Program-made: the position numbers and the translations under genes
The notes under the pieces: generated by a model
Database searches by the model: none
Seen by the model: only the letters and a program-made list of their open reading frames with translations
What the model was told of the DNA's origin: nothing
Assembly: GCA_902605135.1 (NCBI GenBank)
Contig: CACLBK010000001.1
Coordinates: 38,583 to 102,582, forward strand
DNA length: 64,000 nucleotides
Origin: an uncultured Alphaproteobacteria bacterium
Lineage (GTDB): Bacteria; Pseudomonadota; Alphaproteobacteria; HIMB59; GCA-002718135
Reading direction: 5' to 3'
Shown here: positions 1-64,000 of the stretch, one piece after another
How positions within the stretch are numbered: the stretch's first letter is position 1
Layout: every line of letters starts with the position of its first letter

Positions 1-1
1 T

Positions 2-1984
2 GCAAATGATAGCGGCTCAACTATTGTAGCAAAAAGAGAAGGAATAGTTGATCAACTCGATGCAAACAGGATAGTTATTAGAATAACTGATAAAAATGAT
101 AAGACTTTAAACAAAATTGATATTTATAATTTAGCTAAATTTCAGAGGTCTAATCAAAATACATGTATAACACAACGTCCACTGGTTAATGTTGGAGATA
201 AGGTTCTAAAAAATCAGGTTATAGCTGATGGTCCAGCAACTGAATTGGGTGAACTTGCATTAGGGAGAAATGTGCTTGCTGCATTCATGCCTTGGAATGG
301 ATATAATTTTGAGGATTCTATTTTAATTTCAGAGAAAGTTGTTCAAGACGATGTATTCACTTCGATACATGTAGAAGAGTTTGAAGTAATGTCTAGAGAT
401 ACAAAACTAGGACCTGAAGAAATAACTAGAGATATTCCAAATGCTAGTGAAGAAATGCTTGTAAATCTTGATGAAACAGGAATTGTTTATGTTGGAGCTG
501 AAGTTAGTTCTGGTGATATATTAGTTGGAAAAGTTACTCCTAAAGGAGAATCTCCAATGACTCCAGAAGAAAAGTTACTTAGAGCGATATTTGGAGAAAA
601 AGCAGCTGATGTTAAAGATACAAGTTTAAGAGTTCCACCTGGTGTTAAAGGTACAGTTGTAGAAATTAGAGTTTTTTCTAGAAGAGGAATAGAAAAAGAT
701 GAGAGAGCAATAAGTATAGAAAATAATCAAATAGAAGTAATTGCTAGAGATAGAGATGATGAATTAAAAATATTAGAAAAAAGTTTTGGTAACCATCTTC
801 GAGAACTACTTAATAATCAAACTTTTATATCTGGAATTGATATTTTTACTAAAAATTCTCAAATACAATATGATCAAATTGAAAATTTATCACTTAGTGA
901 TTTATTAAAGATTAATATTTCAGATGAGAAAAAAAATAATCAAATAGAATTATTAGTAAAAAATTATGAAAATCAACTTGGTAATATAAATCAGAAATTT
1001 GAAAATAAAATTGACAAAATACAAAGTGGTGATGAACTTCTTCCAGGTGTTTTAAAATTAATCAAAGTATTTATCTCTGTTAAACGTAAATTACAACCCG
1101 GAGATAAAATGGCAGGAAGACATGGAAATAAAGGTGTAATCTCTAAAATTTGTCCCGTTGAAGATATGCCATATCTTGAGGATGGCACCCCTGTTGATAT
1201 TGTCCTAAATCCATTAGGTGTCCCAAGTAGAATGAACATTGGACAAATCTTAGAAACACATTTGGGATGGGCTTCTGCGTCATTAGGAAGACAAGTCAAT
1301 GAAATGATAAAAAAAATACAAACAGAAGGTCAAACAGACAATCTCAGAAAAAAATTATTAGATATTTATGATTTAGAAAGTCATCAAAAATCCATTAAAA
1401 ACATGAATGATGATGAAATATTGGAATTGGGTAATAACTTGAAGGATGGTATTCCATTTGCAACTCCTGTTTTTGATGGAGCTAAAGAAAAAGATATAAC
1501 TAATTTATTAGCTATCTCTGGGGTATCAAGCACTGGTCAGGAAACATTGTACGATGGTATCACTGGTCAAAAATTTGAAAGACCTGTGACAGTTGGATAT
1601 ATGTATATGTTAAAGCTCCACCACCTTGTTGATGAAAAAATACACGCTAGATCAATAGGTCCTTACAGTTTAGTTACTCAGCAACCGCTTGGAGGTAAAG
1701 CCCAGTTCGGTGGACAAAGATTTGGAGAGATGGAAGTGTGGGCTTTAGAGGCTTACGGTGCAGCTTATACACTTCAAGAAATTTTAACTATAAAATCAGA
1801 TGATGTTGCAGGTAGAACTAAAGTTTATGAATCAATTGTAAAGGGAGATAATAATTTTGAATCTGGTACTCCTGAATCTTTCAACGTTATGGTTAAAGAA
1901 TTACGTTCTCTTGGATTAAATCTTGATTTCAAGGAAAATTTAAAAGAAAATAACTTAAATAACTTAATAGGATCAAATGAATAA
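2..1984 (+). CDS. rpoB: DNA-directed RNA polymerase beta subunit, C-terminal ~660 aa (5' end outside window)
   Basis: The frame of ORF 245..1984 stays open back to base 2 ([20 protein letters not shown]...). Conserved [13 protein letters not shown] and [27 protein letters not shown] blocks are present. rpoC follows directly. Confidence 0.97.
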
Positions 1985-4900
1985 AGAACTTACAAATATA
2001 TTTAATCAAAACCAAGGTGTTCAAAATTTTAACAGCCTAAAAATTTCTATTGCGAGCCCAGATGATATAAGATCTTGGTCTTTTGGTGAAATTAAAAAAC
2101 CAGAAACAATTAATTATAGAACATTTAAACCAGAAAAAGATGGATTGTTCTGCTCAAGAATTTTTGGCCCTGTTAAAGATTATGAATGTCTATGTGGTAA
2201 ATATAAAAGAATGAAGTTTAGAGGAATAATTTGTGAAAAATGTGGCGTAGAAGTTACTCTTTCAAAGGTAAGAAGAGATAGAATGGGACATATTGAGTTA
2301 GCAGCTCCAGTATCTCACATTTGGTTCATGAAATCCTTGCCTAGCAGAATTGCTACACTTCTGGATATGACAATAAAAAATCTTGAGAAAGTTCTATACT
2401 TTGAGCAATTTATTGTAGTTGAACCAGGACTAACCGATTTAAAAAAAGGTGAGATTATCTCAGAAGAGCAATATATTGATTATCAAGATGAATATGGTGA
2501 AGATTCATTTAGTGCAGCAATTGGAGCAGAAGCAATCGAGCAAATGCTTATCAGTATCGATCTCGAAGCAGATTATAATCAATTAAAAATTGACCTTACA
2601 GAAACTAAGTCTGAATTAAAAAAATCAAAAATTACCAAAAGATTAAAGCTTGTAGAATCATTTATTACATCAAAAAATAAACCTGAATGGATGATCATGA
2701 GAGTATTGCCAGTAATTCCTCCTGAATTAAGACCATTAGTTCCTTTAGATGGAGGTAGGTTTGCAACTAGTGATTTAAACGATTTATACAGAAGAGTTAT
2801 TAATAGGAACAATAGACTAAAAAGATTAATTGATTTGAGGGCTCCAGATATAATTATTAGAAATGAAAAGAGAATGCTTCAAGAGTCTGTTGATGCATTA
2901 TTTGATAATGGAAGAAGAGGTAGAGTGATTACTTCAACAAATAAAAGACCTCTAAAATCTTTATCTGACATGTTGAAAGGTAAACAAGGAAGATTTAGAC
3001 AAAATCTCCTTGGTAAAAGAGTTGATTATTCTGGTAGATCAGTCATTGTTGTAGGGCCTAATCTAAAGCTTCATCAATGCGGAATTCCTAAGAAAATGGC
3101 ACTCGAACTATTCAAGCCATTTATATTTCATAAACTTGATATTTATGGATGGGCAAATACTATAAAAGCTGCAAAAAAACTTGTAGAAAAAGAAGATCCT
3201 AGAGTTTGGGATATTCTTGATGAAGTAATAAGGGAACATCCTGTACTTTTAAATAGAGCACCTACTTTACATAGATTGGGTATACAGGCATTTGAACCAA
3301 TTTTAATTGAAGGTAAATCCATCCAACTTCATCCATTAGTATGTACTGCTTTTAACGCTGACTTTGATGGTGATCAAATGGCAGTTCATGTACCTCTTAG
3401 TCTTGAAGCACAACTTGAAGCAAGAGTACTGATGATGAGTACAAACAACATTCTACATCCAGCAAGTGGCAAACCAATTATCGTTCCTTCTCAAGATATT
3501 ATTTTAGGAATTTATTATTTATCAATCATCAGAGAAAAACAAATTGGAGAGGGAAGAAGTTTTATCGATTTAAATGAAATATTAAAAGCTTTAGAAAATA
3601 ATGACATCACACTTCATTCAAAAATTATTGCAAGAATAGTAACATCTGAAGGAAACTTGTTAAAAATAGAAACCACTCCAGGAAGAATGATATTGGGAAA
3701 TATTTTACCAAAGAATAAAAATATAAATTATGAAATGATAAATAAAGTACTTACAAAAAAGGAAGTTAGTAACATAATCGACTCTGTTTATAGATTTTGT
3801 GGTCAAAAAGAGACTGTGTTATTTGCCGATCATATTATGCAAATTGGATTTAAATATGCTGCAATAGCTGGTATTTCATTTGGAAAAGATGATCTTATAA
3901 TCCCATCTGATAAAAATGATCTATTAAATACTACACAGTTAAAAGTTCAAGAATATGAAGACCAATATCAAGATGGATTAATTACTCAAGGAGAAAAGTA
4001 TAATAAAGTAGTAGATGCTTGGTCAGAGTGTACAAATAGAGTTGCTGACAAGATGTTAGATGTAATTTCAACTCCTTCTGATGATCAACCAATTAACTCT
4101 GTCTATATGATGGCACACTCCGGAGCTCGAGGATCAGCTGCCCAACTAAAACAATTATCAGGAATGAGAGGCTTAATGGCAAAGCCATCTGGCGAAATTA
4201 TTGAAAATCCAATCAAATCTAATTTTAAAGAAGGCTTATCAGTTCTTGAGTATTTCACGTCTACTCATGGAGCACGAAAAGGTCTTGCAGATACAGCACT
4301 TAAAACAGCTAGTAGTGGATATTTAACTAGAAGATTAGTAGATGTTGCTCAAGATGCAGTCATTAGAGAGCTAGATTGCAAAACTAATAAAGGTGTAATA
4401 GTTGAAGAAATAGTCGAATCAGGAAATATAACCTCACCTTTAACAGAAAGAATATTGGGTAGAACACCAGTAGAAAATATTATTGATGAAAATCAACAAA
4501 CTATTGTTAATGCAGGTGAAATTATTTCTGAAAAACACTTAGACCCTATATCAAAATTAGGGATAAGATCATTAAAAATTAGATCTGTCCTAACATGTGA
4601 GACTGAAAATGGAATTTGCTCAATTTGCTACGGAAGAGATTTAGCTAGAGGGACACCTGTTAATGTAGGTGAAGCTGTTGGTATTATAGCCGCACAATCT
4701 ATTGGAGAACCTGGCACTCAATTAACTATGAGAACATTTCACATTGGCGGTGCTGCAAGTTCTTCAGTGGAACAATCTAATACTACTGCGGCAGTTACAG
4801 GAACTGTCAATTTAGAGAACATCAAAATTATTGAAGATAAATATAAAAATAAAATTGTTTTAACCAGAAATGCAAAAATAAAAATTGTAGATGAAAATGA

Positions 4901-6095
4901 TGAAAAATATTCAACAAATATACCTTTTGGTTCGAAGATACTTGTTAATGATAAAGATAAAGTTGAAAACAATCAATTATTAGCAGAATGGGATCCATAT
5001 ACTCTACCTATAATTGCTGAAAGAAATGGATATGTAAAATATGTAGACTTAAAACAAGGAATCTCCTTTAGAGAATCCATTGATGACACTACTGGAATAT
5101 CCAGCAAGATAGTTATTGATTGGAGTCAGAATCAAAAGAGTAAGAATTTTAAACCTGCTATTAATGTTGTAGATAATTTAACAGATGAGAACTTAGATGA
5201 AGTAAATTTATCAAATTATCCTATGTCGATTGATTCAATTTTAAGTGTCGAAGATGGTCAGGAAGTTTCTGCTGGTCAAGTAATAGCCAGAATTCCAAAA
5301 GAATCATCTAAAACAAAAGATATAACAGGTGGGTTACCAAGAGTTGCAGAATTGTTTGAGGCAAGAAAACCAAAAGATCCTGCTATTATGTGTGAAATAG
5401 ATGGCAAAATTTCATTTGGTAAAGATTATAAAAATAAAAGAAGAGTCATTATTAGTTCAATTGATGAAAAAGAGACATTTGAAATATTAATTCCAAGATC
5501 AAAATATCTTAATGTACAAGAGGGCGATTTTGTTAAAAAAGGAGATATTCTTGTTGAAGGAACTCCTGTACCTCATGATATACTGAGAATTCTTGGTATT
5601 GAACAATTGGCTAGATATCTTGTAAGAGAAGTGCAATCAGTATACAAATTACAAGGGGTGTATATTAATGACAAACACATAGAGACCATTGCAAGACAAA
5701 TGTTACAAAAAGTTCTTATAAAGGATCCTGGTGATTCAAATCTGATTTCAGGGGAACAAATTCAAAAAAGAGATCTTATAAAAATTAATAAAATGTTATC
5801 AAATGATGGAAAAAAAGAAATTATATATGAGCCAGTATTACTTGGAATAACAAAAGCAAGTTTACAAACAAATTCATTTATATCAGCAGCCTCTTTTCAA
5901 GAAACAACTAAAGTATTAACTGATGCTGCTACTTTAGGAAAAGTTGATACTTTAAATGGACTCAAAGAAAATGTAATTGTAGGTAGGCTCATACCTGCTG
6001 GGACTGGAAAACTGACATCTGATTATGAAAATATAGCATTTGAGAGAGATCAAGATATAATAGGTAAAAAAGACAGCGAAAATATAGAAAATTAG
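1977..6095 (+). CDS. rpoC: DNA-directed RNA polymerase beta' subunit
   Basis: 1372-aa ORF with the catalytic [12 protein letters not shown] motif and an N-terminal zinc-finger CLCGKY..CEKCG. The ATG overlaps the rpoB stop by 8 nt. Confidence 0.98.
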
Positions 6096-6203
6096 ACATT
6101 TTTTTACTATATCTGCTTGACTTTATTGTAATCAATTAATAAAGACCCATACGATTTGTTAGAGGTCGTGGAGTAAAATCCAAACACTTAACTAAAGGAT
6201 AAA

Positions 6204-6575
6204 ATGCCAACTATTAATCAACTTGTAAGGAAGGGTAGATCCGCCGTACCAAAAAGAAACAAGGTTCCGGCATTAGACAAAAGTCCACAGAAACGCGGTG
6301 TTTGTACAAGAGTTTATACAACTACTCCCAAAAAACCAAACTCAGCTTTAAGAAAAGTAGCTAGAGTTAAACTTACAAATGGACAAGAAGTCTCTGCATA
6401 TATTCCAGGCGAAGGTCATAACTTACAAGAACACTCAGTCGTATTAATTAGAGGTGGAAGAGTCAAGGATTTACCAGGCGTAAGGTACCATATTTTAAGA
6501 GGTACTCTTGATACTCAGGGAGTATCATCAAGAAAACAAAGAAGATCACTTTATGGAGCTAAACGTCCAAAATAA
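6204..6575 (+). CDS. rpsL: 30S ribosomal protein S12
   Basis: 123 aa with the [11 protein letters not shown] start and the [14 protein letters not shown] block. Confidence 0.98.
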
Positions 6576-6577
6576 AT

Positions 6578-7048
6578 ATGTCTAGAAGAAGAGCAGCAGA
6601 AAAAAGAACTATACTACCTGATCACAAATATAAGGATCTTGTTTTAGCTAAGTTTATGAATAGAATAATGATAGATGGAAAAAAATCTACTTCTGAAAAG
6701 ATTGTTTATGGTGCATTTGATTTTGTATCAAAAAAAACTGATAAAACCCCAATTGATTTTTTTCATGAAGCTTTAAATAATGTGAAACCTGCCTTGGAAG
6801 TTAGATCAAGAAGAGTGGGTGGTGCAACTTATCAGGTCCCTATGGAAGTTAGACCAAAAAGAGCTCAGACACTGGCTATGAAATGGATTGTAGACTCAGC
6901 GGTTAAAAGAAATGAAAAAACAATGATTGAAAGAGTTGCCAATGAAATTATTGATGCATTTAACAATAAAGGTAATGCTGTAAAAAAAAGAGAAGAGACT
7001 CATAAAATGGCTGATGCAAACAGAGCTTTCTCACATTTTAGATGGTAA
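6578..7048 (+). CDS. rpsG: 30S ribosomal protein S7
   Basis: 156 aa with the [15 protein letters not shown] block. It starts 2 nt after rpsL. Confidence 0.98.
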
Positions 7049-7054
7049 ATATAT

Positions 7055-9133
7055 ATGACTAGATCTCATCCATTATCTAAATATAGGAACATAGGCATCA
7101 TGGCTCATATTGATGCTGGCAAAACAACTACAACTGAAAGAATCTTATATTACACTGGTAAATCTCATAAAATTGGAGAGGTTCATGATGGTGCTGCAAC
7201 AATGGATTGGATGGAACAAGAACAAGAGAGAGGTATAACAATTACATCTGCCGCTACTACGTGCTTTTGGAAAGATCATCGTGTAAATATAATAGATACA
7301 CCAGGTCACGTTGATTTTACTATTGAGGTTGAACGATCCTTAAAAGTTTTAGACGGTGCGGTTGCTGTATTCGATGGTGTTGCTGGAGTTGAACCGCAAT
7401 CTGAAACAGTATGGAGACAGGCTGATAAATATAAAGTTCCACGTATGTGCTTTGTTAATAAGCTTGATAGAACTGGAGCTAATTTTTTCATGTGTGTTGA
7501 CATGATTTCAGAACGTTTAGGTTCATACCCTCTAGTTACCCAACTACCAATCGGTATTGAGAGTGATCTTAAAGGTGTTGTAGACTTGGTTTCTAATAAA
7601 GCAGTTATTTGGCAAGATGAGAGCTTAGGTGCTAAATTTGATATCGTAGACATACCAGAAGATTTAAAAGAACAATCTTCGGAATATAGATTAAAGCTAA
7701 TTGAAAAGGCAGTCGAAGAAGATGACTCAATTATGGAATCTTATTTAGAAGGTAATGAACCTTCCACTGATGAATTGAAATCCTGCATTAGGAAAGGCAC
7801 CTTAAGAGGATCGTTTGTTCCAGTTTTAACGGGTTCAGCATTTAAAAACAAAGGTGTTCAACCTCTTTTGGATGCTGTCATTGATTATATGCCATCTCCA
7901 ACTGATGTTGGGAATGTTAGAGGAGTGGACATCAACGATGACTCAAAAGAATTAACTAGAAAATGTGATGACAGTGAACCTTTTAGTGCTTTGGCTTTTA
8001 AAATAATGACAGATCCATTTGTTGGTAGTTTAACATTTGCTAGAATTTACTCAGGCTCAATAAATACAAAAGACTCAGTTTTGAACTCAAATTCAGGTAA
8101 AAAAGAAAATATAGGAAGAATGCTTCTAATGCATGCGAATAACAGAGAAGAAATAAAAACTGCAAACGCAGGAGATATTGTCGCTTTGGTAGGGTTAAAA
8201 GATGTAACAACTGGTGAAACTTTATGCGCTTCAGATAAACCAATAGTTTTAGAAAGAATGGATTTTCCGGATCCTGTTATTGAAGTTGCTGTTGAACCTA
8301 AAACAAAAGTTGATCATGAAAAAATGGGTCAAGCTTTAGGAAGATTAGCTCAGGAAGACCCAAGTTTTAGAGTAACAACTGATCATGAAAGTGGTCAAAC
8401 TATTATTAAGGGCATGGGAGAGCTTCACCTTGAAATTCTTGTTGATAGAATGAAAAGAGAATTTAAGGTAGAAGCTAATGTTGGAGCTCCTCAAGTTGCA
8501 TATAGAGAAACAATTTCAAGTTCTTTTGATGTAGACTATACTCACAAAAAACAATCAGGTGGAGCGGGCCAGTTTGCTAGAGTTAAAATTAAGTTTGAGC
8601 CTGGAGAACCAGGTAGTGGTTATGAATTCATTAATCAAATTAAAGGTGGAAATATTCCTACAGAGCATATTCCTGGAGTGGAGAAAGGTTTAATTGCTCA
8701 ACAACAAACTGGAGTCATTGCAGGTTTTCCATGTATAGATTTTAAAGCAACTTTATATGATGGTGCATATCATGATGTGGATTCTAGTGTTCTTGCTTTT
8801 GAAATTGCAGCAAGAGCTGCTTTTAGAGAAGGTATCTCTAAAGCTCGTCCTGTACTTCTAGAGCCTATGATGAAAGTCGAAGTTGTTACACCTGAAGAGT
8901 ATATGGGTGACGTTATTGGCGATCTTAATAGTAGAAGAGGTCAAGTACAAGAGATGTCTACAAGAGGCAATGCAAATGTCGTAGACTCGATGGTTCCACT
9001 TGCAAATATGTTTGGTTATGTAAATAATCTTCGATCTTTATCTCAGGGTAGAGCAAATTATACCATGCAATTTGATCATTATGAGGCAGTTCCCTCAAAC
9101 GTAGCAGAAGAAGTAAAGGCAAAATTAGCATAA
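7055..9133 (+). CDS. fusA: Elongation factor G
   Basis: 692 aa with GTPase motifs [14 protein letters not shown] and NKLD, plus EF-G C-terminal domains. Confidence 0.98.
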
Positions 9134-9441
9134 TGGATAACCAAAATATTAGAATAAGACTTAGAGGTTTTGATAACTCTCTTCTTGATAATAGCACTCA
9201 AGATATCATTAACACAGCAAAAAGAACAGGTGCAAAAGTTAAAGGCCCTATTCCTTTACCTACTAGATTTGAAAGATTTACAGTTAATAAATCTCCTCAT
9301 GTAGATAAAAAAAGTAGGGATCAGCTTGAAATAAGAACTCACAACCGTTTATTAGATATTATTGACCCAACACCTCAAACGGTCGATGCCTTAATGAAGT
9401 TAGATTTATCTGCCGGGGTAGAGGTTGATATTAAGATTTGA
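9133..9441 (+). CDS. rpsJ: 30S ribosomal protein S10
   Basis: 102 aa starting IRIRLRGFD. The ATG shares one base with the fusA TAA (TAATG). Confidence 0.97.
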
Positions 9442-9442
9442 T

Positions 9443-10087
9443 ATGTCTAGACCTGGTTTAATAGCAACGAAGATTGGAAATAGTTCATATTACCAAGAAG
9501 ATGGTAGTAATACACATGTTACTGTGTTGAAGGTTGATGAATGTGTCGTAGCAAAAGTTAAAACTATGGAAAAAGATGGCTATAACGCTGTACAACTTAC
9601 TTCAATAGATACTGATAAAGATATTTCAAATATAAAAAAACCACAAAGAAAAATGTTTTCTTCAATTAATATTAATCCAAAAAAAATTGTTAAAGAGTTT
9701 AAAGTTGACAACAAAAATATCTTAGAAGTTGGGACGATACTGAATGCAGATCATTTTAAGGTAGATCAATTTATCGATGCTAGTAGTTTTTCTATTGGAA
9801 AGGGTTTCGCTGGTGTTATGAAAAGGCATAATTTTGGAGGGCTTAGAGCATCACATGGCGTTTCTATATCTCACCGTTCTCATGGATCTACTGGTCAAAA
9901 CCAGGATCCTGGAAGGGTTTTCAAAGGAAAAAAGATGGCTGGTAGAATGGGTAATAAAAAGGTCACTAAGCAAAACTTACGAATAGTTGAAATAGATAAT
10001 GATAAAAACCTTATACTGGTAAAGGGCTCAGTACCAGGTAAAAAAAATTCAATCATTTATCTAAAAGATTCTGTTAAGAGAAAATAA
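9443..10087 (+). CDS. rplC: 50S ribosomal protein L3
   Basis: Track ORF 9425 (TTG) is trimmed to the ATG at 9443, 1 nt after the rpsJ stop. It has the GKGFAGVMKRHNFGG block. Confidence 0.93.
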   Translation: MSRPGLIATKIGNSSYYQEDGSNTHVTVLKVDECVVAKVKTMEKDGYNAVQLTSIDTDKDISNIKKPQRKMFSSININPKKIVKEFKVDNKNILEVGTILNADHFKVDQFIDASSFSIGKGFAGVMKRHNFGGLRASHGVSISHRSHGSTGQNQDPGRVFKGKKMAGRMGNKKVTKQNLRIVEIDNDKNLILVKGSVPGKKNSIIYLKDSVKRK

Positions 10088-10711
10088 ATGAAAAAATCAA
10101 TTTTAAATCTTGAAAATAAAACAGTAGGAAATATTGATCTAGACTCTAATATTTTTGGTATAAAAACACTTCCAGATTTAATTCATCAATATATTAGATA
10201 TCAAAATGCAAAATCAAGACAAGGTTCACATAAGACTAAAACTCGATCAGAAGTAAGTGGTAGAAGTAAAAAACCCTTCTCTCAAAAGGGTACGGGAAAT
10301 GCAAGACAAGGCAGCAACAAACCACCTAATTTTAGAGGGGGAGCTGTATCAATGGGTCCAGTAAATAGAGATCACTCTTTTAATTTAAATAAAAAAGAGA
10401 AAAAGTTAGCTTTAAAATCCGCTTTATCAACAAAAGTTACAGATGATAAAGTAGTCATCATAGACACTTTTGAAATTAAAAATTTCAAAACAAAAGAATT
10501 AAACTCTAATCTTAAACATTTTGATTATAAATCAGCCCTATTCATTTATTCAGAAAATGGAATTGATAAGAATTTTAAATTAGCCTCATCTAATATACCA
10601 AAAGTATCAATTTTAAATCAAAAGGGTATCAACGTTAAAGACTTAATTACATTTGATAAAATATTTTTTGAAAAAAAATCTATCGATGAAATAACTAAGA
10701 GGCTTTTATGA
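10088..10711 (+). CDS. rplD: 50S ribosomal protein L4
   Basis: 207 aa. The KPFSQKGTGNARQGS block and its position in the S10 operon support the call. Confidence 0.95.
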   Translation: MKKSILNLENKTVGNIDLDSNIFGIKTLPDLIHQYIRYQNAKSRQGSHKTKTRSEVSGRSKKPFSQKGTGNARQGSNKPPNFRGGAVSMGPVNRDHSFNLNKKEKKLALKSALSTKVTDDKVVIIDTFEIKNFKTKELNSNLKHFDYKSALFIYSENGIDKNFKLASSNIPKVSILNQKGINVKDLITFDKIFFEKKSIDEITKRLL

Positions 10712-11025
10712 AAAATAACAAACAAAAAATATCTATTGAACAAGCTTATGATATAATTAAAAAGCCAATAACAACTGAAAAATCTACTAACTTGCAACAA
10801 TTTAATCAATACTCGTTTGTAGTTTCCAAATATTCAAATAGTGCTGATATTAAAAGTGCCATTGAAGTAATATTCAAAGTAAAGGTTAATAAAGTAAACA
10901 CCTCAATACTAAGAGGTAAGGGAAAAACATTTAAAGGTCAATATGGTTTTAGAAAAGATACCAAAAGAGCTATAGTAACATTAGATGAAGGTAACACTAT
11001 TGATTCTTCATTGGAGATTAAATAA
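10708..11025 (+). CDS. rplW: 50S ribosomal protein L23
   Basis: 105 aa, ATGA overlap with rplD, and conserved operon order. Confidence 0.94.
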
Positions 11026-11846
11026 TGCTTTTAAAATTTAAACCAATAACCCCTGGATTAAGAGGTACAGTATTAGTTTCAAAAAAAGATTTGTCTAAAG
11101 ACAAGCCTCATAAATCGTTATTGCGAAAAATAAATTCTACTGGAGGAAGGAATAATCAAGGTAGAATTACTTCTAGAAGAATGGGTGGAGGTGTTAAGAG
11201 AAAATATAGGTTAATTGATTTTAAAAGATCTAAAACCGATATTTTAGCTGAAGTTATAAGAAATGAATATGATCCTAATAGATCAGCTTTTATATCTTTA
11301 ATTAGATACGATGATGGTGAACATAATTATATTATTTCACCAAAAAATATAAAGATAGGTGAAAAAATTATTTCCGGTGAAAGTGTTCCTATTAAAAATG
11401 GTAATTGTCTACCTGTAAATAATATACCAGTTGGAACAAATATACATAATGTAGAACTTAAACCAGGTGCTGGTGCACAATTAATTCGATCTGCTGGATC
11501 TTCTGCACAAATTGTGTCCAAGGAACAGCCATATGTTCAGATTAAATTAATTTCTGGTGAAATAAGACATATAAATAAAAATTGTAAAGCCACAGTTGGA
11601 GAGGTATCTAACCCTGATCAAAAAAATATTAAACTAGGTAAAGCTGGAAGAAAAAGATATCTAGGATTTCGACCAAAAGTAAGAGGTGTTGTTATGAATC
11701 CAGTTGATCATCCCCATGGTGGTGGGGAAGGTCGTACTTCCGGTGGTAGGGACCCAGTAACTCCATGGGGTGTTTCTACTAAAGGAAAAAAAACAAGGAA
11801 CAATAAAAAAACTGATAAGTTTATAATTAGAAGGAAGAAGAAATAA
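11025..11846 (+). CDS. rplB: 50S ribosomal protein L2
   Basis: 273 aa with the [13 protein letters not shown] motif. Confidence 0.97.
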
Positions 11847-12127
11847 TGACAAGATCAATTTGGAAAGGGCCATTTGTAGATATTACTTTAATCAAAAAAG
11901 CAGAAAAATTATCTCAAAGCGGTAGAAAAGAAGTTTTAAAAACTTGGTCTAGAAGGTCAACTATACTTCCTCAATTTGTTGGTCTAACATTTGGTGTATA
12001 TAATGGACAAAAATTTGTTCCTGTAACTATTAATGAGCAAATGGTTGGTCATAAATTAGGAGAATTTTCACCAACAAGAACATTCAAGGGGCATACAGCT
12101 GCCGACAAAAAAGCAGAACAAAAATGA
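11846..12127 (+). CDS. rpsS: 30S ribosomal protein S19
   Basis: 93 aa with the [11 protein letters not shown] block and a TAATG junction. Confidence 0.97.
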
Positions 12128-12492
12128 ATCAGAACCTTATAGCAATTGCAAAAGATAATATGGTTAGAATTAGTCCATCAAAATTATCAGTACTTATAAA
12201 TAGTATAGTAAATATGAAGGTTAACTCAGCAATTAATCAACTACAATTTTCATCTAAAAGAGTATCAAGAAGTGTTTTGAAAGTTTTAAATGCAGCTGTT
12301 GCAAACGCAGAAAATAATAAGCAATTAGATATTGATAAACTTTTTGTAAAAGAAGCTTTTGTGGGTAAAAGTTTAAGAATGAAAAGATGGAGACCTCGAG
12401 CTAAAGGTCGAGCTGCTTCAATTATTAAACCATTTAGCAAAGTAACAATTGTTGTTGAAGAAAGATCAGAAATGAAAAAGGAAAAAAAATAA
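12124..12492 (+). CDS. rplV: 50S ribosomal protein L22
   Basis: 122 aa. Operon position and an L22-like basic C-terminus support the call. Confidence 0.94.
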
Positions 12493-13169
12493 TGGGACAA
12501 AAAGTTAACCCTTACGGTATTAGGCTTGGCATCAATAAAACTTGGTCATCAAGATGGTTTTCTAAAAATGAATATACAAAATTATTACACCAAGATTTGA
12601 AAATTAAAAACTATGTTGAGAAAAAATTAAAAAATGCGAGTATCTCTAAAATTAATATAGAAAGAGCTGCAAAAAAATTAAGACTTTCTATTTATAGTTC
12701 TAGACCAGGTATAATCATTGGTAAAAAAGGTGCTGATATTGAAACTTTAAAAAATGATCTTTCAAAAATGTCTAAACTTGAGGTATTTTTAGATATTAAG
12801 GAAGTAAGAAAACCTGAAGTTGAAGCTAAGTTAGTTGCTGAGAACATTGCCTCTCAACTTGAGAAAAGAATATCCTTTAGGAGAGCAATGAAAAAAGCAG
12901 TTCAATCAGCAATGAGATTAGGAGCAAAGGGTGTAAAAGTTGTTTGTAGTGGAAGATTAGGTGGAGCTGAAATAGCTAGAACTGAAAAATATCACGAAGG
13001 TAGCGTACCCCTACACACATTAAGGGGAGATATTGATTATTCTAGTGCTGAAGCTGAGACAACTTATGGAATTTGTGGAATTAAAGTTTGGATTAATAAA
13101 GGAGAAATTTTATCTAAGGATCCTTATGCAAGTGAAAAAAAACAGATTGACCAAGGGAGTGTTAGATAA
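12492..13169 (+). CDS. rpsC: 30S ribosomal protein S3
   Basis: 225 aa starting [13 protein letters not shown], with a KH-domain GKKGADIE. Confidence 0.97.
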
Positions 13170-13585
13170 TGAACATGTTATCTCCTAAAAAAACTAAATA
13201 CAGAAAACAATTTAAAGGTAGAATACATGGCTTTTCTAAAGGTAACTATGCTCTAAATTATGGGAGTTATGGTTTAAAAGCAATTGAACCAGAAAGAGTT
13301 ACCTCTAGACAAATTGAAGCTGCGAGAAAAGCAATTACAAGATATTTAAAAAGAGCAGGAAGAATGTGGATTAGAATCTTTCCAGATGTTCCAGTATCTA
13401 AAAAGCCTGCTGAAGTTAGAATGGGTAAAGGCAAGGGATCAATTGAATATTGGGCTTGTAGAGTTAAGCCCGGTAGAATAATGTTTGAAGTAGATGGCGT
13501 AAGTATTAATGATGCTAAAAAAGCAATGACACTAGCTGCCGCTAAGCTTCCAATTAAATGTAAGTTTGTTGAGAGAAATATTTAA
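13169..13585 (+). CDS. rplP: 50S ribosomal protein L16
   Basis: 138 aa with the RMGKGKG motif. Confidence 0.97.
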
Positions 13586-13779
13586 TGAATAAAAAAACAA
13601 ATATAAATGACAAAAAAATTCAAGACGAGATTTTAAATTTGAAGAAATCACTCTTAAATTTAAATTTTCAGAAGTCTTCGGGTCAACTTGAAAAAACATC
13701 TAAGATAAAAGATGCAAAAAAACAGATAGCAAGGCTTAAAACAAAATTGTCAAATACAAATGGAGAGAAAAATGCCTAA
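13585..13779 (+). CDS. rpmC: 50S ribosomal protein L29
   Basis: 64 aa. Position between rplP and rpsQ and an L29-like helical, basic sequence support the call. Confidence 0.9.
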
Positions 13780-14017
13780 AAGAATTTTGTCTGGTAAAGT
13801 TGTTTCTTCTAACTCAAATAAAACTATAACAGTAGACGTTACAAGAAGAGTAAAACATAAACTCTACAAGAAAATAATAAAGCAAACAAAAAAATACCAC
13901 GCTCATGATGAAAATAATGAATTTAACGTTGGTGATACAGTTTTTATCATAGAGTCTAAACCCATCTCAAAATTAAAAAAATGGAAAGTAATGTCAAATA
14001 CTGGAGAAAATAAATGA
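13772..14017 (+). CDS. rpsQ: 30S ribosomal protein S17
   Basis: Track ORF 13760 is trimmed to the [10 protein letters not shown] start (81 aa). Either start overlaps rpmC. Confidence 0.9.
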
Positions 14018-14382
14018 TTCAAATGCAATCAAAACTTTTTGTTGCTGATAATTCTGGAGCAAGAAAAATCCAATGTATTAAGGTCTTAGGAGGATCAAAA
14101 AGAAGATCCGCTTCTATTGGAGATATTATTGTGGTTTCCATTAAAGATGCCTTACCACGAGCTAAAGTAAAAAAAGGTGATGTTTTTAAAGCAGTTATTG
14201 TTAGAACATCTAAAGATTTTAAAAGATCTGATGGTAGTGCAATTAGATTTGATAAGAATGCTGCTGTTTTATTAGATAAGCAAGAGGAGCCAATTGCCAC
14301 AAGAATATTTGGTCCAGTAACAAGAGAATTAAGAAGTAAAAAATTTATGAAAATTATAAGTTTAGCGCCAGAGGTAATTTAA
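14014..14382 (+). CDS. rplN: 50S ribosomal protein L14
   Basis: 122 aa starting [16 protein letters not shown]. Confidence 0.97.
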
Positions 14383-14696
14383 TGAACAATAAATTCAAAT
14401 TAAAAAAAGGCGATGAAGTAATTATTCTAGCAGGAAAAGATAAAGGTAAGACTGGAAAAATTGTTAAGATGATCCCTAAGCAGATGAAAGCAATTGTTTC
14501 AGAAATAAATCGAGTTAAAAAAAATCAAAAGCCTGATAACAATCAACCAGGTGGAATAATAGATAAAGAAATGCCTATGCATATTTCTAATCTATCTTTT
14601 TATGATCCAGAATTAAAAAAAGGAATAAGAATTGGTTACAAATTTGATAACAATAAAAAAATAAGATTTAATAAATCTTCGGGTAAGGACATATAA
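14382..14696 (+). CDS. rplX: 50S ribosomal protein L24
   Basis: 104 aa with the KOW motif KKGDEVIILAGKDKGKTG. Confidence 0.95.
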   Translation: MNNKFKLKKGDEVIILAGKDKGKTGKIVKMIPKQMKAIVSEINRVKKNQKPDNNQPGGIIDKEMPMHISNLSFYDPELKKGIRIGYKFDNNKKIRFNKSSGKDI

Positions 14697-15248
14697 ATGA
14701 GTAGATTGTTAGAGGAATATAATAATCAAATTAAACACGATTTGAAATCTAAACTTGGTCTAAAAAATATGTTTGAAGTTCCAAAGTTAAAAAAAATTGT
14801 TTTAAATATGGGTGTTGGAGAAGCTAAAGATGACTCTAAATTAATTGATAAAGCAATGGCAGACCTATCATTTATTTCAGGACAGAAAGCAATTAAAACT
14901 AATGCAAAAAAAGCAATCTCAGGTTTTAAAATAAGATCTGGTATGCCCTTAGGTGTAAAAGTAACACTAAGGAATAAAATAATGTATGAGTTTCTTGATA
15001 GGCTTGTAAATATTGCAATACCAAGAATTAGAGACTTTAGAGGATTAAATACCAAAAGCCTTGATGGTAACGGAAATTTTTCTATGGGTATTAAAGAGCA
15101 TGTTATTTTTCCAGAAATAAATTTCGATAAAGTTGAAAAAATAAGAGGTATGGATATTACAATATGTACATCTGCAAAAAATAATAACGAGGCTATAGAG
15201 CTGTTAAAAAGTTTTAATATGCCTTTTAAAGAAAATCAGATTAATTAA
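14697..15248 (+). CDS. rplE: 50S ribosomal protein L5
   Basis: 183 aa with the [11 protein letters not shown] block. Confidence 0.97.
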
Positions 15249-15256
15249 GGAGAAAA

Positions 15257-15562
15257 ATGGCAAAACTTAGTTCAATTAAAAAAAATCTATTTAGGCAAAG
15301 ATTAGTAGAAAAGTATAAATCTAAAAGAGAGAGTTTAAAGTCCAAAATAAAAAATAAGAATATTAGTTTAGAGGATAGAATTTCTTATCAAAATAAATTA
15401 AATGATCTTCCAAGAAATGGATCAGCAATTAGACATAGAAATAGATGTGAAATTACTGGAAGACCAAGAGGAAATTATAGAAAATTTGGTTTATCTAGAA
15501 TTAAACTTCGTGAACTTTCAATGTCTGGTGATTTACCAGGAGTTGTTAAGTCAAGCTGGTAG
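15257..15562 (+). CDS. rpsN: 30S ribosomal protein S14 (long form)
   Basis: 101 aa with the [21 protein letters not shown] block. Confidence 0.95.
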
Positions 15563-15572
15563 AGGGGGTATT

Positions 15573-15971
15573 ATGGCTTTTAATGATTCACTTTCAGATA
15601 TGTTAGCAAGAATAAAAAATGCTCATCAAGCAAATAAAGTATCAACATCTTGTCTTAAATCGAAATTAAATATGAATGTTTTAAGTGTTCTTAAACACGA
15701 GGGTTATATTAGAGATTTTAAAAATATAGAAGAAAGAAAAGGTATTGATTCTATAATAATTGATTTAAAATACTATAATGGAAGCCCTGTAATAAAAAAA
15801 ATTAAAAGAATATCAAAACCTGGAATTAGAAAATATTCTAAAATTAAAGAACTTAGTAAGCCTTATGGGGGTTTAGGAATATCAATATTATCAACCCCAA
15901 AAGGAGTGATGTCAGATCATGAAGCTAAGAAAAATAATGTTGGTGGTGAAATATTGTGTGAGGTATTTTAA
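15573..15971 (+). CDS. rpsH: 30S ribosomal protein S8
   Basis: Track ORF 15402 is trimmed to the ATG at 15573 (MAFNDSLSDMLARIKNA, 132 aa). The upstream extension overlaps rpsN. Confidence 0.95.
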   Translation: MAFNDSLSDMLARIKNAHQANKVSTSCLKSKLNMNVLSVLKHEGYIRDFKNIEERKGIDSIIIDLKYYNGSPVIKKIKRISKPGIRKYSKIKELSKPYGGLGISILSTPKGVMSDHEAKKNNVGGEILCEVF

Positions 15972-16501
15972 TGTCAAGAGTTGCTCAAAATCCAATTAGA
16001 ATTTCAAAAGATATTGAATGTACTTTTAATGAAGGAGTTTTTTCAGCTAAGGGAAAGCTTGGAAATTTACAAATTCCTATTAACTCAAAATTTAGCATTG
16101 ACATTAAAGAAGAAGAGATCAAGGTTATACCTATTAACGAAAATACTAAAGATCCAAGTTGGGGAACAACAAGAGCAATTGTTGCTAACATAATAAATGG
16201 TGTTACAAATGGTTTTACTAAAACACTAGAATTAAATGGAACAGGTTATAGAGCAAGTGTTTCAGGCTCAAAACTAAAATTAGAACTTGGTTTCAGTCAT
16301 GATATTAATTTTGATATTCCCAAGGATGTAAAAATTGAATGTCCTAAACAAAACTTAATTAAGCTTACAAGTATAAATAAAGAAAAACTTGGTGCAGCTG
16401 CAGCTAAAATTAGATCTTTTAGAAAACCCGAGCCTTTTAAAGGTAAAGGAGTTAAATACATTGATGAATACATATTCAGAAAAGAAGGAAAAAAGAAGTA
16501 A
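15971..16501 (+). CDS. rplF: 50S ribosomal protein L6
   Basis: 176 aa starting MSRVAQNPI, in the conserved spc operon order. Confidence 0.95.
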   Translation: MSRVAQNPIRISKDIECTFNEGVFSAKGKLGNLQIPINSKFSIDIKEEEIKVIPINENTKDPSWGTTRAIVANIINGVTNGFTKTLELNGTGYRASVSGSKLKLELGFSHDINFDIPKDVKIECPKQNLIKLTSINKEKLGAAAAKIRSFRKPEPFKGKGVKYIDEYIFRKEGKKK

Positions 16502-16504
16502 TTT

Positions 16505-16837
16505 ATGTTAGACAGAAAACAAAGAGTAAGACACAAAACCAAGAGTGTATCTAATAGAAATAGACTTACCGTTTTTAGGTCAAACAATCACATTTATGTT
16601 CAGTTAATAGATGATAATAATGGTGTAACACTTGCAAGCGCATCATCTCTTGAAAAATCAATAAAAGATAAAAATTTACAAAGAAAAGAAATAGCTGAGC
16701 TTATAGGAAAAAGTATTGCAAAAAAAATTATTGCAAAAGGTATTGATAAGGTTGCATTCGATAGAGGTAAATATAAGTATCATGGTTTAATAAAAATCCT
16801 TGCAGATGCTGCTAGATCAGAGGGTCTTAATTTTTAG
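16505..16837 (+). CDS. rplR: 50S ribosomal protein L18
   Basis: 110 aa ending in [10 protein letters not shown]. Confidence 0.93.
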
Positions 16838-16845
16838 AGGTATAT

Positions 16846-17355
16846 ATGTTTGAAAACGATAAAAACGAATTGCTTGAACATTTAGTGACAATAAATAGAG
16901 TTGCTAAGGTTGTAAAGGGAGGAAGAAGATTTGGTTTTGCAGCTATTATGATAGTTGGCGATAGTAAAGGTATGGTTGGTATAGGTACTGGTAAAGCAAA
17001 AGAAGTTCCTGAAGCAGTTAGAAAAGCTACCGAAAACGCTAAGTCAAAAATGATTAGAGTTCATTTGAAAGAAAATAGAACTATACACCATGATGTTGTT
17101 GGTAGATTTGGAGCAGGAAAAGTAATACTCAGGGCAGCTGCACCAGGTACTGGTATCATTGCAGGTGGTCCTATGAGAGCTCTATTTGAGTCTATCGGTA
17201 TAAAGGATGTTGTTGCTAAATCAACTGGGACTTCTAATCCCCATAATATGCTAAAAGCAACTTTGAACGCTTTTAAAATATCTGAATCTCCAAAATCTGT
17301 TGCCGCAAAAAGATCAAAAAAAGTTACAGATATTACTAATAGTAAGAATGTTTAA
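16846..17355 (+). CDS. rpsE: 30S ribosomal protein S5
   Basis: 169 aa with the [12 protein letters not shown] block. Confidence 0.96.
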
Positions 17356-17357
17356 AT

Positions 17358-17816
17358 ATGAAAATAAATCAATTAAAATCAACACTAATCTCTAGTAAAA
17401 AAAATAAAAGAAGAGGTAGGGGGTCTGGTTCTGGTCTTGGAAAAACATCTGGTAGGGGTGTAAAAGGTCAAAAATCGAGATCAGGTGTATCTATTAATGG
17501 TTTTGAAGGTGGACAAATGCCAATATATCGTCGTTTACCAAAAAGAGGTTTCAAAAATCCATTCAAAACTAAAGTTCAAAATATTAATTTTAATATTATT
17601 AATAACATTATCAAAAAGTACGACCTTGACTCTAACACAATTAAAGAAGTTGAACTATTTGAAAAAAAAATTTTTAAAAAAACTAAGGGCAATCTTAAGC
17701 TATTAAATGTTGGGCAATTAGAAAAAGCAACTAATTTAGAAATTTCATATGCATCAAAAAAAGCAATTGAGGTTTTAGAAAAATTAGGTGGAAAAATTAA
17801 ATTAACAAAGAAATAA
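17358..17816 (+). CDS. rplO: 50S ribosomal protein L15
   Basis: 152 aa with a [15 protein letters not shown] glycine-rich N-terminus. It starts 2 nt after rpsE. Confidence 0.93.
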
Positions 17817-19157
17817 ATGGCAACAGCTGCAGACAGATTAGCGAATAACTTAAATTTTGGAGCTTTAGGCAAAGCAACAGAATTAAGACAGAGACTTTTA
17901 TTTACATTAGGAGCATTAATTGTTTTTCGTTTGGGAACCTTTTTGCCAATACCTGGAATTAATCCATTAGCCTTACAGCAATTTTTCGAACAACAATCCT
18001 CTGGAATATTAGGAATCTTTGACACATTTTCTGGAGGTGCATTAGGAAGAATGGGGATTTTTGCACTAGGTGTAATGCCTTATATTTCTTCATCAATAAT
18101 TATGACCCTGATGCAATCTGCAATACCATATCTCAAGTCCCTTAAAGAACAAGGCTCAAAAGGTAGACGTCAATTATTACAAGTTACAAGATACGTAACT
18201 GTTATTATTGCTGCAGTTCAAGGATATGGCGTTTCAATTGGTTTAGAATCTATGCAGACAACATATGGAAATATAGTTTTTGAACCTGGTTTATTTTTTA
18301 GATTGACTACAGTTATAACTCTAGTTGGAGGAACAATTTTTCTTATGTGGTTAGGTGAACAAATTTCATCCAGAGGTGTTGGGAATGGAATTTCCTTAAT
18401 TATTACAGCAGGTATTATTGCTAATTTACCAAGTGCTTTTATCAGTACTTTACAGTTGGGTAGAACTGGTGAATTAAGCATTGCTTTTATATTAGGAATA
18501 TTAATTTTAATACTTTTATTAATAATTTTTATAGTCTTTATAGAAAAAGCTCAAAGACGTCTGCCAGTTCAATATCCTAAAAGACAAGTTGGAAATAAAA
18601 TTTATGGAGGTCAAAGTTCACATCTTCCTTTAAAAATAAATACGGCGGGTGTAATTCCAGTAATTTTTGCTTCTTCTATTCTTCTTCTTCCTAACACAAT
18701 GTCAGGATTTGGTGCAGGATCCTCGAGTGATATTTTTATTTTGATTTCTAGTTATTTAGGAAGAGGACAGCCTCTTTATTTAGCACTCTATGCAGCAATG
18801 ATAATTTTCTTTGGATTTTTTTATACATCAATAGTTTTTAATCCCGACGAACAGGCTGAGAATTTAAGAAAGTATGGAGGTTTCATACCTGGGATAAGAC
18901 CAGGAGAAAATACTGCAAAATACATTGAATTCGTATTGATTAGATTAACAACTATTGGAACAATCTATTTAACATTTGTTGCATTACTTCCAGAATTTTT
19001 ATTATCTAGAACATCTATCCCTTTTTATCTTGGAGGTACAGCACTGTTAATTGTTGTTGTAGTTATGATCGACTTTATTACTCAAGTGCAATCACATCTT
19101 TTCCAACATCAGTATGAGGGATTACTTAAAAAAACTAAGTTAAAAGGTAGAAGATAA
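17817..19157 (+). CDS. secY: Preprotein translocase subunit SecY
   Basis: 446 aa polytopic membrane protein at the conserved position after rplO. Confidence 0.97.
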   Translation: MATAADRLANNLNFGALGKATELRQRLLFTLGALIVFRLGTFLPIPGINPLALQQFFEQQSSGILGIFDTFSGGALGRMGIFALGVMPYISSSIIMTLMQSAIPYLKSLKEQGSKGRRQLLQVTRYVTVIIAAVQGYGVSIGLESMQTTYGNIVFEPGLFFRLTTVITLVGGTIFLMWLGEQISSRGVGNGISLIITAGIIANLPSAFISTLQLGRTGELSIAFILGILILILLLIIFIVFIEKAQRRLPVQYPKRQVGNKIYGGQSSHLPLKINTAGVIPVIFASSILLLPNTMSGFGAGSSSDIFILISSYLGRGQPLYLALYAAMIIFFGFFYTSIVFNPDEQAENLRKYGGFIPGIRPGENTAKYIEFVLIRLTTIGTIYLTFVALLPEFLLSRTSIPFYLGGTALLIVVVVMIDFITQVQSHLFQHQYEGLLKKTKLKGRR

Positions 19158-19158
19158 A

Positions 19159-19731
19159 TTGTATAACATAATTTTCTTTGGCCCTCCTGGGGCAGGAAAA
19201 GGTACTCAGGCTAAAATAATTTCCAATCTCTTAAGCGTATCACATCTCTCAACTGGAGATATATTAAGAAAGAAATTACTTGATAAAGATGATCTTGCAA
19301 GTGAGTTAAGATCAATAATGTCTTCTGGTAATTTGGTTTCTGATCAAATTCTAAACCCAATTGTTGCAGCTAGATTAAAAATTGAAGCTAATAATGGTTT
19401 TATTTTAGATGGTTATCCCAGAACATTAGAACAGGCAAAATATCTTGATAATTATCTTTCTGAAAATTCAAATTCAATAGACTATATTTTCAATATTAAT
19501 CTAGATTTTAAATTCTTAAAAAATAGAATATTAAAAAGATCATCTGAGGAAAGCAGAGAAGATGATAAAATTGATGTAATAGAAACTAGATATAACGAAT
19601 ATATTAATTCTACTAAAAAAGTATCAAATCTCTACAAAGATAAATATTCTCCAATTTTTTATGAAATAAATGGATCTTTAAAAATTGAAGAAATAACACT
19701 AAAAATTAGACAAATATTAAAAAAAACATGA
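19159..19731 (+). CDS. adk: Adenylate kinase (short, no zinc-lid type)
   Basis: 190 aa, TTG start, and the P-loop GPPGAGKGTQ. Confidence 0.93.
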   Translation: MYNIIFFGPPGAGKGTQAKIISNLLSVSHLSTGDILRKKLLDKDDLASELRSIMSSGNLVSDQILNPIVAARLKIEANNGFILDGYPRTLEQAKYLDNYLSENSNSIDYIFNINLDFKFLKNRILKRSSEESREDDKIDVIETRYNEYINSTKKVSNLYKDKYSPIFYEINGSLKIEEITLKIRQILKKT

Positions 19732-19818
19732 AAAACAGCCAAAATCCGACATATCTTTTCTTGACTAATCCTATAATTATCATGTATTCACCCTCATTCA
19801 TTTTTTTTGGATTTCACT

Positions 19819-20199
19819 ATGGCTAGAATTTCAGGCGTTAATATACCTACTAATAAGAAAGTAAATATTGCTTTAACATACATATATGGGATTGGAAAAA
19901 AAATTGCCTTAGATATATGTAAAGATGCTTCAATTGACTTGACTAAACGTGTTAGTGAGCTGAATGAGGAAGAAGTTAATAAAATTAGAGATTTGATAGA
20001 TAAAGATTATTCTGTTGAAGGTGATCTAAGAAGGAAAGTTTCATTAGATATTAAGAGACTTAATGATCTTGGATGTTACAGAGGTCTTCGACATCGAAAA
20101 AAATTACCTGTCAGAGGTCAAAGAACTCATACCAATGCTAGAACTAGAAAAGGGAAAGCCGTAGCAATTGCTGGAAAGAAAAAAGTTACCAAAGGATAA
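19819..20199 (+). CDS. rpsM: 30S ribosomal protein S13
   Basis: Track ORF 19807 (TTG) is trimmed to the ATG at 19819 ([10 protein letters not shown]). Confidence 0.95.
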
Positions 20200-20200
20200 A

Positions 20201-20581
20201 ATGGTAGAGAAAAAAAAATCAAAAATTAAAAAAAAATTATCGTCTGGTGTAGCACATATTATTTCTTCATTTAATAATACTATTATTACAATAACTGATG
20301 AAAAAGGTAATGCATTAGCGTGGTCTTCATCAGGTCATAAAGGTTTTAAAGGTTCAAGAAAATCCACACCATATGCAGCACAAATAGCTGCTGAAGATGT
20401 AGGCAATAAGGTAAAAGAATTTGGTTTAAAAAATCTTAAGGTTGAAGTATCTGGACCAGGATCCGGCAGAGAGTCAGCTCTTAGATCTTTGCAATCTATA
20501 GGCTATGTGATTACTTCAATAAAAGATGTAACACCAATACCTCATAATGGATGCAGACCAAGAAAAAGAAGAAGAGTTTAA
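20201..20581 (+). CDS. rpsK: 30S ribosomal protein S11
   Basis: Track ORF 20168 is trimmed to the ATG at 20201, 1 nt after the rpsM stop. It has the [19 protein letters not shown] block. Confidence 0.95.
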
Positions 20582-20596
20582 AAAAGGAGCGTATAA

Positions 20597-21619
20597 GTGT
20601 TACAAAAAAACTGGAGTGAATTAATTAAACCAACAAAAATGGAAGTTAATGTAGATGAAAACAATGGAAGAATTGGTAAATTAACAGCCGAACCACTAGA
20701 GAGAGGTTTTGGCTTAACATTAGGAAATTCTATTAGAAGAATATTACTTTCCTCATTACAGGGCGCTGCTATTACTTCAGTTAAGATTAAAGGTGTAGTT
20801 CACGAATTTTCAACTATTCAGGGCGTAAAAGAGGACTTAACAGATATACTTCTTAATTTGAAATCAGTTGCTGTCAAAGCCCATTCACCCGGTTTAAAAA
20901 AAATGTATTTAAAATCTACTGGATCTGGAGAATTGAGAGCGGGAAATTTTGAAACTGACTCTGAAACAGAAATTATGAATCCCGATCAGTTAATTATGAC
21001 TCTTGATTCTAATGCTGATCTTGAAATTGAAGCTAATGTTGAGACAGGTAAGGGATATGTCTCTGCTGAAGTTGCTGAAGATGAAAATAAAGTAATTGGT
21101 GAAATTAAACTAGATGCAATGTTTAGTCCTGTAGTAAAAGCCTCTTATAAAATTGAAAATAGCAGAGTTGGGCAAGTAACTGATTTCGATAAGCTAGTTT
21201 TTGATGTTGAAACCAACGGAGCAATTACACCAGATGACGCTATAGCACTAGCGGCAAGAATATTGCAAGATCAACTTCAGCCCTTTATTAATTTTGATGA
21301 ACCTGAGGTATTACCTGATCAAACTCAAGTTGAAGCATTATCATTTAATTCTAATCTACTTAAAAAGGTTGAGGAACTTGAACTTTCTGTAAGATCAGCT
21401 AATTGTCTTAAAAACGATAATATTATTTATATTGGTGATTTAGTCCAAAAATCTGAATCTGAAATGCTTAGAACTCCAAATTTTGGAAGAAAGTCATTAA
21501 ACGAGATCAAAGAAGTTTTGCAGCAAATGGAACTTAATCTTGGAATGTCTGTCCCTGATTGGCCTCCGGATAATATCGACGAACTTGCAAAAAAATATGA
21601 GGATCCTTTTAATAAATAA
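20597..21619 (+). CDS. rpoA: DNA-directed RNA polymerase alpha subunit
   Basis: 340 aa, GTG start. The N-terminal domain has [11 protein letters not shown] and the C-terminal domain has [13 protein letters not shown]. Confidence 0.96.
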
Positions 21620-21624
21620 TTTCA

Positions 21625-22062
21625 ATGAAACATAATATTAAAAACAAGAAATTAAATAAAACCAGCTCTCATAGAAAAGCTATGTTTATGAATATGTCAA
21701 ACGCACTAATTAAGCATGAACAAATTACAACCACACTAGCTAAAGCAAAAGAGTTAAAAAGATTTGTTGAAAAGATCATTACCTTAGGAAAAAAAGGTGA
21801 TTTATTATCACGAAGAAAAGCAGTGTCCATTCTGCAAGATCAAAAAATGTCAAAAAAAGTTTTTGATGTGCTTGCTGTAAGATATAAAGCTAGGGCTGGT
21901 GGATATACAAGAATTATTAAGTTAGGTAATAGATACGGTGATAACGCCCCAACTGCTGTTATTGAATTTATTGATAGAGATGAGTCAGCTAAAGGGTTAG
22001 ATAGTGGGCCAGTCATTGAAAAAAAATCTACTGAGGAAGTAGAGCAACAACCTCAAATTTAG
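21625..22062 (+). CDS. rplQ: 50S ribosomal protein L17
   Basis: 145 aa at the conserved position after rpoA, with the [18 protein letters not shown] block. Confidence 0.94.
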
Positions 22063-22068
22063 AAAATA

Positions 22069-22437
22069 TTGTTCAACATAATTCTAGTAGCTACAGGTGG
22101 AGCAGCTGGAGCAATACTAAGATTTATTTTAACAAACTTTAGTAAAACTTTATTTACCTCCAGTATTTATGGAACTCTTACAGTAAATATTTTAGGCTGT
22201 TTTTTTATAGGATATCTTATAACTTCAGATTTCTCAAAAAACATAAATGAAAATTTTGTTAAATTTTTTTTAATTATAGGCTTGCTTGGATCTTTTACTA
22301 CTTTCTCAGCATTTTCCTTTGAAGTTGTTAATTTAATTTTTACTAGAAAAATTTTTATAGCATTTATTTATGTTTCAATTTCAATATTTGTCTGTATTTT
22401 ATTTACATACTTGGGAATGCTAATTAATAAGTTTTAA
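22069..22437 (+). CDS. crcB: Fluoride ion channel CrcB/FluC
   Basis: 122 aa with 4 TM segments. It has GTLTVNILGCFFIG and GSFTTFSAFS blocks and a TTG start 6 nt after rplQ. Confidence 0.85.
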   Translation: MFNIILVATGGAAGAILRFILTNFSKTLFTSSIYGTLTVNILGCFFIGYLITSDFSKNINENFVKFFLIIGLLGSFTTFSAFSFEVVNLIFTRKIFIAFIYVSISIFVCILFTYLGMLINKF

Positions 22438-22438
22438 T

Positions 22439-23353
22439 TTGATAAAAAAAATAAACATCAAAAAAGATTACGAAGTTAGATTAGATAAGTATTTAAAAAA
22501 TTTATTTACTTCTCTTACACAAAGTTTTATTGAAAAAAATATAAGAAAGAAAAATATTTTAATTAATAACTCTCGAACAAAAGCAAATTATGTGGTCAAA
22601 TTAAATGATAATTTAATTATATTAAATTTCCATGAAGAACTTTATAAAAATAAAATAGTTTATAAAAAAAATGTTAAAATTTCAGACAATGATCTAAAAA
22701 AGTTTAACAAATCAATTATTTTTCAAAATAACGATTTTTTAGTTATTAATAAGTGGGCTGAGATTGCAACACAAGGAGGTAGTAAAGTAAATATTTCTAT
22801 TGACCATATAATTAAAAATATTAACTCCGATTATAGACTCGTTCATAGACTGGATAAAGAGACATCAGGTTTACTTTTGATTTCGAAAAATTTAAAATAT
22901 GCAAGAAATTTTTCAACCCTTTTTAAGCAAAAACTAATTACGAAGTTTTATATTGCTTTATGTGAAGGAAGTCCCAAAAATAAAAATTCTAAAGTTTTTT
23001 TAAATATAAAAAATAAAAATCAGGAAATTGAAAAAACTATAACTAATTACAGTGTTATTGGTAACAAAAATAACATAACACAAATTCTGTATAACCCTGA
23101 AACTGGTAAAACTCATCAATTAAGAAAAGTTTCTAAAAATCTTGGTTGCTCAATAATAGGTGATCAAAAATATAATATCAATTCTAAGTACAATAGTGAA
23201 AAACTAATGTTGCACGCCTTTGCTCTCAACTTTACAATTAATAAGAAAAAATTTAGATTTACCTCAAAAATACCTAATTATTTCTTAACTTTTATGCAAA
23301 AAAATAAATTAAAATTTGAAAACAATTTAGAAAAAGAATTAAATAATTTTTAG
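22439..23353 (+). CDS. RluA-family rRNA pseudouridine synthase (RluC/RluD-like) with N-terminal S4 domain
   Basis: 304 aa with the catalytic HRLDKETSGLLL motif and a TTG start. Confidence 0.85.
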   Translation: MIKKINIKKDYEVRLDKYLKNLFTSLTQSFIEKNIRKKNILINNSRTKANYVVKLNDNLIILNFHEELYKNKIVYKKNVKISDNDLKKFNKSIIFQNNDFLVINKWAEIATQGGSKVNISIDHIIKNINSDYRLVHRLDKETSGLLLISKNLKYARNFSTLFKQKLITKFYIALCEGSPKNKNSKVFLNIKNKNQEIEKTITNYSVIGNKNNITQILYNPETGKTHQLRKVSKNLGCSIIGDQKYNINSKYNSEKLMLHAFALNFTINKKKFRFTSKIPNYFLTFMQKNKLKFENNLEKELNNF

Positions 23354-23986
23354 TTTTTTTAAAAAAATTCTTTTGAAATTTTCATCAAATTCATTTTGAT
23401 CTATTTTTATTCCCAATTCATACAACGAAGTATTTGAATATTCTTTTAAACCACATGAATGAATTAAATTGTAGTATTCTAAATTGGGATTAATATTAAA
23501 ACTCATTCCATGATATGTTACCCATTTTTTTACTCTGAGACCTATAGCGCCAATTTTTTTTTCCTTATCAAATGTAACTTTGTTATTCTTAATTACCCAA
23601 ATACCCACTCTATCTTTAAATGCCCTTGCTTCAACATTATAATTTTTTAATAAATCAATAACAGAATTTTCGATTATAGAAATAAACTTTCTTATATCTT
23701 TTTTTTTGTTGTTTAAGTTTAACATAAAATAAACAATTCTTTGCCCTGGTCCATGATAAGTTGTTTTACCACCACGATTTGTCTTTAAAACTTCTATAAT
23801 ATTTGGATCTAATATTTCCTCATTTGAAGCACTTGTTCCTTGAGTGAATATATGATTATGATTAAGAAACCATAGTAATTCTTTGGAATTATTTTTACTT
23901 ATGTCTCTTACTCTAGACTCCATAAACAGCATTGCCTCCTTATAGTTTATTTCTTCATTTGATATTTTAATTTCAATCTCATTCAT
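23339..23986 (-). CDS. lipB: Octanoyltransferase (lipoate-protein ligase B)
   Basis: 215 aa with RGGKTTYHGPGQ and KIGAIGLRV blocks. Confidence 0.9.
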   Translation of the reverse strand: MNEIEIKISNEEINYKEAMLFMESRVRDISKNNSKELLWFLNHNHIFTQGTSASNEEILDPNIIEVLKTNRGGKTTYHGPGQRIVYFMLNLNNKKKDIRKFISIIENSVIDLLKNYNVEARAFKDRVGIWVIKNNKVTFDKEKKIGAIGLRVKKWVTYHGMSFNINPNLEYYNLIHSCGLKEYSNTSLYELGIKIDQNEFDENFKRIFLKKLKII

Positions 23987-24046
23987 GTCATTTATATACT
24001 TTATTGATAGTTAATATCCTATCTGATATTTAATTCTACTATATAT

Positions 24047-24133
24047 GCGGCTGTGGCGGAATTGGTATACGCGCAGCGTTGAGGTCGCTGTGGGATTTAT
24101 CCTGTGGAAGTTCAAGTCTTCTCAGCCGCACCA
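24047..24133 (+). tRNA. tRNA-Leu (anticodon GAG), CCA encoded
   Basis: Hand-folded. The 7-bp acceptor pairs GCGGCTG with CAGCCGC, the D-stem is 3 bp with GG in the loop, and the anticodon stem pairs CAGCG with CGCTG around loop TTGAGGT. It also has a long variable arm, a T-loop TTCAAGT, discriminator A and a terminal CCA. Confidence 0.9.
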
Positions 24134-24139
24134 ATTATT

Positions 24140-25507
24140 ATGGAAGAAATTATAATTAAAAGAGACGATTACAATTCTAGGCAATCAATTCGATTAATAA
24201 CTGATTATTTAGAAAATTATCAATATGATAATATTTTATCTTTTTTAAAAGATGTTCATAATGCAGACATAGCAGAAATTCTTCAAAATTTAGATCCAGT
24301 TTTAAGATTAAGTCTTCTTAATATAATGGATAAAAATTTTGATCCTGAAATCTTAACTTATTTGAATGATAGTCTTAGAGAAGAGATAATTGATACCTTG
24401 GATATAAAACAATTAGCTAATAACGCAAAAAGTTTAGACATAGATGATGCTGTAGATTTAGCAGAAGATTTAGAGGAACAAAATCAAAATATTTTTTTAG
24501 AAAATTTAGACAAAGAAGAAAGAACTTTAGTTAAAGAAGGTTTAAATTACCCTGAAGATTCCGCTGGAAGATTAATGCAAAGACAATTTGTTGCTATTGA
24601 TCAATCATGGAATGTTGGTCAAGCAATTGATTATTTAAGAAATAACAAAGATAATTTACCAGAAGATTTCTACGATATTTATTTAATTAATCAAAATAAT
24701 GAAGCAAAAGGGGTAGTTCCATTAGGAAGATTAATGGGTTCAAAAAGAGAAGTAAAATTAAATTCAATAATAAATAAAGAATTAAGATTAATTAATATAA
24801 ATACAGATCAAGAAGATGTAGCTCTATTATTTAATAAATATGGATTAGTAAGTGCTCCTGTTATTAACGATCAAAAAAAAATTATTGGCGCAATTACAGT
24901 TGATGATGTTGTCGAAGTTATTGAAGAAGAAAGAGAGGAAGATATTTTAAAGCTTGGAGGTGTAGATCATACCGATTTGTATGAATCAGTTATTAGTACA
25001 ACAAAATCTAGAATTTCATGGTTAATTGTAAATTTAATGACAGCTGTTGTGGCTTCAATAGTTATAGGTTTGTTTGAAGCTGCAATAGAAAAAGTAGTAG
25101 CCTTAGCAATTTTAATGCCTATAGTAGCCTCTATGGGTGCTAATGCTGGTACTCAAACTTTAACAGTTGCAGTGCGAGCTATTGCAGTTAAAGAACTAAC
25201 AACTAGTAATGCGATAAAAATAATAACTAAAGAAACTCTAATTGGCGGTATAAATGGTATCATATTCGCTATCATAATATCTTTAATTTCTATTTATTGG
25301 TTTGATAATTTGTTATTGGGCTTAATAATAGGTCTTGCTATGATACTAAACTTACTAATTGCTGGTTTTTCAGGAATTGTAATACCATTAGTTTTAAATA
25401 AGCTTAAAATTGATCCCGCTTTAGCATCTGCAGTAATTTTGACTACAATAACAGATGTATTTGGTTTTCTTTCTTTTCTTGGATTAGCAACTTTATTTTT
25501 AATATGA
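24140..25507 (+). CDS. mgtE: Magnesium transporter MgtE
   Basis: Track ORF 24104 overlaps the tRNA and is trimmed to the ATG at 24140 (455 aa). It has an acidic N-domain, a CBS pair and a C-terminal 5-TM domain. Confidence 0.92.
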   Translation: MEEIIIKRDDYNSRQSIRLITDYLENYQYDNILSFLKDVHNADIAEILQNLDPVLRLSLLNIMDKNFDPEILTYLNDSLREEIIDTLDIKQLANNAKSLDIDDAVDLAEDLEEQNQNIFLENLDKEERTLVKEGLNYPEDSAGRLMQRQFVAIDQSWNVGQAIDYLRNNKDNLPEDFYDIYLINQNNEAKGVVPLGRLMGSKREVKLNSIINKELRLININTDQEDVALLFNKYGLVSAPVINDQKKIIGAITVDDVVEVIEEEREEDILKLGGVDHTDLYESVISTTKSRISWLIVNLMTAVVASIVIGLFEAAIEKVVALAILMPIVASMGANAGTQTLTVAVRAIAVKELTTSNAIKIITKETLIGGINGIIFAIIISLISIYWFDNLLLGLIIGLAMILNLLIAGFSGIVIPLVLNKLKIDPALASAVILTTITDVFGFLSFLGLATLFLI

Positions 25508-25531
25508 TATAGGTTTATTTAAGTTAAACCA

Positions 25532-26872
25532 ATGCTAAAAAAAAATGATCTAATAGATTACTTTTATAAAGGAATTAAAAATAAAAATGATTTACGGATT
25601 GGAGTAGAACACGAGAAATTTGTTCTAAAAAAAGATAGTTTATATCAATTATCTTATGAAGAACCCAATGGTATAAAAGATATTCTATTAAATTTAGTAA
25701 ATAAGGGATGGAAACCAAATTATGATGATAAAAATACTACAATAATTGCCCTAGAAAGATTTGGTGAAAGTATAACTTTAGAACCAGGCGGTCAGATCGA
25801 ATTATCTGGAGCACAATTAAAAAATATCCATCAAACCTGTAGTGAAACTAATAGACATTTGAAGGATTTAAAAAATATTGGTAAGGAATTTGGTTTCATA
25901 TTATTAGGATTAGGTGTCGAGCCAAGTTTATCTCTTGATGATTTTCCTTGGATGCCAAAACAAAGATATTCGATAATGAAAAAATATATGCCTAAAGTTG
26001 GTACATTAGGACATCATATGATGAAACGCACATGTACAAACCAAGTAAATTTGGATTATCATTCTGAAGAAGATATGATTGCTAAGTATCGACTAATGTT
26101 AAATCTTGAAGGAATTGCAACTGCAATATTTGCTAACTCACCTTTTGATCAAAAAGAAGTTTCCAAATATAAGAGTTTAAGATCTCATTTTTGGCATCAT
26201 ACAGACAAAGATAGAACTGGTTTGTTACCATTTGTTTTTGATAAAGGTTTTAATTTTGAAAAATATGCTGAGTATGCTCTTGATGTACCAATGTATTTTG
26301 TAATTAATAATCATAAATATATAAATATGACTAATTATACTTTTAGAGATTTTATGGAAAATAATATTTCTAAAGATTTAAAGATTGAACCTACTATAGA
26401 AGATTGGATAAACCATTTATCAACTTTATTTCCTCAAGTTAGATTAAAGCAATTTTTAGAAATTCGTTCTATGGACGCATGTTCATGGGATTTAATATGT
26501 TCACAACCTGCTTTCTGGATTGGTATCTTATATAATGATGAATCTATTGATAAAACAAATGAAATTGTTGAGGGTTGGACTCAAAAAGATAGAAATTTAA
26601 TAAATAACTTAGCTCCAATAGAAGGTTTACAAACAAAATTCAAAAATGGTGACCTGTTAGATATTGCACAAAAATTGTTTGAAATTTCAAAATCAGGTTT
26701 AGAGAAAAGAAATATTTTAGTAAAAAATGAAAAATATAACGAAACATTTTATCTAAAAGATTTAGAACAAAATCTATCAAATGGTTATTCACCGGCTGAT
26801 TTATTAATCAGTAAATATAATGGTGAATGGAAGAAAAATATTAAAAAAATATATGAGGAAGAGATTTTCTAA
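25532..26872 (+). CDS. gshA: Glutamate-cysteine ligase (plant/alphaproteobacterial GCS2 type)
   Basis: 446 aa with the RIGVEHEKF block. It is directly coupled to gshB. Confidence 0.85.
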   Translation: MLKKNDLIDYFYKGIKNKNDLRIGVEHEKFVLKKDSLYQLSYEEPNGIKDILLNLVNKGWKPNYDDKNTTIIALERFGESITLEPGGQIELSGAQLKNIHQTCSETNRHLKDLKNIGKEFGFILLGLGVEPSLSLDDFPWMPKQRYSIMKKYMPKVGTLGHHMMKRTCTNQVNLDYHSEEDMIAKYRLMLNLEGIATAIFANSPFDQKEVSKYKSLRSHFWHHTDKDRTGLLPFVFDKGFNFEKYAEYALDVPMYFVINNHKYINMTNYTFRDFMENNISKDLKIEPTIEDWINHLSTLFPQVRLKQFLEIRSMDACSWDLICSQPAFWIGILYNDESIDKTNEIVEGWTQKDRNLINNLAPIEGLQTKFKNGDLLDIAQKLFEISKSGLEKRNILVKNEKYNETFYLKDLEQNLSNGYSPADLLISKYNGEWKKNIKKIYEEEIF

Positions 26873-27810
26873 TGAGAAAAAGTATTGCAATCCAAATGGA
26901 TAATATTAAAAAAATAGATTATGAATTCGATACATCTTTTTTGATAGGTTATGAGGCACAAGAAAGAGGTTATGATATTTTTTATTACAATCCAAAAGAT
27001 TTATTCATAAAAGAAAATATTATTCAAGCATCTGGATATTATTTAGAGTTATTTCTAGATGAAAAAAATTATTTCAATTTTAAATCCAATAAAATAATTG
27101 CCAAATTAGAAGATTTTCAGTTTGTCTTTTTAAGACAGGATCCTCCTTTTGATATGAATTATATTACATCGACTTATATTTTGGATTTACTTCCATCTTC
27201 AACAATTGTCGTGAATAATCCAACAGCAGTTAGAAATTCTACTGAAAAATTATTTACATTTAATTTTAAAGAATTCATGCCACCTACTTTGGTGACAAAA
27301 GATTTAAAAATTATTGAAGAATTCTTAGATAGAGAAGAAGATATTATAACCAAACCACTTTATGGTAATGGAGGTGAGGGTATTCATCGATTTGATAAAA
27401 GTGATTTCAATTCCACAATATTAGAGAAATATTTAAATTTGCCTATAATGGTCCAAAAATTTATCAATGAGATAGAGCATGGTGATAGGAGAATTATTTT
27501 TTTCGATGGTGAATATTTTGGTTCAGTTGCAAGAATACCCCAAGAAGGTAATTTAAAGGCAAATTTTCATGCTGGCGGTAAGGCAAGTAAAACTGGCCTG
27601 GTTTATAGAGACAAAGAAATTATCAAATATTTGGGACCAAAACTAAAAGAGCACAATCTGTTTTTTGTTGGAATTGATATAATTGGAAATTATCTAACAG
27701 AAATAAACGTAACTTCACCTACAGGATTGAAGCAAATTAATGCATTAAACAAAGTAAAATTAGAGAAAGATTTTTGGGATAAGCTTGAAGCAAAATATAA
27801 ATTAGTTTAA
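26872..27810 (+). CDS. gshB: Glutathione synthetase (ATP-grasp)
   Basis: 312 aa with the FLRQDPPFD block and the GDRRIIFFDGEYFG ATP-grasp block. The junction with gshA is TAATG. Confidence 0.9.
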   Translation: MRKSIAIQMDNIKKIDYEFDTSFLIGYEAQERGYDIFYYNPKDLFIKENIIQASGYYLELFLDEKNYFNFKSNKIIAKLEDFQFVFLRQDPPFDMNYITSTYILDLLPSSTIVVNNPTAVRNSTEKLFTFNFKEFMPPTLVTKDLKIIEEFLDREEDIITKPLYGNGGEGIHRFDKSDFNSTILEKYLNLPIMVQKFINEIEHGDRRIIFFDGEYFGSVARIPQEGNLKANFHAGGKASKTGLVYRDKEIIKYLGPKLKEHNLFFVGIDIIGNYLTEINVTSPTGLKQINALNKVKLEKDFWDKLEAKYKLV

Positions 27811-27833
27811 TTATACTATTTAAAGGAAAAGAT

Positions 27834-28400
27834 ATGCACGAGAATAGAATTTTAATACACAAACTAAAAAATTTTGAAAATATAAATTCAAATTTTCTTA
27901 TAATAACATTGATGTTATTTGGTTCAATTTTGCTAGCGATTTCAGCTAAGGTTCAAGTACCATTTTGGCCGGTGCCAATGACAATGCAGACGTTTGTCAT
28001 ATTCTTAATAGGAATGACATATAGTGTAAGATTATCTTTTGCCACAGTTGGATTTTACCTTTTTCAAGGAGCGATAGGACTTCCTGTTTTTGCGGCCGGT
28101 GGTGGAGTTGCTTACTTAGTTGGGCCTACTGCCGGATATCTTTATGGTATGTTATTTGCATCTATCGTTATAAGTTATTTAGCAAATTTAGGTTTTAGTA
28201 AAACATATTTTAAAGCTACAGTATCTCTATTAATTGGTTCTGCTATTATATTTTCATTTGGTATCATCTACCTTGGTTATATTATTGGTTTCGAAAAAGC
28301 AGTAGCCGCTGGTCTTTTACCATTTATCCCAAGTGAATTGTTTAAAATTGCATTAGCAGTTGCTTTGATCCCAACTTTACACAAAATTATTACAAAATAA
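27834..28400 (+). CDS. bioY: Biotin transporter BioY
   Basis: 188 aa with 5-6 TM segments and the PVPMTMQTFVIFLIG...GPTAGYLYG blocks. Confidence 0.85.
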   Translation: MHENRILIHKLKNFENINSNFLIITLMLFGSILLAISAKVQVPFWPVPMTMQTFVIFLIGMTYSVRLSFATVGFYLFQGAIGLPVFAAGGGVAYLVGPTAGYLYGMLFASIVISYLANLGFSKTYFKATVSLLIGSAIIFSFGIIYLGYIIGFEKAVAAGLLPFIPSELFKIALAVALIPTLHKIITK

Positions 28401-28406
28401 TAATTA

Positions 28407-29297
28407 ATGAAAATAGGTATTGATGTAGGCGGTACCAAAACTGAGGGTATTCTTCTAGATCCAAATGGAGCTGAAATAGATAGAAAAAGAATTAATACTG
28501 AAAAAAGTTATGATGGAACAATTAATGGAATACTATCCATTATAAATTACTTTGAAGATAAACATGGCAAAGCAGAGTCTGTTGGTATGGGAATGCCTGG
28601 GGCTATATCAAATGATACAGCTCTAATCAAAAATGCTAATTCTATATGGTTAAATGGTAAACCATTTAAGCAAGATTTAGATAAAATTCTTAATAGAAAA
28701 ATTAATATAGAAAATGATGCTAATTGTTTTACACTCTCTGAAGCAGTAGATGGAGCAGGTAAAGGTCATCAAGTTGTTTTTGGAGTAATTATTGGAACGG
28801 GAGTTGGTGGGGGTATTAGTATTAACCAAAAAGTTATAAGAGGGCGAAATAGTATAAGCGGGGAGTGGGGTCATATAGTACTGCCAGGTAGAACTGAAGA
28901 AGAAAAAAAATATGTAAAAAAATGTTATTGTGGGAAAAATGGTTGTTTAGAAACTTACATATCTGGTCCAGGATTTTCATCAGCTTATAACTTGCGTTTC
29001 AACAAAAACTATAATTCACATCAAATATTAGAGGGTTTTATTAATAATGAAGAAAATAGTATTTTTGCGCTTAATCAATACATTGATCATTTAGCTAGAG
29101 GTTTATCTGTGGTATGCAATATCCTTGATCCAGATGTAATCGTTTTGGGAGGTGGCATGTCCAATATAGATTTTATTTATAAAAATATAAATGATACTCT
29201 AAAAAAATATGTTTTTACTGATACACTAGAAACTAAAGTTATTAAAAATGTTTATGGCGATTCAAGTGGCGTAAGAGGTGCAGCTTGGCTTTCTTAA
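28407..29297 (+). CDS. ROK-family sugar kinase (NagK/Mak-like)
   Basis: 296 aa with GIDVGGTKTE, ENDANC, the zinc motif CYCGKNGCLETY and a C-terminal GVRGAAWL. Confidence 0.8.
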   Translation: MKIGIDVGGTKTEGILLDPNGAEIDRKRINTEKSYDGTINGILSIINYFEDKHGKAESVGMGMPGAISNDTALIKNANSIWLNGKPFKQDLDKILNRKINIENDANCFTLSEAVDGAGKGHQVVFGVIIGTGVGGGISINQKVIRGRNSISGEWGHIVLPGRTEEEKKYVKKCYCGKNGCLETYISGPGFSSAYNLRFNKNYNSHQILEGFINNEENSIFALNQYIDHLARGLSVVCNILDPDVIVLGGGMSNIDFIYKNINDTLKKYVFTDTLETKVIKNVYGDSSGVRGAAWLS

Positions 29298-30745
29298 ATA
29301 CCACCCATTGAAATATATTTTATAGTTAAATAATCATCAAGACCATAACGAGAACCTTCTCTTCCCATTCCTGATTCTTTAACTCCACCAAAAGGAACTT
29401 CCGCAATTGTTGGTAATCCATTGTTAATAGATACAATTCCATACTCAAGTGCTTCAGCAACTCTCCAAATTCTTCCTATGTCTCTTGAATAGAAATATGA
29501 AGCTAATCCGTACGGTGTATCATTAGCCATTTTAATCACTTCATCATCACTTGAAAATTTATAGAGAGGAGCAACAGGTCCAAATGTTTCTTCAAAAGTT
29601 ATTTTTGCCTTTGTAGATACATTTGAGAGAACAGTCGGTTGATAGAAATTCCCACCTAGTGAATGCACATCTCCACCAATTGCTATTTTAGCTCCTGTGT
29701 TAACTGCATCTTTGACATGATCGATTACTTTCTCTAAAGAGGATTGATCAATTAAAGGACCAGATACAATTCCATCATCAAGTCCATTACCCACTGTTAT
29801 TTTACTGACTTCATTTGTAAATTTTTCAAGGAATTCATCATAAATATTTTCATGCACAAATATTCTATTTGAACAAATACATGTTTGACCACTATTTCTA
29901 AATTTACTTTGTAGAGCACCTGTAACAGCTTCATTCATATCTGCATCATCAAAAACAATAAAGGGTGCGTGACCACCAAGTTCCATAGAAACTTTTTTTA
30001 CTGTTGAGGCACTTTGCTCTAAAAGTATTTTTCCAACCTCGGTAGATCCTGTAAAAGAAATTTTTCTTACAATTGGGTTACTTGTTAGCTCTTTGCCAAT
30101 TTCACTTGCCGATCCAGTTATTACATTAAATACACCATCTGGAAAACCGGCTTCTTTAGCAAGTACTGCTACAGCTAATGCAGAATATGGTGTTTGACTT
30201 GCAGGCTTAACGACTGTCGTACAACCAACAGCAAGAGCAGCTGCACATTTTCTTGTGATCATTGAATTTGGAAAATTCCATGGAGTTATTGCTCCTACAA
30301 CACCAACTGGTTGTTTAATTATAACAATTCTTTTTCCAGGTCTTGGATCAGGAACTATATCACCATAAACTCTTTTTGCTTCTTCAGCATAGAATTCAAT
30401 ATATGAAGCGCCCATTAGTATTTCACCCTTTGCTTCAGCCAGAGGTTTACCTTGTTCAATAGTCATGATTTTAGCTAAATCATCTGCATTTTCAGTAATG
30501 AGCTCTCCCCATTTTTTTAGAATAACTGATCTTTCTTTCGCTGTAGTTTCTTTCCAAGTTTGAAAAGCAGTATTAGCATCATCTATAGCTTTTTTAGTTT
30601 CTGAAACTGAGCATTTTGGGACATAGCCAATCATTTCAAGAGAGGCTGGATTATTGACCTCAAGAGTTTTACCTGAAGAACTGTCAACCCATTCCCCATT
30701 TATAAAACATTTTTGTTTAAAGAGTGATTTGTTATTTAATTCCAT
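29294..30745 (-). CDS. gabD: Succinate-semialdehyde dehydrogenase-like NAD(P)+ aldehyde dehydrogenase (GabD/DoeC-like)
   Basis: 483 aa with ALDH motifs ELGGHAP and GQTCICSNR. Confidence 0.82.
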   Translation of the reverse strand: MELNNKSLFKQKCFINGEWVDSSSGKTLEVNNPASLEMIGYVPKCSVSETKKAIDDANTAFQTWKETTAKERSVILKKWGELITENADDLAKIMTIEQGKPLAEAKGEILMGASYIEFYAEEAKRVYGDIVPDPRPGKRIVIIKQPVGVVGAITPWNFPNSMITRKCAAALAVGCTTVVKPASQTPYSALAVAVLAKEAGFPDGVFNVITGSASEIGKELTSNPIVRKISFTGSTEVGKILLEQSASTVKKVSMELGGHAPFIVFDDADMNEAVTGALQSKFRNSGQTCICSNRIFVHENIYDEFLEKFTNEVSKITVGNGLDDGIVSGPLIDQSSLEKVIDHVKDAVNTGAKIAIGGDVHSLGGNFYQPTVLSNVSTKAKITFEETFGPVAPLYKFSSDDEVIKMANDTPYGLASYFYSRDIGRIWRVAEALEYGIVSINNGLPTIAEVPFGGVKESGMGREGSRYGLDDYLTIKYISMGGI

Positions 30746-30788
30746 ATATTTTAATTATAATGCATAGTTTTAAATTAAGGTAAATATA

Positions 30789-31892
30789 ATGACAATAGTT
30801 AATTCTTGGAATGAATGGGATCCATTAAAACATGTTATAGTTGGAGCAGTTGAAAATGCCAACATACCTCCGATGGAACCAGCACTTGAACCGAAAATTA
30901 GTAAAGATAGTGGTATGGCAGGATCTCACGGACCACGTCCAAAGGAGTCAATTGATAAAGCAAATATACAATTAGAAAACTTTGTTAAAATTTTAAATTC
31001 CCTAAATATAAAAGTTGATAGACCAACACCTATTGACTTTTCTCAGAGTATTGAGACACCCGATTGGTCTAATGATGGTATGTTTGGTTGTATGCCTCCA
31101 AGAGATGTTATTCTTACTGTAGGAAATGAAATGCTAGAGGCGCCCATGTCTTACAGATGTAGATGGTTTGAGTACCTTGCCTATAGACCATTACTTGAAA
31201 AATATTATTCAGAAGATAAAAATATGAGATGGGAGTCGGCACCTAAACCAAGATTAACAAATCAATCTTATAAGTCTAATTATCTTCCTGAAGGAATAAC
31301 AGAAGAAGAACGATTTAAAAAAATCGAAAATAGAGACATGATATTGTCAGAAAAAGAACCACTTTTTGATGCAGCAGAAATTTTACGCTTTGGAAAAGAT
31401 CTATTTTATCATAACAATTTTACATCAAATTTAAGTGGTTTAGATTGGTTAAGAAGACATTATCCAAATCATCGCGTTCATCAAATTAATTTACCAGGTG
31501 ATTTAATACCAACTCACATTGATGCTTGTTTTACTCCTATTAAACCAGGTGTTATAATCATTAATCCGAATAGAAAAATATCATCAGAGCAAAGAAAAAT
31601 TTTTGATGATAATAAATGGGAAATTCATGAGGCAGCACCTTCCATTCATAATAGTCCACCACCTATGTGTTATTCATCTATCTGGTTATCAATGAACGTT
31701 TTGATAATTGATCCTAAAACTATATGTGTCGAGGCAACGGAAGAAAAAATGATTAAACAAATGGAAAGTTTTGGGTTAGATGTTATTCCAGTACCTTTTA
31801 GAGACGTTTATGCGTTTGGCGGAAGTTTACACTGTGCAACTACTGATGTTTATAGAGAAGGTGATTGTGAGGATTATTTTCCAAACCAATAA
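30789..31892 (+). CDS. Amidinotransferase-family enzyme (glycine/inosamine amidinotransferase-like)
   Basis: 367 aa. The N-terminal NEWDPLKHVIVG resembles AGAT/StrB1, and GGSLHCAT near the C-terminus is a catalytic-Cys context. Confidence 0.72.
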   Translation: MTIVNSWNEWDPLKHVIVGAVENANIPPMEPALEPKISKDSGMAGSHGPRPKESIDKANIQLENFVKILNSLNIKVDRPTPIDFSQSIETPDWSNDGMFGCMPPRDVILTVGNEMLEAPMSYRCRWFEYLAYRPLLEKYYSEDKNMRWESAPKPRLTNQSYKSNYLPEGITEEERFKKIENRDMILSEKEPLFDAAEILRFGKDLFYHNNFTSNLSGLDWLRRHYPNHRVHQINLPGDLIPTHIDACFTPIKPGVIIINPNRKISSEQRKIFDDNKWEIHEAAPSIHNSPPPMCYSSIWLSMNVLIIDPKTICVEATEEKMIKQMESFGLDVIPVPFRDVYAFGGSLHCATTDVYREGDCEDYFPNQ

Positions 31893-32647
31893 TGGATAGT
31901 TTTAATCAAAATAACGTTAAAGCCAATTTACATGAAACAAACTTTTCTAGAATTGGTGTAATTACACTATCAACTGATTTTACCATTGAGCAGGATTTTA
32001 GAAAAATTTGCCATAATTTACCAGTGGATCTATTTTTTAATAGGATACCTTTTTTAAATCCCCTAACCCATGAAAACTATATAAAGATGGCTGATTATAT
32101 AACAGAAACAACAAATCAAATACTACCCAATGAAAAAATACAAGTTGTAGCGTATGGATGTACTTCGGGCACTATTGAAATTGGTGAAAAAAGAATAAGA
32201 TCTGAAATTTTCAAAGCTAAACCTGATGCTTTAATTACGACACCTATTACAGCAGCTGTCAAAGCACTTAAATTGCTAAACAATAAAAAAATTGCTGTTC
32301 TTACTCCATACCCAAAAGATGTTAATGTAAAAGTTTACAACTATTTAATTGATAGTGGATTTGAAATTAAATCATTTAGTTCATTTAATTTAAACTATGA
32401 TTCGGAAATTGCCAAAGTTACTCAAGACAGTTTATTGCGAACAATTTCTTCAATTGATTTAACAGATGTAGATAGTGTTTTTGTATCTTGCACTGCTTTA
32501 AAAATAATTGATATTATTGAAAAATTAGAGTCAAAATTAAGCAGAGATATCATTTCAAGTAATCAAGCTATTATTTGGGATTCATTAAGATTATCTAATA
32601 TTAATCAAAAAATTGATGGTTTTGGTAACCTATTTAAATTACATTAA
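31892..32647 (+). CDS. Asp/Glu-racemase superfamily protein (EutA / maleate isomerase / arylmalonate decarboxylase-like)
   Basis: 251 aa with two Cys motifs, AYGCTSGT and VSCTALK. The junction with the upstream gene is TAATG. Confidence 0.7.
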   Translation: MDSFNQNNVKANLHETNFSRIGVITLSTDFTIEQDFRKICHNLPVDLFFNRIPFLNPLTHENYIKMADYITETTNQILPNEKIQVVAYGCTSGTIEIGEKRIRSEIFKAKPDALITTPITAAVKALKLLNNKKIAVLTPYPKDVNVKVYNYLIDSGFEIKSFSSFNLNYDSEIAKVTQDSLLRTISSIDLTDVDSVFVSCTALKIIDIIEKLESKLSRDIISSNQAIIWDSLRLSNINQKIDGFGNLFKLH

Positions 32648-32659
32648 ATAGGGTTTAAA

Positions 32660-33622
32660 TTGATTACACTTCAACAAATACAAGATGCACATAAGAAAAT
32701 TTTACCTTACGTTAATTATACGCCTTTAATTCATTCTAATTTTTTATCAAAAAATTCTACAGTAAAACTAAAGTTAGAAAATTTTCAAATCACTGGTTCA
32801 TTTAAATTAAGAGGTGCGGTTAATAAGCTTCTTTCTTTAAGTGAAGATGACAAAAGCAAAGGAGTCATTGCAGTTTCTACTGGCAATCACGGCAAAGGCG
32901 TTGCTTATGCTTCAAAGGTATTGGGTATTCAATCAACAATATATATGTCTTCAATGGTTCCAGAATATAGAAAAGAGGCTATTGAAAAATTAGGTGCAAA
33001 TGTAGAAATTATTGGAAAGAATAGTGATGAAGCTGATTTGCATGCTAAACAAATTGCAAAAGAAAAAAATATCCCATTAATTCACCCCTTTGATGATGAA
33101 GATATTATTATAGGCCAAGGTACAGTTGGACTTGAAATGCTTAATGAGTTTCCTGAAGTTGATACTGTAATTATCCCAACATCTGGAGGTGGCCTTATAT
33201 CTGGAATTGCTCAGGCAATTAAACTTCAAAAACCTGAGACAAAAATTATTGCTGTATCTATGGAAAGAGGTCCTTCAATGTATGAAAGTCTAAAAGAGGG
33301 CAAACCTGTTGATGTAGAGGAAACTGAAACTTTAGCTGATTGTTTAGGGGGTAGTATTGGTCTAGATAATAAATTTACATTTAATATTGTACAAAAATAC
33401 GTAGATGACTTTGTTTTAGTGAGTGAAGAAAAAATAGCCGAGGGAATTAGAATAAATTTTTTAGAACATAAAATTGTTTCTGAAGGTGCTGCAGCAACGA
33501 GTGTTATGGTCGTTAAAGAAAAACTCACATCACATTTAGGTAAAAATATAATCTGTTTAATTTGTGGTGGAAATATTGACTCGGAACTATTTAACAAAGT
33601 TTTAAGCCATGCTCATCCTTAA
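32660..33622 (+). CDS. Threonine/serine dehydratase-like fold-II PLP enzyme (EutB-like)
   Basis: 320 aa, TTG start. It has the PLP-lysine motif GSFKLRGA and a GGGLISG glycine loop. Confidence 0.8.
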   Translation: MITLQQIQDAHKKILPYVNYTPLIHSNFLSKNSTVKLKLENFQITGSFKLRGAVNKLLSLSEDDKSKGVIAVSTGNHGKGVAYASKVLGIQSTIYMSSMVPEYRKEAIEKLGANVEIIGKNSDEADLHAKQIAKEKNIPLIHPFDDEDIIIGQGTVGLEMLNEFPEVDTVIIPTSGGGLISGIAQAIKLQKPETKIIAVSMERGPSMYESLKEGKPVDVEETETLADCLGGSIGLDNKFTFNIVQKYVDDFVLVSEEKIAEGIRINFLEHKIVSEGAAATSVMVVKEKLTSHLGKNIICLICGGNIDSELFNKVLSHAHP

Positions 33623-34583
33623 TAAAAGTGATATTATTCAATATGTAGATTTGAATAAAAATCTCATTCCAATAATAGAAGACGCGTTTAATAGTTTATC
33701 AAAGGGATTGGTAATGATGCCACCTATAATGAGAATTGATATTGAAAAATATCATGGTGAATCAGATGTTAAAGCTGCATACGTTGAAGGTCTTGATAGT
33801 TTTGCAATAAAAATTGCTTCAGGTTTTTTTGATAATCCAAAACTTGGTTTACCATCTAGTAATGGACTGATGGTTTTATTAGATTCAAAGACTGGAGTTG
33901 TAAAATCTGTTTTATTAGATGAAGGTTATCTTACAGATACTAGAACAGCTATAGCAGGTGCAATAGCTACAAAATATTTATCAAATCAAAATGCTAATTC
34001 TGTTGGTATTATTGGAGCTGGAATTCAAGCCAAATTACAACTTCAAGCAATAATGTTAGTTAGAAAAATAAATAAAATTATAGTCTGGACAAGAGATGAG
34101 ACAAAAGCGAACCAATTTATAAAAAGTTTCAAAAATTTAGATATAGATTTGTATATAGCTTCTTCTTGCAAAGAATTGGCAAGCTTATCAGAAATAATTG
34201 TTACAACAACTCCTAGTAAAAAACCGCTTTTGGAATTTGATTGGATAAATAAAGGAACTCACATAACAGCAATGGGATCAGATTCAGAACAAAAAAATGA
34301 ATTAGATCCTCATATGTTAAAACATTGCGATCAATATGTGCCTGACAATCAATTACAAACAAGTGTTTTGGGTGAATTACATCATGCTTTAAAACAAAAT
34401 ATAATTTCTTCCAAAGAAAAATTTAATGAACTTGGCGATATAATTAATGATCCAAGCTTAGGAAGAAAAAATAAAGAAGATATAACGATATGTGATTTGA
34501 CAGGAACTGGCGTACAAGATACTGCAATAGCTAGATTTGCTTATAATCTTTGTAAAAAAAATAACTTAGGCATCAATATTTAA
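33609..34583 (+). CDS. Ornithine cyclodeaminase / mu-crystallin family protein (EutC-like)
   Basis: 324 aa with the Rossmann motif GIIGAGIQA. It overlaps the upstream gene by 14 nt. Confidence 0.8.
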   Translation: MLILNKSDIIQYVDLNKNLIPIIEDAFNSLSKGLVMMPPIMRIDIEKYHGESDVKAAYVEGLDSFAIKIASGFFDNPKLGLPSSNGLMVLLDSKTGVVKSVLLDEGYLTDTRTAIAGAIATKYLSNQNANSVGIIGAGIQAKLQLQAIMLVRKINKIIVWTRDETKANQFIKSFKNLDIDLYIASSCKELASLSEIIVTTTPSKKPLLEFDWINKGTHITAMGSDSEQKNELDPHMLKHCDQYVPDNQLQTSVLGELHHALKQNIISSKEKFNELGDIINDPSLGRKNKEDITICDLTGTGVQDTAIARFAYNLCKKNNLGINI

Positions 34584-34586
34584 TTT

Positions 34587-36029
34587 ATGAGTCAAGAAAT
34601 AATAAAAAAAACGTCTGATTATTTCAAATCAAAAGGAGTTGTCTTACCTAGTATAAGTGAACTTCAAGATCCTCAAATTATTAATGATGATATTAAAAAA
34701 TCTCTAAAAAAAATAAATAATAATGATATCAATCCTCTTAACCTATTTAGAGTTCATTGGTTTAATAAAAGAGACCAATCAGGTTTTGGAAATGAGCCTG
34801 AATATATTGTGCTTCCAACAGAATTCACAGGTGTAAAGGCAAAGATAATTGTAAATATGGGACGATATTTTCCCTTAATAACAGCTCATAAAGTTTTGGC
34901 AGCTTATGGTTGTTTGCTTCCAAGAATATTGAATGGCACTTTTGATTATGAAAAACATAAAGCAGTTTGGCCTTCAACAGGAAATTATTGTAGGGGTGGA
35001 GTGGCAATATCTAGGATAATGGGTCTTAATAGTATTGCAATACTTCCTGAAGGAATGAGTAATGAGAGATTTGAATGGTTGAATAATTGGGTTGAAGATA
35101 AAAAAAATATCATAAAGACAAAAGGAACAGAAAGTAATGTTAAAGAAATCTACGATGCTTGTAATGAATTAAAAAAAGATAATCAAAATGATATAATAAA
35201 TCAATTTGATGAGTATTATAATTACGGTATTCATCGTTCTGTAACTGGTCCATCGTTTGAAAAATCATTTCTTAAAGTTAAAGGTAGCAGTAATTTAACT
35301 CCTAGGTTTTACGTGAGTGCTTCAGGATCAAGTGGTACTCTAGCAGCAGGAGATTATCTTAAAGATAAATTACAGACGAAGATTGCAGTTGTTGAAGCTT
35401 TGGAGTGTCCAACATTGCTTCATGGAGGTTATGGTGAACATAATATACAAGGAATTGGTGACAAACATGTTCCCCTTATTCATAATGTAATGAATACAGA
35501 TTTTGTTGTAGATGTTTCTGATCAAGCTACCAATAATCTAAATATGATTTTTAATACTGAAATAGGAAAAAATTTTTTAATTGAGAAAAAAAATTTTGAC
35601 CCTGATTTTGTTTCTCGTCTTCCTGAATTTGGTTTTTCAGCAATAGCAAATATATTGGCATCAATAAAGCTAGCTAAATATATGGATTTAAATAGTGATG
35701 ACGCAATTATAACGGTTGCTACTGATGGTGCTGATTTATATATGTCAGAATTAAACAAGACCATTACTGATTTTAAAAATAATTATGATGAAATAGTTTG
35801 TGCTGAATTATTTGGACAACATTTATCGGGAGTATCTACCGATAATATGCTTGAACTCTCTCACATGGATAAGAAAAGAATATTTAATTTAGGTTACTTT
35901 ACTTGGGTAGAGCAACAAGGTGTTAGTCTTGAAGAATTTGAAAAAAGAAAAGATCAAAAATTTTGGAATTCACATTATGATTATATGCTTTCTCTAGACA
36001 ATCAGATTAAAGAATTTAATAATATGTAG
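34587..36029 (+). CDS. Long fold-type II PLP-dependent enzyme (cysteine synthase/Trp-synthase-beta-like)
   Basis: 480 aa. STGNYCRGGVAISRIMGLNSIAILPEGMS aligns by eye to the SSGNxG...MPE block of the family, and ASGSSGTLAAG to the glycine loop. Confidence 0.6.
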   Translation: MSQEIIKKTSDYFKSKGVVLPSISELQDPQIINDDIKKSLKKINNNDINPLNLFRVHWFNKRDQSGFGNEPEYIVLPTEFTGVKAKIIVNMGRYFPLITAHKVLAAYGCLLPRILNGTFDYEKHKAVWPSTGNYCRGGVAISRIMGLNSIAILPEGMSNERFEWLNNWVEDKKNIIKTKGTESNVKEIYDACNELKKDNQNDIINQFDEYYNYGIHRSVTGPSFEKSFLKVKGSSNLTPRFYVSASGSSGTLAAGDYLKDKLQTKIAVVEALECPTLLHGGYGEHNIQGIGDKHVPLIHNVMNTDFVVDVSDQATNNLNMIFNTEIGKNFLIEKKNFDPDFVSRLPEFGFSAIANILASIKLAKYMDLNSDDAIITVATDGADLYMSELNKTITDFKNNYDEIVCAELFGQHLSGVSTDNMLELSHMDKKRIFNLGYFTWVEQQGVSLEEFEKRKDQKFWNSHYDYMLSLDNQIKEFNNM

Positions 36030-36032
36030 GTT

Positions 36033-37187
36033 ATGAAAACTCAGTCATTACATAACCAATTAGTAGAATGGCGTCATGATCTTCATATGCACCCTCAAAT
36101 AAGTTTTGAAGAAGAATATGCTGCAGCAAAAGTGTCAACACTTCTAAAAGAGTTTGGAATAGAAGTTCATACTGGTATTGCCAGAACTGGAGTAGTTGGA
36201 ATTTTAAAAAAAGGAAATAGTTCAAAATCAATAGGTATAAGAGCTGACATAGATGCTCTTCCTATACATGAAACTAATAATTTTAGTTATAAGTCAAAGT
36301 TTGATAACAGAATGCATGCATGTGGACATGATGGTCACACTACAATGTTATTAGGTGCAGCAAAATATCTATCAGAAAAAGGTAACTTTAATGGAACAGT
36401 ATATTTTATTTTTCAACCTGATGAAGAGAATACTTTTGGCGCAAGAACAATGATAGATGAAGGTTTGTTTGATAAATTTAATATTGATGAAGTTTACGCT
36501 ATGCACAACATTCCTAATATGGAAATTGGAACGTTTGGTACAAGAAAAGGAGCTATTACAGCAAGTGAAAATTTATTTGAAATTGAAATAAAAGCCAAAG
36601 GTGGGCATGCTGCATTACCTCATATGGGCGTTGATGCAATAACTGTTGGTTCCCAAATAGCTGTAGCACTCCAATCAATAGTATCTAGAAAATTAAACCC
36701 AGCAGATAATGGTATAGTTTCTATTACTGAATTTATAACTGATGGTAAAAAAAATGTTTTGCCAGGTATGGTAAAAATGACTGGTGACGCAAGAGCTTTA
36801 TCAAAAGAAACGAATGAAAAAATTGCTTCAAAAATGTTACAAATTGTTGAAGGCATTTGTAATGCACATGGAGTTAATGGCAGTGTAAAATATGAAACAA
36901 CCTGTCCTGTAACTTTTAATTCAAACAACCAAACTGAGTCTGCCACAAAAGCTGCAGTTTCATTACTTGGAAGCAATAAATGTAATGGTGATATTGAACC
37001 GCGTTTATTCTCAGAAGATTTTTCTGTTATGGCAAACGAAAAACCTGGCTGCTTTGTTTTAATGGGTAACGGTAAATCAGATCAACATTCCAGACCATTA
37101 CATGCTGATAATTATGATTTTAATGACGAATTATTAGTCATAGGTTCTTCATATTGGACAGAATTAGTAGAACAACAATTAAAATAA
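36033..37187 (+). CDS. M20-family amidohydrolase (N-acyl-amino acid / hippurate hydrolase-like)
   Basis: 384 aa with the metal motifs MHACGHDGHT and FQPDEE. Confidence 0.85.
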   Translation: MKTQSLHNQLVEWRHDLHMHPQISFEEEYAAAKVSTLLKEFGIEVHTGIARTGVVGILKKGNSSKSIGIRADIDALPIHETNNFSYKSKFDNRMHACGHDGHTTMLLGAAKYLSEKGNFNGTVYFIFQPDEENTFGARTMIDEGLFDKFNIDEVYAMHNIPNMEIGTFGTRKGAITASENLFEIEIKAKGGHAALPHMGVDAITVGSQIAVALQSIVSRKLNPADNGIVSITEFITDGKKNVLPGMVKMTGDARALSKETNEKIASKMLQIVEGICNAHGVNGSVKYETTCPVTFNSNNQTESATKAAVSLLGSNKCNGDIEPRLFSEDFSVMANEKPGCFVLMGNGKSDQHSRPLHADNYDFNDELLVIGSSYWTELVEQQLK

Positions 37188-38342
37188 ATGTTTTCTGAAA
37201 ACTTAAATAAACTAAAGAAAAAAATGTCTGAGAATAATATTGATCTCTCAATTATAACAGATGATGATTCTATATATTATTTTACAGGATATCACGACTT
37301 CCTTCATATGGATTTTAATCGACCAACATTATTAGTTGTTTCAAATGATCATAAAACTTACTTAATTACACCTCTACTTGATGTTTTATTAGTTCCCGAA
37401 ACTTGTCCTGTTGACAAAGTCGAAACATGGAATGATGGTATTGGAAATGAATGGAGAGAATTATTACCACAAATTATAAATCAGCATAAAAATATTTTTA
37501 TTGAAAAATTTAAAATAAATTCAATGGTTAAAAGTTATTTAGATGAAATACTTCAACATGATCCTGGCGATTTAACAAAATTAATAAATAATATAAGAAT
37601 GATTAAATCCAATCATGAATTGAATATTGCTCGCCATGCTGGAGAGGTAGGTATGGCTATGATGGAAGCAGCTAAAAAAACAATTGGTAATAATGTTCCT
37701 GAATATGAGGTTGCACTTGCTCAATCACAAGCTGGAACAAGAAAAGCTGCAGAGCTTTTAAAAAAATTTTATCCTGATAATATCAATATGTCTCCAAATA
37801 TTCACTTTTTACCTGTTATGACATCAGGTCATGATTTACCTAAAACTCACCATCGTGCTTCAACCAAAATTATAAAAAAAGGTGATCCCGTATTCGTATG
37901 TTATTGTGGTTCAACAAATTTCCACAGGTTTAAATTAGGATTTGACAGAATATTTTGGGTTGAAGAAATTCAATCTAAAGAACAGATAAAAGCTTTTGAA
38001 ACTGCAGTTAAATCTCAAAAAGCCGCTCTTGATATTCTTGGCCCTGGAGTAACAGCTGAAGAAGTTCATGCTGCTTATGCTGATGCTATACAGTCTGAAG
38101 GATATCCCTATCCTACATTTCGATGTGGAAGAGGAACTGGTTTTAGTTTTTTAGAAGAACCACAATTAGTAGTTGGAAATAAAACTGTTTTAAAGCCTGG
38201 CATGGTATTTGCAGTAGACGGAGGAGCTAGTGCAAATAAATTTAGATCACAGGTTGGTGATAGTTTTATAATTACAGAGGATGGATATGAGCAAATTACA
38301 CATCATTCTAAAAAATTTGAAGATTTGATTCTTTCAAATTAA
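37188..38342 (+). CDS. M24 'pita-bread' fold hydrolase (Xaa-Pro peptidase/creatinase-like), degenerate metal site
   Basis: 384 aa with a creatinase-like N-domain and an M24 C-domain. It starts 1 nt after the M20 gene stop. Confidence 0.72.
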   Translation: MFSENLNKLKKKMSENNIDLSIITDDDSIYYFTGYHDFLHMDFNRPTLLVVSNDHKTYLITPLLDVLLVPETCPVDKVETWNDGIGNEWRELLPQIINQHKNIFIEKFKINSMVKSYLDEILQHDPGDLTKLINNIRMIKSNHELNIARHAGEVGMAMMEAAKKTIGNNVPEYEVALAQSQAGTRKAAELLKKFYPDNINMSPNIHFLPVMTSGHDLPKTHHRASTKIIKKGDPVFVCYCGSTNFHRFKLGFDRIFWVEEIQSKEQIKAFETAVKSQKAALDILGPGVTAEEVHAAYADAIQSEGYPYPTFRCGRGTGFSFLEEPQLVVGNKTVLKPGMVFAVDGGASANKFRSQVGDSFIITEDGYEQITHHSKKFEDLILSN

Positions 38343-38366
38343 TTGTGACTAAATAACTCTTGTTTC

Positions 38367-38399
38367 AATAGTTAAAATATTTTACTCTAATTAACTATT
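38367..38399. repeat. Perfect 9-bp inverted repeat AATAGTTAA-N15-TTAACTATT upstream of soxB (candidate operator or hairpin)
   Basis: Read directly in the 75-bp spacer between the M24 gene and soxB. It is AT-rich, so a chance occurrence is possible. Confidence 0.3.
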
Positions 38400-38417
38400 C
38401 AATAATTAAATAAATAA

Positions 38418-39683
38418 ATGACAAAATTTAATGCATGGAACGTAATTAAAAATGGATTAAATGGTCAATCATATTGGACTAGGCAATGGCGTGATCCGGA
38501 ACCAAAAAAAAATTATGATGTTATAATAATTGGTGGAGGCTTACACGGACTTGCCACTGCATATTATCTTGCGAAAAATCATAATATTAAAAATGTAGCA
38601 GTTGTGGAAAAAGGTTGGATCGGGGGAGGAAACGCTGGACGTAACACGACTATTGTAAGATCAAATTATATGATGCCAGGGAATCATGAATTTTATGAGC
38701 ACTCTTTAAAATTATGGGAAAATTTAAGTCATGATTTAAATTACAATGTAATGTTTAGTCAACGAGCTCACGTTTCATTGTTTCACAGTCCTGGTGCTAA
38801 AGATTCTGTTTCAAGAACATATAATATTATGAGGCTTCATGGAACAGATGCTGAGCTTTGGGATTTAACAAAACTTAAGAAAAAAATACCTCATCTAAAT
38901 TATAATAATTCCAGATTTCCTATTTTAGGAGCGGCTGTCCAAAAAAGAGCAGGCAATGCAAGACATGATGCAGTTGCATGGGGATATGCAAGAGCTGCTG
39001 ATACACTCGGTGTAGATATTCTACAAAATTGTGAAGTAACAGGTTTCACAAGAACAAATGGAATGATTGAAAGTGTTCAAACTTCAAGAGGAATTATAAA
39101 AGGAAAGAAAATAGGATTTGCTGTTGCTGGCAATACTTCAGTATTATGGCAAATGGCAGAATTAGGCAACCTACCAATTGAGTCTCATAAATTACAAGCA
39201 TTTGTATCTGAAGCAGTAAAACCACTTCTAGATCAGGTTGTTGTTTACGGTGTGGGGGGTGCACATTTCTATATATCTCAGTCTGATAAAGGAAGTATGG
39301 TGTTTGGTGGGGATCTTGATTGGTATAAATCATATGCGCAAAGAGGAAATCTGCCTATGGTTCAAGATGTTGCTGAAGCAGCTATGGCAATATTTCCTTC
39401 ACTTGGTAGAATTAGATTACTCCGTCATTGGGCAGGAGTCATGGATATGACAATGGATGGATCATTTTTTATTTGTAAAACGCCAATATCTAATCTCTAT
39501 TTAAATGCTGGTTGGAACTATGGAGGTTTTAAGGCTAGTCCCGCATCAGGCTGGTATTTTGCTGACTTAATTGCAAATGAGAGCCCACACATTTACGTAC
39601 AGAATCATAATTTAGAGAGATTTGAAAAAGGTATCAACATAGATGAACGTGGTGCTGGACCTGATCCTAAATTGCACGGTTAA
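38418..39683 (+). CDS. soxB: Heterotetrameric sarcosine oxidase, beta subunit
   Basis: 421 aa with the FAD motif VIIIGGGLHGLATAYYLA, followed by soxD, soxA and soxG in canonical order. Confidence 0.9.
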   Translation: MTKFNAWNVIKNGLNGQSYWTRQWRDPEPKKNYDVIIIGGGLHGLATAYYLAKNHNIKNVAVVEKGWIGGGNAGRNTTIVRSNYMMPGNHEFYEHSLKLWENLSHDLNYNVMFSQRAHVSLFHSPGAKDSVSRTYNIMRLHGTDAELWDLTKLKKKIPHLNYNNSRFPILGAAVQKRAGNARHDAVAWGYARAADTLGVDILQNCEVTGFTRTNGMIESVQTSRGIIKGKKIGFAVAGNTSVLWQMAELGNLPIESHKLQAFVSEAVKPLLDQVVVYGVGGAHFYISQSDKGSMVFGGDLDWYKSYAQRGNLPMVQDVAEAAMAIFPSLGRIRLLRHWAGVMDMTMDGSFFICKTPISNLYLNAGWNYGGFKASPASGWYFADLIANESPHIYVQNHNLERFEKGINIDERGAGPDPKLHG

Positions 39684-39968
39684 ATGATTAGAATCAATTG
39701 TCCTTATTGTGGTGAAAGAGATCATAGTGAATTTAGTTACGGAGGAGATGCTACAATAAAATATCCTTCTTTAGACTCTTCTGAAAAAGAATGGACTAAA
39801 GCAATATTTTTTAGAAAAAATATCAAAGGTTTTCAATTAGAAACATGGCATCATACTAATGGATGTAGAATGTGGTTAGAGATTGAACGCTCAACAGTAA
39901 CTCATGAAATTAGAAGTGTGAAACCCTGTCATCCAGATTTAAAGAAAGTTGTAGAAAATAATAAATGA
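39684..39968 (+). CDS. soxD: Sarcosine oxidase delta subunit
   Basis: 94 aa with the zinc-ribbon-like CPYCGERDHSEF. Confidence 0.88.
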   Translation: MIRINCPYCGERDHSEFSYGGDATIKYPSLDSSEKEWTKAIFFRKNIKGFQLETWHHTNGCRMWLEIERSTVTHEIRSVKPCHPDLKKVVENNK

Positions 39969-42922
39969 AACCAAGTAGATTAAAAAATTATGGAAAAATT
40001 AATAGAAATAATGTTTTATCTTTTACTTGGGATAATAAAAAATATAAAGGTTTCGAAGGTGATACACTAGCATCAGCATTGCTAGCTAATAATATTGGAG
40101 TTGTTGGAAGAAGTTTTAAATATCACAGACCAAGAGGAATATTTTCAAGTGGGGTTGAGGAATCTGGAGCTTTAGTAACTGTAGGATTAAAAGATAGAAG
40201 AGATCCTAATGTAAGGGCAACTACTCAAGAATTATATGATGGTTTAAAAGCAAGTGGTCAGAATGCCTTCCCCAATGTAAATTTTGATCTTGCTGGAATT
40301 AATAATTATTTAGGTAGGTTTTTTGCATCTGGTTTTTATTATAAAACTTTTATGGGAATACCACCTTTTGAATGGGGAAAGGGTACAGCTATATGGATGT
40401 TTTTTGAAAAGTTTATAAGGAAAGCAGCTGGAATGGGAAGTGCTTCTACATTACCTGATCCAGATTCTTACGAACACGCACACGATTTTTGTGATGTAAT
40501 TATTGTAGGTTCAGGACCATCAGGTATTGCAGCCGCAATTGAGGCAGCAGAGAAAAAATTAGATGTTATTTTAGTAGAGCAAGACAGTATTATTGGAGGA
40601 GATCAACTTTCAGAATATGAATTTGATAGCTCACATATTGAAAATCAAATTAAAAACCTTGGTATAAAAGTAATGACTAGGACAACAGCATTTGGATTAT
40701 ACGATAATTGTGTTGTTGGTTTATTGGAAAGAGTAACAGACCATTTATCGTTACCAGATAAAACACTACCACGTCAAAGATTTTGGACTATTAGAGCTAA
40801 ACATATAATTGTTGGTGCGGGAGCAATAGAAAGACATATTGCATTTAATAATAATGATATTCCTGGCGTAATGACAGTGAATGCTTCAAAGCATTATTTA
40901 AATAGATATGGAGTACTAACAGGTAAAAAAATTGTAATTTCTACAAATAATGATTCTGTTTATGAAACTGCAGAACTATTATCTGAAGCTGGAGCAAATG
41001 TTACTGTTCTTGACTCACGAACCAATTTTGAAATTGAAACCAACACAACTTTTGAAATTAGAAGAGGGTATGTGCCTTATAATATTAATGGTTCAAAAAA
41101 AATTGATAGTTTAGACATATCAAAAAGTGAAAATATTAATAAATCTGAAACAATAAATTGTGATCAAGTTTTATTATCAGGTGGTTGGTCTCCTGCAGTA
41201 CATTTGTTATCGCATAGAGGTGTAAAGCCTAAATGGGATTATGAAAATGCATGTTTTTTACCGAGTGATACCAAAGAGAATATTACAATGATAGGTTCTT
41301 CGAGAGGATTATGGAATAAAAATGATTGTATTGCTTCTGGAGTTGCGGGTGCTACTGATGCATTGAATCGTTTAGGTATTTCGAAAACAAATTATTTTTT
41401 TCCAAAACCTGGTGGATGGAAAAATCCAATAAAACCACTTTACGAAGTAAAATATAAAAAATCTAGATCAAAAAGTTTTGTAGATTATCAACACGATGTA
41501 ACTTCAGATGATGTACGACTGGCACACCGTGAAGGTTTCATATCAGTAGAACATCTTAAAAGATATACAACTTTGGGTATGGCTAATGATCAGGGAAAGA
41601 TGGGAAACATTATTGGATTATCCTTAATGGCTGATCTTTTAAATAAAGAAATTCCAGAAGTTGGAACGACTGTATTCAGACCTCCTTATACTCCAGTTTC
41701 TATTGGAGCTTTAAGTGGAAGAAATGTTGGAAAACATTTTAGACCATTAAGAGTTACACCAATGCATCAATGGAATATTGATCATGGTGCTAAGATGATT
41801 GAAGTAGGTTTGTATCAAAGACCTTGGTATTATCCTAAAGAAAATGAAACATTAAGCGACTCTTATATTAGAGAAGCAACAACAGTAAGGAAAACAGTTG
41901 GAATTTGTGATGTTACTTCACTAGGTAAAATTGCTATTCAAGGACAAGACTCTACCGAATTTTTAAATAGAATCTATTCAAATGGTTTTTCAAAACTCCA
42001 AGTTGGAAAAGCTAGATACGGTATCATGTTACGTGATGACGGTATTGTAATGGATGATGGCACATCTTGGAGATTAGCAGAAAATGAATATTTTATGACA
42101 ACTTCTACAGGTGAAGCTGCAAAAGTAATGTCATGGTTAGAAGAATTACTACAAACTAGATGGACAAATCTTAGTGTTAATGTGACTAGTGTTTCAGAAC
42201 AATGGGCAGGCGTATCAGTTGCAGGACCTAAATCTAGAGAAGTTCTTAATAATTGTGTCGTTGATTCTTCAGTTGTAACTAATAATAACTTACCTTTTAT
42301 GGGTGTTACCTCAACTTTTCTTAAAGGTAAAATTCCTTGTAGAATTGCAAGAATTAGTTTCTCAGGTGAATTAGCTTTTGAAGTTTATGTTAAATCAGAT
42401 TTTGCCAATACAATGATGGACCTACTTTGGGAAAATGCAAAAAAATATGATGGGTGTTTATATGGATTAGAGGCTTTGGGGGCACTTAGAGTAGAAAAAG
42501 GTCATGTGACAGCTGCAGAGCTTGATGGAAGGGTAACAATTGATGATGCAGGTTTAAGCAAAATGGCTTCTACAAAAAAATCATATATTGGAAGTGCAAT
42601 GAGAAAACGAGGAGTATTAAAAAATAATGATCGAGAAGTTTTAGTAGGTTTCTTTCCTGCAAACTTAAAGGAAACTTTTAATGCCGGAACTATTGTGTGC
42701 GAAAAAAATAATATTAAAGGACAAGGTATTGGAAGAATTACTTCAGTCACTTATTCTCCGGAACTTAGACATTGGATTGGAATAGGTTTTGTAAAAGGCG
42801 GTTTATATAGATGGAAAGATACTACTTTAGTTGGTGCTGATCCTGTAAGAAATAAACAAATGAATTTAAAAATTGTTTCACCACATATGGTAGATCCAAA
42901 AGGGGAAAAAATGCATGCTTAG
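39965..42922 (+). CDS. soxA: Sarcosine oxidase alpha subunit
   Basis: 985 aa with the dinucleotide motif VIIVGSGPSGIAAA and a C-terminal GcvT-like folate-binding domain. It overlaps soxD at ATGA. Confidence 0.9.
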   Translation: MKPSRLKNYGKINRNNVLSFTWDNKKYKGFEGDTLASALLANNIGVVGRSFKYHRPRGIFSSGVEESGALVTVGLKDRRDPNVRATTQELYDGLKASGQNAFPNVNFDLAGINNYLGRFFASGFYYKTFMGIPPFEWGKGTAIWMFFEKFIRKAAGMGSASTLPDPDSYEHAHDFCDVIIVGSGPSGIAAAIEAAEKKLDVILVEQDSIIGGDQLSEYEFDSSHIENQIKNLGIKVMTRTTAFGLYDNCVVGLLERVTDHLSLPDKTLPRQRFWTIRAKHIIVGAGAIERHIAFNNNDIPGVMTVNASKHYLNRYGVLTGKKIVISTNNDSVYETAELLSEAGANVTVLDSRTNFEIETNTTFEIRRGYVPYNINGSKKIDSLDISKSENINKSETINCDQVLLSGGWSPAVHLLSHRGVKPKWDYENACFLPSDTKENITMIGSSRGLWNKNDCIASGVAGATDALNRLGISKTNYFFPKPGGWKNPIKPLYEVKYKKSRSKSFVDYQHDVTSDDVRLAHREGFISVEHLKRYTTLGMANDQGKMGNIIGLSLMADLLNKEIPEVGTTVFRPPYTPVSIGALSGRNVGKHFRPLRVTPMHQWNIDHGAKMIEVGLYQRPWYYPKENETLSDSYIREATTVRKTVGICDVTSLGKIAIQGQDSTEFLNRIYSNGFSKLQVGKARYGIMLRDDGIVMDDGTSWRLAENEYFMTTSTGEAAKVMSWLEELLQTRWTNLSVNVTSVSEQWAGVSVAGPKSREVLNNCVVDSSVVTNNNLPFMGVTSTFLKGKIPCRIARISFSGELAFEVYVKSDFANTMMDLLWENAKKYDGCLYGLEALGALRVEKGHVTAAELDGRVTIDDAGLSKMASTKKSYIGSAMRKRGVLKNNDREVLVGFFPANLKETFNAGTIVCEKNNIKGQGIGRITSVTYSPELRHWIGIGFVKGGLYRWKDTTLVGADPVRNKQMNLKIVSPHMVDPKGEKMHA

Positions 42923-43478
42923 ACATTCAGCGTTAGATACAATTTATAAAGTTGGAAAATATTCATCAAGTAAAAAAAAATCATTAACATTTAAAGAATT
43001 AAAAAGTTTAGAATTTTTACAAATTACTTGTTGGCCTGACAAAATTGATGAAATAAATAATTTATTAATAAAAAAATTAAAAATTAAAAATATTCCAGGT
43101 TTCAATAAAGGGATTTTGTTTGAAAATAAATCATTATGGAGAATGGAGCCCTTGAAATGGTGGTTATTTAATAAAGAAATTGAAGTAAGTGAGCAAATAG
43201 CAACAATTTTAGATATGTCTCATGCTTTCACAGGTATTGAAATCAAAGGAGATAATTCATCATTATTTTTAAATAGACATCTTCCGATTGATTTAAGAGC
43301 TGGAAATTTTCCAGATTTATCATCCGCTAGCACAGCTATGCATCATGTAAGTGTTAAGCTATTTAAAATATCCTCAAATAACTACTGTTTATTTATACCA
43401 AGAGGTTTTGCTTTATCAATTTGGGAGATGCTTCTTGAAACAGCAGATCAGTTTGGATATGAAGTATTAGAGAGATAG
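42915..43478 (+). CDS. soxG: Sarcosine oxidase gamma subunit
   Basis: 187 aa. Its position after soxA and its size support the call; it overlaps soxA by 8 nt. Confidence 0.78.
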   Translation: MLRHSALDTIYKVGKYSSSKKKSLTFKELKSLEFLQITCWPDKIDEINNLLIKKLKIKNIPGFNKGILFENKSLWRMEPLKWWLFNKEIEVSEQIATILDMSHAFTGIEIKGDNSSLFLNRHLPIDLRAGNFPDLSSASTAMHHVSVKLFKISSNNYCLFIPRGFALSIWEMLLETADQFGYEVLER

Positions 43479-43497
43479 AAAGATTATCTAAAAAATT

Positions 43498-44673
43498 ATG
43501 ATATTTTCACAAGATGAATTTAATTCAAGAATTGCAAAAGTAAAACAGTCTATGAATAAAAGAGGTGTTGATATTCTATTAACTACCGATCCCTCTAATA
43601 TGAATTATCTAACTGGTTATGATGGGTGGTCATTTTATGTTCCACAAGGAGTAATAATTTCTATAGATGAAGATCAGCCATTTTGGTTTGGAAGAAAGCA
43701 AGATTCGAATGGAGCTAGGATTACAACTTTTTTAAATGAAGAAAATATATTTGGTTATCCTGAGCAACTAATTCAATCACCACCATTACATCCATATGAT
43801 TATGTAGTTGAATTATTTAAAGACAAAAATTGGTCAAGTAAAAATATTGGCGTTGAAATGGATAGCTATTATTATACTGCAGAAAATCATAGGAGATTAA
43901 AAGATAATTTAACAAATGCTAAATTTATTAATGCGCATCTTCTAATTAATTGGGTTAGATATGTAAAATCTGAAAATGAAATAAAATTCATGAAAGATGC
44001 TGGCACACTTGTGAAAGGAGGAATGGAAACAGCATTTGATTCAATAAAAGAAGGTGTAAAACAAAGTACAGTTGCAGGAAAAATTCAAAATACTCTCATT
44101 GCTGGAAATGACACAACACAAATGGGAGGAGAATATTCAGGCTTAGGTATAATACTTGCAAGTGGGAGATCAGCATCAGCATCACACTTAACTCCTAGTG
44201 ATAAAAAATTTGAAAATAATGAAGGAACAATTATTGAATTAGGTGGCGTGAAACATCGTTATCACTGTGCTTTATCCAGAACTGTGTATATTGGTAAACC
44301 TGATCCAAAGATATCGGATACATTAAAAATAACAAATGAAGGTATTGAGAAAGCTTTAGAACAAACAAATCCAGGTAATAGTTGTCATAATGTTGCTGTT
44401 GCTTTTTGGTCAGTATTAGAAAAATATGGATTAGAAAAAGAGTCAAGAGCTGGTTACTCAATTGGTATTGGTTATCCTCCTGATTGGGGAGAACACACCC
44501 TTAGTATCCGGAAAAATGAAAAGACACTTTTAGAACCTAATGTTACCTATCATCTTATGTGTGGAATGTGGATGGATACATGGGGATTAGAACTAAGTGA
44601 ATCAGTTAGGGTAACAGAGTCAGGTTATGAATTACTTACTCAAGTCCCTAGAGATTTGCATATAATAAATTAA
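43498..44673 (+). CDS. M24-fold hydrolase of the ectoine hydrolase (DoeA/EutD) / creatinase type
   Basis: 391 aa with a creatinase-type N-domain. The GYSIGIGYPPDWGEHT and GMWMDTWGLELSE blocks match my memory of DoeA-like proteins. Confidence 0.72.
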   Translation: MIFSQDEFNSRIAKVKQSMNKRGVDILLTTDPSNMNYLTGYDGWSFYVPQGVIISIDEDQPFWFGRKQDSNGARITTFLNEENIFGYPEQLIQSPPLHPYDYVVELFKDKNWSSKNIGVEMDSYYYTAENHRRLKDNLTNAKFINAHLLINWVRYVKSENEIKFMKDAGTLVKGGMETAFDSIKEGVKQSTVAGKIQNTLIAGNDTTQMGGEYSGLGIILASGRSASASHLTPSDKKFENNEGTIIELGGVKHRYHCALSRTVYIGKPDPKISDTLKITNEGIEKALEQTNPGNSCHNVAVAFWSVLEKYGLEKESRAGYSIGIGYPPDWGEHTLSIRKNEKTLLEPNVTYHLMCGMWMDTWGLELSESVRVTESGYELLTQVPRDLHIIN

Positions 44674-45386
44674 TCATTTGCATCACCACCTCCAGCACCT
44701 TTGGCTCTAGATTCCTCTGATTCAGGTACAAAAGTTCTAAAAGCTATCTTAGATATTTGATCCCAAGATTTTTTATCAGGATTTATGCCTTCAGATAGCA
44801 AATTATTTATATTTGATGATGGAATATTAATATCTAACTTTTGATCATTTAAAATATTTTTTGTAAGTAAAAGATCAAAATTTCTTTGATAATTTGTAGA
44901 GATAATATCTCTATTAATACTAATATTTTTATTTGTTATTTGAGCATCAACTTTTTGATCTAACAAAAACTGTGAATTGATATTTTTTTTTGCATACTTA
45001 TAAAGCAAAGGTATTAGGAATATGGGATCATTGCAATTTTTTAAAGTTAATTTTAAATTTTCTTTTTTATCTACTTTTGATATTAAATAATCAATTAATC
45101 CTGGCCCTATCATTAATGAAGACTTATTATTACAATCAAACTCATCATTTATATTTGATGGATTTATGCTGGCATTAAAAGTGTTATCTAATTCTTTAAT
45201 TTTTAATGTTAATAATTTGATTCCGTCTAAACCAAGTATTTCAAGCCAAGTTGTAATAAATGCAGCATCTTCATCTGATCCATATGTGAACCCTAATCCT
45301 GAAAAAGCTCGCTGTGAATTAGTGTAAACTTCATAGTAAGAGTAACTCACAGATATTAATATGAATTCATTGTTGCAAAACCCCAT
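44670..45386 (-). CDS. Hypothetical protein, 238 aa, no recognised family
   Basis: Long intact ORF in stop-rich AT DNA, coupled to the upstream 554-aa gene. The start is uncertain: ATG 45386 gives a 31-nt overlap, and GTG 45350 lies 5 nt after the upstream stop. Confidence 0.55.
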   Translation of the reverse strand: MGFCNNEFILISVSYSYYEVYTNSQRAFSGLGFTYGSDEDAAFITTWLEILGLDGIKLLTLKIKELDNTFNASINPSNINDEFDCNNKSSLMIGPGLIDYLISKVDKKENLKLTLKNCNDPIFLIPLLYKYAKKNINSQFLLDQKVDAQITNKNISINRDIISTNYQRNFDLLLTKNILNDQKLDINIPSSNINNLLSEGINPDKKSWDQISKIAFRTFVPESEESRAKGAGGGDAND

Positions 45387-47020
45387 TCATCAACATTTTT
45401 ATTATTTAGATCTGATAAATAAGGAGCTCCAGAAAAAAAACTTACTCTTAACCATCTATCTGACTTAGGATCATATCGATTGGCACCAAAAAAAGATAAT
45501 TTAAATCTTAACATATCAATTGGTATTGTTTTTTTATCGAGAACATTATCTTGAACTTCCGAATAAGGATAATTTTTTAAAGATTGTATTCTTTTAACAA
45601 TTCCTCTGTATTGAGGATATGTTAATAAAAATTCACAAATTAATTGATTTTCATCTATATTTTTAATTTGCTTAAATAAATCATTAACCATTTTTGCAAT
45701 TCCTAAATTTTGCTCTAATTCACTTCCTTGTTCATTATATCTTTCACCTAATCTAGGTTCTAACTTTGCTGCTGAAACATACCAAAATAAATAATCGCTA
45801 TCTTTGTTATTAAAATCAATATTTTTTATCCAAGAATATTTATCATTGATTATTTTATTCAAATCTCCAATAGATTGATTTCCATCAATATCCATTATCT
45901 CCTCATCTGCCATATCTTCTGCTAATTCCTCTGATACTTGAGGATACAATTCAATTAGTTGCACTCTCGCAATTTCTTGAGTATCATTATTAAAATTCGA
46001 ATCACAATAATCTAAGATATCTAACCATTTAAATTTTTGAGAAAGATCTAAGTCATTAATATAAAAAATATATTTTTTTAAATCCTCAGTAGTTACTTTA
46101 TTTTTATTAATTTGGAATTGATCACTTGTGCTTACTTCTTCAAGATAATTTAAAGCTTTATTCAAAAGTTTTTTATACTTTTCAAAAACTATATTATCTA
46201 AATTAATTTGAGCAATTTCGTGTAATGTCTTTGTGTATTGAATCATCCATTTATTAATTAACTTTGGATGTTTAATAATAAAAGGTGCCATGCCTAAACC
46301 TGTCGAATTACCAATACCAAAATGTTGTTTAATTTTTCTATCTAATTTTACAGCCTTTTCTGGATTAATTTGCTTTGCAACATGCTCAACTAATTCTACA
46401 CTAAATTCTCTGATTAAATATACCGACAACATTTCTGCTCTAAAAGGTTGATTGAAAACAGTTGTATTTTTTGTATTAGTAAAATCTGATAAACCAAATT
46501 TACCGCTACCATAAACAGCAGTAGTTCTTAATAAATACCCAACTTTATTTATTTCATTTATATCTGGCTGATTACCTTTTGAAAGACAATCAACAACATA
46601 CTGAAACAATCTAACACTTTTATTTGCTCTGCTAAGAATCAACTCGTCTGGAGAGTTTCGTCCAGATTCTTGCAGAGGAATAGTTTTTTTTAATCTGTTT
46701 AGATCTTCGTTTGATAATTTACCTATATGTAACGTGTAGGCTGTATCCCATTTATCAGCAATAACTCTATCACTTCTATCTTTATCATCTAGAAACGCAG
46801 AGAAGCATACAAGTGAATAAGTATCTTTATTAATAATAATTTCATAAACAACTGTACCATAACCATCTTTATCTAAATCAAATTTCGATTTATATATTTC
46901 CCACTTGTCGTTAATTAATTTTCTTAACATACTTCTAGAAAAACTAAGGCGCGAGGGATAACGTGATCCCATTCTTGATAGTTTCATGAAGTTATCGTTA
47001 TCTCTTACTTTTTGTAACAT
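45356..47020 (-). CDS. Hypothetical protein, 554 aa, no recognised family
   Basis: 1.66-kb uninterrupted ORF. The product looks soluble, with no TM segment or signal peptide seen and no motif I can assign. Confidence 0.65.
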   Translation of the reverse strand: MLQKVRDNDNFMKLSRMGSRYPSRLSFSRSMLRKLINDKWEIYKSKFDLDKDGYGTVVYEIIINKDTYSLVCFSAFLDDKDRSDRVIADKWDTAYTLHIGKLSNEDLNRLKKTIPLQESGRNSPDELILSRANKSVRLFQYVVDCLSKGNQPDINEINKVGYLLRTTAVYGSGKFGLSDFTNTKNTTVFNQPFRAEMLSVYLIREFSVELVEHVAKQINPEKAVKLDRKIKQHFGIGNSTGLGMAPFIIKHPKLINKWMIQYTKTLHEIAQINLDNIVFEKYKKLLNKALNYLEEVSTSDQFQINKNKVTTEDLKKYIFYINDLDLSQKFKWLDILDYCDSNFNNDTQEIARVQLIELYPQVSEELAEDMADEEIMDIDGNQSIGDLNKIINDKYSWIKNIDFNNKDSDYLFWYVSAAKLEPRLGERYNEQGSELEQNLGIAKMVNDLFKQIKNIDENQLICEFLLTYPQYRGIVKRIQSLKNYPYSEVQDNVLDKKTIPIDMLRFKLSFFGANRYDPKSDRWLRVSFFSGAPYLSDLNNKNVDEWGFATMNSY

Positions 47021-47074
47021 TTATTAAATATTTATAGTTAATTTTGGTTTTTTCATTAATAGAAGTATTAATCT

Positions 47075-48061
47075 ATGTCAAAAATAAGTGAAGATATACT
47101 TTTAATTGATGGTCTCGAGTATTGTAATTGGAATAGGGAATTATTTGAAAATGCCCACCAAGCCGGATTGTCTGCAATCCATGTGACATTAGTCTATTGG
47201 GAAAATACTGAAGAGTCATTTGAAAAAATTAATTATTGGCACCGTCTTTTCAAAGAGCACCATGATATTATTGCTCATGCAAAATCTACAGATGATATTA
47301 TAAATGCTAAACAAAATAATAAAGTAGCGATTATTTTTGGTTTTCAAAATTCTGCCCCCATTGCGAATGATATATTTTTGATTGAAAAATTTTTTGAAGC
47401 AGGTGTGAGATTTATGCAACTCACCTATAATAATCAGACACCACTTGCCGGAGGATGTTTTGAGCCTAAAGATTCAGGTGTGTCACGATTTGGAAAAGCT
47501 GTTATTGAAGAAATGAATCGTCTTGGAATGATTGTAGACTTGAGTCATGCAGGTAAGCAAACTTGTCTTGATGCAATTGAAACTTCAAAAAAACCAGTGG
47601 CAATTTCTCATGCTAATCCAAGCTTCTTTCACAAATCGAAAAGAAATATTGATACTGATATTTTAAAAAAACTTGTTAAAAAAAATGGTTTTATTGGTTT
47701 AAGTTTATATCCTTACCATCTTAAAAATTTAGGTGATTGCACCATAGAAGATTTTTGTGAAATGATTAATGAGTTAGTAAACTTAATTGGTGAAGATAAT
47801 ATCGGAATAGGGTCAGATCTTTGTTTAAATTGGCCTGACAATGTTGTCATGTGGATGAGAAATGGTAAGTGGACAAAAGATATTGATTACGGTGAATCTA
47901 AAGATAAAAACCCTAAGTGGCCCAACTTACCAAGTTGGTATAAACAACCAAGTGATTTAAATAATTTATTTAATTTAATGTGTGAAAATAATATTCCGGA
48001 AAAAGTTTCCACAAAAATTATTGGTCAAAATTGGTTTAATTTTATGAAAAATCAATTTTAA
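47075..48061 (+). CDS. M19 (renal/membrane dipeptidase) family protein, atypical N-terminal metal motif
   Basis: 328 aa with VDLSHAG and ISHANP blocks like M19. It has LIDGLEYCNW where canonical members have IDGHNDLP. Confidence 0.78.
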   Translation: MSKISEDILLIDGLEYCNWNRELFENAHQAGLSAIHVTLVYWENTEESFEKINYWHRLFKEHHDIIAHAKSTDDIINAKQNNKVAIIFGFQNSAPIANDIFLIEKFFEAGVRFMQLTYNNQTPLAGGCFEPKDSGVSRFGKAVIEEMNRLGMIVDLSHAGKQTCLDAIETSKKPVAISHANPSFFHKSKRNIDTDILKKLVKKNGFIGLSLYPYHLKNLGDCTIEDFCEMINELVNLIGEDNIGIGSDLCLNWPDNVVMWMRNGKWTKDIDYGESKDKNPKWPNLPSWYKQPSDLNNLFNLMCENNIPEKVSTKIIGQNWFNFMKNQF

Positions 48062-48966
48062 TTTTTACTACTAATAAAAGAAGCAGACAATAAACTTATT
48101 ATTACAATAGAAGCCCCAATTATTTGATAGGTTGCTAAATTTTCCTTTAATAAAAAAACTGCGCCAAGAACACCCACCACAGGCTCTAAATATAAAAATA
48201 AAGCTGTATATGATTGACCAATTTTTGGGATAGCTATTAATTGTGACAACAGTGCCAAACTATAACAAATTGAAGGAATTAAAATTAAAAGATAAATGCC
48301 GATATCAAAATTAAAATTTAGAGAAAAAAATATTTTTAATATTACAAAAAAGAAAATAGTATTAAAAACATTTATAAATATATTTATTGGTATAGGAGAT
48401 ATCCCTCTTAATGACATTTTTTGATTTGTTACAATCATGCTTGTAGCTCCAAGAGAAGCTAGAAAAGCTAAAAAAATGCCTAATAAATTTATTACTTTAA
48501 AAGATGGACCTAAAACTAAAATAATCCCTAAAAATGTTAAAAAAAAAAGAATTTTTACAGCTAAATAAATTTTTTCTTTATCAACAATAATTGAATATAG
48601 AAGTACATATATTGGATAAAGACAAAAAATTAGGATAGTAAGGCTAACATCGATAAATACAACTGAAGTTAATAATCCTAGAGTTAAAAATATTGAACCA
48701 ACTGATATTGATAAAAAGTAATATATATTTTTTTTAAAATTACTAAGAAGATTTTTTTGAAAAGGTATAAAAGGTAATATTATAATTGAAGCAACTGCAT
48801 ATCGTAAAAATATAGCTAAACCTACTGATGCACCTGCATTATAAGCTATTTTAGTAGTAGGCCCAATTAAGCCAAATAAAATTCCGGCAACTAAAGCAAA
48901 AATAACACCAAATATGAACATTTTTAAAATTAACTTTTGACTATTTGGTTTCGTCCAGTTATTCAA
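48058..48966 (-). CDS. EamA/DMT-superfamily transporter
   Basis: About 10 TM segments in two EamA-like halves. The start is uncertain: TTG 48966 or ATG 48921. Confidence 0.8.
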   Translation of the reverse strand: MNNWTKPNSQKLILKMFIFGVIFALVAGILFGLIGPTTKIAYNAGASVGLAIFLRYAVASIIILPFIPFQKNLLSNFKKNIYYFLSISVGSIFLTLGLLTSVVFIDVSLTILIFCLYPIYVLLYSIIVDKEKIYLAVKILFFLTFLGIILVLGPSFKVINLLGIFLAFLASLGATSMIVTNQKMSLRGISPIPINIFINVFNTIFFFVILKIFFSLNFNFDIGIYLLILIPSICYSLALLSQLIAIPKIGQSYTALFLYLEPVVGVLGAVFLLKENLATYQIIGASIVIISLLSASFISSKN

Positions 48967-48987
48967 GCATCATTACAAATATTTAAT

Positions 48988-50076
48988 ATGAATAATCCAT
49001 CTCAAAGTTTCGTAAAATTTGAAAAGATTGATAAAAGTTACGATGGAGAAGTTCTTGTAGTTAAAAACTTAAATCTAGATATAGCGAAGGGTGAGTTTGT
49101 AACCATGTTGGGCCCTTCGGGATCTGGAAAAACAACAACTTTGATGATGTTAGCTGGATTTGAAACACCTACAAATGGTGAAATATTTTTAGATACTAAA
49201 CCAATAAGTAAAATACCTCCTTATGAACGAGAAATTGGAATGGTATTTCAAAACTATGCTCTATTTCCTCACATGACAGTTGAAGAAAATTTATCCTTTC
49301 CTTTGGAAGTGAGAAAAATACCAAAACCCGAGACAAAAGAAAAAGTACAGAGGGCACTTGATATGGTTGAGCTTGGTAATTTTGGTACCAGATTTCCCGC
49401 ACAATTATCTGGAGGTCAACAACAGAGAGTTGCTTTGGCTAGAGCTCTTGTCTTTGAACCACGTTTGGTATTAATGGATGAACCTCTCGGTGCTCTTGAT
49501 AAAAATTTACGTGAACAAATGCAATATGAAATAAAACATATTCACGACAGAATAGGAATTACAGTGGTATATGTTACACATGATCAAAGTGAAGCGCTAA
49601 CAATGTCAAACAGAATAGCTGTATTTAATGACGGAGTTGTTCAACAATTATCGACACCAGATATTTTATATGAAAAACCTGAGAATTCATTTGTTGCTAA
49701 ATTTATTGGAGAAAATAATACTCTTAACGGAGTGGTAAGAGATGTTAATGGAGATACATGTACAGTCGAACTTGATAATGGATTTGGAAAAGTAAAAGCA
49801 TTAAAAGTTAACGTAAATGATAAAGGTGATAAAACTCAACTTTCAATAAGACCAGAAAGAGTTACTATTGACAGTACAAATCCAGAATCAAATAATTTTG
49901 AAGGTAAGATACAAGAACTAATATATTTAGGTGATCATATTAGAGCAAGATTAAACGTTTGTGGAAATGATGAATTTATTGTGAAAGTTCCTAACGAAGG
50001 TAGTTTTAGTCATAAAGAGGGAGACTTATTAAATCTAAGCTGGAATCCTGATGATGTTAGGGCTCTCGACATTTAG
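48988..50076 (+). CDS. ABC transporter ATP-binding protein (PotA/polyamine-opine type)
   Basis: Track ORF 48937 is trimmed to the ATG at 48988. It has Walker A GPSGSGKTT, the signature LSGGQQQRVALARAL, Walker B LVLMDEPL and a C-terminal TOBE-like domain. Confidence 0.9.
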   Translation: MNNPSQSFVKFEKIDKSYDGEVLVVKNLNLDIAKGEFVTMLGPSGSGKTTTLMMLAGFETPTNGEIFLDTKPISKIPPYEREIGMVFQNYALFPHMTVEENLSFPLEVRKIPKPETKEKVQRALDMVELGNFGTRFPAQLSGGQQQRVALARALVFEPRLVLMDEPLGALDKNLREQMQYEIKHIHDRIGITVVYVTHDQSEALTMSNRIAVFNDGVVQQLSTPDILYEKPENSFVAKFIGENNTLNGVVRDVNGDTCTVELDNGFGKVKALKVNVNDKGDKTQLSIRPERVTIDSTNPESNNFEGKIQELIYLGDHIRARLNVCGNDEFIVKVPNEGSFSHKEGDLLNLSWNPDDVRALDI

Positions 50077-50207
50077 ATTTAAAAATATCCATATATTTAG
50101 CTCTTTTTTTTTTATTTTTAAGCCTTTTTTTTAATTAAGCTACATGTTATTACTAAGTCATTACGGACATAATCTTAAGATTAATTAATTAAAATAGGAG
50201 GATCTAT

Positions 50208-51311
50208 ATGTCTAAATTTACAAAAGCCTTCTTATTCGCATCTATCATTTTTGCGCCGTTTGCAGCTAATGCTGTAACTGTTGCTTCATGGGGTGGTGCT
50301 TATACAGAAAGTCAAAAAAAAGCATATGCTGATACATATTCTGACCCAGGTTCAATCGTTTTTGAAAACTATAACGGTGGTTTGGGTGAAACAAGAGCGC
50401 AAGTTGAAAGTGGAAACGTAACTTGGGACTTAGTTGATGTATTACCAGCTGATGCTATTACTGGTTGTGATGAAGGATTATTTGAAGATATTTCAAGTGA
50501 AATTGCATCAATGGGTGTACCAGGACCTGACGGAGAATCAATTGCTGAAGATATGGAAGCTAATGGTCTTAACTACCACTCTGGTTGGGATTGTTGTGTA
50601 CCACAAATTTTTTGGACTTACGTAGTATTCTATGACCCAGATGCTTTTCCAGGAGAAAAACCTGATAGTATGGCTGACTTCTTTGACGTGGAAAAATTCC
50701 CAGGAAAAAGAGGTATCCACACTTGGGCTGATGGAATTATTCAAAAAGCTCTAGTTGCAGATGGAGTTGCTCCAAATGCAGTACCTACAGTTTTTGCAAA
50801 TCAAACTGGTGCAATTGACAGAGCATTTGAAGTAATGGATAAAATTAAAGATCATGTTGTATTCTGGTCTGCAGGTTCACAACCTCTTGAGTTAGTTAAA
50901 AGTGGTGAAGTTGTAATGGCTGTTGCTTATAATGGTCGTGTTGGTGCAGCTAACCTTGCTGAAGGAGAAAACTTTGAATATATTTGGGAAGGACAAGTTC
51001 TAGACCAAGAATATTTATGTTTAACAACTGGAGCTCCTAATAGAGAAGCAGCTCTTGATTTTATGATGCATGCATCTAGCCCTGCTTCGCAAGCTGAACA
51101 GGCAAAATATATTACTTACGGACCAATGAGAGCTTCTGGTATTCCTATCATTGAAGCAAATGAGCCTTGGGGTCCTGGAGGAGTAGATATCATGCCTCAT
51201 ATGCCTAACACTCCTGAGCGTCTAAAAGTCTCTATCGTTAATGATCCACAGTGGTGGTCAGATAATGGTGCAGAAATTAGCGAGCGTTATTCAGCGTGGA
51301 TGGGTAACTAA
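50208..51311 (+). CDS. Periplasmic substrate-binding protein (PotD/PotF-like family)
   Basis: 367 aa with the signal peptide MSKFTKAFLFASIIFAPFAANA. A strong SD (AGGAGG) lies upstream. Confidence 0.85.
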   Translation: MSKFTKAFLFASIIFAPFAANAVTVASWGGAYTESQKKAYADTYSDPGSIVFENYNGGLGETRAQVESGNVTWDLVDVLPADAITGCDEGLFEDISSEIASMGVPGPDGESIAEDMEANGLNYHSGWDCCVPQIFWTYVVFYDPDAFPGEKPDSMADFFDVEKFPGKRGIHTWADGIIQKALVADGVAPNAVPTVFANQTGAIDRAFEVMDKIKDHVVFWSAGSQPLELVKSGEVVMAVAYNGRVGAANLAEGENFEYIWEGQVLDQEYLCLTTGAPNREAALDFMMHASSPASQAEQAKYITYGPMRASGIPIIEANEPWGPGGVDIMPHMPNTPERLKVSIVNDPQWWSDNGAEISERYSAWMGN

Positions 51312-51342
51312 GCTTGATAATTTAAATTTACTATTTTAATAT

Positions 51343-51374
51343 AAAGGCGAGAATTTCTCGCCTTTATTTATTTT
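51343..51374 (+). terminator. Intrinsic terminator between the binding-protein gene and the permease genes
   Basis: A 9-bp stem pairs AAAGGCGAG with CTCGCCTTT around a 5-nt loop, followed by ATTTATTTT. Confidence 0.7.
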
Positions 51375-51385
51375 AGGAGGATTGT

Positions 51386-52651
51386 ATTTCTACTTCAGCA
51401 TTACTTACAACGGACGGAATTCCTTTAAAGCAAAGTTTAAAAAAAGCTGAGCGTAAAAATAAAATAAGGGCATTTTTATTAGTTTTTCCTCTATTACTTT
51501 TTATAATCGTTACATTTGTTATGCCAATTGGTGATATGCTTTTTAGAAGTGTAGATGACAGTCAAATCAATGGTGTATTTCCAAATACTTTTAACGAATA
51601 TAAAAAATGGGATAAAGAAAAAGACGAACTGCCACCAGAAGAAGTTTATAAAGCTCTTTTTGAAGAACTTGCTTATGGTGAGAAAATACAAATTGGAAGA
51701 GCGTTAACTCGCATGAACTATTCAAAATCAGGTTGGAAAAGTCTGATTAAGACAACTTCTAGAGAAATTAAAAAAGCTGTAAAAAAAGATGAACTTCCAA
51801 ATAATTATAAAGAATTTTTGATTACCGCTAATGAAAAATGGGCCGACCCAACTTTTTGGTATGCAATGGGGCAGATGGTTAATGATACTACACCTATTTA
51901 TTATTGGAACGCTCTTGATAGAACTTATGACCAAGATCAAAATGTTGTCATGCAAGATGAAAAAAGACGAATTTATATAAAAACTTGGATAAAGACCTTA
52001 AAAATAAGCGTTTATGTTACAATTTTTTGTTTAATTCTTGGTTTCCCCGTAGCTCATCTTCTTGCAAATTTACCATTAAGATACAGTAATCTTCTAATGA
52101 TTTTTGTTTTACTTCCATTTTGGACATCACTTTTAGTTCGAACTACTGCTTGGATTGTTATGCTTCAACAAAATGGAGTAATAAATGGAATATTGGTATG
52201 GTTAGGTATTTTGAGTGATGATGGTCGATTACAATTAGTTTATAATGAAACAGGAACTTTAATTGCCATGACACAAATATTGTTACCATTTATGATACTT
52301 CCTTTGTATAGTGTGATGAGAGTTATACCTAAAAGTCATATGAGAGCAGCACAAAACTTAGGGGCTAAGCCTGCCACTGCTTTCTGGAGAGTATATCTAC
52401 CGCAAACTATTCCTGGCATGAGTGCAGGTGGATTATTAGTTTTTGTATTAGCAATTGGATATTTTATTACTCCTGAATTAGTCGGTGGTAAAGATGGAAA
52501 ATTAATTGGTCATTGGATTGCTTATCATCTTAAAACAACTTTAAACTGGGGTTTATGCGCTGCTTTAGGCGCAATTCTTCTTGGTGTAATGCTAATATTT
52601 TATTGGCTTTATAATAAAATAGTTGGCATAGACAATATTAAGTTAGGATAA
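51386..52651 (+). CDS. ABC transporter permease (PotB-like) with a large extra loop; probable ATT start
   Basis: The reading frame is open from 51377, and the upstream in-frame sequence encodes KKAERKNKIRAFLLVFPLLLFIIVTFV (basic stretch plus TM1) ahead of the first ATG (51521). AGGAGG lies 5 nt before the ATT at 51386. The EAA-loop is AAQNLGAKPATAFWRVYLPQTIPG. Confidence 0.78.
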   Translation: MSTSALLTTDGIPLKQSLKKAERKNKIRAFLLVFPLLLFIIVTFVMPIGDMLFRSVDDSQINGVFPNTFNEYKKWDKEKDELPPEEVYKALFEELAYGEKIQIGRALTRMNYSKSGWKSLIKTTSREIKKAVKKDELPNNYKEFLITANEKWADPTFWYAMGQMVNDTTPIYYWNALDRTYDQDQNVVMQDEKRRIYIKTWIKTLKISVYVTIFCLILGFPVAHLLANLPLRYSNLLMIFVLLPFWTSLLVRTTAWIVMLQQNGVINGILVWLGILSDDGRLQLVYNETGTLIAMTQILLPFMILPLYSVMRVIPKSHMRAAQNLGAKPATAFWRVYLPQTIPGMSAGGLLVFVLAIGYFITPELVGGKDGKLIGHWIAYHLKTTLNWGLCAALGAILLGVMLIFYWLYNKIVGIDNIKLG

Positions 52652-52654
52652 TTT

Positions 52655-53551
52655 ATGGCACTACCAAGTTACGCAACTCCAGTACAAAGAACTTACTACT
52701 ACGCCTATTTATTTTTTTGCGCAGTAGTTTTCTTTTTTTTAATTGCACCTTTATTTGCTATTATTCCAATATCTTTTAGCGTTTCACCATTTATGGTTTT
52801 TACAGAAGGAATGCTTGCATGGCCTCCTGATCCAGAAGCGTGGTCTTTAAGATGGTACAAAAACATGATAGGCGATTGTAGTGCTGATGTTGTTTCTTCT
52901 ACAGTTCCTTGTTCAACAAAATGGATGAAAGGTACAGTAAATAGTTTTTACATCGGTACTATAGCAACTGTTATTGCAACTGCTTTAGGTACTTTAGCAG
53001 CTTTAGGTTTGAGCAGACCTCATATGCCATACAAAGGATTAATAATGGCAATCTTAATCTCACCTATGATTGTTCCATTAATTATCACAGCTGCAGGCAT
53101 GTTTTTCTTTTATGCTAGAATAAACCTAGTTTATACATTTACAGGAGTAATATTGGCTCATGTAGCTCTTGCAACACCATTTGTTGTAATAACTGTAACT
53201 GCTACATTAGTTGGTTTTGATATGAACATGGTAAAAGCAGCACAAAGTCTTGGTGCAAAACCAATTAGAACATTTTTCAAAGTTATTATGCCATTAATTT
53301 TGCCAGGTATTATATCTGGAGCTTTGTTTGCTTTTATAACTTCTTTTGATGAAGTAGTTGTAGTTATGTTTATGGCAAGTATCGATCAATTAACAATACC
53401 TAAACAAATGTGGGCTGGAATACGTCAAGAAATAAGTCCCGTTATATTATGCATGGCAACATGCTTAGTTTTACTCTCAATCTTTTTATTAACTACAGTT
53501 GAGCTCCTTAGAAGAAGGTCTGAAAAACTCAGAGGTATTAAAGCTCGATAG
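52655..53551 (+). CDS. ABC transporter permease (PotC-like)
   Basis: 298 aa with 6 TM segments and the EAA-loop AAQSLGAKPIRTFFKVIMPLILPG. Confidence 0.88.
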   Translation: MALPSYATPVQRTYYYAYLFFCAVVFFFLIAPLFAIIPISFSVSPFMVFTEGMLAWPPDPEAWSLRWYKNMIGDCSADVVSSTVPCSTKWMKGTVNSFYIGTIATVIATALGTLAALGLSRPHMPYKGLIMAILISPMIVPLIITAAGMFFFYARINLVYTFTGVILAHVALATPFVVITVTATLVGFDMNMVKAAQSLGAKPIRTFFKVIMPLILPGIISGALFAFITSFDEVVVVMFMASIDQLTIPKQMWAGIRQEISPVILCMATCLVLLSIFLLTTVELLRRRSEKLRGIKAR

Positions 53552-53555
53552 AATA

Positions 53556-54785
53556 GTGAAGAACATTGCTGTTATTGGTGCTGGAATAGTAGGTATCTGT
53601 AGTGCTTATTTTCTGAAAAAATCTGGCTTTAATGTAACTCTTATAGATAGAGAAGATCCGGGTACAATGACCAGTTTTGGTCATGCATGTAGTTTTGCCG
53701 ACTATGCAAATGTTCCTGTAAATTACCCTGGATTAATATGGGACATACCTAAAATGTTATTGAGAAAAGATGGTCCTTTAGCTGTTGATTTTTTGTATAT
53801 TCTTAAAAATTTACCTTGGGCTATAAGTTTTCTCAAAAATTGCAAAAAAGAAAAAGTTGATGAGATTGCTAGTTCACTTACAAATCTATTAAAGCATTCA
53901 CAGCTATCTTATGATGAGATTTTCAAAGATATAGATGTGCAGGAGTATATAAGTAATGAAGAAAATTTATATTTATTTGACACTAAAAAATCTTTTGAAG
54001 ATTATGAATACGCAAATGTAATTAGAAAAAACAATAGAGTTAAAGTAAGAAACTTAAATAAAAATGAGGTTAAAGAATTAGAACCAAACATTGCTGATGT
54101 TTATTATGCGGGTCAAGTGTTTACTGGATCAAGACACACAACAAATCCTTTAGCTATTAGTACAAAAATTTTCGAAAAATTTTTAGAAATAGGTGGTATT
54201 TATATAAAGCAAAATGTTAAAAATATATTTCAAAATGAAAACAGAATAGAATTATTTTTAGAAGATAAAAAAATATACTTTGATAAAGTAATTATAAGTG
54301 CTGGTGCTTGGTCGAATCAAATTGCAAATATGCTTGGTGACAAATTTCCACTTGATACCGAAAGAGGATATCATATTTTATTTGAAACAAATGAAAAATT
54401 GATTAATCGACCGGTTGCTTGGTCTGAATCTGGATTTTATTTAATACAAATTCATAATGGTATCAGAGCCGCAGGAACTGTTGAAATTGCAGGATTAACA
54501 AAACCTTCAAATACGAAACGTCTTAAAATGATAGAAAGACAATCAAGAAAAGTTTTACCTCAACTAGGAGATATTAAATCAACATGGATGGGTAGAAGAC
54601 CAACTTTACCTGACTCACTTCCAATTATTGGAAAATCTAAACAGAGTAATAATGTTATTTATGCCTTTGGACATCAACATGTTGGCTGGACCTTAGGAGC
54701 TGTAACAGGAAAAATTATTGATAGTTTATCAAAGGATCAAGTGCCAAATATTGATATTACTGCTTATTCTCCATCAAGATTCTAG
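53556..54785 (+). CDS. FAD-dependent oxidoreductase (DadA / D-amino-acid dehydrogenase-like)
   Basis: Track ORF 53499 is trimmed to the GTG at 53556, just after the permease stop. The N-terminal motif is KNIAVIGAGIVGICSAYFL. Confidence 0.8.
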   Translation: MKNIAVIGAGIVGICSAYFLKKSGFNVTLIDREDPGTMTSFGHACSFADYANVPVNYPGLIWDIPKMLLRKDGPLAVDFLYILKNLPWAISFLKNCKKEKVDEIASSLTNLLKHSQLSYDEIFKDIDVQEYISNEENLYLFDTKKSFEDYEYANVIRKNNRVKVRNLNKNEVKELEPNIADVYYAGQVFTGSRHTTNPLAISTKIFEKFLEIGGIYIKQNVKNIFQNENRIELFLEDKKIYFDKVIISAGAWSNQIANMLGDKFPLDTERGYHILFETNEKLINRPVAWSESGFYLIQIHNGIRAAGTVEIAGLTKPSNTKRLKMIERQSRKVLPQLGDIKSTWMGRRPTLPDSLPIIGKSKQSNNVIYAFGHQHVGWTLGAVTGKIIDSLSKDQVPNIDITAYSPSRF

Positions 54786-54794
54786 TTTAATCTA

Positions 54795-54824
54795 TTGCAA
54801 CCATTGTAGTAATAGTGATATTAT
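54795..54824 (+). promoter_or_regulatory. Candidate sigma70-type promoter for the LLM cassette
   Basis: TTGCAA (54795-54800), an 18-nt spacer ending in an extended-10 TG, then TATTAT (54819-54824). It lies in a 117-bp spacer, which is long for this window. Confidence 0.33.
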
Positions 54825-54902
54825 ATCAACAACGATACATAACTCAGCGTATAATCATTACGAAAGTGGGATCGGTCGTAACTTAATATAAATTTTATTA
54901 AA

Positions 54903-56069
54903 ATGAAATTTGGATATTTTTGTAATACGACTAATTGGAAACACAAACCATTTAATCAATTATTAGAAGAAGCAAGAGAAATATCAGCTTTTTGTGATGA
55001 AAATAATTGGGATTCAATTTGGTTTACAGAGCATCATTTCAATCATGAAGGCATGGAGTCTTGTACTAATCCTCTGATGATGGGAACAGATGTTGCCGCA
55101 AGAACAAAAAAAATAAAAATTGGACAAGCATGTAATGTAATAACTTTTCATAATCCTATCCGTCTAGCTGAAGATATAGCTTTTTTAGACCAATTATCTG
55201 AAGGCAGAGTAGAGGTTGGAATTGGAAGAGGTGTATACGGAAGAGAAGCAATAAATATGAATAAAGAGGCCGATCTTAAAGATCAAGCAAAAAACTTTAG
55301 ACTATTTGAAGAGACATTAAGCATAATGAAAAAAGCTTGGACAGAAAAATTCTTTAATCACAAAGGAGAGTTTTACACTTATCCTGCACCAAACTTTAAA
55401 TGGCAACATGATATGAGTCCACCAAATGAAGAGTTCTTGGACATAGATACTAATGAAGTAAAAAAAATTAGCATTGTTCCAAAACCATTTCAAAAACCTC
55501 ATCCAGCAATCTGGCAAGTTGTTGATAGCCCCTCGTCAATAGAGTGGGCAGCCGCAAATGGAATAAATACTATAATGTGGATACCTACTGTTAAAGCACT
55601 CAAGAAAAGATTTCTACTCTACAAGGAAGCAAAATCAAAAGCTGAAAACCGAGAAGTTCCTCTTGGAGAAGGTATCTGTCTTGTTAGAGATATGTTTATA
55701 GCTGATACAATGGAGGAAGCTGAAAAACTTGCTGGAGAACATATAGTAAATTATATGCGTTGGGTTTGTCACTGGCGAGGTTTAGGTAATCATATGGACC
55801 CAGGTGAAATACTTCCAGAAACTGATCATAAATTAGATTTATTAAATTATGATTTTTTACATAAAAGAAATTTACTTTTTGGAACACCGGAATACGTGGT
55901 TAATAAAATTAATGAATTAAAATCAGAATTAAATCTCCAAAATTTACAAGTTTGGTCAAACTTTCCAGGAATTGACCATGAAGCATGTATGAGAAGTATA
56001 AAATTATTTACAAACGAAGTAATGCCGAAAATAAAAGTTGATGAATCAAATATTCAAATTGCCAGCTAA
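54903..56069 (+). CDS. LLM-class (luciferase-like) flavin-dependent monooxygenase
   Basis: 388 aa starting MKFGYF, with WFTEHHF and the TIM-barrel LLM pattern. Confidence 0.85.
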   Translation: MKFGYFCNTTNWKHKPFNQLLEEAREISAFCDENNWDSIWFTEHHFNHEGMESCTNPLMMGTDVAARTKKIKIGQACNVITFHNPIRLAEDIAFLDQLSEGRVEVGIGRGVYGREAINMNKEADLKDQAKNFRLFEETLSIMKKAWTEKFFNHKGEFYTYPAPNFKWQHDMSPPNEEFLDIDTNEVKKISIVPKPFQKPHPAIWQVVDSPSSIEWAAANGINTIMWIPTVKALKKRFLLYKEAKSKAENREVPLGEGICLVRDMFIADTMEEAEKLAGEHIVNYMRWVCHWRGLGNHMDPGEILPETDHKLDLLNYDFLHKRNLLFGTPEYVVNKINELKSELNLQNLQVWSNFPGIDHEACMRSIKLFTNEVMPKIKVDESNIQIAS

Positions 56070-56071
56070 TA

Positions 56072-56659
56072 ATGGAATTGAAGTTACGTAAATTTAATAA
56101 ATTTGTAGATAAAACTTTCATCGAAGGAGGAAAAGAGGCTAAGGATCCAGTGCTACTAGTTTCTGTAGCAGCAGTTTTTGAAAATCCCTGGAAAGATAAG
56201 GGATTTGTTGAAGATTTAAAACCTATAATTTTAGATCTTGCACCAAAATTAGGTGCTATTCTTGTCCCTGAACTTGTAAAAGAAATAGGCACACCAGAAA
56301 AAATTTTAGCTTATGGGAAAGCAGGTATTGTAGGTTTAAATGGTGAAATTGAACATGCTTCAGCTTTTATACATACTCTTCGGTTTGGTAACATTTTTAG
56401 AGATGCCGTAGGTGGAACTTCTTATTTAAGTTTTACTAATACTAGAGGTCCTGCTGGATCAAAAATTTCAATTCCTATGATGCACAAAACAGATGCTGGT
56501 CTAAGACCTTATTATTTAACACATGAATTTACAATTCACGATGCTCCATTTGATAATGAAATTGTAATCGCTATTGGAGGAGCAACAACAGGTAGAGCTC
56601 ATGCTAGGACTGGTGATAGATATCAAGATATGAAAGAAATGGGTATAGAGCCAAAATAA
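56072..56659 (+). CDS. 'Amino acid synthesis' family protein (DUF1185/AA_synth), function unknown
   Basis: 195 aa. The N-terminal IEGGKEAKDPVLLVSVAAVFENPW and C-terminal GGATTGRAHAR blocks match my memory of this family. Confidence 0.72.
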   Translation: MELKLRKFNKFVDKTFIEGGKEAKDPVLLVSVAAVFENPWKDKGFVEDLKPIILDLAPKLGAILVPELVKEIGTPEKILAYGKAGIVGLNGEIEHASAFIHTLRFGNIFRDAVGGTSYLSFTNTRGPAGSKISIPMMHKTDAGLRPYYLTHEFTIHDAPFDNEIVIAIGGATTGRAHARTGDRYQDMKEMGIEPK

Positions 56660-57442
56660 ATGTTAAAGAATTTTGATAAAAATCAAAATTATTATAAATT
56701 TTATAAAAGAAAAAATATTCCTATAGTTTTTATTCATGGTGTTGGTCTGGATCATGAAATGTGGTTTCCTCAAATTAGATCTTTTAAAAATAATTCAATT
56801 TTAGTCTACGACTTATTAGGACATGGAAAAACACCACTAAATAAAAAAAGTGTTAATTTTGAAGATTTTTCAAAACAATTAAATAATTTGTTAAATAATT
56901 TAAATATTAAAAAAATAAATCTTGTAGGTTTCTCATTTGGTTCTTTAGTTGCTCTAAATTTTGCTAAAAAATATCAAAAAAAAGTTAATAAATTAATTTT
57001 AATATCTACTGTTTTTAAAAGAGATAATTTGGAAAAATATAACGTCAGAGAAAGATACAAAAAAGCAAAGAAAAATATACCAATATCTAATTTGGCTTTA
57101 AAAAGATGGTTAAGTCCTAAATTTATTAATAACAACCCAAAGATAAAAAAATATATTTTAACTACTCTTAATAAAAAAAATAAAGATTATTTAAATTTTT
57201 TAAAATCATACAAACTATTTTCTTATTTCAAAGATAGTACAATGGAAATTAAAAAAATAAAAGTACCTTCTCTTGTTTTAACTGGTACAAAAGATCAAGG
57301 TTCTACAGTGAAAATGTCACAAAACTTATCAAAGGAACTTATTAACTCACAATTTTTTAAAATTACCAATGCTAAACACTTATGCAGTATTGAGTATTCC
57401 TCAAATGTAAATATGATAATAAAAAAATTTCTAAATACTTGA
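56660..57442 (+). CDS. Alpha/beta-fold hydrolase
   Basis: 260 aa with the oxyanion HG (FIHGVG) and the nucleophile elbow GFSFGS. It starts 1 nt after the upstream stop. Confidence 0.8.
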   Translation: MLKNFDKNQNYYKFYKRKNIPIVFIHGVGLDHEMWFPQIRSFKNNSILVYDLLGHGKTPLNKKSVNFEDFSKQLNNLLNNLNIKKINLVGFSFGSLVALNFAKKYQKKVNKLILISTVFKRDNLEKYNVRERYKKAKKNIPISNLALKRWLSPKFINNNPKIKKYILTTLNKKNKDYLNFLKSYKLFSYFKDSTMEIKKIKVPSLVLTGTKDQGSTVKMSQNLSKELINSQFFKITNAKHLCSIEYSSNVNMIIKKFLNT

Positions 57443-57443
57443 T

Positions 57444-58919
57444 ATGATACAAGAATATAAAATGTTCATTAACGGTGAATGGGTCAATTCATCATCAGAT
57501 AAAAAAATAGAAACACTCAATCCAGAAAATAATGAAGTTTGGGCTTCTGTACCAGAAGCAAATGATCAAGATGTTGATTTTGCAGTACAAAGTGCACAAA
57601 AAGCTTTTGATAGTTCTTGGTCACAACTACACCCACGTGAAAGAGCTAAATATTTACGATTAATAGCAAATGAATTACGAGAGAATGCTGAACATCTTGG
57701 TAAAATTGAAACTATTGATACAGGGAAGTTATTTCGTGAAACAAAGACACAAGCTAATTATATTGCAGAGTATTATGATTACTTTGCAGGACTTGCAGAT
57801 AAAGTTGAGGGAACTGTTATACCTATTGATAAAGAAGATATGCAAGTTACAACTACTAGAGTGCCAATAGGAGTAGTGGCTGCAATTATTCCTTGGAATT
57901 CTCAAATGCTTCTTACAGCTGTAAAATTGGCTCCAGCTCTAGCTATGGGAAATACTGTTGTCATTAAAGCATCTGAATTAGCACCAGTTACACTATTAGA
58001 ATTTGCTAAACTTATTGAAAAAACGGGAATGCCAAAAGGAGTTGTTAATATTATAACCGGTCTAGGAGATCCTTGTGGGAAAGCATTAACACAACACCAT
58101 TTAGTCGAAAGGATTGCTTTTACAGGTGGACCTGAAACAGCAAGGCATATTGTAAAAAATTCATCATATAATTTGTCTCAAGTAAGTCTAGAACTTGGAG
58201 GAAAAAGTCCAGTAGCAGTCTTTGATGATGCTGATCAAGAAAATGCACTTAATGGAATAACTGCAGGTATATTTGGTGCTAGTGGTCAGAGTTGTATTGC
58301 AGGATCAAGATTATATATTCAATCATCTATCTACGAGATATTTCTAAACAAACTAATAGATAAAGCTAAAAAAATAAAATTAGGACCACCTATGTCAGAT
58401 GAAACACAAATGGGACCTTTGAATAGTCTTAAGCAGCTTGAAGTAATTGAAAAAAATATAAATGATACTGTTCAACAAGGCGGAGTAATAAAGTGTGGTG
58501 GAAAAAGATCCTCTTTATCTAATAAAGGATATTATTTTCCTGCAACTATCATAGAATGTGAAAATCATAATTTACCTACAGCAGAAAATGAATTGTTTGG
58601 CCCAGTTTTATCTGTGATGAAATTTGAAAAAGAAGATGAATTAGTAAACCTTATGAATGATAACAAGTATGGATTATCATCTGGTGTTTATACAAAAGAT
58701 TTGGGAAGAGGAATGAGAATTTCAAAAGCAATTAGAGCTGGAATAGTTTTTGTAAACACCTACCGTTTAATTTCTCCAATGGCACCATTTGGAGGTATGA
58801 AAGATAGTGGATATGGCAAAGAGGCAGGTCAAGAATCAATAAAAGAATATACCAGAGTAAAAACTACTTGGTTTAATGCTTCTCGAAAACCAATGAGTGA
58901 TCCTTTTACTATGGGTTAA
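57444..58919 (+). CDS. NAD(P)+ aldehyde dehydrogenase
   Basis: 491 aa with ELGGKSP and GQSCIAGSR. Confidence 0.9.
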   Translation: MIQEYKMFINGEWVNSSSDKKIETLNPENNEVWASVPEANDQDVDFAVQSAQKAFDSSWSQLHPRERAKYLRLIANELRENAEHLGKIETIDTGKLFRETKTQANYIAEYYDYFAGLADKVEGTVIPIDKEDMQVTTTRVPIGVVAAIIPWNSQMLLTAVKLAPALAMGNTVVIKASELAPVTLLEFAKLIEKTGMPKGVVNIITGLGDPCGKALTQHHLVERIAFTGGPETARHIVKNSSYNLSQVSLELGGKSPVAVFDDADQENALNGITAGIFGASGQSCIAGSRLYIQSSIYEIFLNKLIDKAKKIKLGPPMSDETQMGPLNSLKQLEVIEKNINDTVQQGGVIKCGGKRSSLSNKGYYFPATIIECENHNLPTAENELFGPVLSVMKFEKEDELVNLMNDNKYGLSSGVYTKDLGRGMRISKAIRAGIVFVNTYRLISPMAPFGGMKDSGYGKEAGQESIKEYTRVKTTWFNASRKPMSDPFTMG

Positions 58920-58924
58920 TATTA

Positions 58925-60358
58925 TTAGCTTAAGCTAATACCTACATTCTTAACTTGAAGATAAGATTTAAGTCCATCTACTCCTTTTTCACGGCTATAT
59001 CCTGATTGTTTATAACCTCCAAAAGGTGTTGCATGATTTCCGGTGAACCATTTATTTACATATACTTGACCAGCTTCTAATTTGCTTGCAGTCCAAGATG
59101 CTTTCTTAAGATCTTTAGTAAAAACTCCTGCACCTAATCCGTACTCAGTATCATTTGCAATATTTATGGCTTCCTCTTGATCTTCATATTCAAGAACTGA
59201 GAGTACTGGACCAAATATTTCTTCTCTGGCTACAGTCATATTTTGTTTAACATTGTTTAGAACAGTTGGTTCCATAAAATATCCTTCACGTTCTAATCTT
59301 TTTCCACCGTACGCTGCTTCTGCCCCTTCTTGAATTCCTGATCTTGCATAACCTTCAACTTTTTGTAGTTGATTTTCTGATATTACAGGAGTTAGGTCTG
59401 TATCTTTTTCTATACCAGGTCCAATTTTTAAAGATTTACTCATATCAACAAGCTTATCTACTAATTCATCTTTAATTGACTTATGAACTACCAATCTAGA
59501 CATCGCTGTACAAATTTGTCCTGCAACACTAAATATTCCTGAACGAGCACTTTCTAGAACTTCATTTAGATCAGCGTCAGGGTAAACAATACCAGCTGAT
59601 TTACCTCCTAATTCAACTACAGCAGGAATAGCTTTATCAGCACAAGCATGAAGTATTTTTTTTCCAGTAGCAACTGAGCCTGTAAATACTACATGATTTA
59701 CATCTTCATGAGATACAAGATAAGATCCTGCTTCATTGCCATATCCACAAATTATATTGATTAATCCTTCTGGCACATCAGCATTTTGTATTGCTTTTGC
59801 AAAAATTGTTGCTGACAAAGGAGTTAATTCTGCAGTTTTAATGATTGTTGAATTTCCAGTGGCAAATGAACAAGATAGTGATCTTCCAATCATTGATAAT
59901 GGGAAATTCCAAGGCACAACATGTGCCGATACACCAAAAGGTTCTAAAATTGTGTAATCAAAAACATTTTTTGCTACAGGTATTGTTTTACCTTCAAGTT
60001 TATCAGTTAAGCCAGCATAATAATCAAACATATCAGCTACATCATTGAACTCTTTAATTGCTGAAGCAATATTTTTTCCATTTTCATAACAAAGAAGCTC
60101 TCCTCCTTCTTTAGAAACTTTTCTTGTTTCTTCAGCAATCTTTCGCATAAGTTTTGCTCTCGAGAGTAAAGGCATATCTACCAGCACTCTGCTGTTATAA
60201 GAATTTTTAGCTGCTTCTACTGCAAGATCAACTTCATTTTTTTTTGCACATGAAATTTCACCAATGATTTTACCATTTGATGGATCATCAACCTTTATTG
60301 TTTCCTTGGACTCACTTTCAATCCATTTATTATTTACAAAATTCTTATATTTTTCCAT
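58925..60358 (-). CDS. NAD(P)+ aldehyde dehydrogenase
   Basis: 477 aa with ELGGKSA and GQICTAMSR. Confidence 0.9.
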   Translation of the reverse strand: MEKYKNFVNNKWIESESKETIKVDDPSNGKIIGEISCAKKNEVDLAVEAAKNSYNSRVLVDMPLLSRAKLMRKIAEETRKVSKEGGELLCYENGKNIASAIKEFNDVADMFDYYAGLTDKLEGKTIPVAKNVFDYTILEPFGVSAHVVPWNFPLSMIGRSLSCSFATGNSTIIKTAELTPLSATIFAKAIQNADVPEGLINIICGYGNEAGSYLVSHEDVNHVVFTGSVATGKKILHACADKAIPAVVELGGKSAGIVYPDADLNEVLESARSGIFSVAGQICTAMSRLVVHKSIKDELVDKLVDMSKSLKIGPGIEKDTDLTPVISENQLQKVEGYARSGIQEGAEAAYGGKRLEREGYFMEPTVLNNVKQNMTVAREEIFGPVLSVLEYEDQEEAINIANDTEYGLGAGVFTKDLKKASWTASKLEAGQVYVNKWFTGNHATPFGGYKQSGYSREKGVDGLKSYLQVKNVGISLS

Positions 60359-60397
60359 TTTCTGCGTTTTTTAATTAATTATTTTTGTTTCATTCTT

Positions 60398-60422
60398 TAT
60401 CATTTAGGATATGAAAATGATA
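60398..60422. repeat. Perfect 8-bp inverted repeat TATCATTT-N9-AAATGATA in a divergent control region (candidate operator)
   Basis: Read directly in the 84-bp spacer between the ALDH(-) gene and the GS-like(+) gene. Confidence 0.3.
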
Positions 60423-60442
60423 CAAATTTAATTTTAAGAAAC

Positions 60443-61801
60443 ATGAGTATTACATTCAATCAGTTAAAAAAATTAATAACAAAAAAAGAAATAGATACTG
60501 TTTTAGTTTGTGTATCAGATATGCAAGGTAGACTAAATGGTAAAAGAGTTACTGGAAAAGCCTTTATCGATTATGTTTATAAAGAAACACATATGTGTGA
60601 CTATCTCTATACTGTTGATATGGACATGTTTACTGTACCTGGATACAAATCTTCTTCATGGGAAACTGGTTATGGAGATATGACTGTAATTCCAGACCTC
60701 AAAACCATAAAGATAGCCAATTGGTTAAATAAAACAGCCATAGTGCTATGTGATTGTTTAGACCATTCTGGAAAAAAACCACTTATTCATTCAACAAGAC
60801 AAATATTAAAAGATGTTTTAGCTAAGGCCGACAAAATGGGATTTAAGTCTATGGTTGGTTCAGAATTAGAATTTTTTCTTTTCAATCAAACTTATGAAGA
60901 AATTCATAATAATAATTATACAAAATTTAAAGAATCTTCTTGGTATATTGAAGATTACATGATTTTCCAAACTACTAAAGAAGAAGATGTGATGCAGGAA
61001 TTAAGAAATTCCCTTCTAGATAGTGGAATTTACGTAGAATGTTCAAAAGGTGAGGCTGCTCCAGGGCAAGAAGAAATCAATGTTGTTTTTTCAGATGCAT
61101 TAAACATGGCTGATAATCATATTTTAATTAAAAATGCTACAAAAGAAATTGCTTATAAACATAACAAGGCTGTAACCTTTATGGCTAAATATAATAAAGA
61201 AGTTTGTGGAAGCTCATGTCATATTCATAACTCTTTATTTGATAAGAAAACAAATAAAAATATTTTCTATAACCCTAAGGACAAATATGGAATGTCTGAT
61301 ATTTTTAAAAGTTATCTTGCAGGACAAATAAAATTATTACCAGATATTTCTATTTTTTTAGCACCAAATATTAATTCCTATAAAAGATTCCAAGATGGAT
61401 CATTTGCTCCTACAAAGTCTGTTTGGGGAATTGATAATCGTACTGCTGGGTTTAGACTAGCTGGTCATGAATCATCTATAAGGATTGAATGTCGAGTCCC
61501 AGGTGCAGATGTTAATCCCTATCTTTCTTTTGCCGCTTTAGTTGGTGCTGGTTTATATGGAATTAAAAATAAACTTAAATTAGATAAGCCTTATTCAGGA
61601 AATATTTATGAGAAAAAAGTAAATGAAGTTCCTAAAACTCTTAATGAAGCAATTCAACTTGCTAAAAAATCTAAATTTTTAAGTGAGATATTTCCACAAG
61701 ATGTACTAGATCATTATATCCATGCCGCTGAATGGGAGCAAAAAGATTATGATGGTTCAGTTAATGATTGGCAATTACGAAGATACTTCGAAAGAGGCTA
61801 A
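60443..61801 (+). CDS. Glutamine synthetase-family gamma-glutamyl-amine ligase (PuuA/GmaS/GlnA3-like)
   Basis: 452 aa with the GS catalytic blocks ELEFFLF, GSSCHIHNS, NSYKRF, DNRTAGFR and ECRVPGADVNPYL. Confidence 0.86.
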   Translation: MSITFNQLKKLITKKEIDTVLVCVSDMQGRLNGKRVTGKAFIDYVYKETHMCDYLYTVDMDMFTVPGYKSSSWETGYGDMTVIPDLKTIKIANWLNKTAIVLCDCLDHSGKKPLIHSTRQILKDVLAKADKMGFKSMVGSELEFFLFNQTYEEIHNNNYTKFKESSWYIEDYMIFQTTKEEDVMQELRNSLLDSGIYVECSKGEAAPGQEEINVVFSDALNMADNHILIKNATKEIAYKHNKAVTFMAKYNKEVCGSSCHIHNSLFDKKTNKNIFYNPKDKYGMSDIFKSYLAGQIKLLPDISIFLAPNINSYKRFQDGSFAPTKSVWGIDNRTAGFRLAGHESSIRIECRVPGADVNPYLSFAALVGAGLYGIKNKLKLDKPYSGNIYEKKVNEVPKTLNEAIQLAKKSKFLSEIFPQDVLDHYIHAAEWEQKDYDGSVNDWQLRRYFERG

Positions 61802-61810
61802 TTTTATTTC

Positions 61811-63187
61811 ATGTTTGAGACTATCACTCCAATAGATAACTCTGTTTTACTTAAAAGAGATTATGCAACAGAAGAAGATATTGAAACAAGTCTCAGCAAT
61901 TCTTTTTCTGTTAGAAAACATTGGAAAAATATATCTCTAGAAGAAAGAAAAAAATCAGTTTTAAATTTTGTAGAAATATTTTTAAAGAACAAGAATGTTT
62001 CTAGTAATTTATGTAAACAAATAGGTAGGCCAATAGCGCAGTGCCCAGGTGAGATGCGAGGTTTTGAAGAAAGAGCTCGTTATATGATTGAAAATGCTGA
62101 AAGGGCATTATCAAGAGTAGTTTCAATCAAAAATGACGAATTTGATAATTACATAAAAAAAGAACCACTGGGAACTATATTTGTAATTGCTCCCTGGAAT
62201 TACCCTTTCAACACTTCTGTTAATTCGATTGTTCCAAGTTTACTTGCGGGTAATGCAGTTATATTAAAACATTCTTCTCAAACTCCACTTTGTGCTGAAG
62301 AATTATATGAGGCTGCTAAACAATCTTCATTACCAAAAGATATTTTTCAATATTTACATTTAAATCATGATCAAACATCAAGAATAATTTCCGATTCAAG
62401 AATTAATCATGTTTTATTTACAGGCTCTGTAAGTGGTGGAAAACAAATAAAGAAATCTATAGGCACTAGATTTATTGGAGCTGGTTTAGAGTTAGGCGGA
62501 AAAGATCCTGCTTATGTTAGGGCTGATTGTAATTTAAATCATGCTGTTGAAAATTTAGTTGATGGATCATACTTCAATTCTGGTCAATCGTGTTGTGGTA
62601 TTGAAAGAATTTATGTTGATAAAAAAATATACAATATATTTGTAGAAAAATTTAAAGATGTAACTGAGAAATATATTTTAGGAAATCCACTAGAGATGGA
62701 AACAAATTTAGGTCCAGTAGTAAAGCAATCTGCTGCAAATAATATTAGATCTGAAGTTAACAACGCAATTAGTCAAGGTGGAAAAAACATTATAGATAAC
62801 AAAAAATTTAATTTAGATGATGGTAATAATTGTTATGTAAGCCCAAGTGCACTCATCAATGTCGATCATTCGATGAAATATATGATGGAAGAAATATTTG
62901 GTCCTTCAGTTGGAATAATGAAAGTAGAAAATGAAAATGAAGCTTTATCGTTAATGAATGATAGTTCTTATGGATTAACAGCAAGTATTTGGACAAATGA
63001 TAAGTCTTTTGCAGAAAATTTTGGAAAAAATGTTGAAACAGGAACTTTTTTTATGAATAGATGTGATTATTTAGACCCTGGCTTAGCATGGACTGGTGTA
63101 AAAGATACTGGAGTTGGTGTTACCTTATCTGTCCTAGGATTTGATCATTTAACAAGAGCAAAAAGTTATCATATAAGAAATATTTAA
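61811..63187 (+). CDS. NAD(P)+ aldehyde dehydrogenase (short form)
   Basis: 458 aa with ELGGKDP and GQSCCGIER. Confidence 0.88.
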   Translation: MFETITPIDNSVLLKRDYATEEDIETSLSNSFSVRKHWKNISLEERKKSVLNFVEIFLKNKNVSSNLCKQIGRPIAQCPGEMRGFEERARYMIENAERALSRVVSIKNDEFDNYIKKEPLGTIFVIAPWNYPFNTSVNSIVPSLLAGNAVILKHSSQTPLCAEELYEAAKQSSLPKDIFQYLHLNHDQTSRIISDSRINHVLFTGSVSGGKQIKKSIGTRFIGAGLELGGKDPAYVRADCNLNHAVENLVDGSYFNSGQSCCGIERIYVDKKIYNIFVEKFKDVTEKYILGNPLEMETNLGPVVKQSAANNIRSEVNNAISQGGKNIIDNKKFNLDDGNNCYVSPSALINVDHSMKYMMEEIFGPSVGIMKVENENEALSLMNDSSYGLTASIWTNDKSFAENFGKNVETGTFFMNRCDYLDPGLAWTGVKDTGVGVTLSVLGFDHLTRAKSYHIRNI

Positions 63188-63191
63188 ATTT

Positions 63192-64000
63192 ATGAAAAAT
63201 ATAAATTGGAATTATCCTACTACAATCTGGTTTGGTGTTGATAGAATAATAGAAATACAAAAAGCTTGTGAAGAATTAAATATTCAAAAACCATTAATTG
63301 TTACTGATAATGGAATTTTAAAAACAAATATTATTAAAAAGTTAAATGATTGCTTAGATAAACACGCATTTATTTTTAGTGATGTTAAATCAAATCCTAC
63401 AGGTAAGAATGTCGAGGATGGTGTTAAAGTATTTAATGAAAATAAACATGATGGAGTAATAGCTGTTGGAGGAGGTTCAGGTATGGATACTGGAAAGGCA
63501 ATAGCATTCATGGCCAAGCAAAAAAGACCAATCTGGGATTTTGAAGATATTGGTGACTGGTGGACTAGAGCTAATGCAGATTCAATTTTTCCTATAATTG
63601 CTCTACCTACTACTGCTGGAACAGGTTCTGAAACTGGCAGAGCTTCAGTTTTTACTAATGAAAAAACACAAGAAAAAAAAATTATTTTCCATCCAAAAAT
63701 GCTTCCATCAATTGTTATCCTTGATCCAAATTTGACAATTCCACTCCCTGCAAATTTAACAGCCTTTACAGGAATGGATGCACTAGCTCATTGCTTAGAA
63801 GCATATTTGTCGAATATTTTCCATCCGTATTCTCAAGGTATTGCATTAGAGGGAATTAGATTAGTAAAAAATAATCTTGTTCTTGCATTTAATAATGGAT
63901 CAAATTTAGAAGCTAGATCGCATATGCTAGCATCTTCATCTATGGGCTCAATAGCTTTCCAAAAAGGTTTAGGTGCTATCCATTCTTTAAGTCATCCTGT
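63192..64000 (+). CDS. Iron-containing (group III) alcohol dehydrogenase, N-terminal ~269 aa (3' end outside window)
   Basis: Not in the ORF track because it has no stop in the window. My own translation reads MKNINWNYPTTIWFGVDRI...GGGSGMDTGKA...PTTAGTGSE...MDALAHCLE. Confidence 0.85.
   Translation, partial: MKNINWNYPTTIWFGVDRIIEIQKACEELNIQKPLIVTDNGILKTNIIKKLNDCLDKHAFIFSDVKSNPTGKNVEDGVKVFNENKHDGVIAVGGGSGMDTGKAIAFMAKQKRPIWDFEDIGDWWTRANADSIFPIIALPTTAGTGSETGRASVFTNEKTQEKKIIFHPKMLPSIVILDPNLTIPLPANLTAFTGMDALAHCLEAYLSNIFHPYSQGIALEGIRLVKNNLVLAFNNGSNLEARSHMLASSSMGSIAFQKGLGAIHSLSHP

Follow-up and report, generated by a model that had tools for sequence, protein, structure and literature searches.

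Described counterparts of the island

Canonical ectoine-utilization clusters encode EutA, EutB, EutC, and EutD, together with EutE (DoeB), Atf (DoeD), EnuR, AsnC, and Usp. Putative non-canonical ectoine clusters in the Bacillota and Thermodesulfobacteriota carry 'abgB' and two eutD homologues, with no eutE (PMC13188858). Other described systems offer partial likenesses: the GATM/AGAT amidinotransferases (CyrA, SxtG); creatinase with heterotetrameric sarcosine oxidase, which convert creatine through sarcosine to glycine; and the end steps of the reductive uric-acid pathway, in which the M20 deacylase YgeY is followed by the PLP-II ammonia-lyase YgeX (PMC12990295). Ectoine and hydroxyectoine transporters are annotated in marine SAR11 genomes, which favours an ectoine reading; our literature search found neither experiments nor papers that deal with ectoine catabolism in SAR11.

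The window (the whole 64-kb stretch of DNA that was analysed) is DNA of the Pelagibacterales (SAR11), bacteria that are abundant in the ocean. The leading explanation, which we hold with about even confidence, is that it includes a SAR11 form of the ectoine/5-hydroxyectoine utilization island, rebuilt and modular. The island looks like a joining of ectoine-type genes to sarcosine oxidase and several enzymes of unassigned role. Ectoine-type breakdown would be a capacity previously unreported for SAR11. The features are as follows.

29294..30745, minus strand: GabD-type NAD(P)-dependent succinate-semialdehyde dehydrogenase (ALDH; TIGR01780)
30789..31892, plus strand: AGAT-family amidinotransferase (human AGAT 1jdw)
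31892..32647, plus strand: EutA-like protein, Asp/Glu/hydantoin racemase superfamily (Amdase/EutA-like; TIGR02990, Phaeobacter EutA)
32660..33622, plus strand: EutB-like PLP dehydratase, threonine-dehydratase family (PRK07476, TIGR02991, Phaeobacter EutB)
33609..34583, plus strand: EutC-like NAD(P) enzyme, OCD/mu-crystallin family (PRK08291, TIGR02992, Phaeobacter EutC)
34587..36029, plus strand: PLP480, a 480-residue cysK-like fold-type II PLP enzyme (cysK model, PDB)
36033..37187, plus strand: M20D N-acyl-amino-acid amidohydrolase, candidate EutE/DoeB stand-in (TIGR01891)
37188..38342, plus strand: M24a, an M24 hydrolase free of metal ligands (Pfam Peptidase_M24 and Creatinase_N)
38418..43478, plus strand: soxBDAG, heterotetrameric sarcosine oxidase family (SoxB model)
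43498..44673, plus strand: M24b, an EutD/DoeA-like ectoine-hydrolase homologue (6twk, TIGR02993, Phaeobacter DoeA)

The sequence-only reading had placed these open reading frames correctly to the base, and its family calls for the run genes, soxBDAG, and the second M24 hydrolase are upheld. As it described, seven plus-strand genes (30789-38342) are joined at -1, +12, -14, +3, +3, and 0 nt, and the divergent ALDH gene starts 43 bp from the first of them. Downstream, soxB follows after 75 nt; the remaining junctions, through the second M24 gene, are 0, -4, -8, and +19 nt. The tight junctions carry no weight as a pathway signal. Of the 55 same-strand junctions that the window contains, 44 are 12 nt or shorter (median, 1 nt), so that the tight spacing is no more than chance expectation for this genome. 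Because short junctions are the norm, operon-like packing is no evidence of a shared pathway. The real evidence for linkage is gene order kept in relatives, and here the expected synteny was confirmed: the order ALDH (divergent)/AGAT-EutABC-PLP-M20-M24a-sox is retained in SAR11 contigs even where protein identity to the window is as low as 55-80%.

Ectoine-type genes and a possible route

The triad and one M24 hydrolase proved, by a wide margin, to be the closest relatives of EutA, EutB, EutC, and EutD. The top named NCBIfam families for the four proteins are EutA, EutB, EutC, and DoeA, and the next families score far lower. The EutA-like protein scores 212 bits on TIGR02990 EutA (cut-off 318; canonical EutA 424; next family 84) and is 37% identical to Phaeobacter EutA. 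The EutB-like protein, which contains the SFKLRG lysine motif, scores 380 bits on PRK07476 EutB and 351 on TIGR02991 (cut-offs 413; canonical EutB 549), with 45% identity to Phaeobacter EutB. The EutC-like protein (46% identity to Phaeobacter EutC) exceeds the PRK08291 cut-off (451.6 bits versus 408) and falls short of that for TIGR02992 EutC (411.6 versus 471.65). M24b matches the solved DoeA structure 6twk (E=1.3e-108), is 44% identical to Phaeobacter DoeA, and scores 462 bits on TIGR02993 (cut-off 613; canonical EutD 811; next family 176). All four lie below or near their equivalog cut-offs. When concatenated, they align in one continuous order with the annotated genes eutA-eutB-eutC-doeA of 230 plasmid records, S. 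meliloti pSymB among them (about 44% identity; 97-99% coverage). The EutC-like protein was also considered as a true ornithine cyclodeaminase and rejected: it scores only 112 bits on the true OCD model (cut-off 350).

The likeness to canonical ectoine clusters extends to arrangement: the EutA, EutB, EutC, and EutD homologues (37-46% identity) keep the same relative order, an SSADH-family ALDH lies nearby, and EhuABCD is encoded within the run of sister SAR11 lineages. Unlike those clusters, the SAR11 island has no EutE, Atf, EnuR, AsnC, or Usp; an amidinotransferase gene directly precedes eutA; the ALDH is GabD-type; and eutD, optional among SAR11 lineages, lies 8.9 kb from eutC, with PLP-II, M20, second M24, and soxBDAG genes between. 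The sequence-only reading had sought the DoeA-like protein in the M24 hydrolase of the seven-gene run; it is instead the second M24 (43498-44673), present at the island in five of 12 SAR11 contigs and missing at that position in the other seven. It was right that DoeB/EutE and DoeD/Atf are absent, as neither occurs in the 64 kb. No EnuR, AsnC, or other regulator was found in the window.

The strongest support for an ectoine substrate comes from a genuine EhuABCD ectoine transporter, encoded between eutC and the PLP gene in sister SAR11 contigs L097 and L098. Its binding protein scores above the equivalog threshold for EhuB (292 versus 190.9), matches the ectoine-binding EhuB 2q88 (E=1.5e-80), and keeps the binding-site Glu, three aromatic residues, and Arg. 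The claim that no transporter adjoins the island therefore stands for the window but fails for these sister lineages, in which EhuABCD lies inside the run.

M20D exceeds the TIGR01891 cut-off (320.6 bits versus 153.75) and contains an HACGHDGH metal motif; it scores 314 bits on DoeB2 (NF038260; cut-off 550) and 315 on CpsA. M20 and M24a adjoin at 0 nt, like eutD and eutE of canonical clusters. The proposal that M20 replaces EutE is plausible and has published precedent (PMC13188858): those clusters and the NCBIfam DoeA_2 and DoeB2 families likewise combine absence of eutE, an M20 enzyme instead, and two eutD-like M24 genes, and DoeB2 is itself an M20 model. The resemblance has limits: M24a scores only 54 bits on DoeA_2; the published clusters keep Atf and include thrA/adh and a PucR regulator; and none is reported with AGAT, sox, or a 480-residue PLP enzyme. 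M24a is only 21% identical to DoeA. Its PDB matches are to prolidase (78 bits), creatinase (58), and DoeA (39), and none of the five metal ligands remains (D209C, D220G, H284R, E313D, and E327G, relative to 1pv9).

PLP480 belongs to a widespread, uncharacterised family, with relatives at about 50% identity in at least 595 GTDB species; it occurs in all SAR11 contigs examined, a consequence of how the search was constructed. It scores 72 bits on cysK (cut-off 351), and its best PDB matches, to cysteine synthases (1e-13), cover residues 127-387 only. Residue K102, a PSTGNY loop, and a GS(S/G)GT loop are conserved. Neighbours outside SAR11 include genes for XDH-like proteins, an SsnA-like amidohydrolase, carbamoyltransferase, and carbamate kinase; the contexts are mostly purine-like rather than ectoine-like, and many are unrelated. 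In the reductive uric-acid pathway, too, an M20 enzyme adjoins a fold-II PLP enzyme, and both act there after opening of an N-heterocycle. PLP480 is cysK-like, not YgeX-like, however, and this apparent likeness is one of gene context only. The suggestion that PLP480 might replace the transaminase is weak or unsupported, its only basis being complementary distribution and analogy.

The ALDH passes the TIGR01780 SSADH cut-off (723.5 bits versus 646). It had been called both GabD-like and DoeC-like; only the former stands, since its identity is 59-61% to plasmid genes annotated as gabD and only 49% to the Ssd encoded in Phaeobacter's canonical ectoine cluster.

Together, these proteins suggest a route. 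Ectoine or hydroxyectoine would be imported by Ehu where present, and by another osmolyte transporter in the window's strain. An M24 hydrolase would open the tetrahydropyrimidine ring to yield N-alpha-acetyl-(hydroxy)diaminobutyrate; the candidate is M24b, or possibly metal-free M24a in lineages that lack M24b. M20D would then deacetylate this product instead of EutE. EutABC would act on the hydroxylated intermediates, on the model of Ruegeria, which requires these proteins for hydroxyectoine. Without Atf, diaminobutyrate could pass through a housekeeping transaminase and the GabD-type ALDH or, less likely, through the cysK-like PLP enzyme acting as a lyase.

Several observations run against an ectoine substrate: AGAT fits no ectoine scheme; the window's strain lacks Ehu, and its window lacks EutE, Atf, EnuR, and AsnC; the ALDH is nearer GabD than Ssd; the PLP480 family occurs mainly in purine-like contexts; and three Eut-like proteins (EutA, EutB, EutD) miss their equivalog cut-offs, and the EutD-like gene and M20 are each missing from some contigs while EutABC stay.

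Alternative readings of the island

A tentative alternative, possible though hardly probable, is breakdown of a different, though related, nitrogen-rich solute, for example some other diamino acid that is N-acylated or cyclic. The core would be EutABC, the PLP enzyme, and M24a/M20, with the DoeA-like gene an optional add-on. Because the EutA-, EutB-, and EutD-like scores fall below equivalog cut-offs, these proteins could be paralogues with a related substrate, and the absence of the EutD-like gene from seven of 12 contigs fits this. So does a module common to other Alphaproteobacteria (Hoeflea, Actibacterium, a Rhodobacteraceae isolate, and L020), comprising PLP480, an Ehu-like transporter, a BisC-type Mo reductase, a threonine-synthase-like PLP enzyme, distant M24s, M20, and an EutA-like protein; it contains no Atf, DoeB, or Ssd, and its binding protein reaches only 169-174 bits (cut-off 190.9). 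The SAR11 binding protein, however, passes that cut-off with its ectoine-binding residues kept, and no known family is closer to the four Eut-like proteins.

Comparison of 12 SAR11 contigs shows the island to be modular: EutABC stay, whereas the EutD-like gene is missing in seven and M20 in two (L095 and L096); L009 has AGAT without sox/M24a, and L097 has sox/M24a without AGAT. Such independent presence or absence favours an unlikely further reading, in which there is no single pathway, only a mosaic of small catabolic modules (AGAT+GabD; EutABC; PLP480+M20; M24a+racemase+sox; DoeA-like) lying side by side simply because SAR11 is almost without intergenic DNA. The prevalence of short junctions and the many unrelated contexts of PLP480 are consistent with this. 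Nevertheless, deeply diverged SAR11 lineages keep the order, as do other Alphaproteobacteria in part, and the two halves of the run are tied together because Ehu sits mid-run, between eutC and the PLP gene.

The amidinotransferase invites another reading. It matches human AGAT 1jdw (E=5e-77; 352 aligned columns, about 40% of them identical) better than SxtG, HsvA, or StrB1, and no Pfam or NCBIfam model matched it. In the alignment to 1jdw it retains the catalytic Asp254/His303/Cys407 as well as D170, D305, R322, and S355, the guanidino/carboxylate ligands. It is a genuine amidinotransferase, as the sequence-only reading held, and looks active and of the arginine/ornithine type. Full-length identity and retained active-site residues ally it with GATM/AGAT; its altered lid (N300 to I, M302 to T) and its setting, a streamlined heterotroph's catabolic operon without methyltransferase or toxin genes, set it apart. 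The gene overlaps eutA by 1 nt and adjoins it in 11 of 12 SAR11 contigs; the nearest non-SAR11 homologue found, from Photobacterium (49%), has no Eut neighbours.

In this guanidino-compound route to glycine, AGAT run in reverse could use guanidinoacetate, creatine, or 4-guanidinobutyrate together with ornithine and form arginine along with glycine, sarcosine, or GABA, respectively. M24a would be a creatinase-like amidinohydrolase, sarcosine oxidase would yield glycine, and GabD would oxidize the GABA-derived semialdehyde. Creatinase is metal-free too, and SAR11 requires an external glycine source; both fit, as do the intact AGAT triad and ligands and the joint absence of AGAT and the ALDH from L097. 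The metal-ligand-free Creatinase_N M24 directly upstream of soxBDAG recalls the creatinase-sarcosine oxidase pairing, and an M24a orthologue (54%) lies just upstream of soxBDAG in non-SAR11 L020. Field isotope data, in which sarcosine is converted to creatine by an unknown enzyme (PMC9321204), also favour this route. It is nonetheless improbable, the least credible of these readings: M24a is no nearer creatinase than prolidase and distant from solved creatinases; the OCD-like gene is EutC-type; AGAT and sox/M24a occur apart in L009 and L097; EutA, EutB, the PLP enzyme, M20, and the DoeA-like protein are left without a role; and creatine needs no chiral-centre enzyme, yet a gene for one (proline-racemase-like or EutA-like) lies between M24a and soxB in relatives.

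SoxB passes its cut-off (607 bits versus 529), and SoxA (1158 versus 1164) has Fer2_4, SO_alpha_A3, and GCV_T domains; SoxD (101 versus 116.5) and SoxG (49 versus 144) match the right families below cut-off. Most likely, soxBDAG encodes a genuine, glycine-forming sarcosine oxidase that shares the locus with the proposed ectoine pathway but is no part of it.

Eut-like genes and their canonical relatives

The island at 29294-44673 of the window is best read, with moderate confidence, as a rebuilt, modular ectoine/hydroxyectoine utilisation island in SAR11 (Pelagibacterales), the most numerous heterotroph in the sea. If SAR11 carries a working pathway variant, this would make it a major sink for both solutes, which rank among the abundant nitrogen-rich osmolytes that plankton release. 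Their known marine consumers, in the literature searched, are roseobacters, vibrios, and halomonads. The island is a variant of the known ectoine system in an organism for which that literature contains no earlier report of such capacity, nor of growth, induction, or enzyme activity on ectoines; a search for SAR11 or Pelagibacter together with ectoine catabolism, amidinotransferase, or guanidinoacetate returned nothing on this island.

Genes of the island (window coordinates and strand)
29294-30745, minus: divergent aldehyde dehydrogenase (ALDH)
30789-31892, plus: amidinotransferase-family protein (AGAT)
31892-34583, plus: EutA-, EutB-, and EutC-like proteins
34587-36029, plus: PLP480, a 480-residue fold-type II PLP enzyme
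36033-37187, plus: M20D amidohydrolase
37188-38342, plus: M24a, the first M24 hydrolase
between M24a and M24b, plus: soxB, soxD, soxA, and soxG
43498-44673, plus: M24b, the second M24 hydrolase

Every open reading frame position in the sequence-only reading matches exactly. The seven-gene plus-strand run (30789-38342) has junctions of -1, +12, -14, +3, +3, and 0 nt. The divergent ALDH starts 43 bp upstream of its first gene; soxBDAG begins 75 nt after its last, and the second M24 gene follows 19 nt past soxG. Tight junctions were weighed as operon evidence and rejected: across the window, 44 of 55 junctions between same-strand genes measure 12 nt or less (median, 1 nt), so tight spacing is uninformative here. 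Promoter and terminator scans gave results at or below shuffled expectation. Horizontal transfer was considered and rejected: island GC (0.30-0.34) is the same as in the flanks and the rest of the window, no mobile element was recognised, and the island occupies the same position in deep SAR11 lineages.

The Eut-like proteins were compared with a canonical Phaeobacter ectoine cluster. EutA is the top-scoring named NCBIfam family for the EutA-like protein (212 bits against a cut-off of 318; canonical control, 424), as EutB is for the EutB-like protein (380 against 413; control, 549). For the EutC-like protein that family is EutC (412 against 472; control, 575), and the protein passes the sister model PRK08291 (452 against 408). 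M24b scores 462 bits on TIGR02993 (cut-off 613; control, 811); its closest family is by far EutD/DoeA, with a match to the solved DoeA structure at E=1.3e-108. Identities to the Phaeobacter proteins are 37% (EutA), 45% (EutB), 46% (EutC), and 44% (DoeA against M24b). Set against the canonical controls, the SAR11 proteins are nearest to the Eut families, yet are divergent members. Their order is conserved as well. When the SAR11 EutA, EutB, EutC, and M24b sequences were searched as a single joined query, 230 plasmid records (S. meliloti pSymB, Phaeobacter, and Leisingera among them) matched colinearly along their annotated eutA-eutB-eutC-doeA genes, with 97-99% coverage and an identity of about 44%.

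Other parts of the canonical system are missing from the window, as had been claimed. Phaeobacter DoeB (EutE), searched by tblastn against the whole 64-kb window, found no match at E<=1e-3, and the M20D amidohydrolase occurs in its stead; Phaeobacter Atf, standing for DoeD, likewise has no match there. Nor does the window hold an Ehu or Ueh (UehA) transporter, EnuR, or AsnC, in keeping with the remark that no transporter or regulator is adjacent.

Several assignments required correction. The M24 gene inside the run had been called DoeA-like or creatinase-like, and fits neither well: M24a scores 61 bits on TIGR02993, is 21% identical to Phaeobacter DoeA, and scores 58 bits against creatinase (1chm), below its prolidase match. 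M24b is the DoeA-like gene. The proposal that 33609-34583, the EutC-like gene, encodes an ornithine cyclodeaminase using AGAT-made ornithine fails on the true cyclodeaminase model NF005762 (112 against 350). The case for the ALDH as DoeC is weakened: it is a GabD-type enzyme of the SSADH subfamily (723 bits against a cut-off of 646, which the canonical Ssd fails), 59-61% identical to gabD genes versus 49% to Phaeobacter Ssd. The gene assembly noticed from sequence stands, and its interpretation is supported in part.

Modular variation among SAR11 relatives

Twelve SAR11 contigs were compared (the window, L001, L009-L012, L093, and L095-L099), with proteins 55-98% identical to those of the window. 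EutABC and the PLP gene occur together in all twelve. The divergent ALDH and AGAT are missing from one (L097), M24a and sox from another (L009), and M20 from a single lineage (L095/L096); the DoeA-like M24b is present in only five of the twelve. Identical copies of M24a turn up in Tara and other marine assemblies and in the marine single-cell genome GCA_902613275.1, and on this ground the window is assigned to Pelagibacterales (SAR11).

The most telling insertion lies between eutC and the PLP gene in two sister-lineage contigs (L097 4591-9997; L098 4588-9998): a cytoplasmic BisC-family molybdenum S/N-oxide reductase together with a bona fide EhuABCD transporter. At 292 against 190.9, the binding protein is above the equivalog cut-off of EhuB. 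Its match to the EhuB structure with bound ectoine has E=1.5e-80, and the binding-site Glu, three aromatics, and Arg are kept. In published work, HTCC7211 is the only cultured SAR11 strain credited with an EhuB gene, and ectoine transporters are listed for marine SAR11 generally.

In the L095/L096 lineage, the same interval holds an extra betaine-aldehyde-dehydrogenase-like ALDH (L095 8515-9954; L096 6975-8414), suggesting an aldehyde as the intermediate that joins the EutC and PLP steps. This lineage also has a GntR(FCD) regulator and an Ehu-like ATPase downstream of soxG. Most SAR11 relatives carry one further gene:

L010 13750-14769; L012 13752-14777; also in L093 and L095-L099: proline-racemase-family gene, between M24a and soxB

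The model that fits its product best is trans-3-hydroxy-L-proline dehydratase (416 bits, with the cut-off at 550). With the EutC-like reductase, of the OCD family, the protein could form a hydroxy-imino-acid dehydration/reduction pair. The window has only a 75-nt spacer at this site (38343-38417). Elsewhere, a DmdA-like aminomethyltransferase follows soxG in the place of the DoeA-like gene (L097 20013-21134; L099 20038-21159), and is itself followed by an EamA gene; it scores 393 bits against the 410 cut-off for DMSP demethylase.

What was observed directly is a set of Eut-like proteins in conserved order, a window that lacks EutE and Atf, and the Ehu transporter of sister lineages. In the proposed pathway M24b would open the ring, and M24a would do so where M24b is missing; M20 would then deacetylate, and EutABC, a triad required for hydroxyectoine use, would process hydroxylated intermediates. 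For M20 as deacetylase there are precedents: DoeB2 and the "abgB" clusters of PMC13188858.

The best-surviving rival holds that the island serves a related but different solute. The sub-threshold Eut scores are compatible with it, the ectoine-type residues of the EhuB protein speak for ectoine itself, and we regard a different solute as a doubtful possibility. Independent modules assembled into a mere mosaic are an unlikely explanation: individual modules do come and go, and the gene order is kept across deep SAR11 divergence.

Companion enzymes

PLP480 is cysK-like and scores far below every curated cut-off; cysteine synthase (72 against 351), CBS (25 against 510), and SbnA (24 against 350) were each rejected. 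Across its family, N- and C-terminal extensions of about 100 residues are conserved, together with the PLP lysine K102, the substrate loop PSTGNY, and the phosphate loop. The homologue search returned only SAR11-type relatives (>=75% identity), and distant members came from a representative-sequence search. A GTDB scan with a six-sequence alignment places the family in at least 595 species at about 50% identity. The island's genes are plentiful: one 90%-identity cluster of PLP480 alone has 2215 member sequences.

Outside SAR11, a threonine-synthase-like PLP enzyme lies directly downstream in 50 of 76 loci; other neighbours are an 8-oxoguanine-deaminase-like amidohydrolase (26 loci), an XDH-like molybdenum enzyme (24), a carbamoyltransferase (17), and a carbamate kinase (11). 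This set recalls the reductive uric-acid (YgeW/X/Y) pathway, in whose final steps an M20 deacylase and a PLP-II ammonia-lyase work on a diamino acid. By that analogy, the loci look like a so far uncharacterised cluster for the breakdown of purines or N-heterocycles. The purine-type neighbourhoods (within L014-L088) are found in Actinomycetota, Chloroflexota, Acidobacteriota, and other hosts.

An Ehu-like transporter adjoins PLP480 in four more Alphaproteobacteria (Hoeflea, Actibacterium, a Rhodobacteraceae isolate, and L020), and in all of these except L020 a BisC-like reductase follows the PLP gene. Distant M24s, an M20, EutA-like genes, and AsnC surround PLP480 in varying combinations; Atf, DoeB, and Ssd are absent around PLP480 in these four. 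On two Rhizobiales plasmids (L089, Bosea; L090, Rhizobium), the homologue is close to a TauE/SafE sulfite exporter or immediately beside it, and in Bosea also near RidA, a gamma-glutamyltransferase, and a TPP enzyme. These neighbours hint that the substrate in the Rhizobiales hosts is an alanine with a sulfonate or another beta substituent. PLP480 is thus an enzyme of the beta-elimination/replacement type, recurring in clusters for N-heterocycle catabolism. That it replaces the diaminobutyrate transaminase of the ectoine pathway, as the sequence-only reading proposed, is a tentative and rather improbable suggestion, drawn from complementary distribution and analogy.

The amidinotransferase has no Pfam or NCBIfam match, and resembles human AGAT (E=5e-77, about 40% identity). 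Aligned to 1jdx, it keeps the catalytic residues D254, H303, and C407 and the guanidino/carboxylate (arginine/ornithine) ligands D170, D305, R322, and S355; its lid residues are changed (N300 to I, M302 to T). AGAT is real and almost always fused to eutA, and no known scheme uses it. No methyltransferase or other genomic partner points to its product, and a Photobacterium homologue (49%) lacks Eut-like neighbours.

Models of general amidohydrolases, of CpsA, and of the M20-type DoeB2 give the M20D amidohydrolase equal scores. M24a has a Creatinase_N domain and has lost all five metal ligands; its relationship to prolidases, creatinase, and DoeA is distant. The soxBDAG genes most likely form a heterotetrameric sarcosine oxidase module: the four subunits are in order, with a folate (GCV_T) domain in A; SoxB is above its own cut-off, SoxA is 6 bits below, and SoxD and SoxG hit the expected families with sub-threshold scores. 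Two sarcosine oxidase operons have been reported for SAR11.

AGAT and sarcosine oxidase could belong to a guanidino/creatine route to glycine, which we consider distinctly unlikely given the weak match of M24a to creatinase. Very improbably, the amidinotransferase might interconvert sarcosine and creatine directly (arginine + sarcosine <-> ornithine + creatine). A field observation found creatine labelled from sarcosine, not glycine (PMC9321204). Were the interconversion true, this would be the enzyme behind that labelling, and SAR11 could gain nitrogen from creatine or guanidinoacetate in the form of arginine, with no need for urea or urease.

Beyond the ectoine reading, the island bears on what EutABC do, and offers three uncharacterised enzymes for assay: a widespread 480-residue PLP family, a metal-free M24, and a bacterial AGAT in which the substrate lid has changed. 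All three have a defined context, with a named transporter adjoining in some lineages.

Flanking DNA

Rfam was used to seek a riboswitch or RNA leader; its sole match is one tRNA (24047-24130), which sits upstream of mgtE. On the other side, a DUF3726 protein (238 residues) and a 554-residue protein without Pfam or NCBIfam match are encoded by mutually overlapping minus-strand genes (44670-47020). The pair converges on the DoeA-like gene with a 4-nt overlap, and is kept in one SAR11 contig, L012. Farther downstream lies a second catabolic block:

47075-63187, transport: EamA exporter; PotA-type ABC transporter with SBP_bac_8 binding protein
47075-63187, enzymes: M19 dipeptidase, D-amino-acid-dehydrogenase-like flavoprotein, luciferase-like monooxygenase, alpha/beta hydrolase
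47075-63187, further enzymes: three further ALDHs; glutamine-synthetase-like (gamma-glutamylputrescine-synthetase-like) gene

This content suggests polyamine or amine use. A paralogue of the block's transporter lies directly after M20 in L009. At the opposite end of the window, 1-23353 holds very large open reading frames (579 and 1372 residues) and then a long series of short ones, whose sizes and order resemble those of rpoB/rpoC and the operons for ribosomal proteins.

What the first reader, a model, noticed from the sequence alone, without database searches (positions are those of the whole stretch)
44670..47074. Orphan two-gene operon (554 aa + 238 aa) with no recognisable family, sharing a 54-bp divergent control region with an atypical M19 hydrolase
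Seen: two long intact minus-strand ORFs sit in DNA where AT-rich stop codons normally keep random ORFs short. They are tightly coupled. The ATG at 45386 lies 31 nt inside the upstream gene; alternatively the GTG at 45350 lies 5 nt after its stop. I cannot assign either product to a family: I found no P-loop, metal-binding motif, Rossmann motif, TM segment or signal peptide. The small protein ends in a Gly-rich acidic tail (RAKGAGGGDAND). The large protein has Gly-rich patches (YGSGKFGLSD, GIGNSTGLGMAPF) that could be ligand loops. The pair is the only clearly unassignable content in an otherwise fully interpretable 64 kb. It sits between the sox/M24 catabolic island and a divergently transcribed M19-like gene plus an EamA transporter. 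The shared 54-bp spacer holds a 10-bp palindrome TAAATATTTA (47025-47034). It also holds ATTAATA-N4-TATTAAT (47055-47072), which abuts the M19 start codon. Inference: this is a dedicated, possibly novel enzyme/accessory pair acting with the M19-like hydrolase on a nitrogenous substrate.
Basis: partly seen in the sequence, partly recalled or inferred. Interest (0 to 1): 0.72.

Follow-up and report, generated by a model that had tools for sequence, protein, structure and literature searches.

The report
Conserved three-gene amine-catabolism module, function unknown
The two "orphan" genes are real and belong to a very widespread but uncharacterised module: a 554-aa protein with no known family or solved fold, its DUF3726 partner, and an atypical M19-like hydrolase, which probably break down imported nitrogen-containing osmolytes in SAR11 and many other bacteria.

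Summary
The 554-aa protein ("X") has no Pfam, NCBIfam or PDB match, and a confident AlphaFold model (pLDDT 88) has no Foldseek hit in the PDB. Even so, it has 1,252 cluster representatives (50% identity) and occurs in at least 594 species across at least six phyla. The small protein is Pfam DUF3726, a degenerate copy of the N-terminal half of Ldh_2 oxidoreductases. It follows X directly in 90 of 92 loci and is fused to X in many organisms, so the two very probably form one enzyme. An M19-like gene accompanies them in 82 of 92 loci, usually as an M19→X→DUF3726 operon; only the window's lineage has M19 inverted. This M19-like subfamily (PDB 2i5g type) lacks four residues of the canonical di-zinc dipeptidase site. 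In other operons it sits beside amine-oxidising or deaminating enzymes (DgcAB, FAD oxidoreductases, EutBC). Recurrent partners are an aldehyde dehydrogenase, LysR, BCCT/OpuAC/PotD-type transporters, RidA and Ldh_2. Best reading: a catabolic module for a cationic or zwitterionic amine, with X–DUF3726 doing the C–N-processing step. Substrate and chemistry are unknown. The spacer palindromes are not supported as operators. I found no literature on the module.

The parts
45356..47020 (-). Large subunit 'X' (554 aa). Uncharacterised family with no Pfam or NCBIfam model and no solved homologue. Conserved motifs: LSRANKSVR (129-137), RTTAVYGSGKFG (165-176), GIGNSTGLGMAPF (235-247), WYvSaaKlEPR (413-423).
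   Evidence: no family. (distribution). (conservation; AF2 pLDDT 88.4; no Foldseek hit in the PDB).
44670..45350 (-). Small subunit (226 aa from the GTG at 45350; the longest ORF, 238 aa, starts at the ATG at 45386). Pfam DUF3726, similar to the N-terminal half of Ldh_2. Conserved C-terminal tail S-E-x-S-R-x-x-G-A-G-x-G-x-x-(D-N-D).
   Evidence: PF12525, E 8e-10. (start, tail). (Ldh_2 relationship). (adjacent to X in 90 of 92 loci). (fusions).
47075..48061 (+). Atypical M19-like TIM-barrel hydrolase (328 aa) of the PDB 2i5g subfamily. Positions equivalent to His20, Asp22, Glu125 and His152 of the canonical enzyme are Leu14, Tyr16, Gln91 and Tyr118. His158, His179 and Asp248 are retained.
   Evidence: PF01244, 248 bits. 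(2i5g 210-284 bits; alignment to 1itq). (signature shared across the subfamily). (present in 82 of 92 X loci).
47021..47074 (.). 54-bp divergent spacer between X and M19. It results from a lineage-specific inversion of M19. Its palindromes are not supported as conserved operators.
   Evidence: (the divergent arrangement occurs only in the window plus L014-L026).
48937..53551 (+). Probable cognate uptake system: a PotA-like ATPase, an SBP_bac_8 (PotD-type) binding protein and two permeases. The same transporter type lies beside the module in S. meliloti pSymB, L032, L047 and L063.
48058..48966 (-). EamA-family transporter, a constant neighbour of M19 in the window's lineage. Its link to the module is uncertain.
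   Evidence: cluster c27 in 12 related loci.
43498..44673 (+). M24 hydrolase convergent on the small gene. It is DoeA-like (TIGR02993, 462 bits, below the 613 cut-off). M24 enzymes of various subtypes recur next to the module in unrelated lineages.
53499..54785 (+). FAD-dependent (DAO-family) oxidoreductase following the ABC transporter. Possibly part of the same catabolic island.
   Evidence: cluster c32 conserved in the lineage.

Best explanation
The pair is the core of a conserved three-gene catabolic module: M19-like hydrolase, X, and a DUF3726 protein.

Shown:
- X and the DUF3726 protein are obligate partners. The DUF3726 gene directly follows X almost everywhere and is often fused to its C-terminus, so they very probably form one hetero-oligomeric enzyme.
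- They are nearly always co-encoded, and usually translationally coupled, with an M19-like TIM-barrel protein.
- That M19-like protein cannot build the canonical two-zinc dipeptidase site.

Inferred:
- The module acts on an imported cationic or zwitterionic nitrogen compound (betaine, osmolyte or polyamine class).
- X-DUF3726 carries out the C-N-bond-processing step (deamination, dealkylation or oxidation that yields an imine, carbinolamine or aldehyde). In other operons built around the same M19-like subfamily, that slot is held by flavin amine dehydrogenases or oxidases (DgcAB, FAD oxidoreductases) or by ethanolamine ammonia-lyase.
- The M19-like protein does a hydrolytic step on the same pathway. 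It either releases the amine from an amide, or resolves the imine or carbinolamine, probably with a single beta-site metal.
- The resulting aldehyde is oxidised by the co-encoded aldehyde dehydrogenase.
- In this SAR11 lineage the module was rearranged (M19 inverted) and lies between a PotD-type ABC importer and a sox/M24 island.

The exact substrate, the cofactor and the order of steps are unknown.
For: Pairing and fusion: the DUF3726 gene is directly downstream of X in 90 of 92 loci. Fusions of about 800 aa are seen in P0123, P0129, P0132, P0136, P0145, L006 and L075.

Trio: an M19-like gene is present in 82 of 92 loci and directly upstream on the same strand in 49. It is seen from Firmicutes to Chloroflexota.

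Degenerate M19 site: Gln for Glu125 and Tyr for His152; His198, His219 and Asp288 kept; IDGLEY in place of IDGHND.

The same M19-like subfamily sits beside DgcAB (PMC13492115, PMC12093977), beside FAD oxidoreductases in Rhodococcus, Kozakia, Nitratireductor, Salipiger and Azospirillum, and beside an FAD oxidoreductase plus EutBC. The Nitratireductor operon (LysR, Aldedh, M19, ABC transporter, FAD oxidoreductase) parallels LysR, Aldedh, M19, BCCT, X-DUF.

Partners within 6 kb in the 78 loci outside the window's lineage: aldehyde dehydrogenase 25, LysR 18, BCCT 15, OpuAC 12, Ldh_2 11, RidA 9. PotD-type ABC transporter plus class-III aminotransferase plus aldehyde dehydrogenase in S. meliloti.

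X looks like an enzyme. About 80 columns are invariant across 69 sequences at about 40% identity, including many Arg, Glu, Asp, Lys and Trp residues and two Gly-rich loops that follow beta-strands.
Against: There is no biochemical or genetic evidence, and no paper on the module was found.

X has no recognisable cofactor-binding motif and no homology to the enzymes it is proposed to replace, so the 'same slot, same role' argument rests on synteny alone.

The catabolic partners are heterogeneous: the M24 genes are DoeA-like, DddP-like or of other types, and three transporter families occur. The substrate may therefore differ between lineages, or the module may serve a generic function.

Many loci hold only the bare trio with no transporter or dehydrogenase nearby.

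In L042 a histone-deacetylase-family amidohydrolase takes M19's place, and in L046 and L086 a SABATH methyltransferase does. These do not fit one simple scheme.

Confidence: 0.5

Rival explanations
1. X-DUF3726 is not catalytic. It would be a substrate-binding, scaffolding, maturation or regulatory partner of the M19-like protein, for example supplying or gating its incomplete active site. The conserved C-terminal S-R-x-x-G-A-G tail could insert into the barrel. The M19-like protein would then be the only enzyme of the trio.
For: No cofactor motif or known catalytic fold in X. DUF3726 has lost the Ldh_2 'SHG' segment. The M19-like site lacks four canonical residues and might need a partner. 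The tail is strictly conserved.
Against: In other operons the same M19-like subfamily works without X or DUF3726, so it does not need them for folding or activity in general. A 554-aa protein with about 80 invariant positions, many of them charged or aromatic, across phyla is more typical of an enzyme. X-DUF3726 also occurs without M19 in L042, L046 and L082.
Confidence: 0.2
2. The module degrades peptides. The M19 protein would be a true dipeptidase, for example for L-Xaa-D-Xaa or other unusual dipeptides from peptidoglycan or dissolved organic matter, and X-DUF3726 would process the released amino acid.
For: Strong Pfam M19 match (248 bits). Canonical M19 enzymes are dipeptidases (PDB names). 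M20 and M24 peptidase-family genes lie nearby in the window. A more distant M19 (32% identity) in R. leguminosarum lies among peptide-type ABC transporters.
Against: Four residues of the canonical di-zinc site are replaced throughout the subfamily. The linked transporters are BCCT, OpuAC and PotD types, not Opp/Dpp peptide systems. The subfamily is embedded in the dimethylglycine operon, whose substrate has no peptide bond (PMC13492115).
Confidence: 0.1
3. The module is biosynthetic or modifying rather than catabolic. It would make or remodel a small nitrogenous metabolite, such as an osmolyte or a methylated compound.
For: A SABATH-type SAM methyltransferase lies next to X in seven loci, and directly upstream of X in L046 and L086. 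Many loci contain the bare trio without catabolic neighbours.
Against: The dominant context is a LysR regulator plus an importer plus an aldehyde dehydrogenase, and often sox or GcvT-like demethylation genes. That is the hallmark of substrate-inducible catabolism. The module is retained in streamlined SAR11 genomes beside uptake systems.
Confidence: 0.1
4. The ORFs are chance open frames or decaying pseudogenes.
For: None beyond the lack of annotation. The M19 partner is split into two ORFs in a few SAG/MAG loci (L021, L024, L029).
Against: There are thousands of full-length homologues at 26-99% identity, with conserved motifs, conserved gene order and fusions across phyla.
Confidence: 0.01

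Closest known systems
Pfam DUF3726 (PF12525) / Ldh_2 (PF02615) malate/L-lactate/imino-acid dehydrogenase family
   Same: The small protein passes the DUF3726 gathering score. DUF3726 partners align to the first ~130-150 positions of Ldh_2 (hhalign E 9e-5, probability 60%). Fusion proteins give repeated sub-threshold Ldh_2 hits to the same region. A genuine Ldh_2 gene often follows the DUF3726 gene.
   Different: Only about half of an Ldh_2 domain is present. The segment holding the conserved 'SHG' motif is deleted. The protein carries a family-specific C-terminal tail and is tied to X, so it is unlikely to be an NAD(P)H-dependent dehydrogenase by itself.
M19 membrane (renal) dipeptidases, e.g. 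human DPEP1 (1itq), Sco3058 (3id7), GliJ (5lwz)
   Same: Same TIM-barrel family by Pfam (248 bits). His198, His219 and Asp288 equivalents are conserved.
   Different: Scores only 77-87 bits to these enzymes, against 210 bits to 2i5g. Glu125 is replaced by Gln and His152 by Tyr, and IDGHND becomes IDGLEY, so the alpha-metal site and the bridging carboxylate are missing. The N-terminal motif of 1itq is quoted from memory.
PA5396-type 'dipeptidase' of the dimethylglycine (dgc) operon; PDB 2i5g 'amidohydrolase'
   Same: Closest solved relative of the module's M19-like protein (210-284 bits). It has the same degenerate active-site signature. It is also embedded in amine (dimethylglycine) catabolism (PMC13492115, PMC12093977, PMC8079746).
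   Different: Its partner is a DUF5943/V4R protein plus the flavoprotein DgcAB and Etf, not X-DUF3726. Its own function is also unknown. That 2i5g is PA5396 itself is my inference from equal length (325 aa) and was not verified.
Ethanolamine ammonia-lyase EutB/EutC and FAD-dependent amine oxidoreductases
   Same: They occupy the same operon position next to the same M19-like subfamily, often with LysR, a transporter and an aldehyde dehydrogenase. EutBC is likewise a large-plus-small two-subunit enzyme that makes an aldehyde.
   Different: No sequence relationship to X or DUF3726 (hhalign probability at most 0.2%). X lacks the N-terminal GxGxxG of the FAD enzymes. There is no evidence for B12 or flavin.
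Ectoine degradation set DoeA/DoeB/DoeD/DoeC
   Same: Similar enzyme classes recur around the module: M24 hydrolase, amidohydrolase, class-III aminotransferase and aldehyde dehydrogenase. The window also has eutABC-like genes and a DoeA-like M24.
   Different: The window's M24 is below the DoeA cut-off (462 against 613 bits). M24 partners elsewhere are DddP-like or of other types, and the aminotransferases are not DABA-transaminase-like. X-DUF3726 has no counterpart in the Doe pathway.

Membership tests
Pfam DUF3726 (PF12525) | Score above the Pfam gathering threshold (22.1 bits) | tested here: met
   Small protein: 38.9 bits, E 8.1e-10, residues 16-76. Orthologues and fusions also hit.
Ldh_2 oxidoreductases (PF02615) | Full-length (~330 aa) domain above the gathering score (38.8 bits) | tested here: not met
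   No PF02615 hit for the window protein. Fusions reach at most 28.8 bits, and only over profile positions 2-141.
Ldh_2 oxidoreductases (PF02615) | Conserved 'SHG' segment in the N-terminal domain (catalytic His, from general knowledge of the family) | tested here: not met
   The hhalign alignment shows a deletion in DUF3726 exactly where the Ldh_2 consensus has 'dG..SHGl'.
M19 membrane dipeptidase | Pfam Peptidase_M19 domain | tested here: met
   248.4 bits against a cut-off of 26.
M19 membrane dipeptidase | Binuclear zinc site: His20, Asp22, bridging Glu125, His198, His219, plus His152 (human DPEP1 numbering; ligand roles from memory of the 1itq literature) | tested here: not met
   Glu125 to Gln91, His152 to Tyr118; His198 = H158, His219 = H179, Asp288 = D248 (counted on the printed alignment). 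IDGLEY replaces the N-terminal motif. The replacements are invariant in 10 module orthologues and shared by dgc-type and FAD-type relatives.
Any curated protein family for the 554-aa protein | Significant hit in Pfam-A (2025) or NCBIfam (2026) | tested here: not met
   0 Pfam families for the window protein and for 38 diverse members (one noise hit at E 0.008). The best NCBIfam hit has E 0.02 at 14.9 bits against a cut-off of 100.
Any solved structure for the 554-aa protein | Sequence or fold similarity to a PDB chain | tested here: not met
[quoted passage not shown] | M19-like gene followed by a DUF5943/V4R gene and dgcAB | tested here: not met
   The dgc partner is DUF5943+V4R. The window's small protein is DUF3726. 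No DgcA- or DgcB-type domain was seen among the window genes scanned at 28.4-58.9 kb.
Ethanolamine ammonia-lyase (EutBC) / FAD amine oxidoreductases | Detectable homology of X or DUF3726 to EutB, EutC or the FAD enzymes | tested here: not met
   hhalign probabilities 0.1-0.2%.
Ectoine hydrolase DoeA (for the neighbouring M24 at 43498-44673) | Score above the TIGR02993 equivalog cut-off (613 bits) | tested here: not met
   462.3 bits.
Homarine operon homABCDER | Contains M19, X or DUF3726-type genes | tested here: not met
   The paper describes a flavin enzyme, HomB, a 'peptidase' and an aldehyde dehydrogenase. The word 'dipeptidase' occurs 0 times.

The most novel reading that the evidence does not exclude
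X-DUF3726 founds a new enzyme class with a previously unseen fold that cleaves or oxidises C-N bonds of methylated amines, betaines or polyamines. It would use no cofactor or an unrecognised one, replacing flavin amine oxidases or dehydrogenases. Working with a mono-metal, 'pseudo-dipeptidase' M19-like hydrolase, it would define an undescribed route of dissolved-organic-nitrogen turnover in SAR11, roseobacters and hundreds of other species.
Probability: 0.3. Interest if true: 0.85.

Novelty: new variant of a known kind. Interest (0 to 1): 0.62.

Why it matters
SAR11 genomes are extremely streamlined, yet they keep this roughly 3.3-kb module, and at least two divergent versions exist within Pelagibacterales. 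It is also present in roseobacters, rhizobia, pseudomonads, halomonads, Actinomycetota, Chloroflexota and a Firmicute. A 554-aa protein this widespread, with no Pfam model, no annotation and no structural homologue, is a clear gap in metabolic maps of marine nitrogen and osmolyte cycling. The analysis turns an "orphan" into a defined, testable unit with four elements:
- three genes plus an aldehyde dehydrogenase;
- tractable model hosts (Phaeobacter inhibens DSM 17395, Ruegeria sp. TM1040, S. meliloti pSymB);
- a specific hypothesis for the class of chemistry;
- a second finding of wider use, namely that the PA5396/2i5g-type "dipeptidases" annotated in glycine-betaine operons are a distinct subfamily that cannot be canonical di-zinc dipeptidases and that systematically accompany amine-oxidising enzymes.

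Tried and rejected
1. I guessed from memory that PA5397 of the Pseudomonas dgc operon is DUF3726. Rejected: in Paraburkholderia and Sphaerotilus dgc operons the gene is DUF5943+V4R. Only the M19-like subfamily is shared.

2. The module as an ectoine-type (DoeABCD-like) pathway. Not supported: the M24 partners are heterogeneous (DddP-like, DoeA-like, other) and the aminotransferases are not DABA-type.

3. The module as the published homarine operon. No.

4. X as a very divergent FAD oxidoreductase or EutB, and DUF3726 as EutC. Rejected.

5. X versus Ldh_2 or M19 by hhalign: nothing found.

6. DUF5943 versus X or DUF3726 by hhalign: my input set was contaminated by wrong ORFs, so the negative result is inconclusive.

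7. Single-sequence AlphaFold of the small protein: pLDDT 42, unusable.

8. Foldseek against the PDB gave only noise, including scattered Bet v1/START and protein-kinase chains at probability 0.10 or below (one designed binder reached 0.33). I did not interpret these.

10. Literature searches for DUF3726, PGA1_262p + dipeptidase, TM1040_3381-3386 and SAR11 + dipeptidase + sarcosine oxidase returned nothing; a search combining membrane dipeptidase, BCCT, aldehyde dehydrogenase and LysR returned six unrelated papers.

11. The sigma-70 promoter scan of the region found fewer sites than shuffles (6 against 20.1 expected) and none in the spacer.

12. The palindromes as operators: not supported.

Full report
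OBSERVATION. The ATG at 45386 lies 31 nt inside the upstream gene, and a GTG at 45350 lies 5 nt after its stop. A 54-bp spacer separates the large gene from a divergent M19 gene at 47075..48061. The quoted Gly-rich motifs and the acidic Gly-rich tail are present. The likely start of the small gene is the GTG, giving 226 aa. Similarity to fused homologues begins at residue 13 of the long ORF, orthologues align from "M-x-x-S-x-x-E", and relatives L023, L024 and L026 start 4-7 nt after the stop of the large gene.

FAMILY ASSIGNMENT. I call the large protein X. It has no hit in Pfam-A or NCBIfam, no PDB sequence match (best E 1.2), and none of 38 diverse family members hits a Pfam model. The small protein is a member of Pfam DUF3726 (38.9 bits against a cut-off of 22.1), so "no recognisable family" holds for only one of the two. 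Neither is an orphan. X has more than 8000 close database relatives, mostly Pelagibacteraceae. It has 1,252 cluster representatives at 50% identity with E ≤ 1e-3. These include Alpha-, Gamma- and Deltaproteobacteria, Acidimicrobiales, Chloroflexota (Promineifilaceae), Campylobacterota (Poseidonibacter) and Pseudomonas and Paracoccus isolates, and a Firmicute, Marinococcus. Every source annotates it as "hypothetical protein".

THE PAIR IS ONE UNIT. In 92 loci that encode X, a DUF3726 gene lies immediately downstream on the same strand in 90. The two exceptions are contigs that end at or just after X. Many cluster representatives are 760-960 aa instead of about 560 aa. Those tested carry X followed by DUF3726 in one polypeptide, and fused genes occur in a metagenome contig and in Poseidonibacter. 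Gene fusion, invariant adjacency and overlapping stop and start codons are strong evidence that the two proteins function together physically.

THE M19 LINK. An M19-like gene lies within 10 kb in 82 of 92 loci. Seven of the ten exceptions have less than 1.1 kb of sequence upstream of X. In 49 loci the M19-like gene is directly upstream on the same strand, usually overlapping X by 1-4 nt. In most of the other 19 a BCCT transporter gene is inserted between M19 and X. The divergent arrangement with a short spacer of about 20-80 bp (54-55 bp in the closest relatives) occurs only in the window and its 13 closest lineages (L014-L026). Other Pelagibacteraceae, whose X is 44-45% identical, have the standard M19→X→DUF3726 operon. 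The "shared control region" is therefore a lineage-specific rearrangement. The 10-bp palindrome is no more frequent than chance and is variable in close relatives. The 7-N4-7 repeat is conserved only in close relatives (85-93% protein identity) and absent from L023, L025 and L026. A sigma-70 consensus scan found nothing in the spacer.

THE M19-LIKE PROTEIN IS NOT A CANONICAL DIPEPTIDASE. It scores 210 bits (284 with a profile) to PDB 2i5g, an uncharacterised 325-aa "amidohydrolase". It scores only 77-87 bits to renal dipeptidase, Sco3058 and GliJ. Counting along the printed alignment to human DPEP1 (1itq), the bridging Glu125 corresponds to Gln91 and His152 to Tyr118, while His198, His219 and Asp288 are kept as His158, His179 and Asp248. 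The N-terminal "IDGHND" metal motif, quoted from memory of DPEP1, reads "IDGLEY". These replacements are invariant in ten module orthologues. They are shared by relatives from dgc operons and from FAD-oxidoreductase operons. The two-zinc centre cannot form. A single beta-site metal remains possible, as I recall is the case for E. coli NagA.

WHAT THE M19-LIKE SUBFAMILY KEEPS COMPANY WITH. In Pseudomonas the dimethylglycine operon is PA5396 (putative dipeptidase), PA5397 (hypothetical), dgcA and dgcB (PMC13492115). The same pair precedes dgcAB in Vibrio (PMC12093977). I tested whether PA5397 is DUF3726, and it is not. In Paraburkholderia and Sphaerotilus the gene is DUF5943 with a V4R domain. 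Further contexts sampled from annotated replicons:
- Rhodococcus: aldehyde dehydrogenase, M19-like, FAD oxidoreductases.
- Kozakia: LysR, FAD oxidoreductase, M19-like, ABC transporter.
- Nitratireductor: LysR, aldehyde dehydrogenase, M19-like, ABC transporter, FAD oxidoreductase.
- Salipiger: LysR, FAD oxidoreductase, M19-like.
- Azospirillum sp. TSH58: soxBDAG, M19-like, hypothetical, FAD oxidoreductase.
- Azospirillum brasilense: TRAP transporter, M19-like, FAD oxidoreductase, EutB, EutC.
- R. leguminosarum (32% identity): peptide-type ABC transporters only.
So in seven of eight contexts without X, the subfamily is next to an enzyme that oxidises or deaminates an amine. The Nitratireductor layout is the X-module layout with an FAD oxidoreductase where X-DUF3726 would be. 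X and DUF3726 are not homologous to those enzymes.

THE DUF3726 PARTNER. Profile-profile comparison aligns 124 columns of the DUF3726 partners to the first ~150 positions of Ldh_2 oxidoreductases (E 9e-5, probability 60%). There is a deletion where Ldh_2 has its "SHG" segment. Long fusion proteins give repeated sub-threshold Ldh_2 hits to profile positions 2-141 (best E 8.7e-7). The Halomonas orthologue carries both PF02615 and PF12525 hits. A complete Ldh_2 gene follows the DUF3726 gene in several lineages. DUF3726 therefore looks like a truncated, probably non-catalytic derivative of an Ldh_2 domain. Its C-terminal tail (Ser-Arg-x-x-Gly-Ala-Gly invariant, usually ending D-N-D) is the most conserved part of an otherwise 21-26%-identical family. 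The role of the tail is unexplained.

STRUCTURE OF X. With a 69-sequence alignment, AlphaFold2 gave a confident model (mean pLDDT 88.4, pTM 0.89). It has an N-terminal alpha/beta region, a central helical region and a C-terminal alpha/beta region. Foldseek against 350,542 PDB chains found nothing: best E 0.22 and TM-scores about 0.1. The two family-defining motifs are Gly-rich loops that directly follow beta-strands: 162-166 then YGSGKFG, and 235-241 GIGNSTG leading into a helix. That geometry often binds phosphate or other anions, but this is only a hint. About 80 columns are invariant across 69 sequences at about 40% identity. They include ten Arg, six Trp and several Glu, Asp and Lys residues and one His. 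This suits an enzyme that binds a charged small molecule.

CONTEXT AND SUBSTRATE CLASS. Outside SAR11 the recurrent operon is a divergent LysR regulator, aldehyde dehydrogenase, M19-like, (BCCT), X and DUF3726, sometimes followed by Ldh_2 or RidA. It is seen in Phaeobacter inhibens DSM 17395, Ruegeria sp. TM1040 (next to soxDAG), Pseudomonas spp., Halomonas, Paracoccus and others. Counts within 6 kb among the 78 loci outside the window's lineage: aldehyde dehydrogenase 25, GcvT/DmdA-like 22, LysR 18, BCCT 15, OpuAC-type binding protein 12, Ldh_2 11, RidA 9, Rieske oxygenase 8, SABATH methyltransferase 6. The aldehyde dehydrogenase is closest to alpha-ketoglutarate-semialdehyde / 2,5-dioxovalerate dehydrogenases, but well below their cut-offs. 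In S. meliloti pSymB a distant member (about 29% identity) is followed by a PotD-type ABC transporter, a class-III aminotransferase and an SSADH-like dehydrogenase. The window has the same kind of transporter at 48937-53551, as do L032, L047 and L063. M24 hydrolases recur beside the module but differ in type: DoeA-like in the window, DddP-like in L043, L089 and L092. All of this points to catabolism of small cationic or zwitterionic nitrogen compounds (betaines, osmolytes, polyamines) through an aldehyde. It does not identify the compound, and the compound may differ between lineages.

MECHANISTIC MODEL AND ITS LIMITS. The best-supported reading is a three-component catabolic unit. X-DUF3726 is a two-subunit (sometimes fused) enzyme for the C-N-processing step. 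The M19-like protein performs a hydrolytic step, either amide cleavage before that step or resolution of an imine or carbinolamine after it. The second option would also explain its presence with DgcAB, Sox, FAD oxidases and EutBC, and the frequent RidA neighbour. The aldehyde dehydrogenase finishes the sequence. What is shown: the conservation, adjacency, fusion, degenerate M19 site and partner statistics. What is inferred: catalysis by X, the type of reaction and the substrate class. Three exceptions do not fit one simple scheme: a histone-deacetylase-family amidohydrolase in M19's place in Anderseniella, and a SABATH methyltransferase in that position in L046 and L086.

LITERATURE. I found no paper that mentions DUF3726 or the locus tags of the module, and no SAR11 paper that links these genes. 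The 2026 homarine operon is a different gene set.

NOVELTY. The genes are in the databases as hypothetical or DUF3726 proteins, so their existence is not new. What appears undescribed is the module as a unit, the fold of X, the Ldh_2 origin of DUF3726, and the recognition that PA5396/2i5g-type "dipeptidases" form a distinct subfamily, lacking the canonical di-zinc ligands, that is coupled to amine-oxidising enzymes. I rate it a new variant of a known kind (a substrate-inducible catabolic operon) built around an uncharacterised enzyme core. There is a real chance (about 0.3) that the core is a new enzyme class.

Noticed in passing
window 54903-58919 (+): Luciferase-like monooxygenase (388 aa), AA_synth PF06684 (195 aa), alpha/beta hydrolase (S33-like, 260 aa) and aldehyde dehydrogenase (491 aa). 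This resembles the homABCD homarine-catabolism operon reported in 2026 (flavin enzyme, HomB, 'peptidase', aldehyde dehydrogenase; said to be present in Pelagibacter). The match was not verified by sequence.
   Followed up: partly
window 31892-44673 (+): EutA-, EutB- and EutC-like genes (all below their equivalog cut-offs), a 480-aa PALP-like protein, an M20 (DoeB2-like), an M24, then soxB, the delta-subunit gap, soxA and soxG, and a second, DoeA-like M24. It looks like a composite ectoine-like / N-methyl-amino-acid catabolic island. Relatives L014-L018 carry an extra proline-racemase-family gene next to soxB that the window lacks.
   Followed up: partly
window 30789-31892 (+): A 367-aa ORF directly upstream of the eutA-like gene has no Pfam or NCBIfam hit. 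The X/DUF3726 pair is therefore not the only unassigned coding content of the window.
   Followed up: no
L011, L012, L094-L099 (annotated plasmids/chromids); PDB 2i5g: 'Membrane dipeptidase' genes of the PA5396/2i5g type share a Leu/Gln/Tyr signature in place of His20/Glu125/His152. They sit next to DgcAB, FAD oxidoreductases, soxBDAG or EutBC. They are probably mis-annotated as dipeptidases across many genomes.
   Followed up: yes
L011:9094-9627, L012:8984-9523: The 'hypothetical protein' of dgc operons (the PA5397 position) is DUF5943 plus a V4R small-molecule-binding domain. Its role in dimethylglycine catabolism appears to be unstudied.
   Followed up: partly
L042:8929-9957; L046:8632-9735; L086:19-1101: A histone-deacetylase-family amidohydrolase (L042) or a SABATH-type SAM carboxyl/N-methyltransferase (L046, L086) occupies the position directly upstream of X where M19 normally lies. 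The methyltransferase is also nearby in L036, L043, L051, L053 and L063.
   Followed up: partly
L021, L024, L029 (M19 gene); L058 (X gene): In these SAG/MAG loci the M19-like gene, or X in L058, is split into two ORFs. This could be a frameshift, an assembly error or occasional pseudogenisation.
   Followed up: no
NC_018291.1 and related Phaeobacter plasmids: Some Phaeobacter inhibens plasmids contain two places matching X. The two Phaeobacter versions are only about 64% identical, which suggests paralogous modules, possibly with different substrates. Pelagibacterales likewise have two X lineages that are about 45% identical.
   Followed up: no
window 46501-46523 (-) and 46955-46970 (+): Two terminator-like hairpins inside the X coding sequence were reported by the consensus scan (2 found against 0.6 expected). 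They are probably fortuitous.
   Followed up: no

Follow-up and report, generated by a model that had tools for sequence, protein, structure and literature searches.

The genes for a GS-fold ligase, an ALDH and a group-III Fe-ADH at positions 60443-64340 form a three-gene operon that, judging by orthology and gene order, probably encodes a gamma-glutamylation route for ethanolamine or a closely similar amino alcohol. Our verdict is that the pathway itself is known and that the operon is a variant of it specific to this lineage. Coordinates refer to the window, which is the whole analysed DNA stretch of 64,000 nucleotides from an uncultured member of the Alphaproteobacteria, a marine bacterium with a small genome. 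The genome to which the window belongs (G000) is 68% complete. The following features are relevant:

48937..53551, plus strand: Pot-like ABC importer (ATPase, SBP_bac_8 binding protein, two permeases), candidate uptake system
53499..54785, plus strand: DAO-family FAD oxidoreductase (409 aa from the ATG at 53556; PF01266), glycine/sarcosine-oxidase-like or DadA-like
54903..58919, plus strand: four-gene insert (luciferase-like monooxygenase, PF06684 protein, alpha/beta hydrolase at 56660, ALDH at 57444-58919)
58925..60358, minus strand: betaine-aldehyde-dehydrogenase-like ALDH (477 aa; best NCBIfam model BADH, 445 bits, below cut-off)
60359..60442, no strand: divergent intergenic region of 84 bases, 5' of the ligase gene
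60443..61801, plus strand: GS-fold ligase (452 aa; PF00120, 331 bits), predicted gamma-glutamylethanolamide synthetase (= ethanolamine gamma-glutamylase)
61811..63187, plus strand: ALDH of the ligase-linked subfamily (458 aa), predicted gamma-glutamyl-aminoacetaldehyde dehydrogenase
63192..64000, plus strand, cut by the window end: group-III Fe-ADH (PF00465, PF25137), predicted gamma-glutamylethanolamide dehydrogenase

The triad is tight and co-directional, with 9 bases between the ligase and ALDH genes and 4 bases between the ALDH and Fe-ADH genes. In the contig, the full Fe-ADH has 382 aa and ends at the window-equivalent position 64340, 340 bases beyond the window, and a convergent galactarate-dehydratase-like gene closes the operon at its 3' side. 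The divergent intergenic region is presumed to be the promoter region of the operon. It gave no Rfam match and the count of promoter-like sites in it was not above the shuffled expectation. Two genus relatives, G019 and G003, have a TRAP transporter inserted at its position. All genes named in an earlier description that a model had made from the DNA alone (the sequence-only reading) were recovered at their places, including the four ALDHs of the window (58925-60358 and 29294-30745 on the minus strand, 57444-58919 and 61811-63187 on the plus strand).

In the predicted pathway, the GS-fold ligase would couple the amine to the gamma-carboxyl group of glutamate at the expense of ATP, yielding gamma-glutamylethanolamide, and the Fe-ADH would convert the alcohol group of this intermediate, giving gamma-glutamyl-aminoacetaldehyde. 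The ALDH would then form gamma-glutamylglycine, from which, in the pathway as described, an FGase-family amidohydrolase would free glycine and glutamate. The Chromohalobacter salexigens system that Vetting et al. reportedly described in 2015 combines a Csal_0678-type EtoX with the ligase, the ALDH, the ADH and an FGase-type hydrolase. The relevant part of PMC10132767 assigns MED193_10021-10056 of Phaeobacter sp. MED193 to RpiR, GGAH, EtoVWX, ETAGA, GAADDH and GETADH, links this layout to C. salexigens and A. tumefaciens and identifies the hydrolase as an FGase-family gamma-glutamylglycine amidohydrolase. The sequence-only reading had proposed a gamma-glutamylation route and had taken the ADH as a sign of a hydroxylated substrate. 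Both proposals are borne out: the triad is orthologous to the ethanolamine pathway, one of the routes listed there, and an amino alcohol is indicated. The analysis establishes the orthology of the three genes, their intact catalytic residues, their conserved order and the failure to detect an FGase, EtoX or RpiR gene; the substrate, the activities and the closing of the last step are what we infer. The assignment of ethanolamine rests on orthology (identity: ligase, 42-55%; ALDH, 44-52%; ADH, 48-56%).

By sequence comparison, the ligase is neither GlnA nor PuuA. Its best PDB matches are 11zs (513 bits) and 5dm3 (456 bits), the latter of which we take to be Csal_0679, and any true GS scores at most 188 bits. 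It stays under the cut-offs for GlnA (TIGR00653, 242 versus 429 bits), type III GS (TIGR03105, 218 versus 469.6) and PuuA (NF045547, 182 versus 650). A quick ML tree of 84 rows included the family ligases, GlnA from E. coli and from the own genome, E. coli PuuA and the second GS-like gene of the genome. The ligase falls inside a clade of 78 rows (SH-aLRT 100) that also holds the ligases from canonical loci with FGase, RpiR, transporter, ALDH and ADH. Both GlnA proteins, PuuA and the second GS-like gene lie outside this clade. PuuA joins the second GS-like gene, which belongs to a separate Puu-type module on contig C16 (AguA, AguB, PotFGHI, GS-like, PuuB-like). As a caveat, the clade formed by this lineage is set off by a long stem of 1.06 changes per site and is skewed in composition. 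The Actinomycetota ligases form a separate sister clade with 42-47% identity.

For the active site, the catalytic residues and their numbering follow the GS literature on S. typhimurium/E. coli. Of the 14 metal, ATP and glutamate residues, 13 (E129, E131, E212, E220, G265, H269, H271, S273, R321, R339, R344, R355 and E357) are invariant across the 78 family members, and R359 is kept in 77. The ammonium-site flap residue Glu327 is replaced by F321 in the window ligase (Phe in 67 members of the family, Trp in the other 11), Asn264 by C255 (Ala, Val or Cys across the family) and Y179 by Trp. There is next to no chance that the protein is an ordinary ammonia-assimilating glutamine synthetase. It does have the GS fold, and GlnA is the NCBIfam model that scores best. 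However, this score is far below the cut-off, the residues E327, N264 and Y179 are exchanged, the tree splits the ligase from GlnA with full support, and a true GlnA (664 bits) is already encoded on contig C24. Grouping with GlnA and retention of the ammonium site, both raised by the sequence-only reading as arguments against its proposal, were looked for, and the ligase stands apart from GlnA with an ammonium site that is not kept.

The assignment of the two partner enzymes relies on HMMs built from 43 ALDHs whose genes immediately follow the ligase gene in other genomes and from 51 ligase-linked Fe-ADHs. The ALDH at 61811 scores 648 bits on the former model, as compared to 262 bits for the ALDH at 57444, 251 bits for the ALDH at 58925 and 255 bits for E. 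coli PuuC. It agrees at 99 of the 110 conserved columns and possesses the catalytic Cys as well as the family-specific second Cys (GQSCCG). The full-length Fe-ADH reaches 589 bits on its model, agrees at 105 of 113 conserved columns and keeps all conserved Asp and His residues. The best NCBIfam models, both below cut-off, are succinic semialdehyde dehydrogenase for the ALDH and 4-hydroxybutyrate dehydrogenase for the Fe-ADH. One genus genome (G011) has kept the ALDH and the ADH with no ligase between them; the pair may thus work, or linger, without the ligase.

The gene order was examined in related loci, 80 of which were fetched and 78 of which were usable (L032 and L088 were discarded, as the ORF picked as anchor was a wrong paralogue). 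The co-directional order of ligase, ALDH and Fe-ADH is present in 46 of the 61 loci with at least 3.6 kb of downstream flank. Thus, the arrangement reflects more than chance, and co-conservation of the neighbours, which the sequence-only reading had made a test of its proposal, holds for the ALDH and the ADH. Among the 42 triads with both flanks, a nearby FGase gene occurs in 32, RpiR in 33, the TRAP transporter EtoX in 15 and an APC permease in 21. In G019 and G003, DctQMP genes lie immediately 5' of the ligase gene, and the binding protein matches PDB entry 4uab, presumably ethanolamine-bound Csal_0678, with an E-value of 1.6e-129.

The sequence-only reading had also pointed to the lack of a PuuD-type hydrolase and had suggested inspecting the DNA downstream. 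Indeed, no PuuD/C26-type gene was found in the window or in the remaining 6.2 kb of the contig beyond base 64000. The gap is real because FGase is absent as well, but the hydrolase to be expected is of the FGase family (PF05013) and not PuuD. FGase gave no match in the own genome (68% complete) or in any of the 28 family genomes that are at least 85% complete. Among the 81 order genomes of at least 80% completeness, only G033 has it, which is ligase-negative, and it is missing from all 54 that carry the ligase, including a single contig rated 99% complete. In non-related genomes without a nearby copy, FGase is encoded elsewhere (4 of 4). RpiR, the TRAP transporter EtoX and the APC permease likewise gave no hit in the own genome at its 68% completeness. 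There, tblastn detected no APC permease and no DctQ, and the two TRAP binding proteins that are present are 25-30% identical to EtoX. A dedicated EtoX search also gave no match in this genome; EtoX occurs in two of the 16 ligase-carrying genus genomes (G019 and G003). Uptake in this strain therefore cannot proceed through the TRAP EtoX that the two relatives carry at the same site, and the Pot-like ABC importer is the nearest candidate.

Could the operon be a remnant that has lost its hydrolase, regulator and dedicated transporter, so that the pathway is incomplete and disappearing? The missing FGase, RpiR and EtoX genes would fit this explanation, as would the loss of the ligase from G011 and the lack of a ligase match in 12 of 37 genus genomes (completeness of at least 80%). 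However, the ligase is present in 54 of the 81 order genomes of at least 80% completeness, spread over two families, and its frame is open in all 54 matches with no internal stop. It is 85-99% identical across the genus, and the catalytic residues of the window triad are intact. Furthermore, contigs from seawater metatranscriptomes of four studies contain pieces that differ by at most 1% from all four genes of 58925-64000; this agrees with expression of the genes without proving it. Decay of the operon is therefore very unlikely.

Since FGase was found in none of the ligase-carrying order genomes and yet the triad is conserved, a non-homologous enzyme may close the pathway, and the cleavage of gamma-glutamylglycine would in this lineage fall to an enzyme from a different family. 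Two candidates were found, a GGT-family protein, in which inspection of the N-terminus by eye showed no signal peptide, and a class-I GATase/C26-like protein of 273 aa, which is encoded elsewhere in the genome and is only 27% identical to PuuD over 125 residues. We tentatively consider a non-orthologous displacement of FGase by the GGT-family protein of the lineage, which is possible although the odds are against it. It is much less probable that the glycine-oxidase-like DAO flavoprotein, which recurs beside the triad, oxidatively cleaves gamma-glutamylglycine at the C-N bond of the glycine. If it did, glutamine and glyoxylate would be formed, a hydrolase would not be needed and the nitrogen of ethanolamine would end up in the glutamine amide.

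Upstream of the triad, the ATPase of the importer is above the cut-off of the polyamine-type model TIGR01187, the permeases are PotB/PotC-like and the binding protein (50208-51311) matches PDB entry 8jv1 best ('spermidine/putrescine-binding', 240 bits). The importer block is conserved upstream in the loci L109-L113 and L122. The neighbouring oxidase is below the cut-off of the D-amino-acid dehydrogenase model, and its best PDB matches are glycine and sarcosine oxidases (E-values of 1e-11 to 1e-15). It possibly acts after the pathway by converting glycine to glyoxylate. Oxidases with 30-33% identity to it are encoded directly 3' of the ADH gene in five Paracoccaceae loci. The ALDH at 58925 probably belongs to the importer/oxidase block rather than to the triad: together with the oxidase it stays with the ABC importer in the ligase-less G011, and in G002, G010 and G014 other genes take the place of both 5' of the triad.

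These neighbours bear on whether the same chemistry serves another substrate, for instance aminopropanol or another hydroxylated amine, that is imported by the Pot-like system and processed with the help of the DAO oxidase and the ALDH at 58925. EtoX is lacking from 14 of the 16 ligase-carrying genus genomes, and the combination of a Pot-like importer and a DAO oxidase exists upstream of the triad in two forms that differ from each other. One is the form in the window; the other, seen in G002, G010 and G014, shares 38-65% identity with it and has, in addition, an orphan binding protein immediately 5' of the ligase. Moreover, the triad ALDH and ADH are of two types within the genus that are 72-75% identical, whereas the flanking genes are 85-92% identical, and oxidases of the same subfamily recur in the Paracoccaceae loci. 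However, the closest genus relatives of the triad are wired to an EtoX orthologue, the importer block with the oxidase and the minus-strand ALDH persists without the ligase in G011, and the low identity to the Paracoccaceae oxidases weakens that parallel. A different substrate is thus rather unlikely, and ethanolamine or a close analogue is retained as the predicted substrate.

In the composite that follows from the sequence-only reading, all genes from the importer to the ADH would form one module with three ALDHs, a DadA-like oxidase acting in the manner of PuuB and the alpha/beta hydrolase at 56660 as the glutamate-releasing enzyme. The genes do lie inside 15 kb and mostly on one strand. 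However, the hydrolase and the ALDH at 57444 are part of the insert 54903-58919. Twelve genus genomes lack the insert at this site, searches of the 16 other ligase-carrying genus genomes of at least 85% completeness detected no match to it, and only G004 (at the same site), G001 and G011 have it. The insert is strain-specific and outside the pathway. A BLAST comparison of the oxidase with E. coli PuuB gave no match, and the two proteins score 305 and 37 bits, respectively, on the DAO HMM; the real Puu-type module is located on contig C16. As the ALDH at 58925 and the oxidase travel with the importer, a single module with three ALDHs is unsupported. The composite is contradicted by synteny and was rejected; the likelihood that it is correct is minimal.

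Among the known systems, the ethanolamine pathway of C. salexigens and Phaeobacter MED193 is the closest. The ligase, ALDH and Fe-ADH are orthologous, have the same order and orientation and keep their catalytic residues, and an EtoX-type TRAP transporter lies at the same site in two genus relatives. In contrast to this pathway, the lineage of the window has no FGase-family hydrolase in its 54 ligase-carrying order genomes, RpiR, EtoX and the APC permease were not found in the 68% complete own genome, and the Pot-like ABC importer, the DAO oxidase and the divergent ALDH lie upstream instead. The Streptomyces coelicolor system is likened by its steps and not by ligase sequence: the part of PMC6529630 that deals with GlnA4, a gamma-glutamylethanolamide synthetase, and with SCO1611, SCO1612 and SCO1615 proposes the same steps with an FGase-family hydrolase, and the Actinomycetota ligases that were compared belong to the sister clade. 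The GmaS/type III GS enzymes (gamma-glutamylmethylamide synthetases) are also GS-fold amine ligases, but the window ligase misses the TIGR03105 cut-off, and the PDB glutamate-methylamine ligases 9qur and 7cql match it with 125 and 99 bits, as compared to 456-513 bits for the top two entries. The Puu pathway of E. coli (PuuA ligase, PuuB oxidase, PuuC ALDH, PuuD hydrolase) differs in that the window ligase is far below the PuuA cut-off and PuuA joins the C16 paralogue, in that an NAD-type Fe-ADH would act on an alcohol where the PuuB flavoprotein acts on an amine, and in the lack of a PuuD/C26 gene at the locus and in the rest of the contig. Nevertheless, the logic is shared: the amine is gamma-glutamylated, its far end is oxidised to the acid and the product is hydrolysed.

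The best explanation for the locus is the known operon for ethanolamine gamma-glutamylation, carried here by a small-genome marine alphaproteobacterium, with ethanolamine as the predicted substrate and all enzyme activities likewise predicted. The DNA of the window is low in GC (about 30%), and the gene set described in the sequence-only reading is indeed present.

Genes of the locus and the further aldehyde dehydrogenase (ALDH) of the window
29294-30745: fourth ALDH of the window
48937-53551: Pot-like ABC importer
53499/53556-54785: DAO-family FAD oxidoreductase
54903-58919: four-gene block (luciferase-like (LLM) monooxygenase, PF06684 protein, alpha/beta hydrolase, ALDH 57444)
58925-60358, minus strand: ALDH
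60443-61801: glutamine synthetase (GS)-fold ligase
61811-63187: ALDH
63192 to window-equivalent 64340 (contig read beyond the window end): Fe-ADH, 382 aa

Only 9 bases separate the ligase gene from the ALDH gene and 4 bases the latter from the ADH gene. On the contig beyond the window, a convergent galactarate-dehydratase-like gene comes next after the ADH gene, and sugar and inositol genes lie behind it. Both the spacing and the convergent gene argue that ligase, ALDH and ADH form a three-gene operon, the triad. No hydrolase gene was found downstream of the triad on this part of the contig. Among the sugar and inositol genes there is a gene for a TauD-family dioxygenase (L003:8355-9431, plus strand; window-equivalent 69772-70848), whose best models were 2-trimethylaminoethylphosphonate dioxygenase (306 bits, cut-off 400) and gamma-butyrobetaine dioxygenase (260 bits). 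Near the operon, an Rfam search gave nothing with E < 0.4, and promoter-like and terminator-like sites did not exceed shuffled expectation. For each of the four genes at 58925-64000, pieces were found in contigs from seawater metatranscriptomes of four studies, some of them at most 1% different from the window. These pieces are no more than consistent with expression, given that contigs provide neither strand nor ends nor level and that RNA libraries can hold DNA. Contig cover was low at 60285-60454 and in several other bins, but depth carries no meaning for contigs.

The ligase scored below all curated NCBIfam cut-offs (GlnA, 242 versus 429 bits; type III GS, 218 versus 470 bits; PuuA, 182 versus 650 bits). 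Among PDB chains, 11zs (513 bits) and 5dm3 (456 bits) ranked far over all others, the top true GS reaching 188 bits and glutamate-methylamine ligase 125 bits. Chain 5dm3 is presumably the Chromohalobacter salexigens protein Csal_0679, which acts as the ligase in the ethanolamine pathway of Vetting et al. 2015. The genome of the window has three GS-fold genes, which are the true GlnA on contig C24 (664 bits), the window ligase and a paralogue on contig C16. In a quick maximum-likelihood tree of 84 rows, the window ligase fell inside a clade of 78 rows (SH-aLRT 100) that leaves out both GlnAs, E. coli PuuA and the C16 paralogue. Within this clade, it groups on a long stem (1.06 changes per site) with the ligases of L012, a locus from another family of the order, and of the same-genus genomes G019 and G003, and this group is sister to 59 ligases of Pseudomonadota. 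The catalytic positions were mapped with E. coli/S. typhimurium GS numbering. Thirteen metal, ATP and glutamate residues are kept in 78/78 family members and R359 in 77/78. The position of the flap residue Glu327 is occupied by Phe in 67 and by Trp in 11 of the 78 members (F321 in the window ligase), that of Asn264 by Ala, Val or Cys (C255), and that of Tyr179 varies (W167). Thus, tree placement and replaced residues set the ligase apart from the GlnA group and leave it without the ammonium-site residues; moreover, the neighbouring ALDH and ADH genes are co-conserved with it. Both findings that would have spoken against the gamma-glutamylation chemistry proposed earlier are therefore absent, and this part of the proposal was right. 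Named relatives are a 'Pelagibacteraceae bacterium' (77%) and an uncultured alphaproteobacterium (76%). The name 'glutamine synthetase', which annotation pipelines give to the ligase, hides the pathway.

Judged from their sequences, the two partner enzymes are members of the ligase-linked subfamilies. ALDH 61811 reached 648 bits with an HMM of ligase-linked ALDHs, compared to 262 and 251 bits for the other two window ALDHs and 255 bits for E. coli PuuC. Its catalytic Cys is present, and so is a second Cys (GQSCCG) that the ligase-linked subfamily has without exception; the other ALDHs have Ile or Thr at this second position. The Fe-ADH scored 589 bits with the corresponding HMM and retains each conserved Asp and His.

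Genomes of the lineage measure 1.1-1.6 Mb. The ligase was found in 17 of the 28 family genomes that are at least 85% complete, all 17 belonging to genus g1, and in 54 of the 81 order genomes that are at least 80% complete (25/37 in g1 and 28/34 in a second genus, g9). Most of the genus genomes examined share a run of genes for M24, DUF3726, a 554-aa protein, M19 and EamA, followed by the ABC importer, the DAO-family oxidase, the minus-strand ALDH, the ligase, ALDH and ADH. The four-gene block at 54903-58919 is a strain-variable insert. It is missing at the site of the window in 12 genus genomes, unmatched in all 16 other ligase-carrying genus genomes that are at least 85% complete and present only in G004 (same site) and in G001 and G011 (elsewhere), while G012 has a 100-aa remnant of its ALDH. 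Thus, ALDH 57444 and the alpha/beta hydrolase lie outside the pathway. In G019 and G003, genes for DctQ, DctM and DctP sit between the minus-strand ALDH gene and the ligase gene, and the TRAP binding protein matches PDB 4uab (E 1.6e-129), presumably the ethanolamine-bound Csal_0678. G002, G010 and G014 have a triad that is 93-96% identical and lack the minus-strand ALDH. In these three genomes, an orphan SBP_bac_8 protein, a Peptidase_Mx1-like protein and a cyclophilin are encoded 5' of the triad (L123 from G010:C2, 793-9081, reverse complement; L114 from G002:C2), with a paralogous Pot-like ABC importer and DAO-family oxidase upstream that are 38-65% identical to those of the window. G011 has the order oxidase, minus-strand ALDH, ALDH and ADH, with 82 bases in place of the ligase gene (L122 from G011:C1, 10988-15036). 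The same-genus synteny therefore indicates that the triad is the constant unit and that the minus-strand ALDH and the oxidase are tied to the importer instead. The wider module drawn in the sequence-only reading, with three ALDHs, an oxidase and the alpha/beta hydrolase, was not borne out, as synteny keeps only the triad.

For comparison beyond the genus, 80 loci encoding ligase relatives at 42-76% identity were fetched, and their ORFs were clustered with priority rules, named by Pfam and re-scored with cluster-built HMMs; L032 and L088 were left out because the anchor ORF was the wrong paralogue. Co-directional genes for ligase, ALDH and Fe-ADH occurred in 46 of the 61 loci with at least 3.6 kb downstream. 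The 42 triads that also had at least 6 kb upstream were accompanied by a protein of the FGase family (PF05013, gamma-glutamylglycine amidohydrolase) in 32 cases, by an RpiR regulator in 33, by an APC-type permease in 21 and by a TRAP DctQMP system in 15. A DAO-family oxidase lay near the ADH in six of the 42, directly after it in five and about 2 kb further on the opposite strand in L017. In L012, a DAO-family oxidoreductase of a different subfamily is encoded about 5.5 kb 3' of the ligase gene (16875-18071, plus strand), and an SDR gene adjoins the cluster there, just like in G019 and G003.

The oxidase of the window is glycine/sarcosine-oxidase-like or DadA-like, and BLAST showed no similarity between it and PuuB. 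Over its length, it shares 30-33% identity with the oxidases encoded right after the ADH in five loci of Paracoccaceae, three of which also have the FGase. According to the simplest reading, the oxidase would turn glycine to glyoxylate after the pathway; that it acts in place of the hydrolase is conceivable but unsupported. The binding protein of the importer (50208-51311) matched no NCBIfam model. Of the solved structures, 8jv1 is its best relative (240 bits), ahead of proteins that bind GABA, mannopine and agropine. The same genome has a second gamma-glutamylation module on contig C16 (L118:6378-14703), which is a Puu-type polyamine route. It comprises the agmatine deiminase AguA, the N-carbamoylputrescine amidase AguB, PotF/G/H/I, a minus-strand GS-like ligase and an oxidase that shares 37% identity with E. 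coli PuuB, with no PuuD nearby up to the contig end.

The hydrolase to expect for the ethanolamine operon is of the FGase type and not the PuuD type that had been anticipated. No FGase was found in the genome of the window (68% complete), in any of the 28 family genomes or in 80 of the 81 order genomes, the sole carrier (G033) being without the ligase. The single-contig genome G052, with a completeness rating of 99%, carries the ligase and yielded no FGase, and none was found in the L012 genome. By contrast, all four unrelated genomes without FGase near the triad carry it elsewhere. A tblastn search of the genome of the window gave no match for RpiR, the APC permeases or DctQ. An orthologue of EtoX, the TRAP binding protein of the ethanolamine transporter, occurs in only five of the 28 family genomes, namely G019, G003, G001 (partial) and two genera without the ligase. 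In two other genera of the family, EtoX orthologues with 85-92% identity lie at G022:C3:15571-16638 and G024:C1:143428-144495, with no ligase match at E 1e-100 or better. New here is that the canonical FGase hydrolase is not found lineage-wide and that this strain has lost both the dedicated transporter and the regulator.

Two proteins are possible stand-ins for the last hydrolysis step, neither of them linked to the triad locus. The first is a class-I GATase/C26-like protein of 273 aa (C24:5459-6280), which matches GATase (PF00117) better than C26. It is present in 24 of the 28 family genomes with or without the ligase and is thus a candidate only. The second is a GGT-family protein of 528 aa (L127:1483-3069, minus strand), found in 26 of the 28 family genomes and not in the incomplete genome of the window. 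Read by eye, it begins directly at the conserved domain with no signal-peptide-like hydrophobic N-terminal stretch, so it would be cytoplasmic. Since its presence showed no link to that of the ligase among the 28 genomes, it cannot be singled out as the hydrolase. As for a PuuD-type enzyme, six open frames of the genome matched PF07722 in the C-terminal part of the model only (from about position 94 of 219), one of them encoding the 273-aa protein on C24. Among the neighbours in L012, a hydrolase was looked for and not found; they are an SBF transporter, a thioesterase, a protein like 3-hydroxyisobutyrate dehydrogenase and another DAO-family protein. The excerpted literature on glutamylglycine amidohydrolase contained nothing on this lineage.

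In the sea, ethanolamine is released from phosphatidylethanolamine. According to PMC10132767, etoX occurs in roughly 5-10% of bacteria in the ocean, and 19% of the hits were assigned to Pelagibacterales. A small-genome marine lineage thus has the catalytic core of the pathway without the textbook transporter, regulator and final hydrolase. A working route would convert a lipid head-group to glycine and glutamate, a benefit for oligotrophs in which reduced nitrogen and glycine are scarce, and another gamma-glutamylglycine-cleaving enzyme would await discovery.

The layout of the 42 loci is that of Phaeobacter sp. MED193, as far as it is described in the excerpts of PMC10132767. There, genes for RpiR, gamma-glutamylglycine amidohydrolase and EtoVWX are accompanied by those for ethanolamine gamma-glutamylase, gamma-glutamylacetaldehydeamide dehydrogenase and gamma-glutamylethanolamide dehydrogenase. 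The same excerpts state that this layout matches the pathway found in C. salexigens and in A. tumefaciens (PMC10132767). Moreover, the same pathway steps are described for S. coelicolor, with the hydrolase named as a member of the FGase family, in the excerpted text of PMC6529630.
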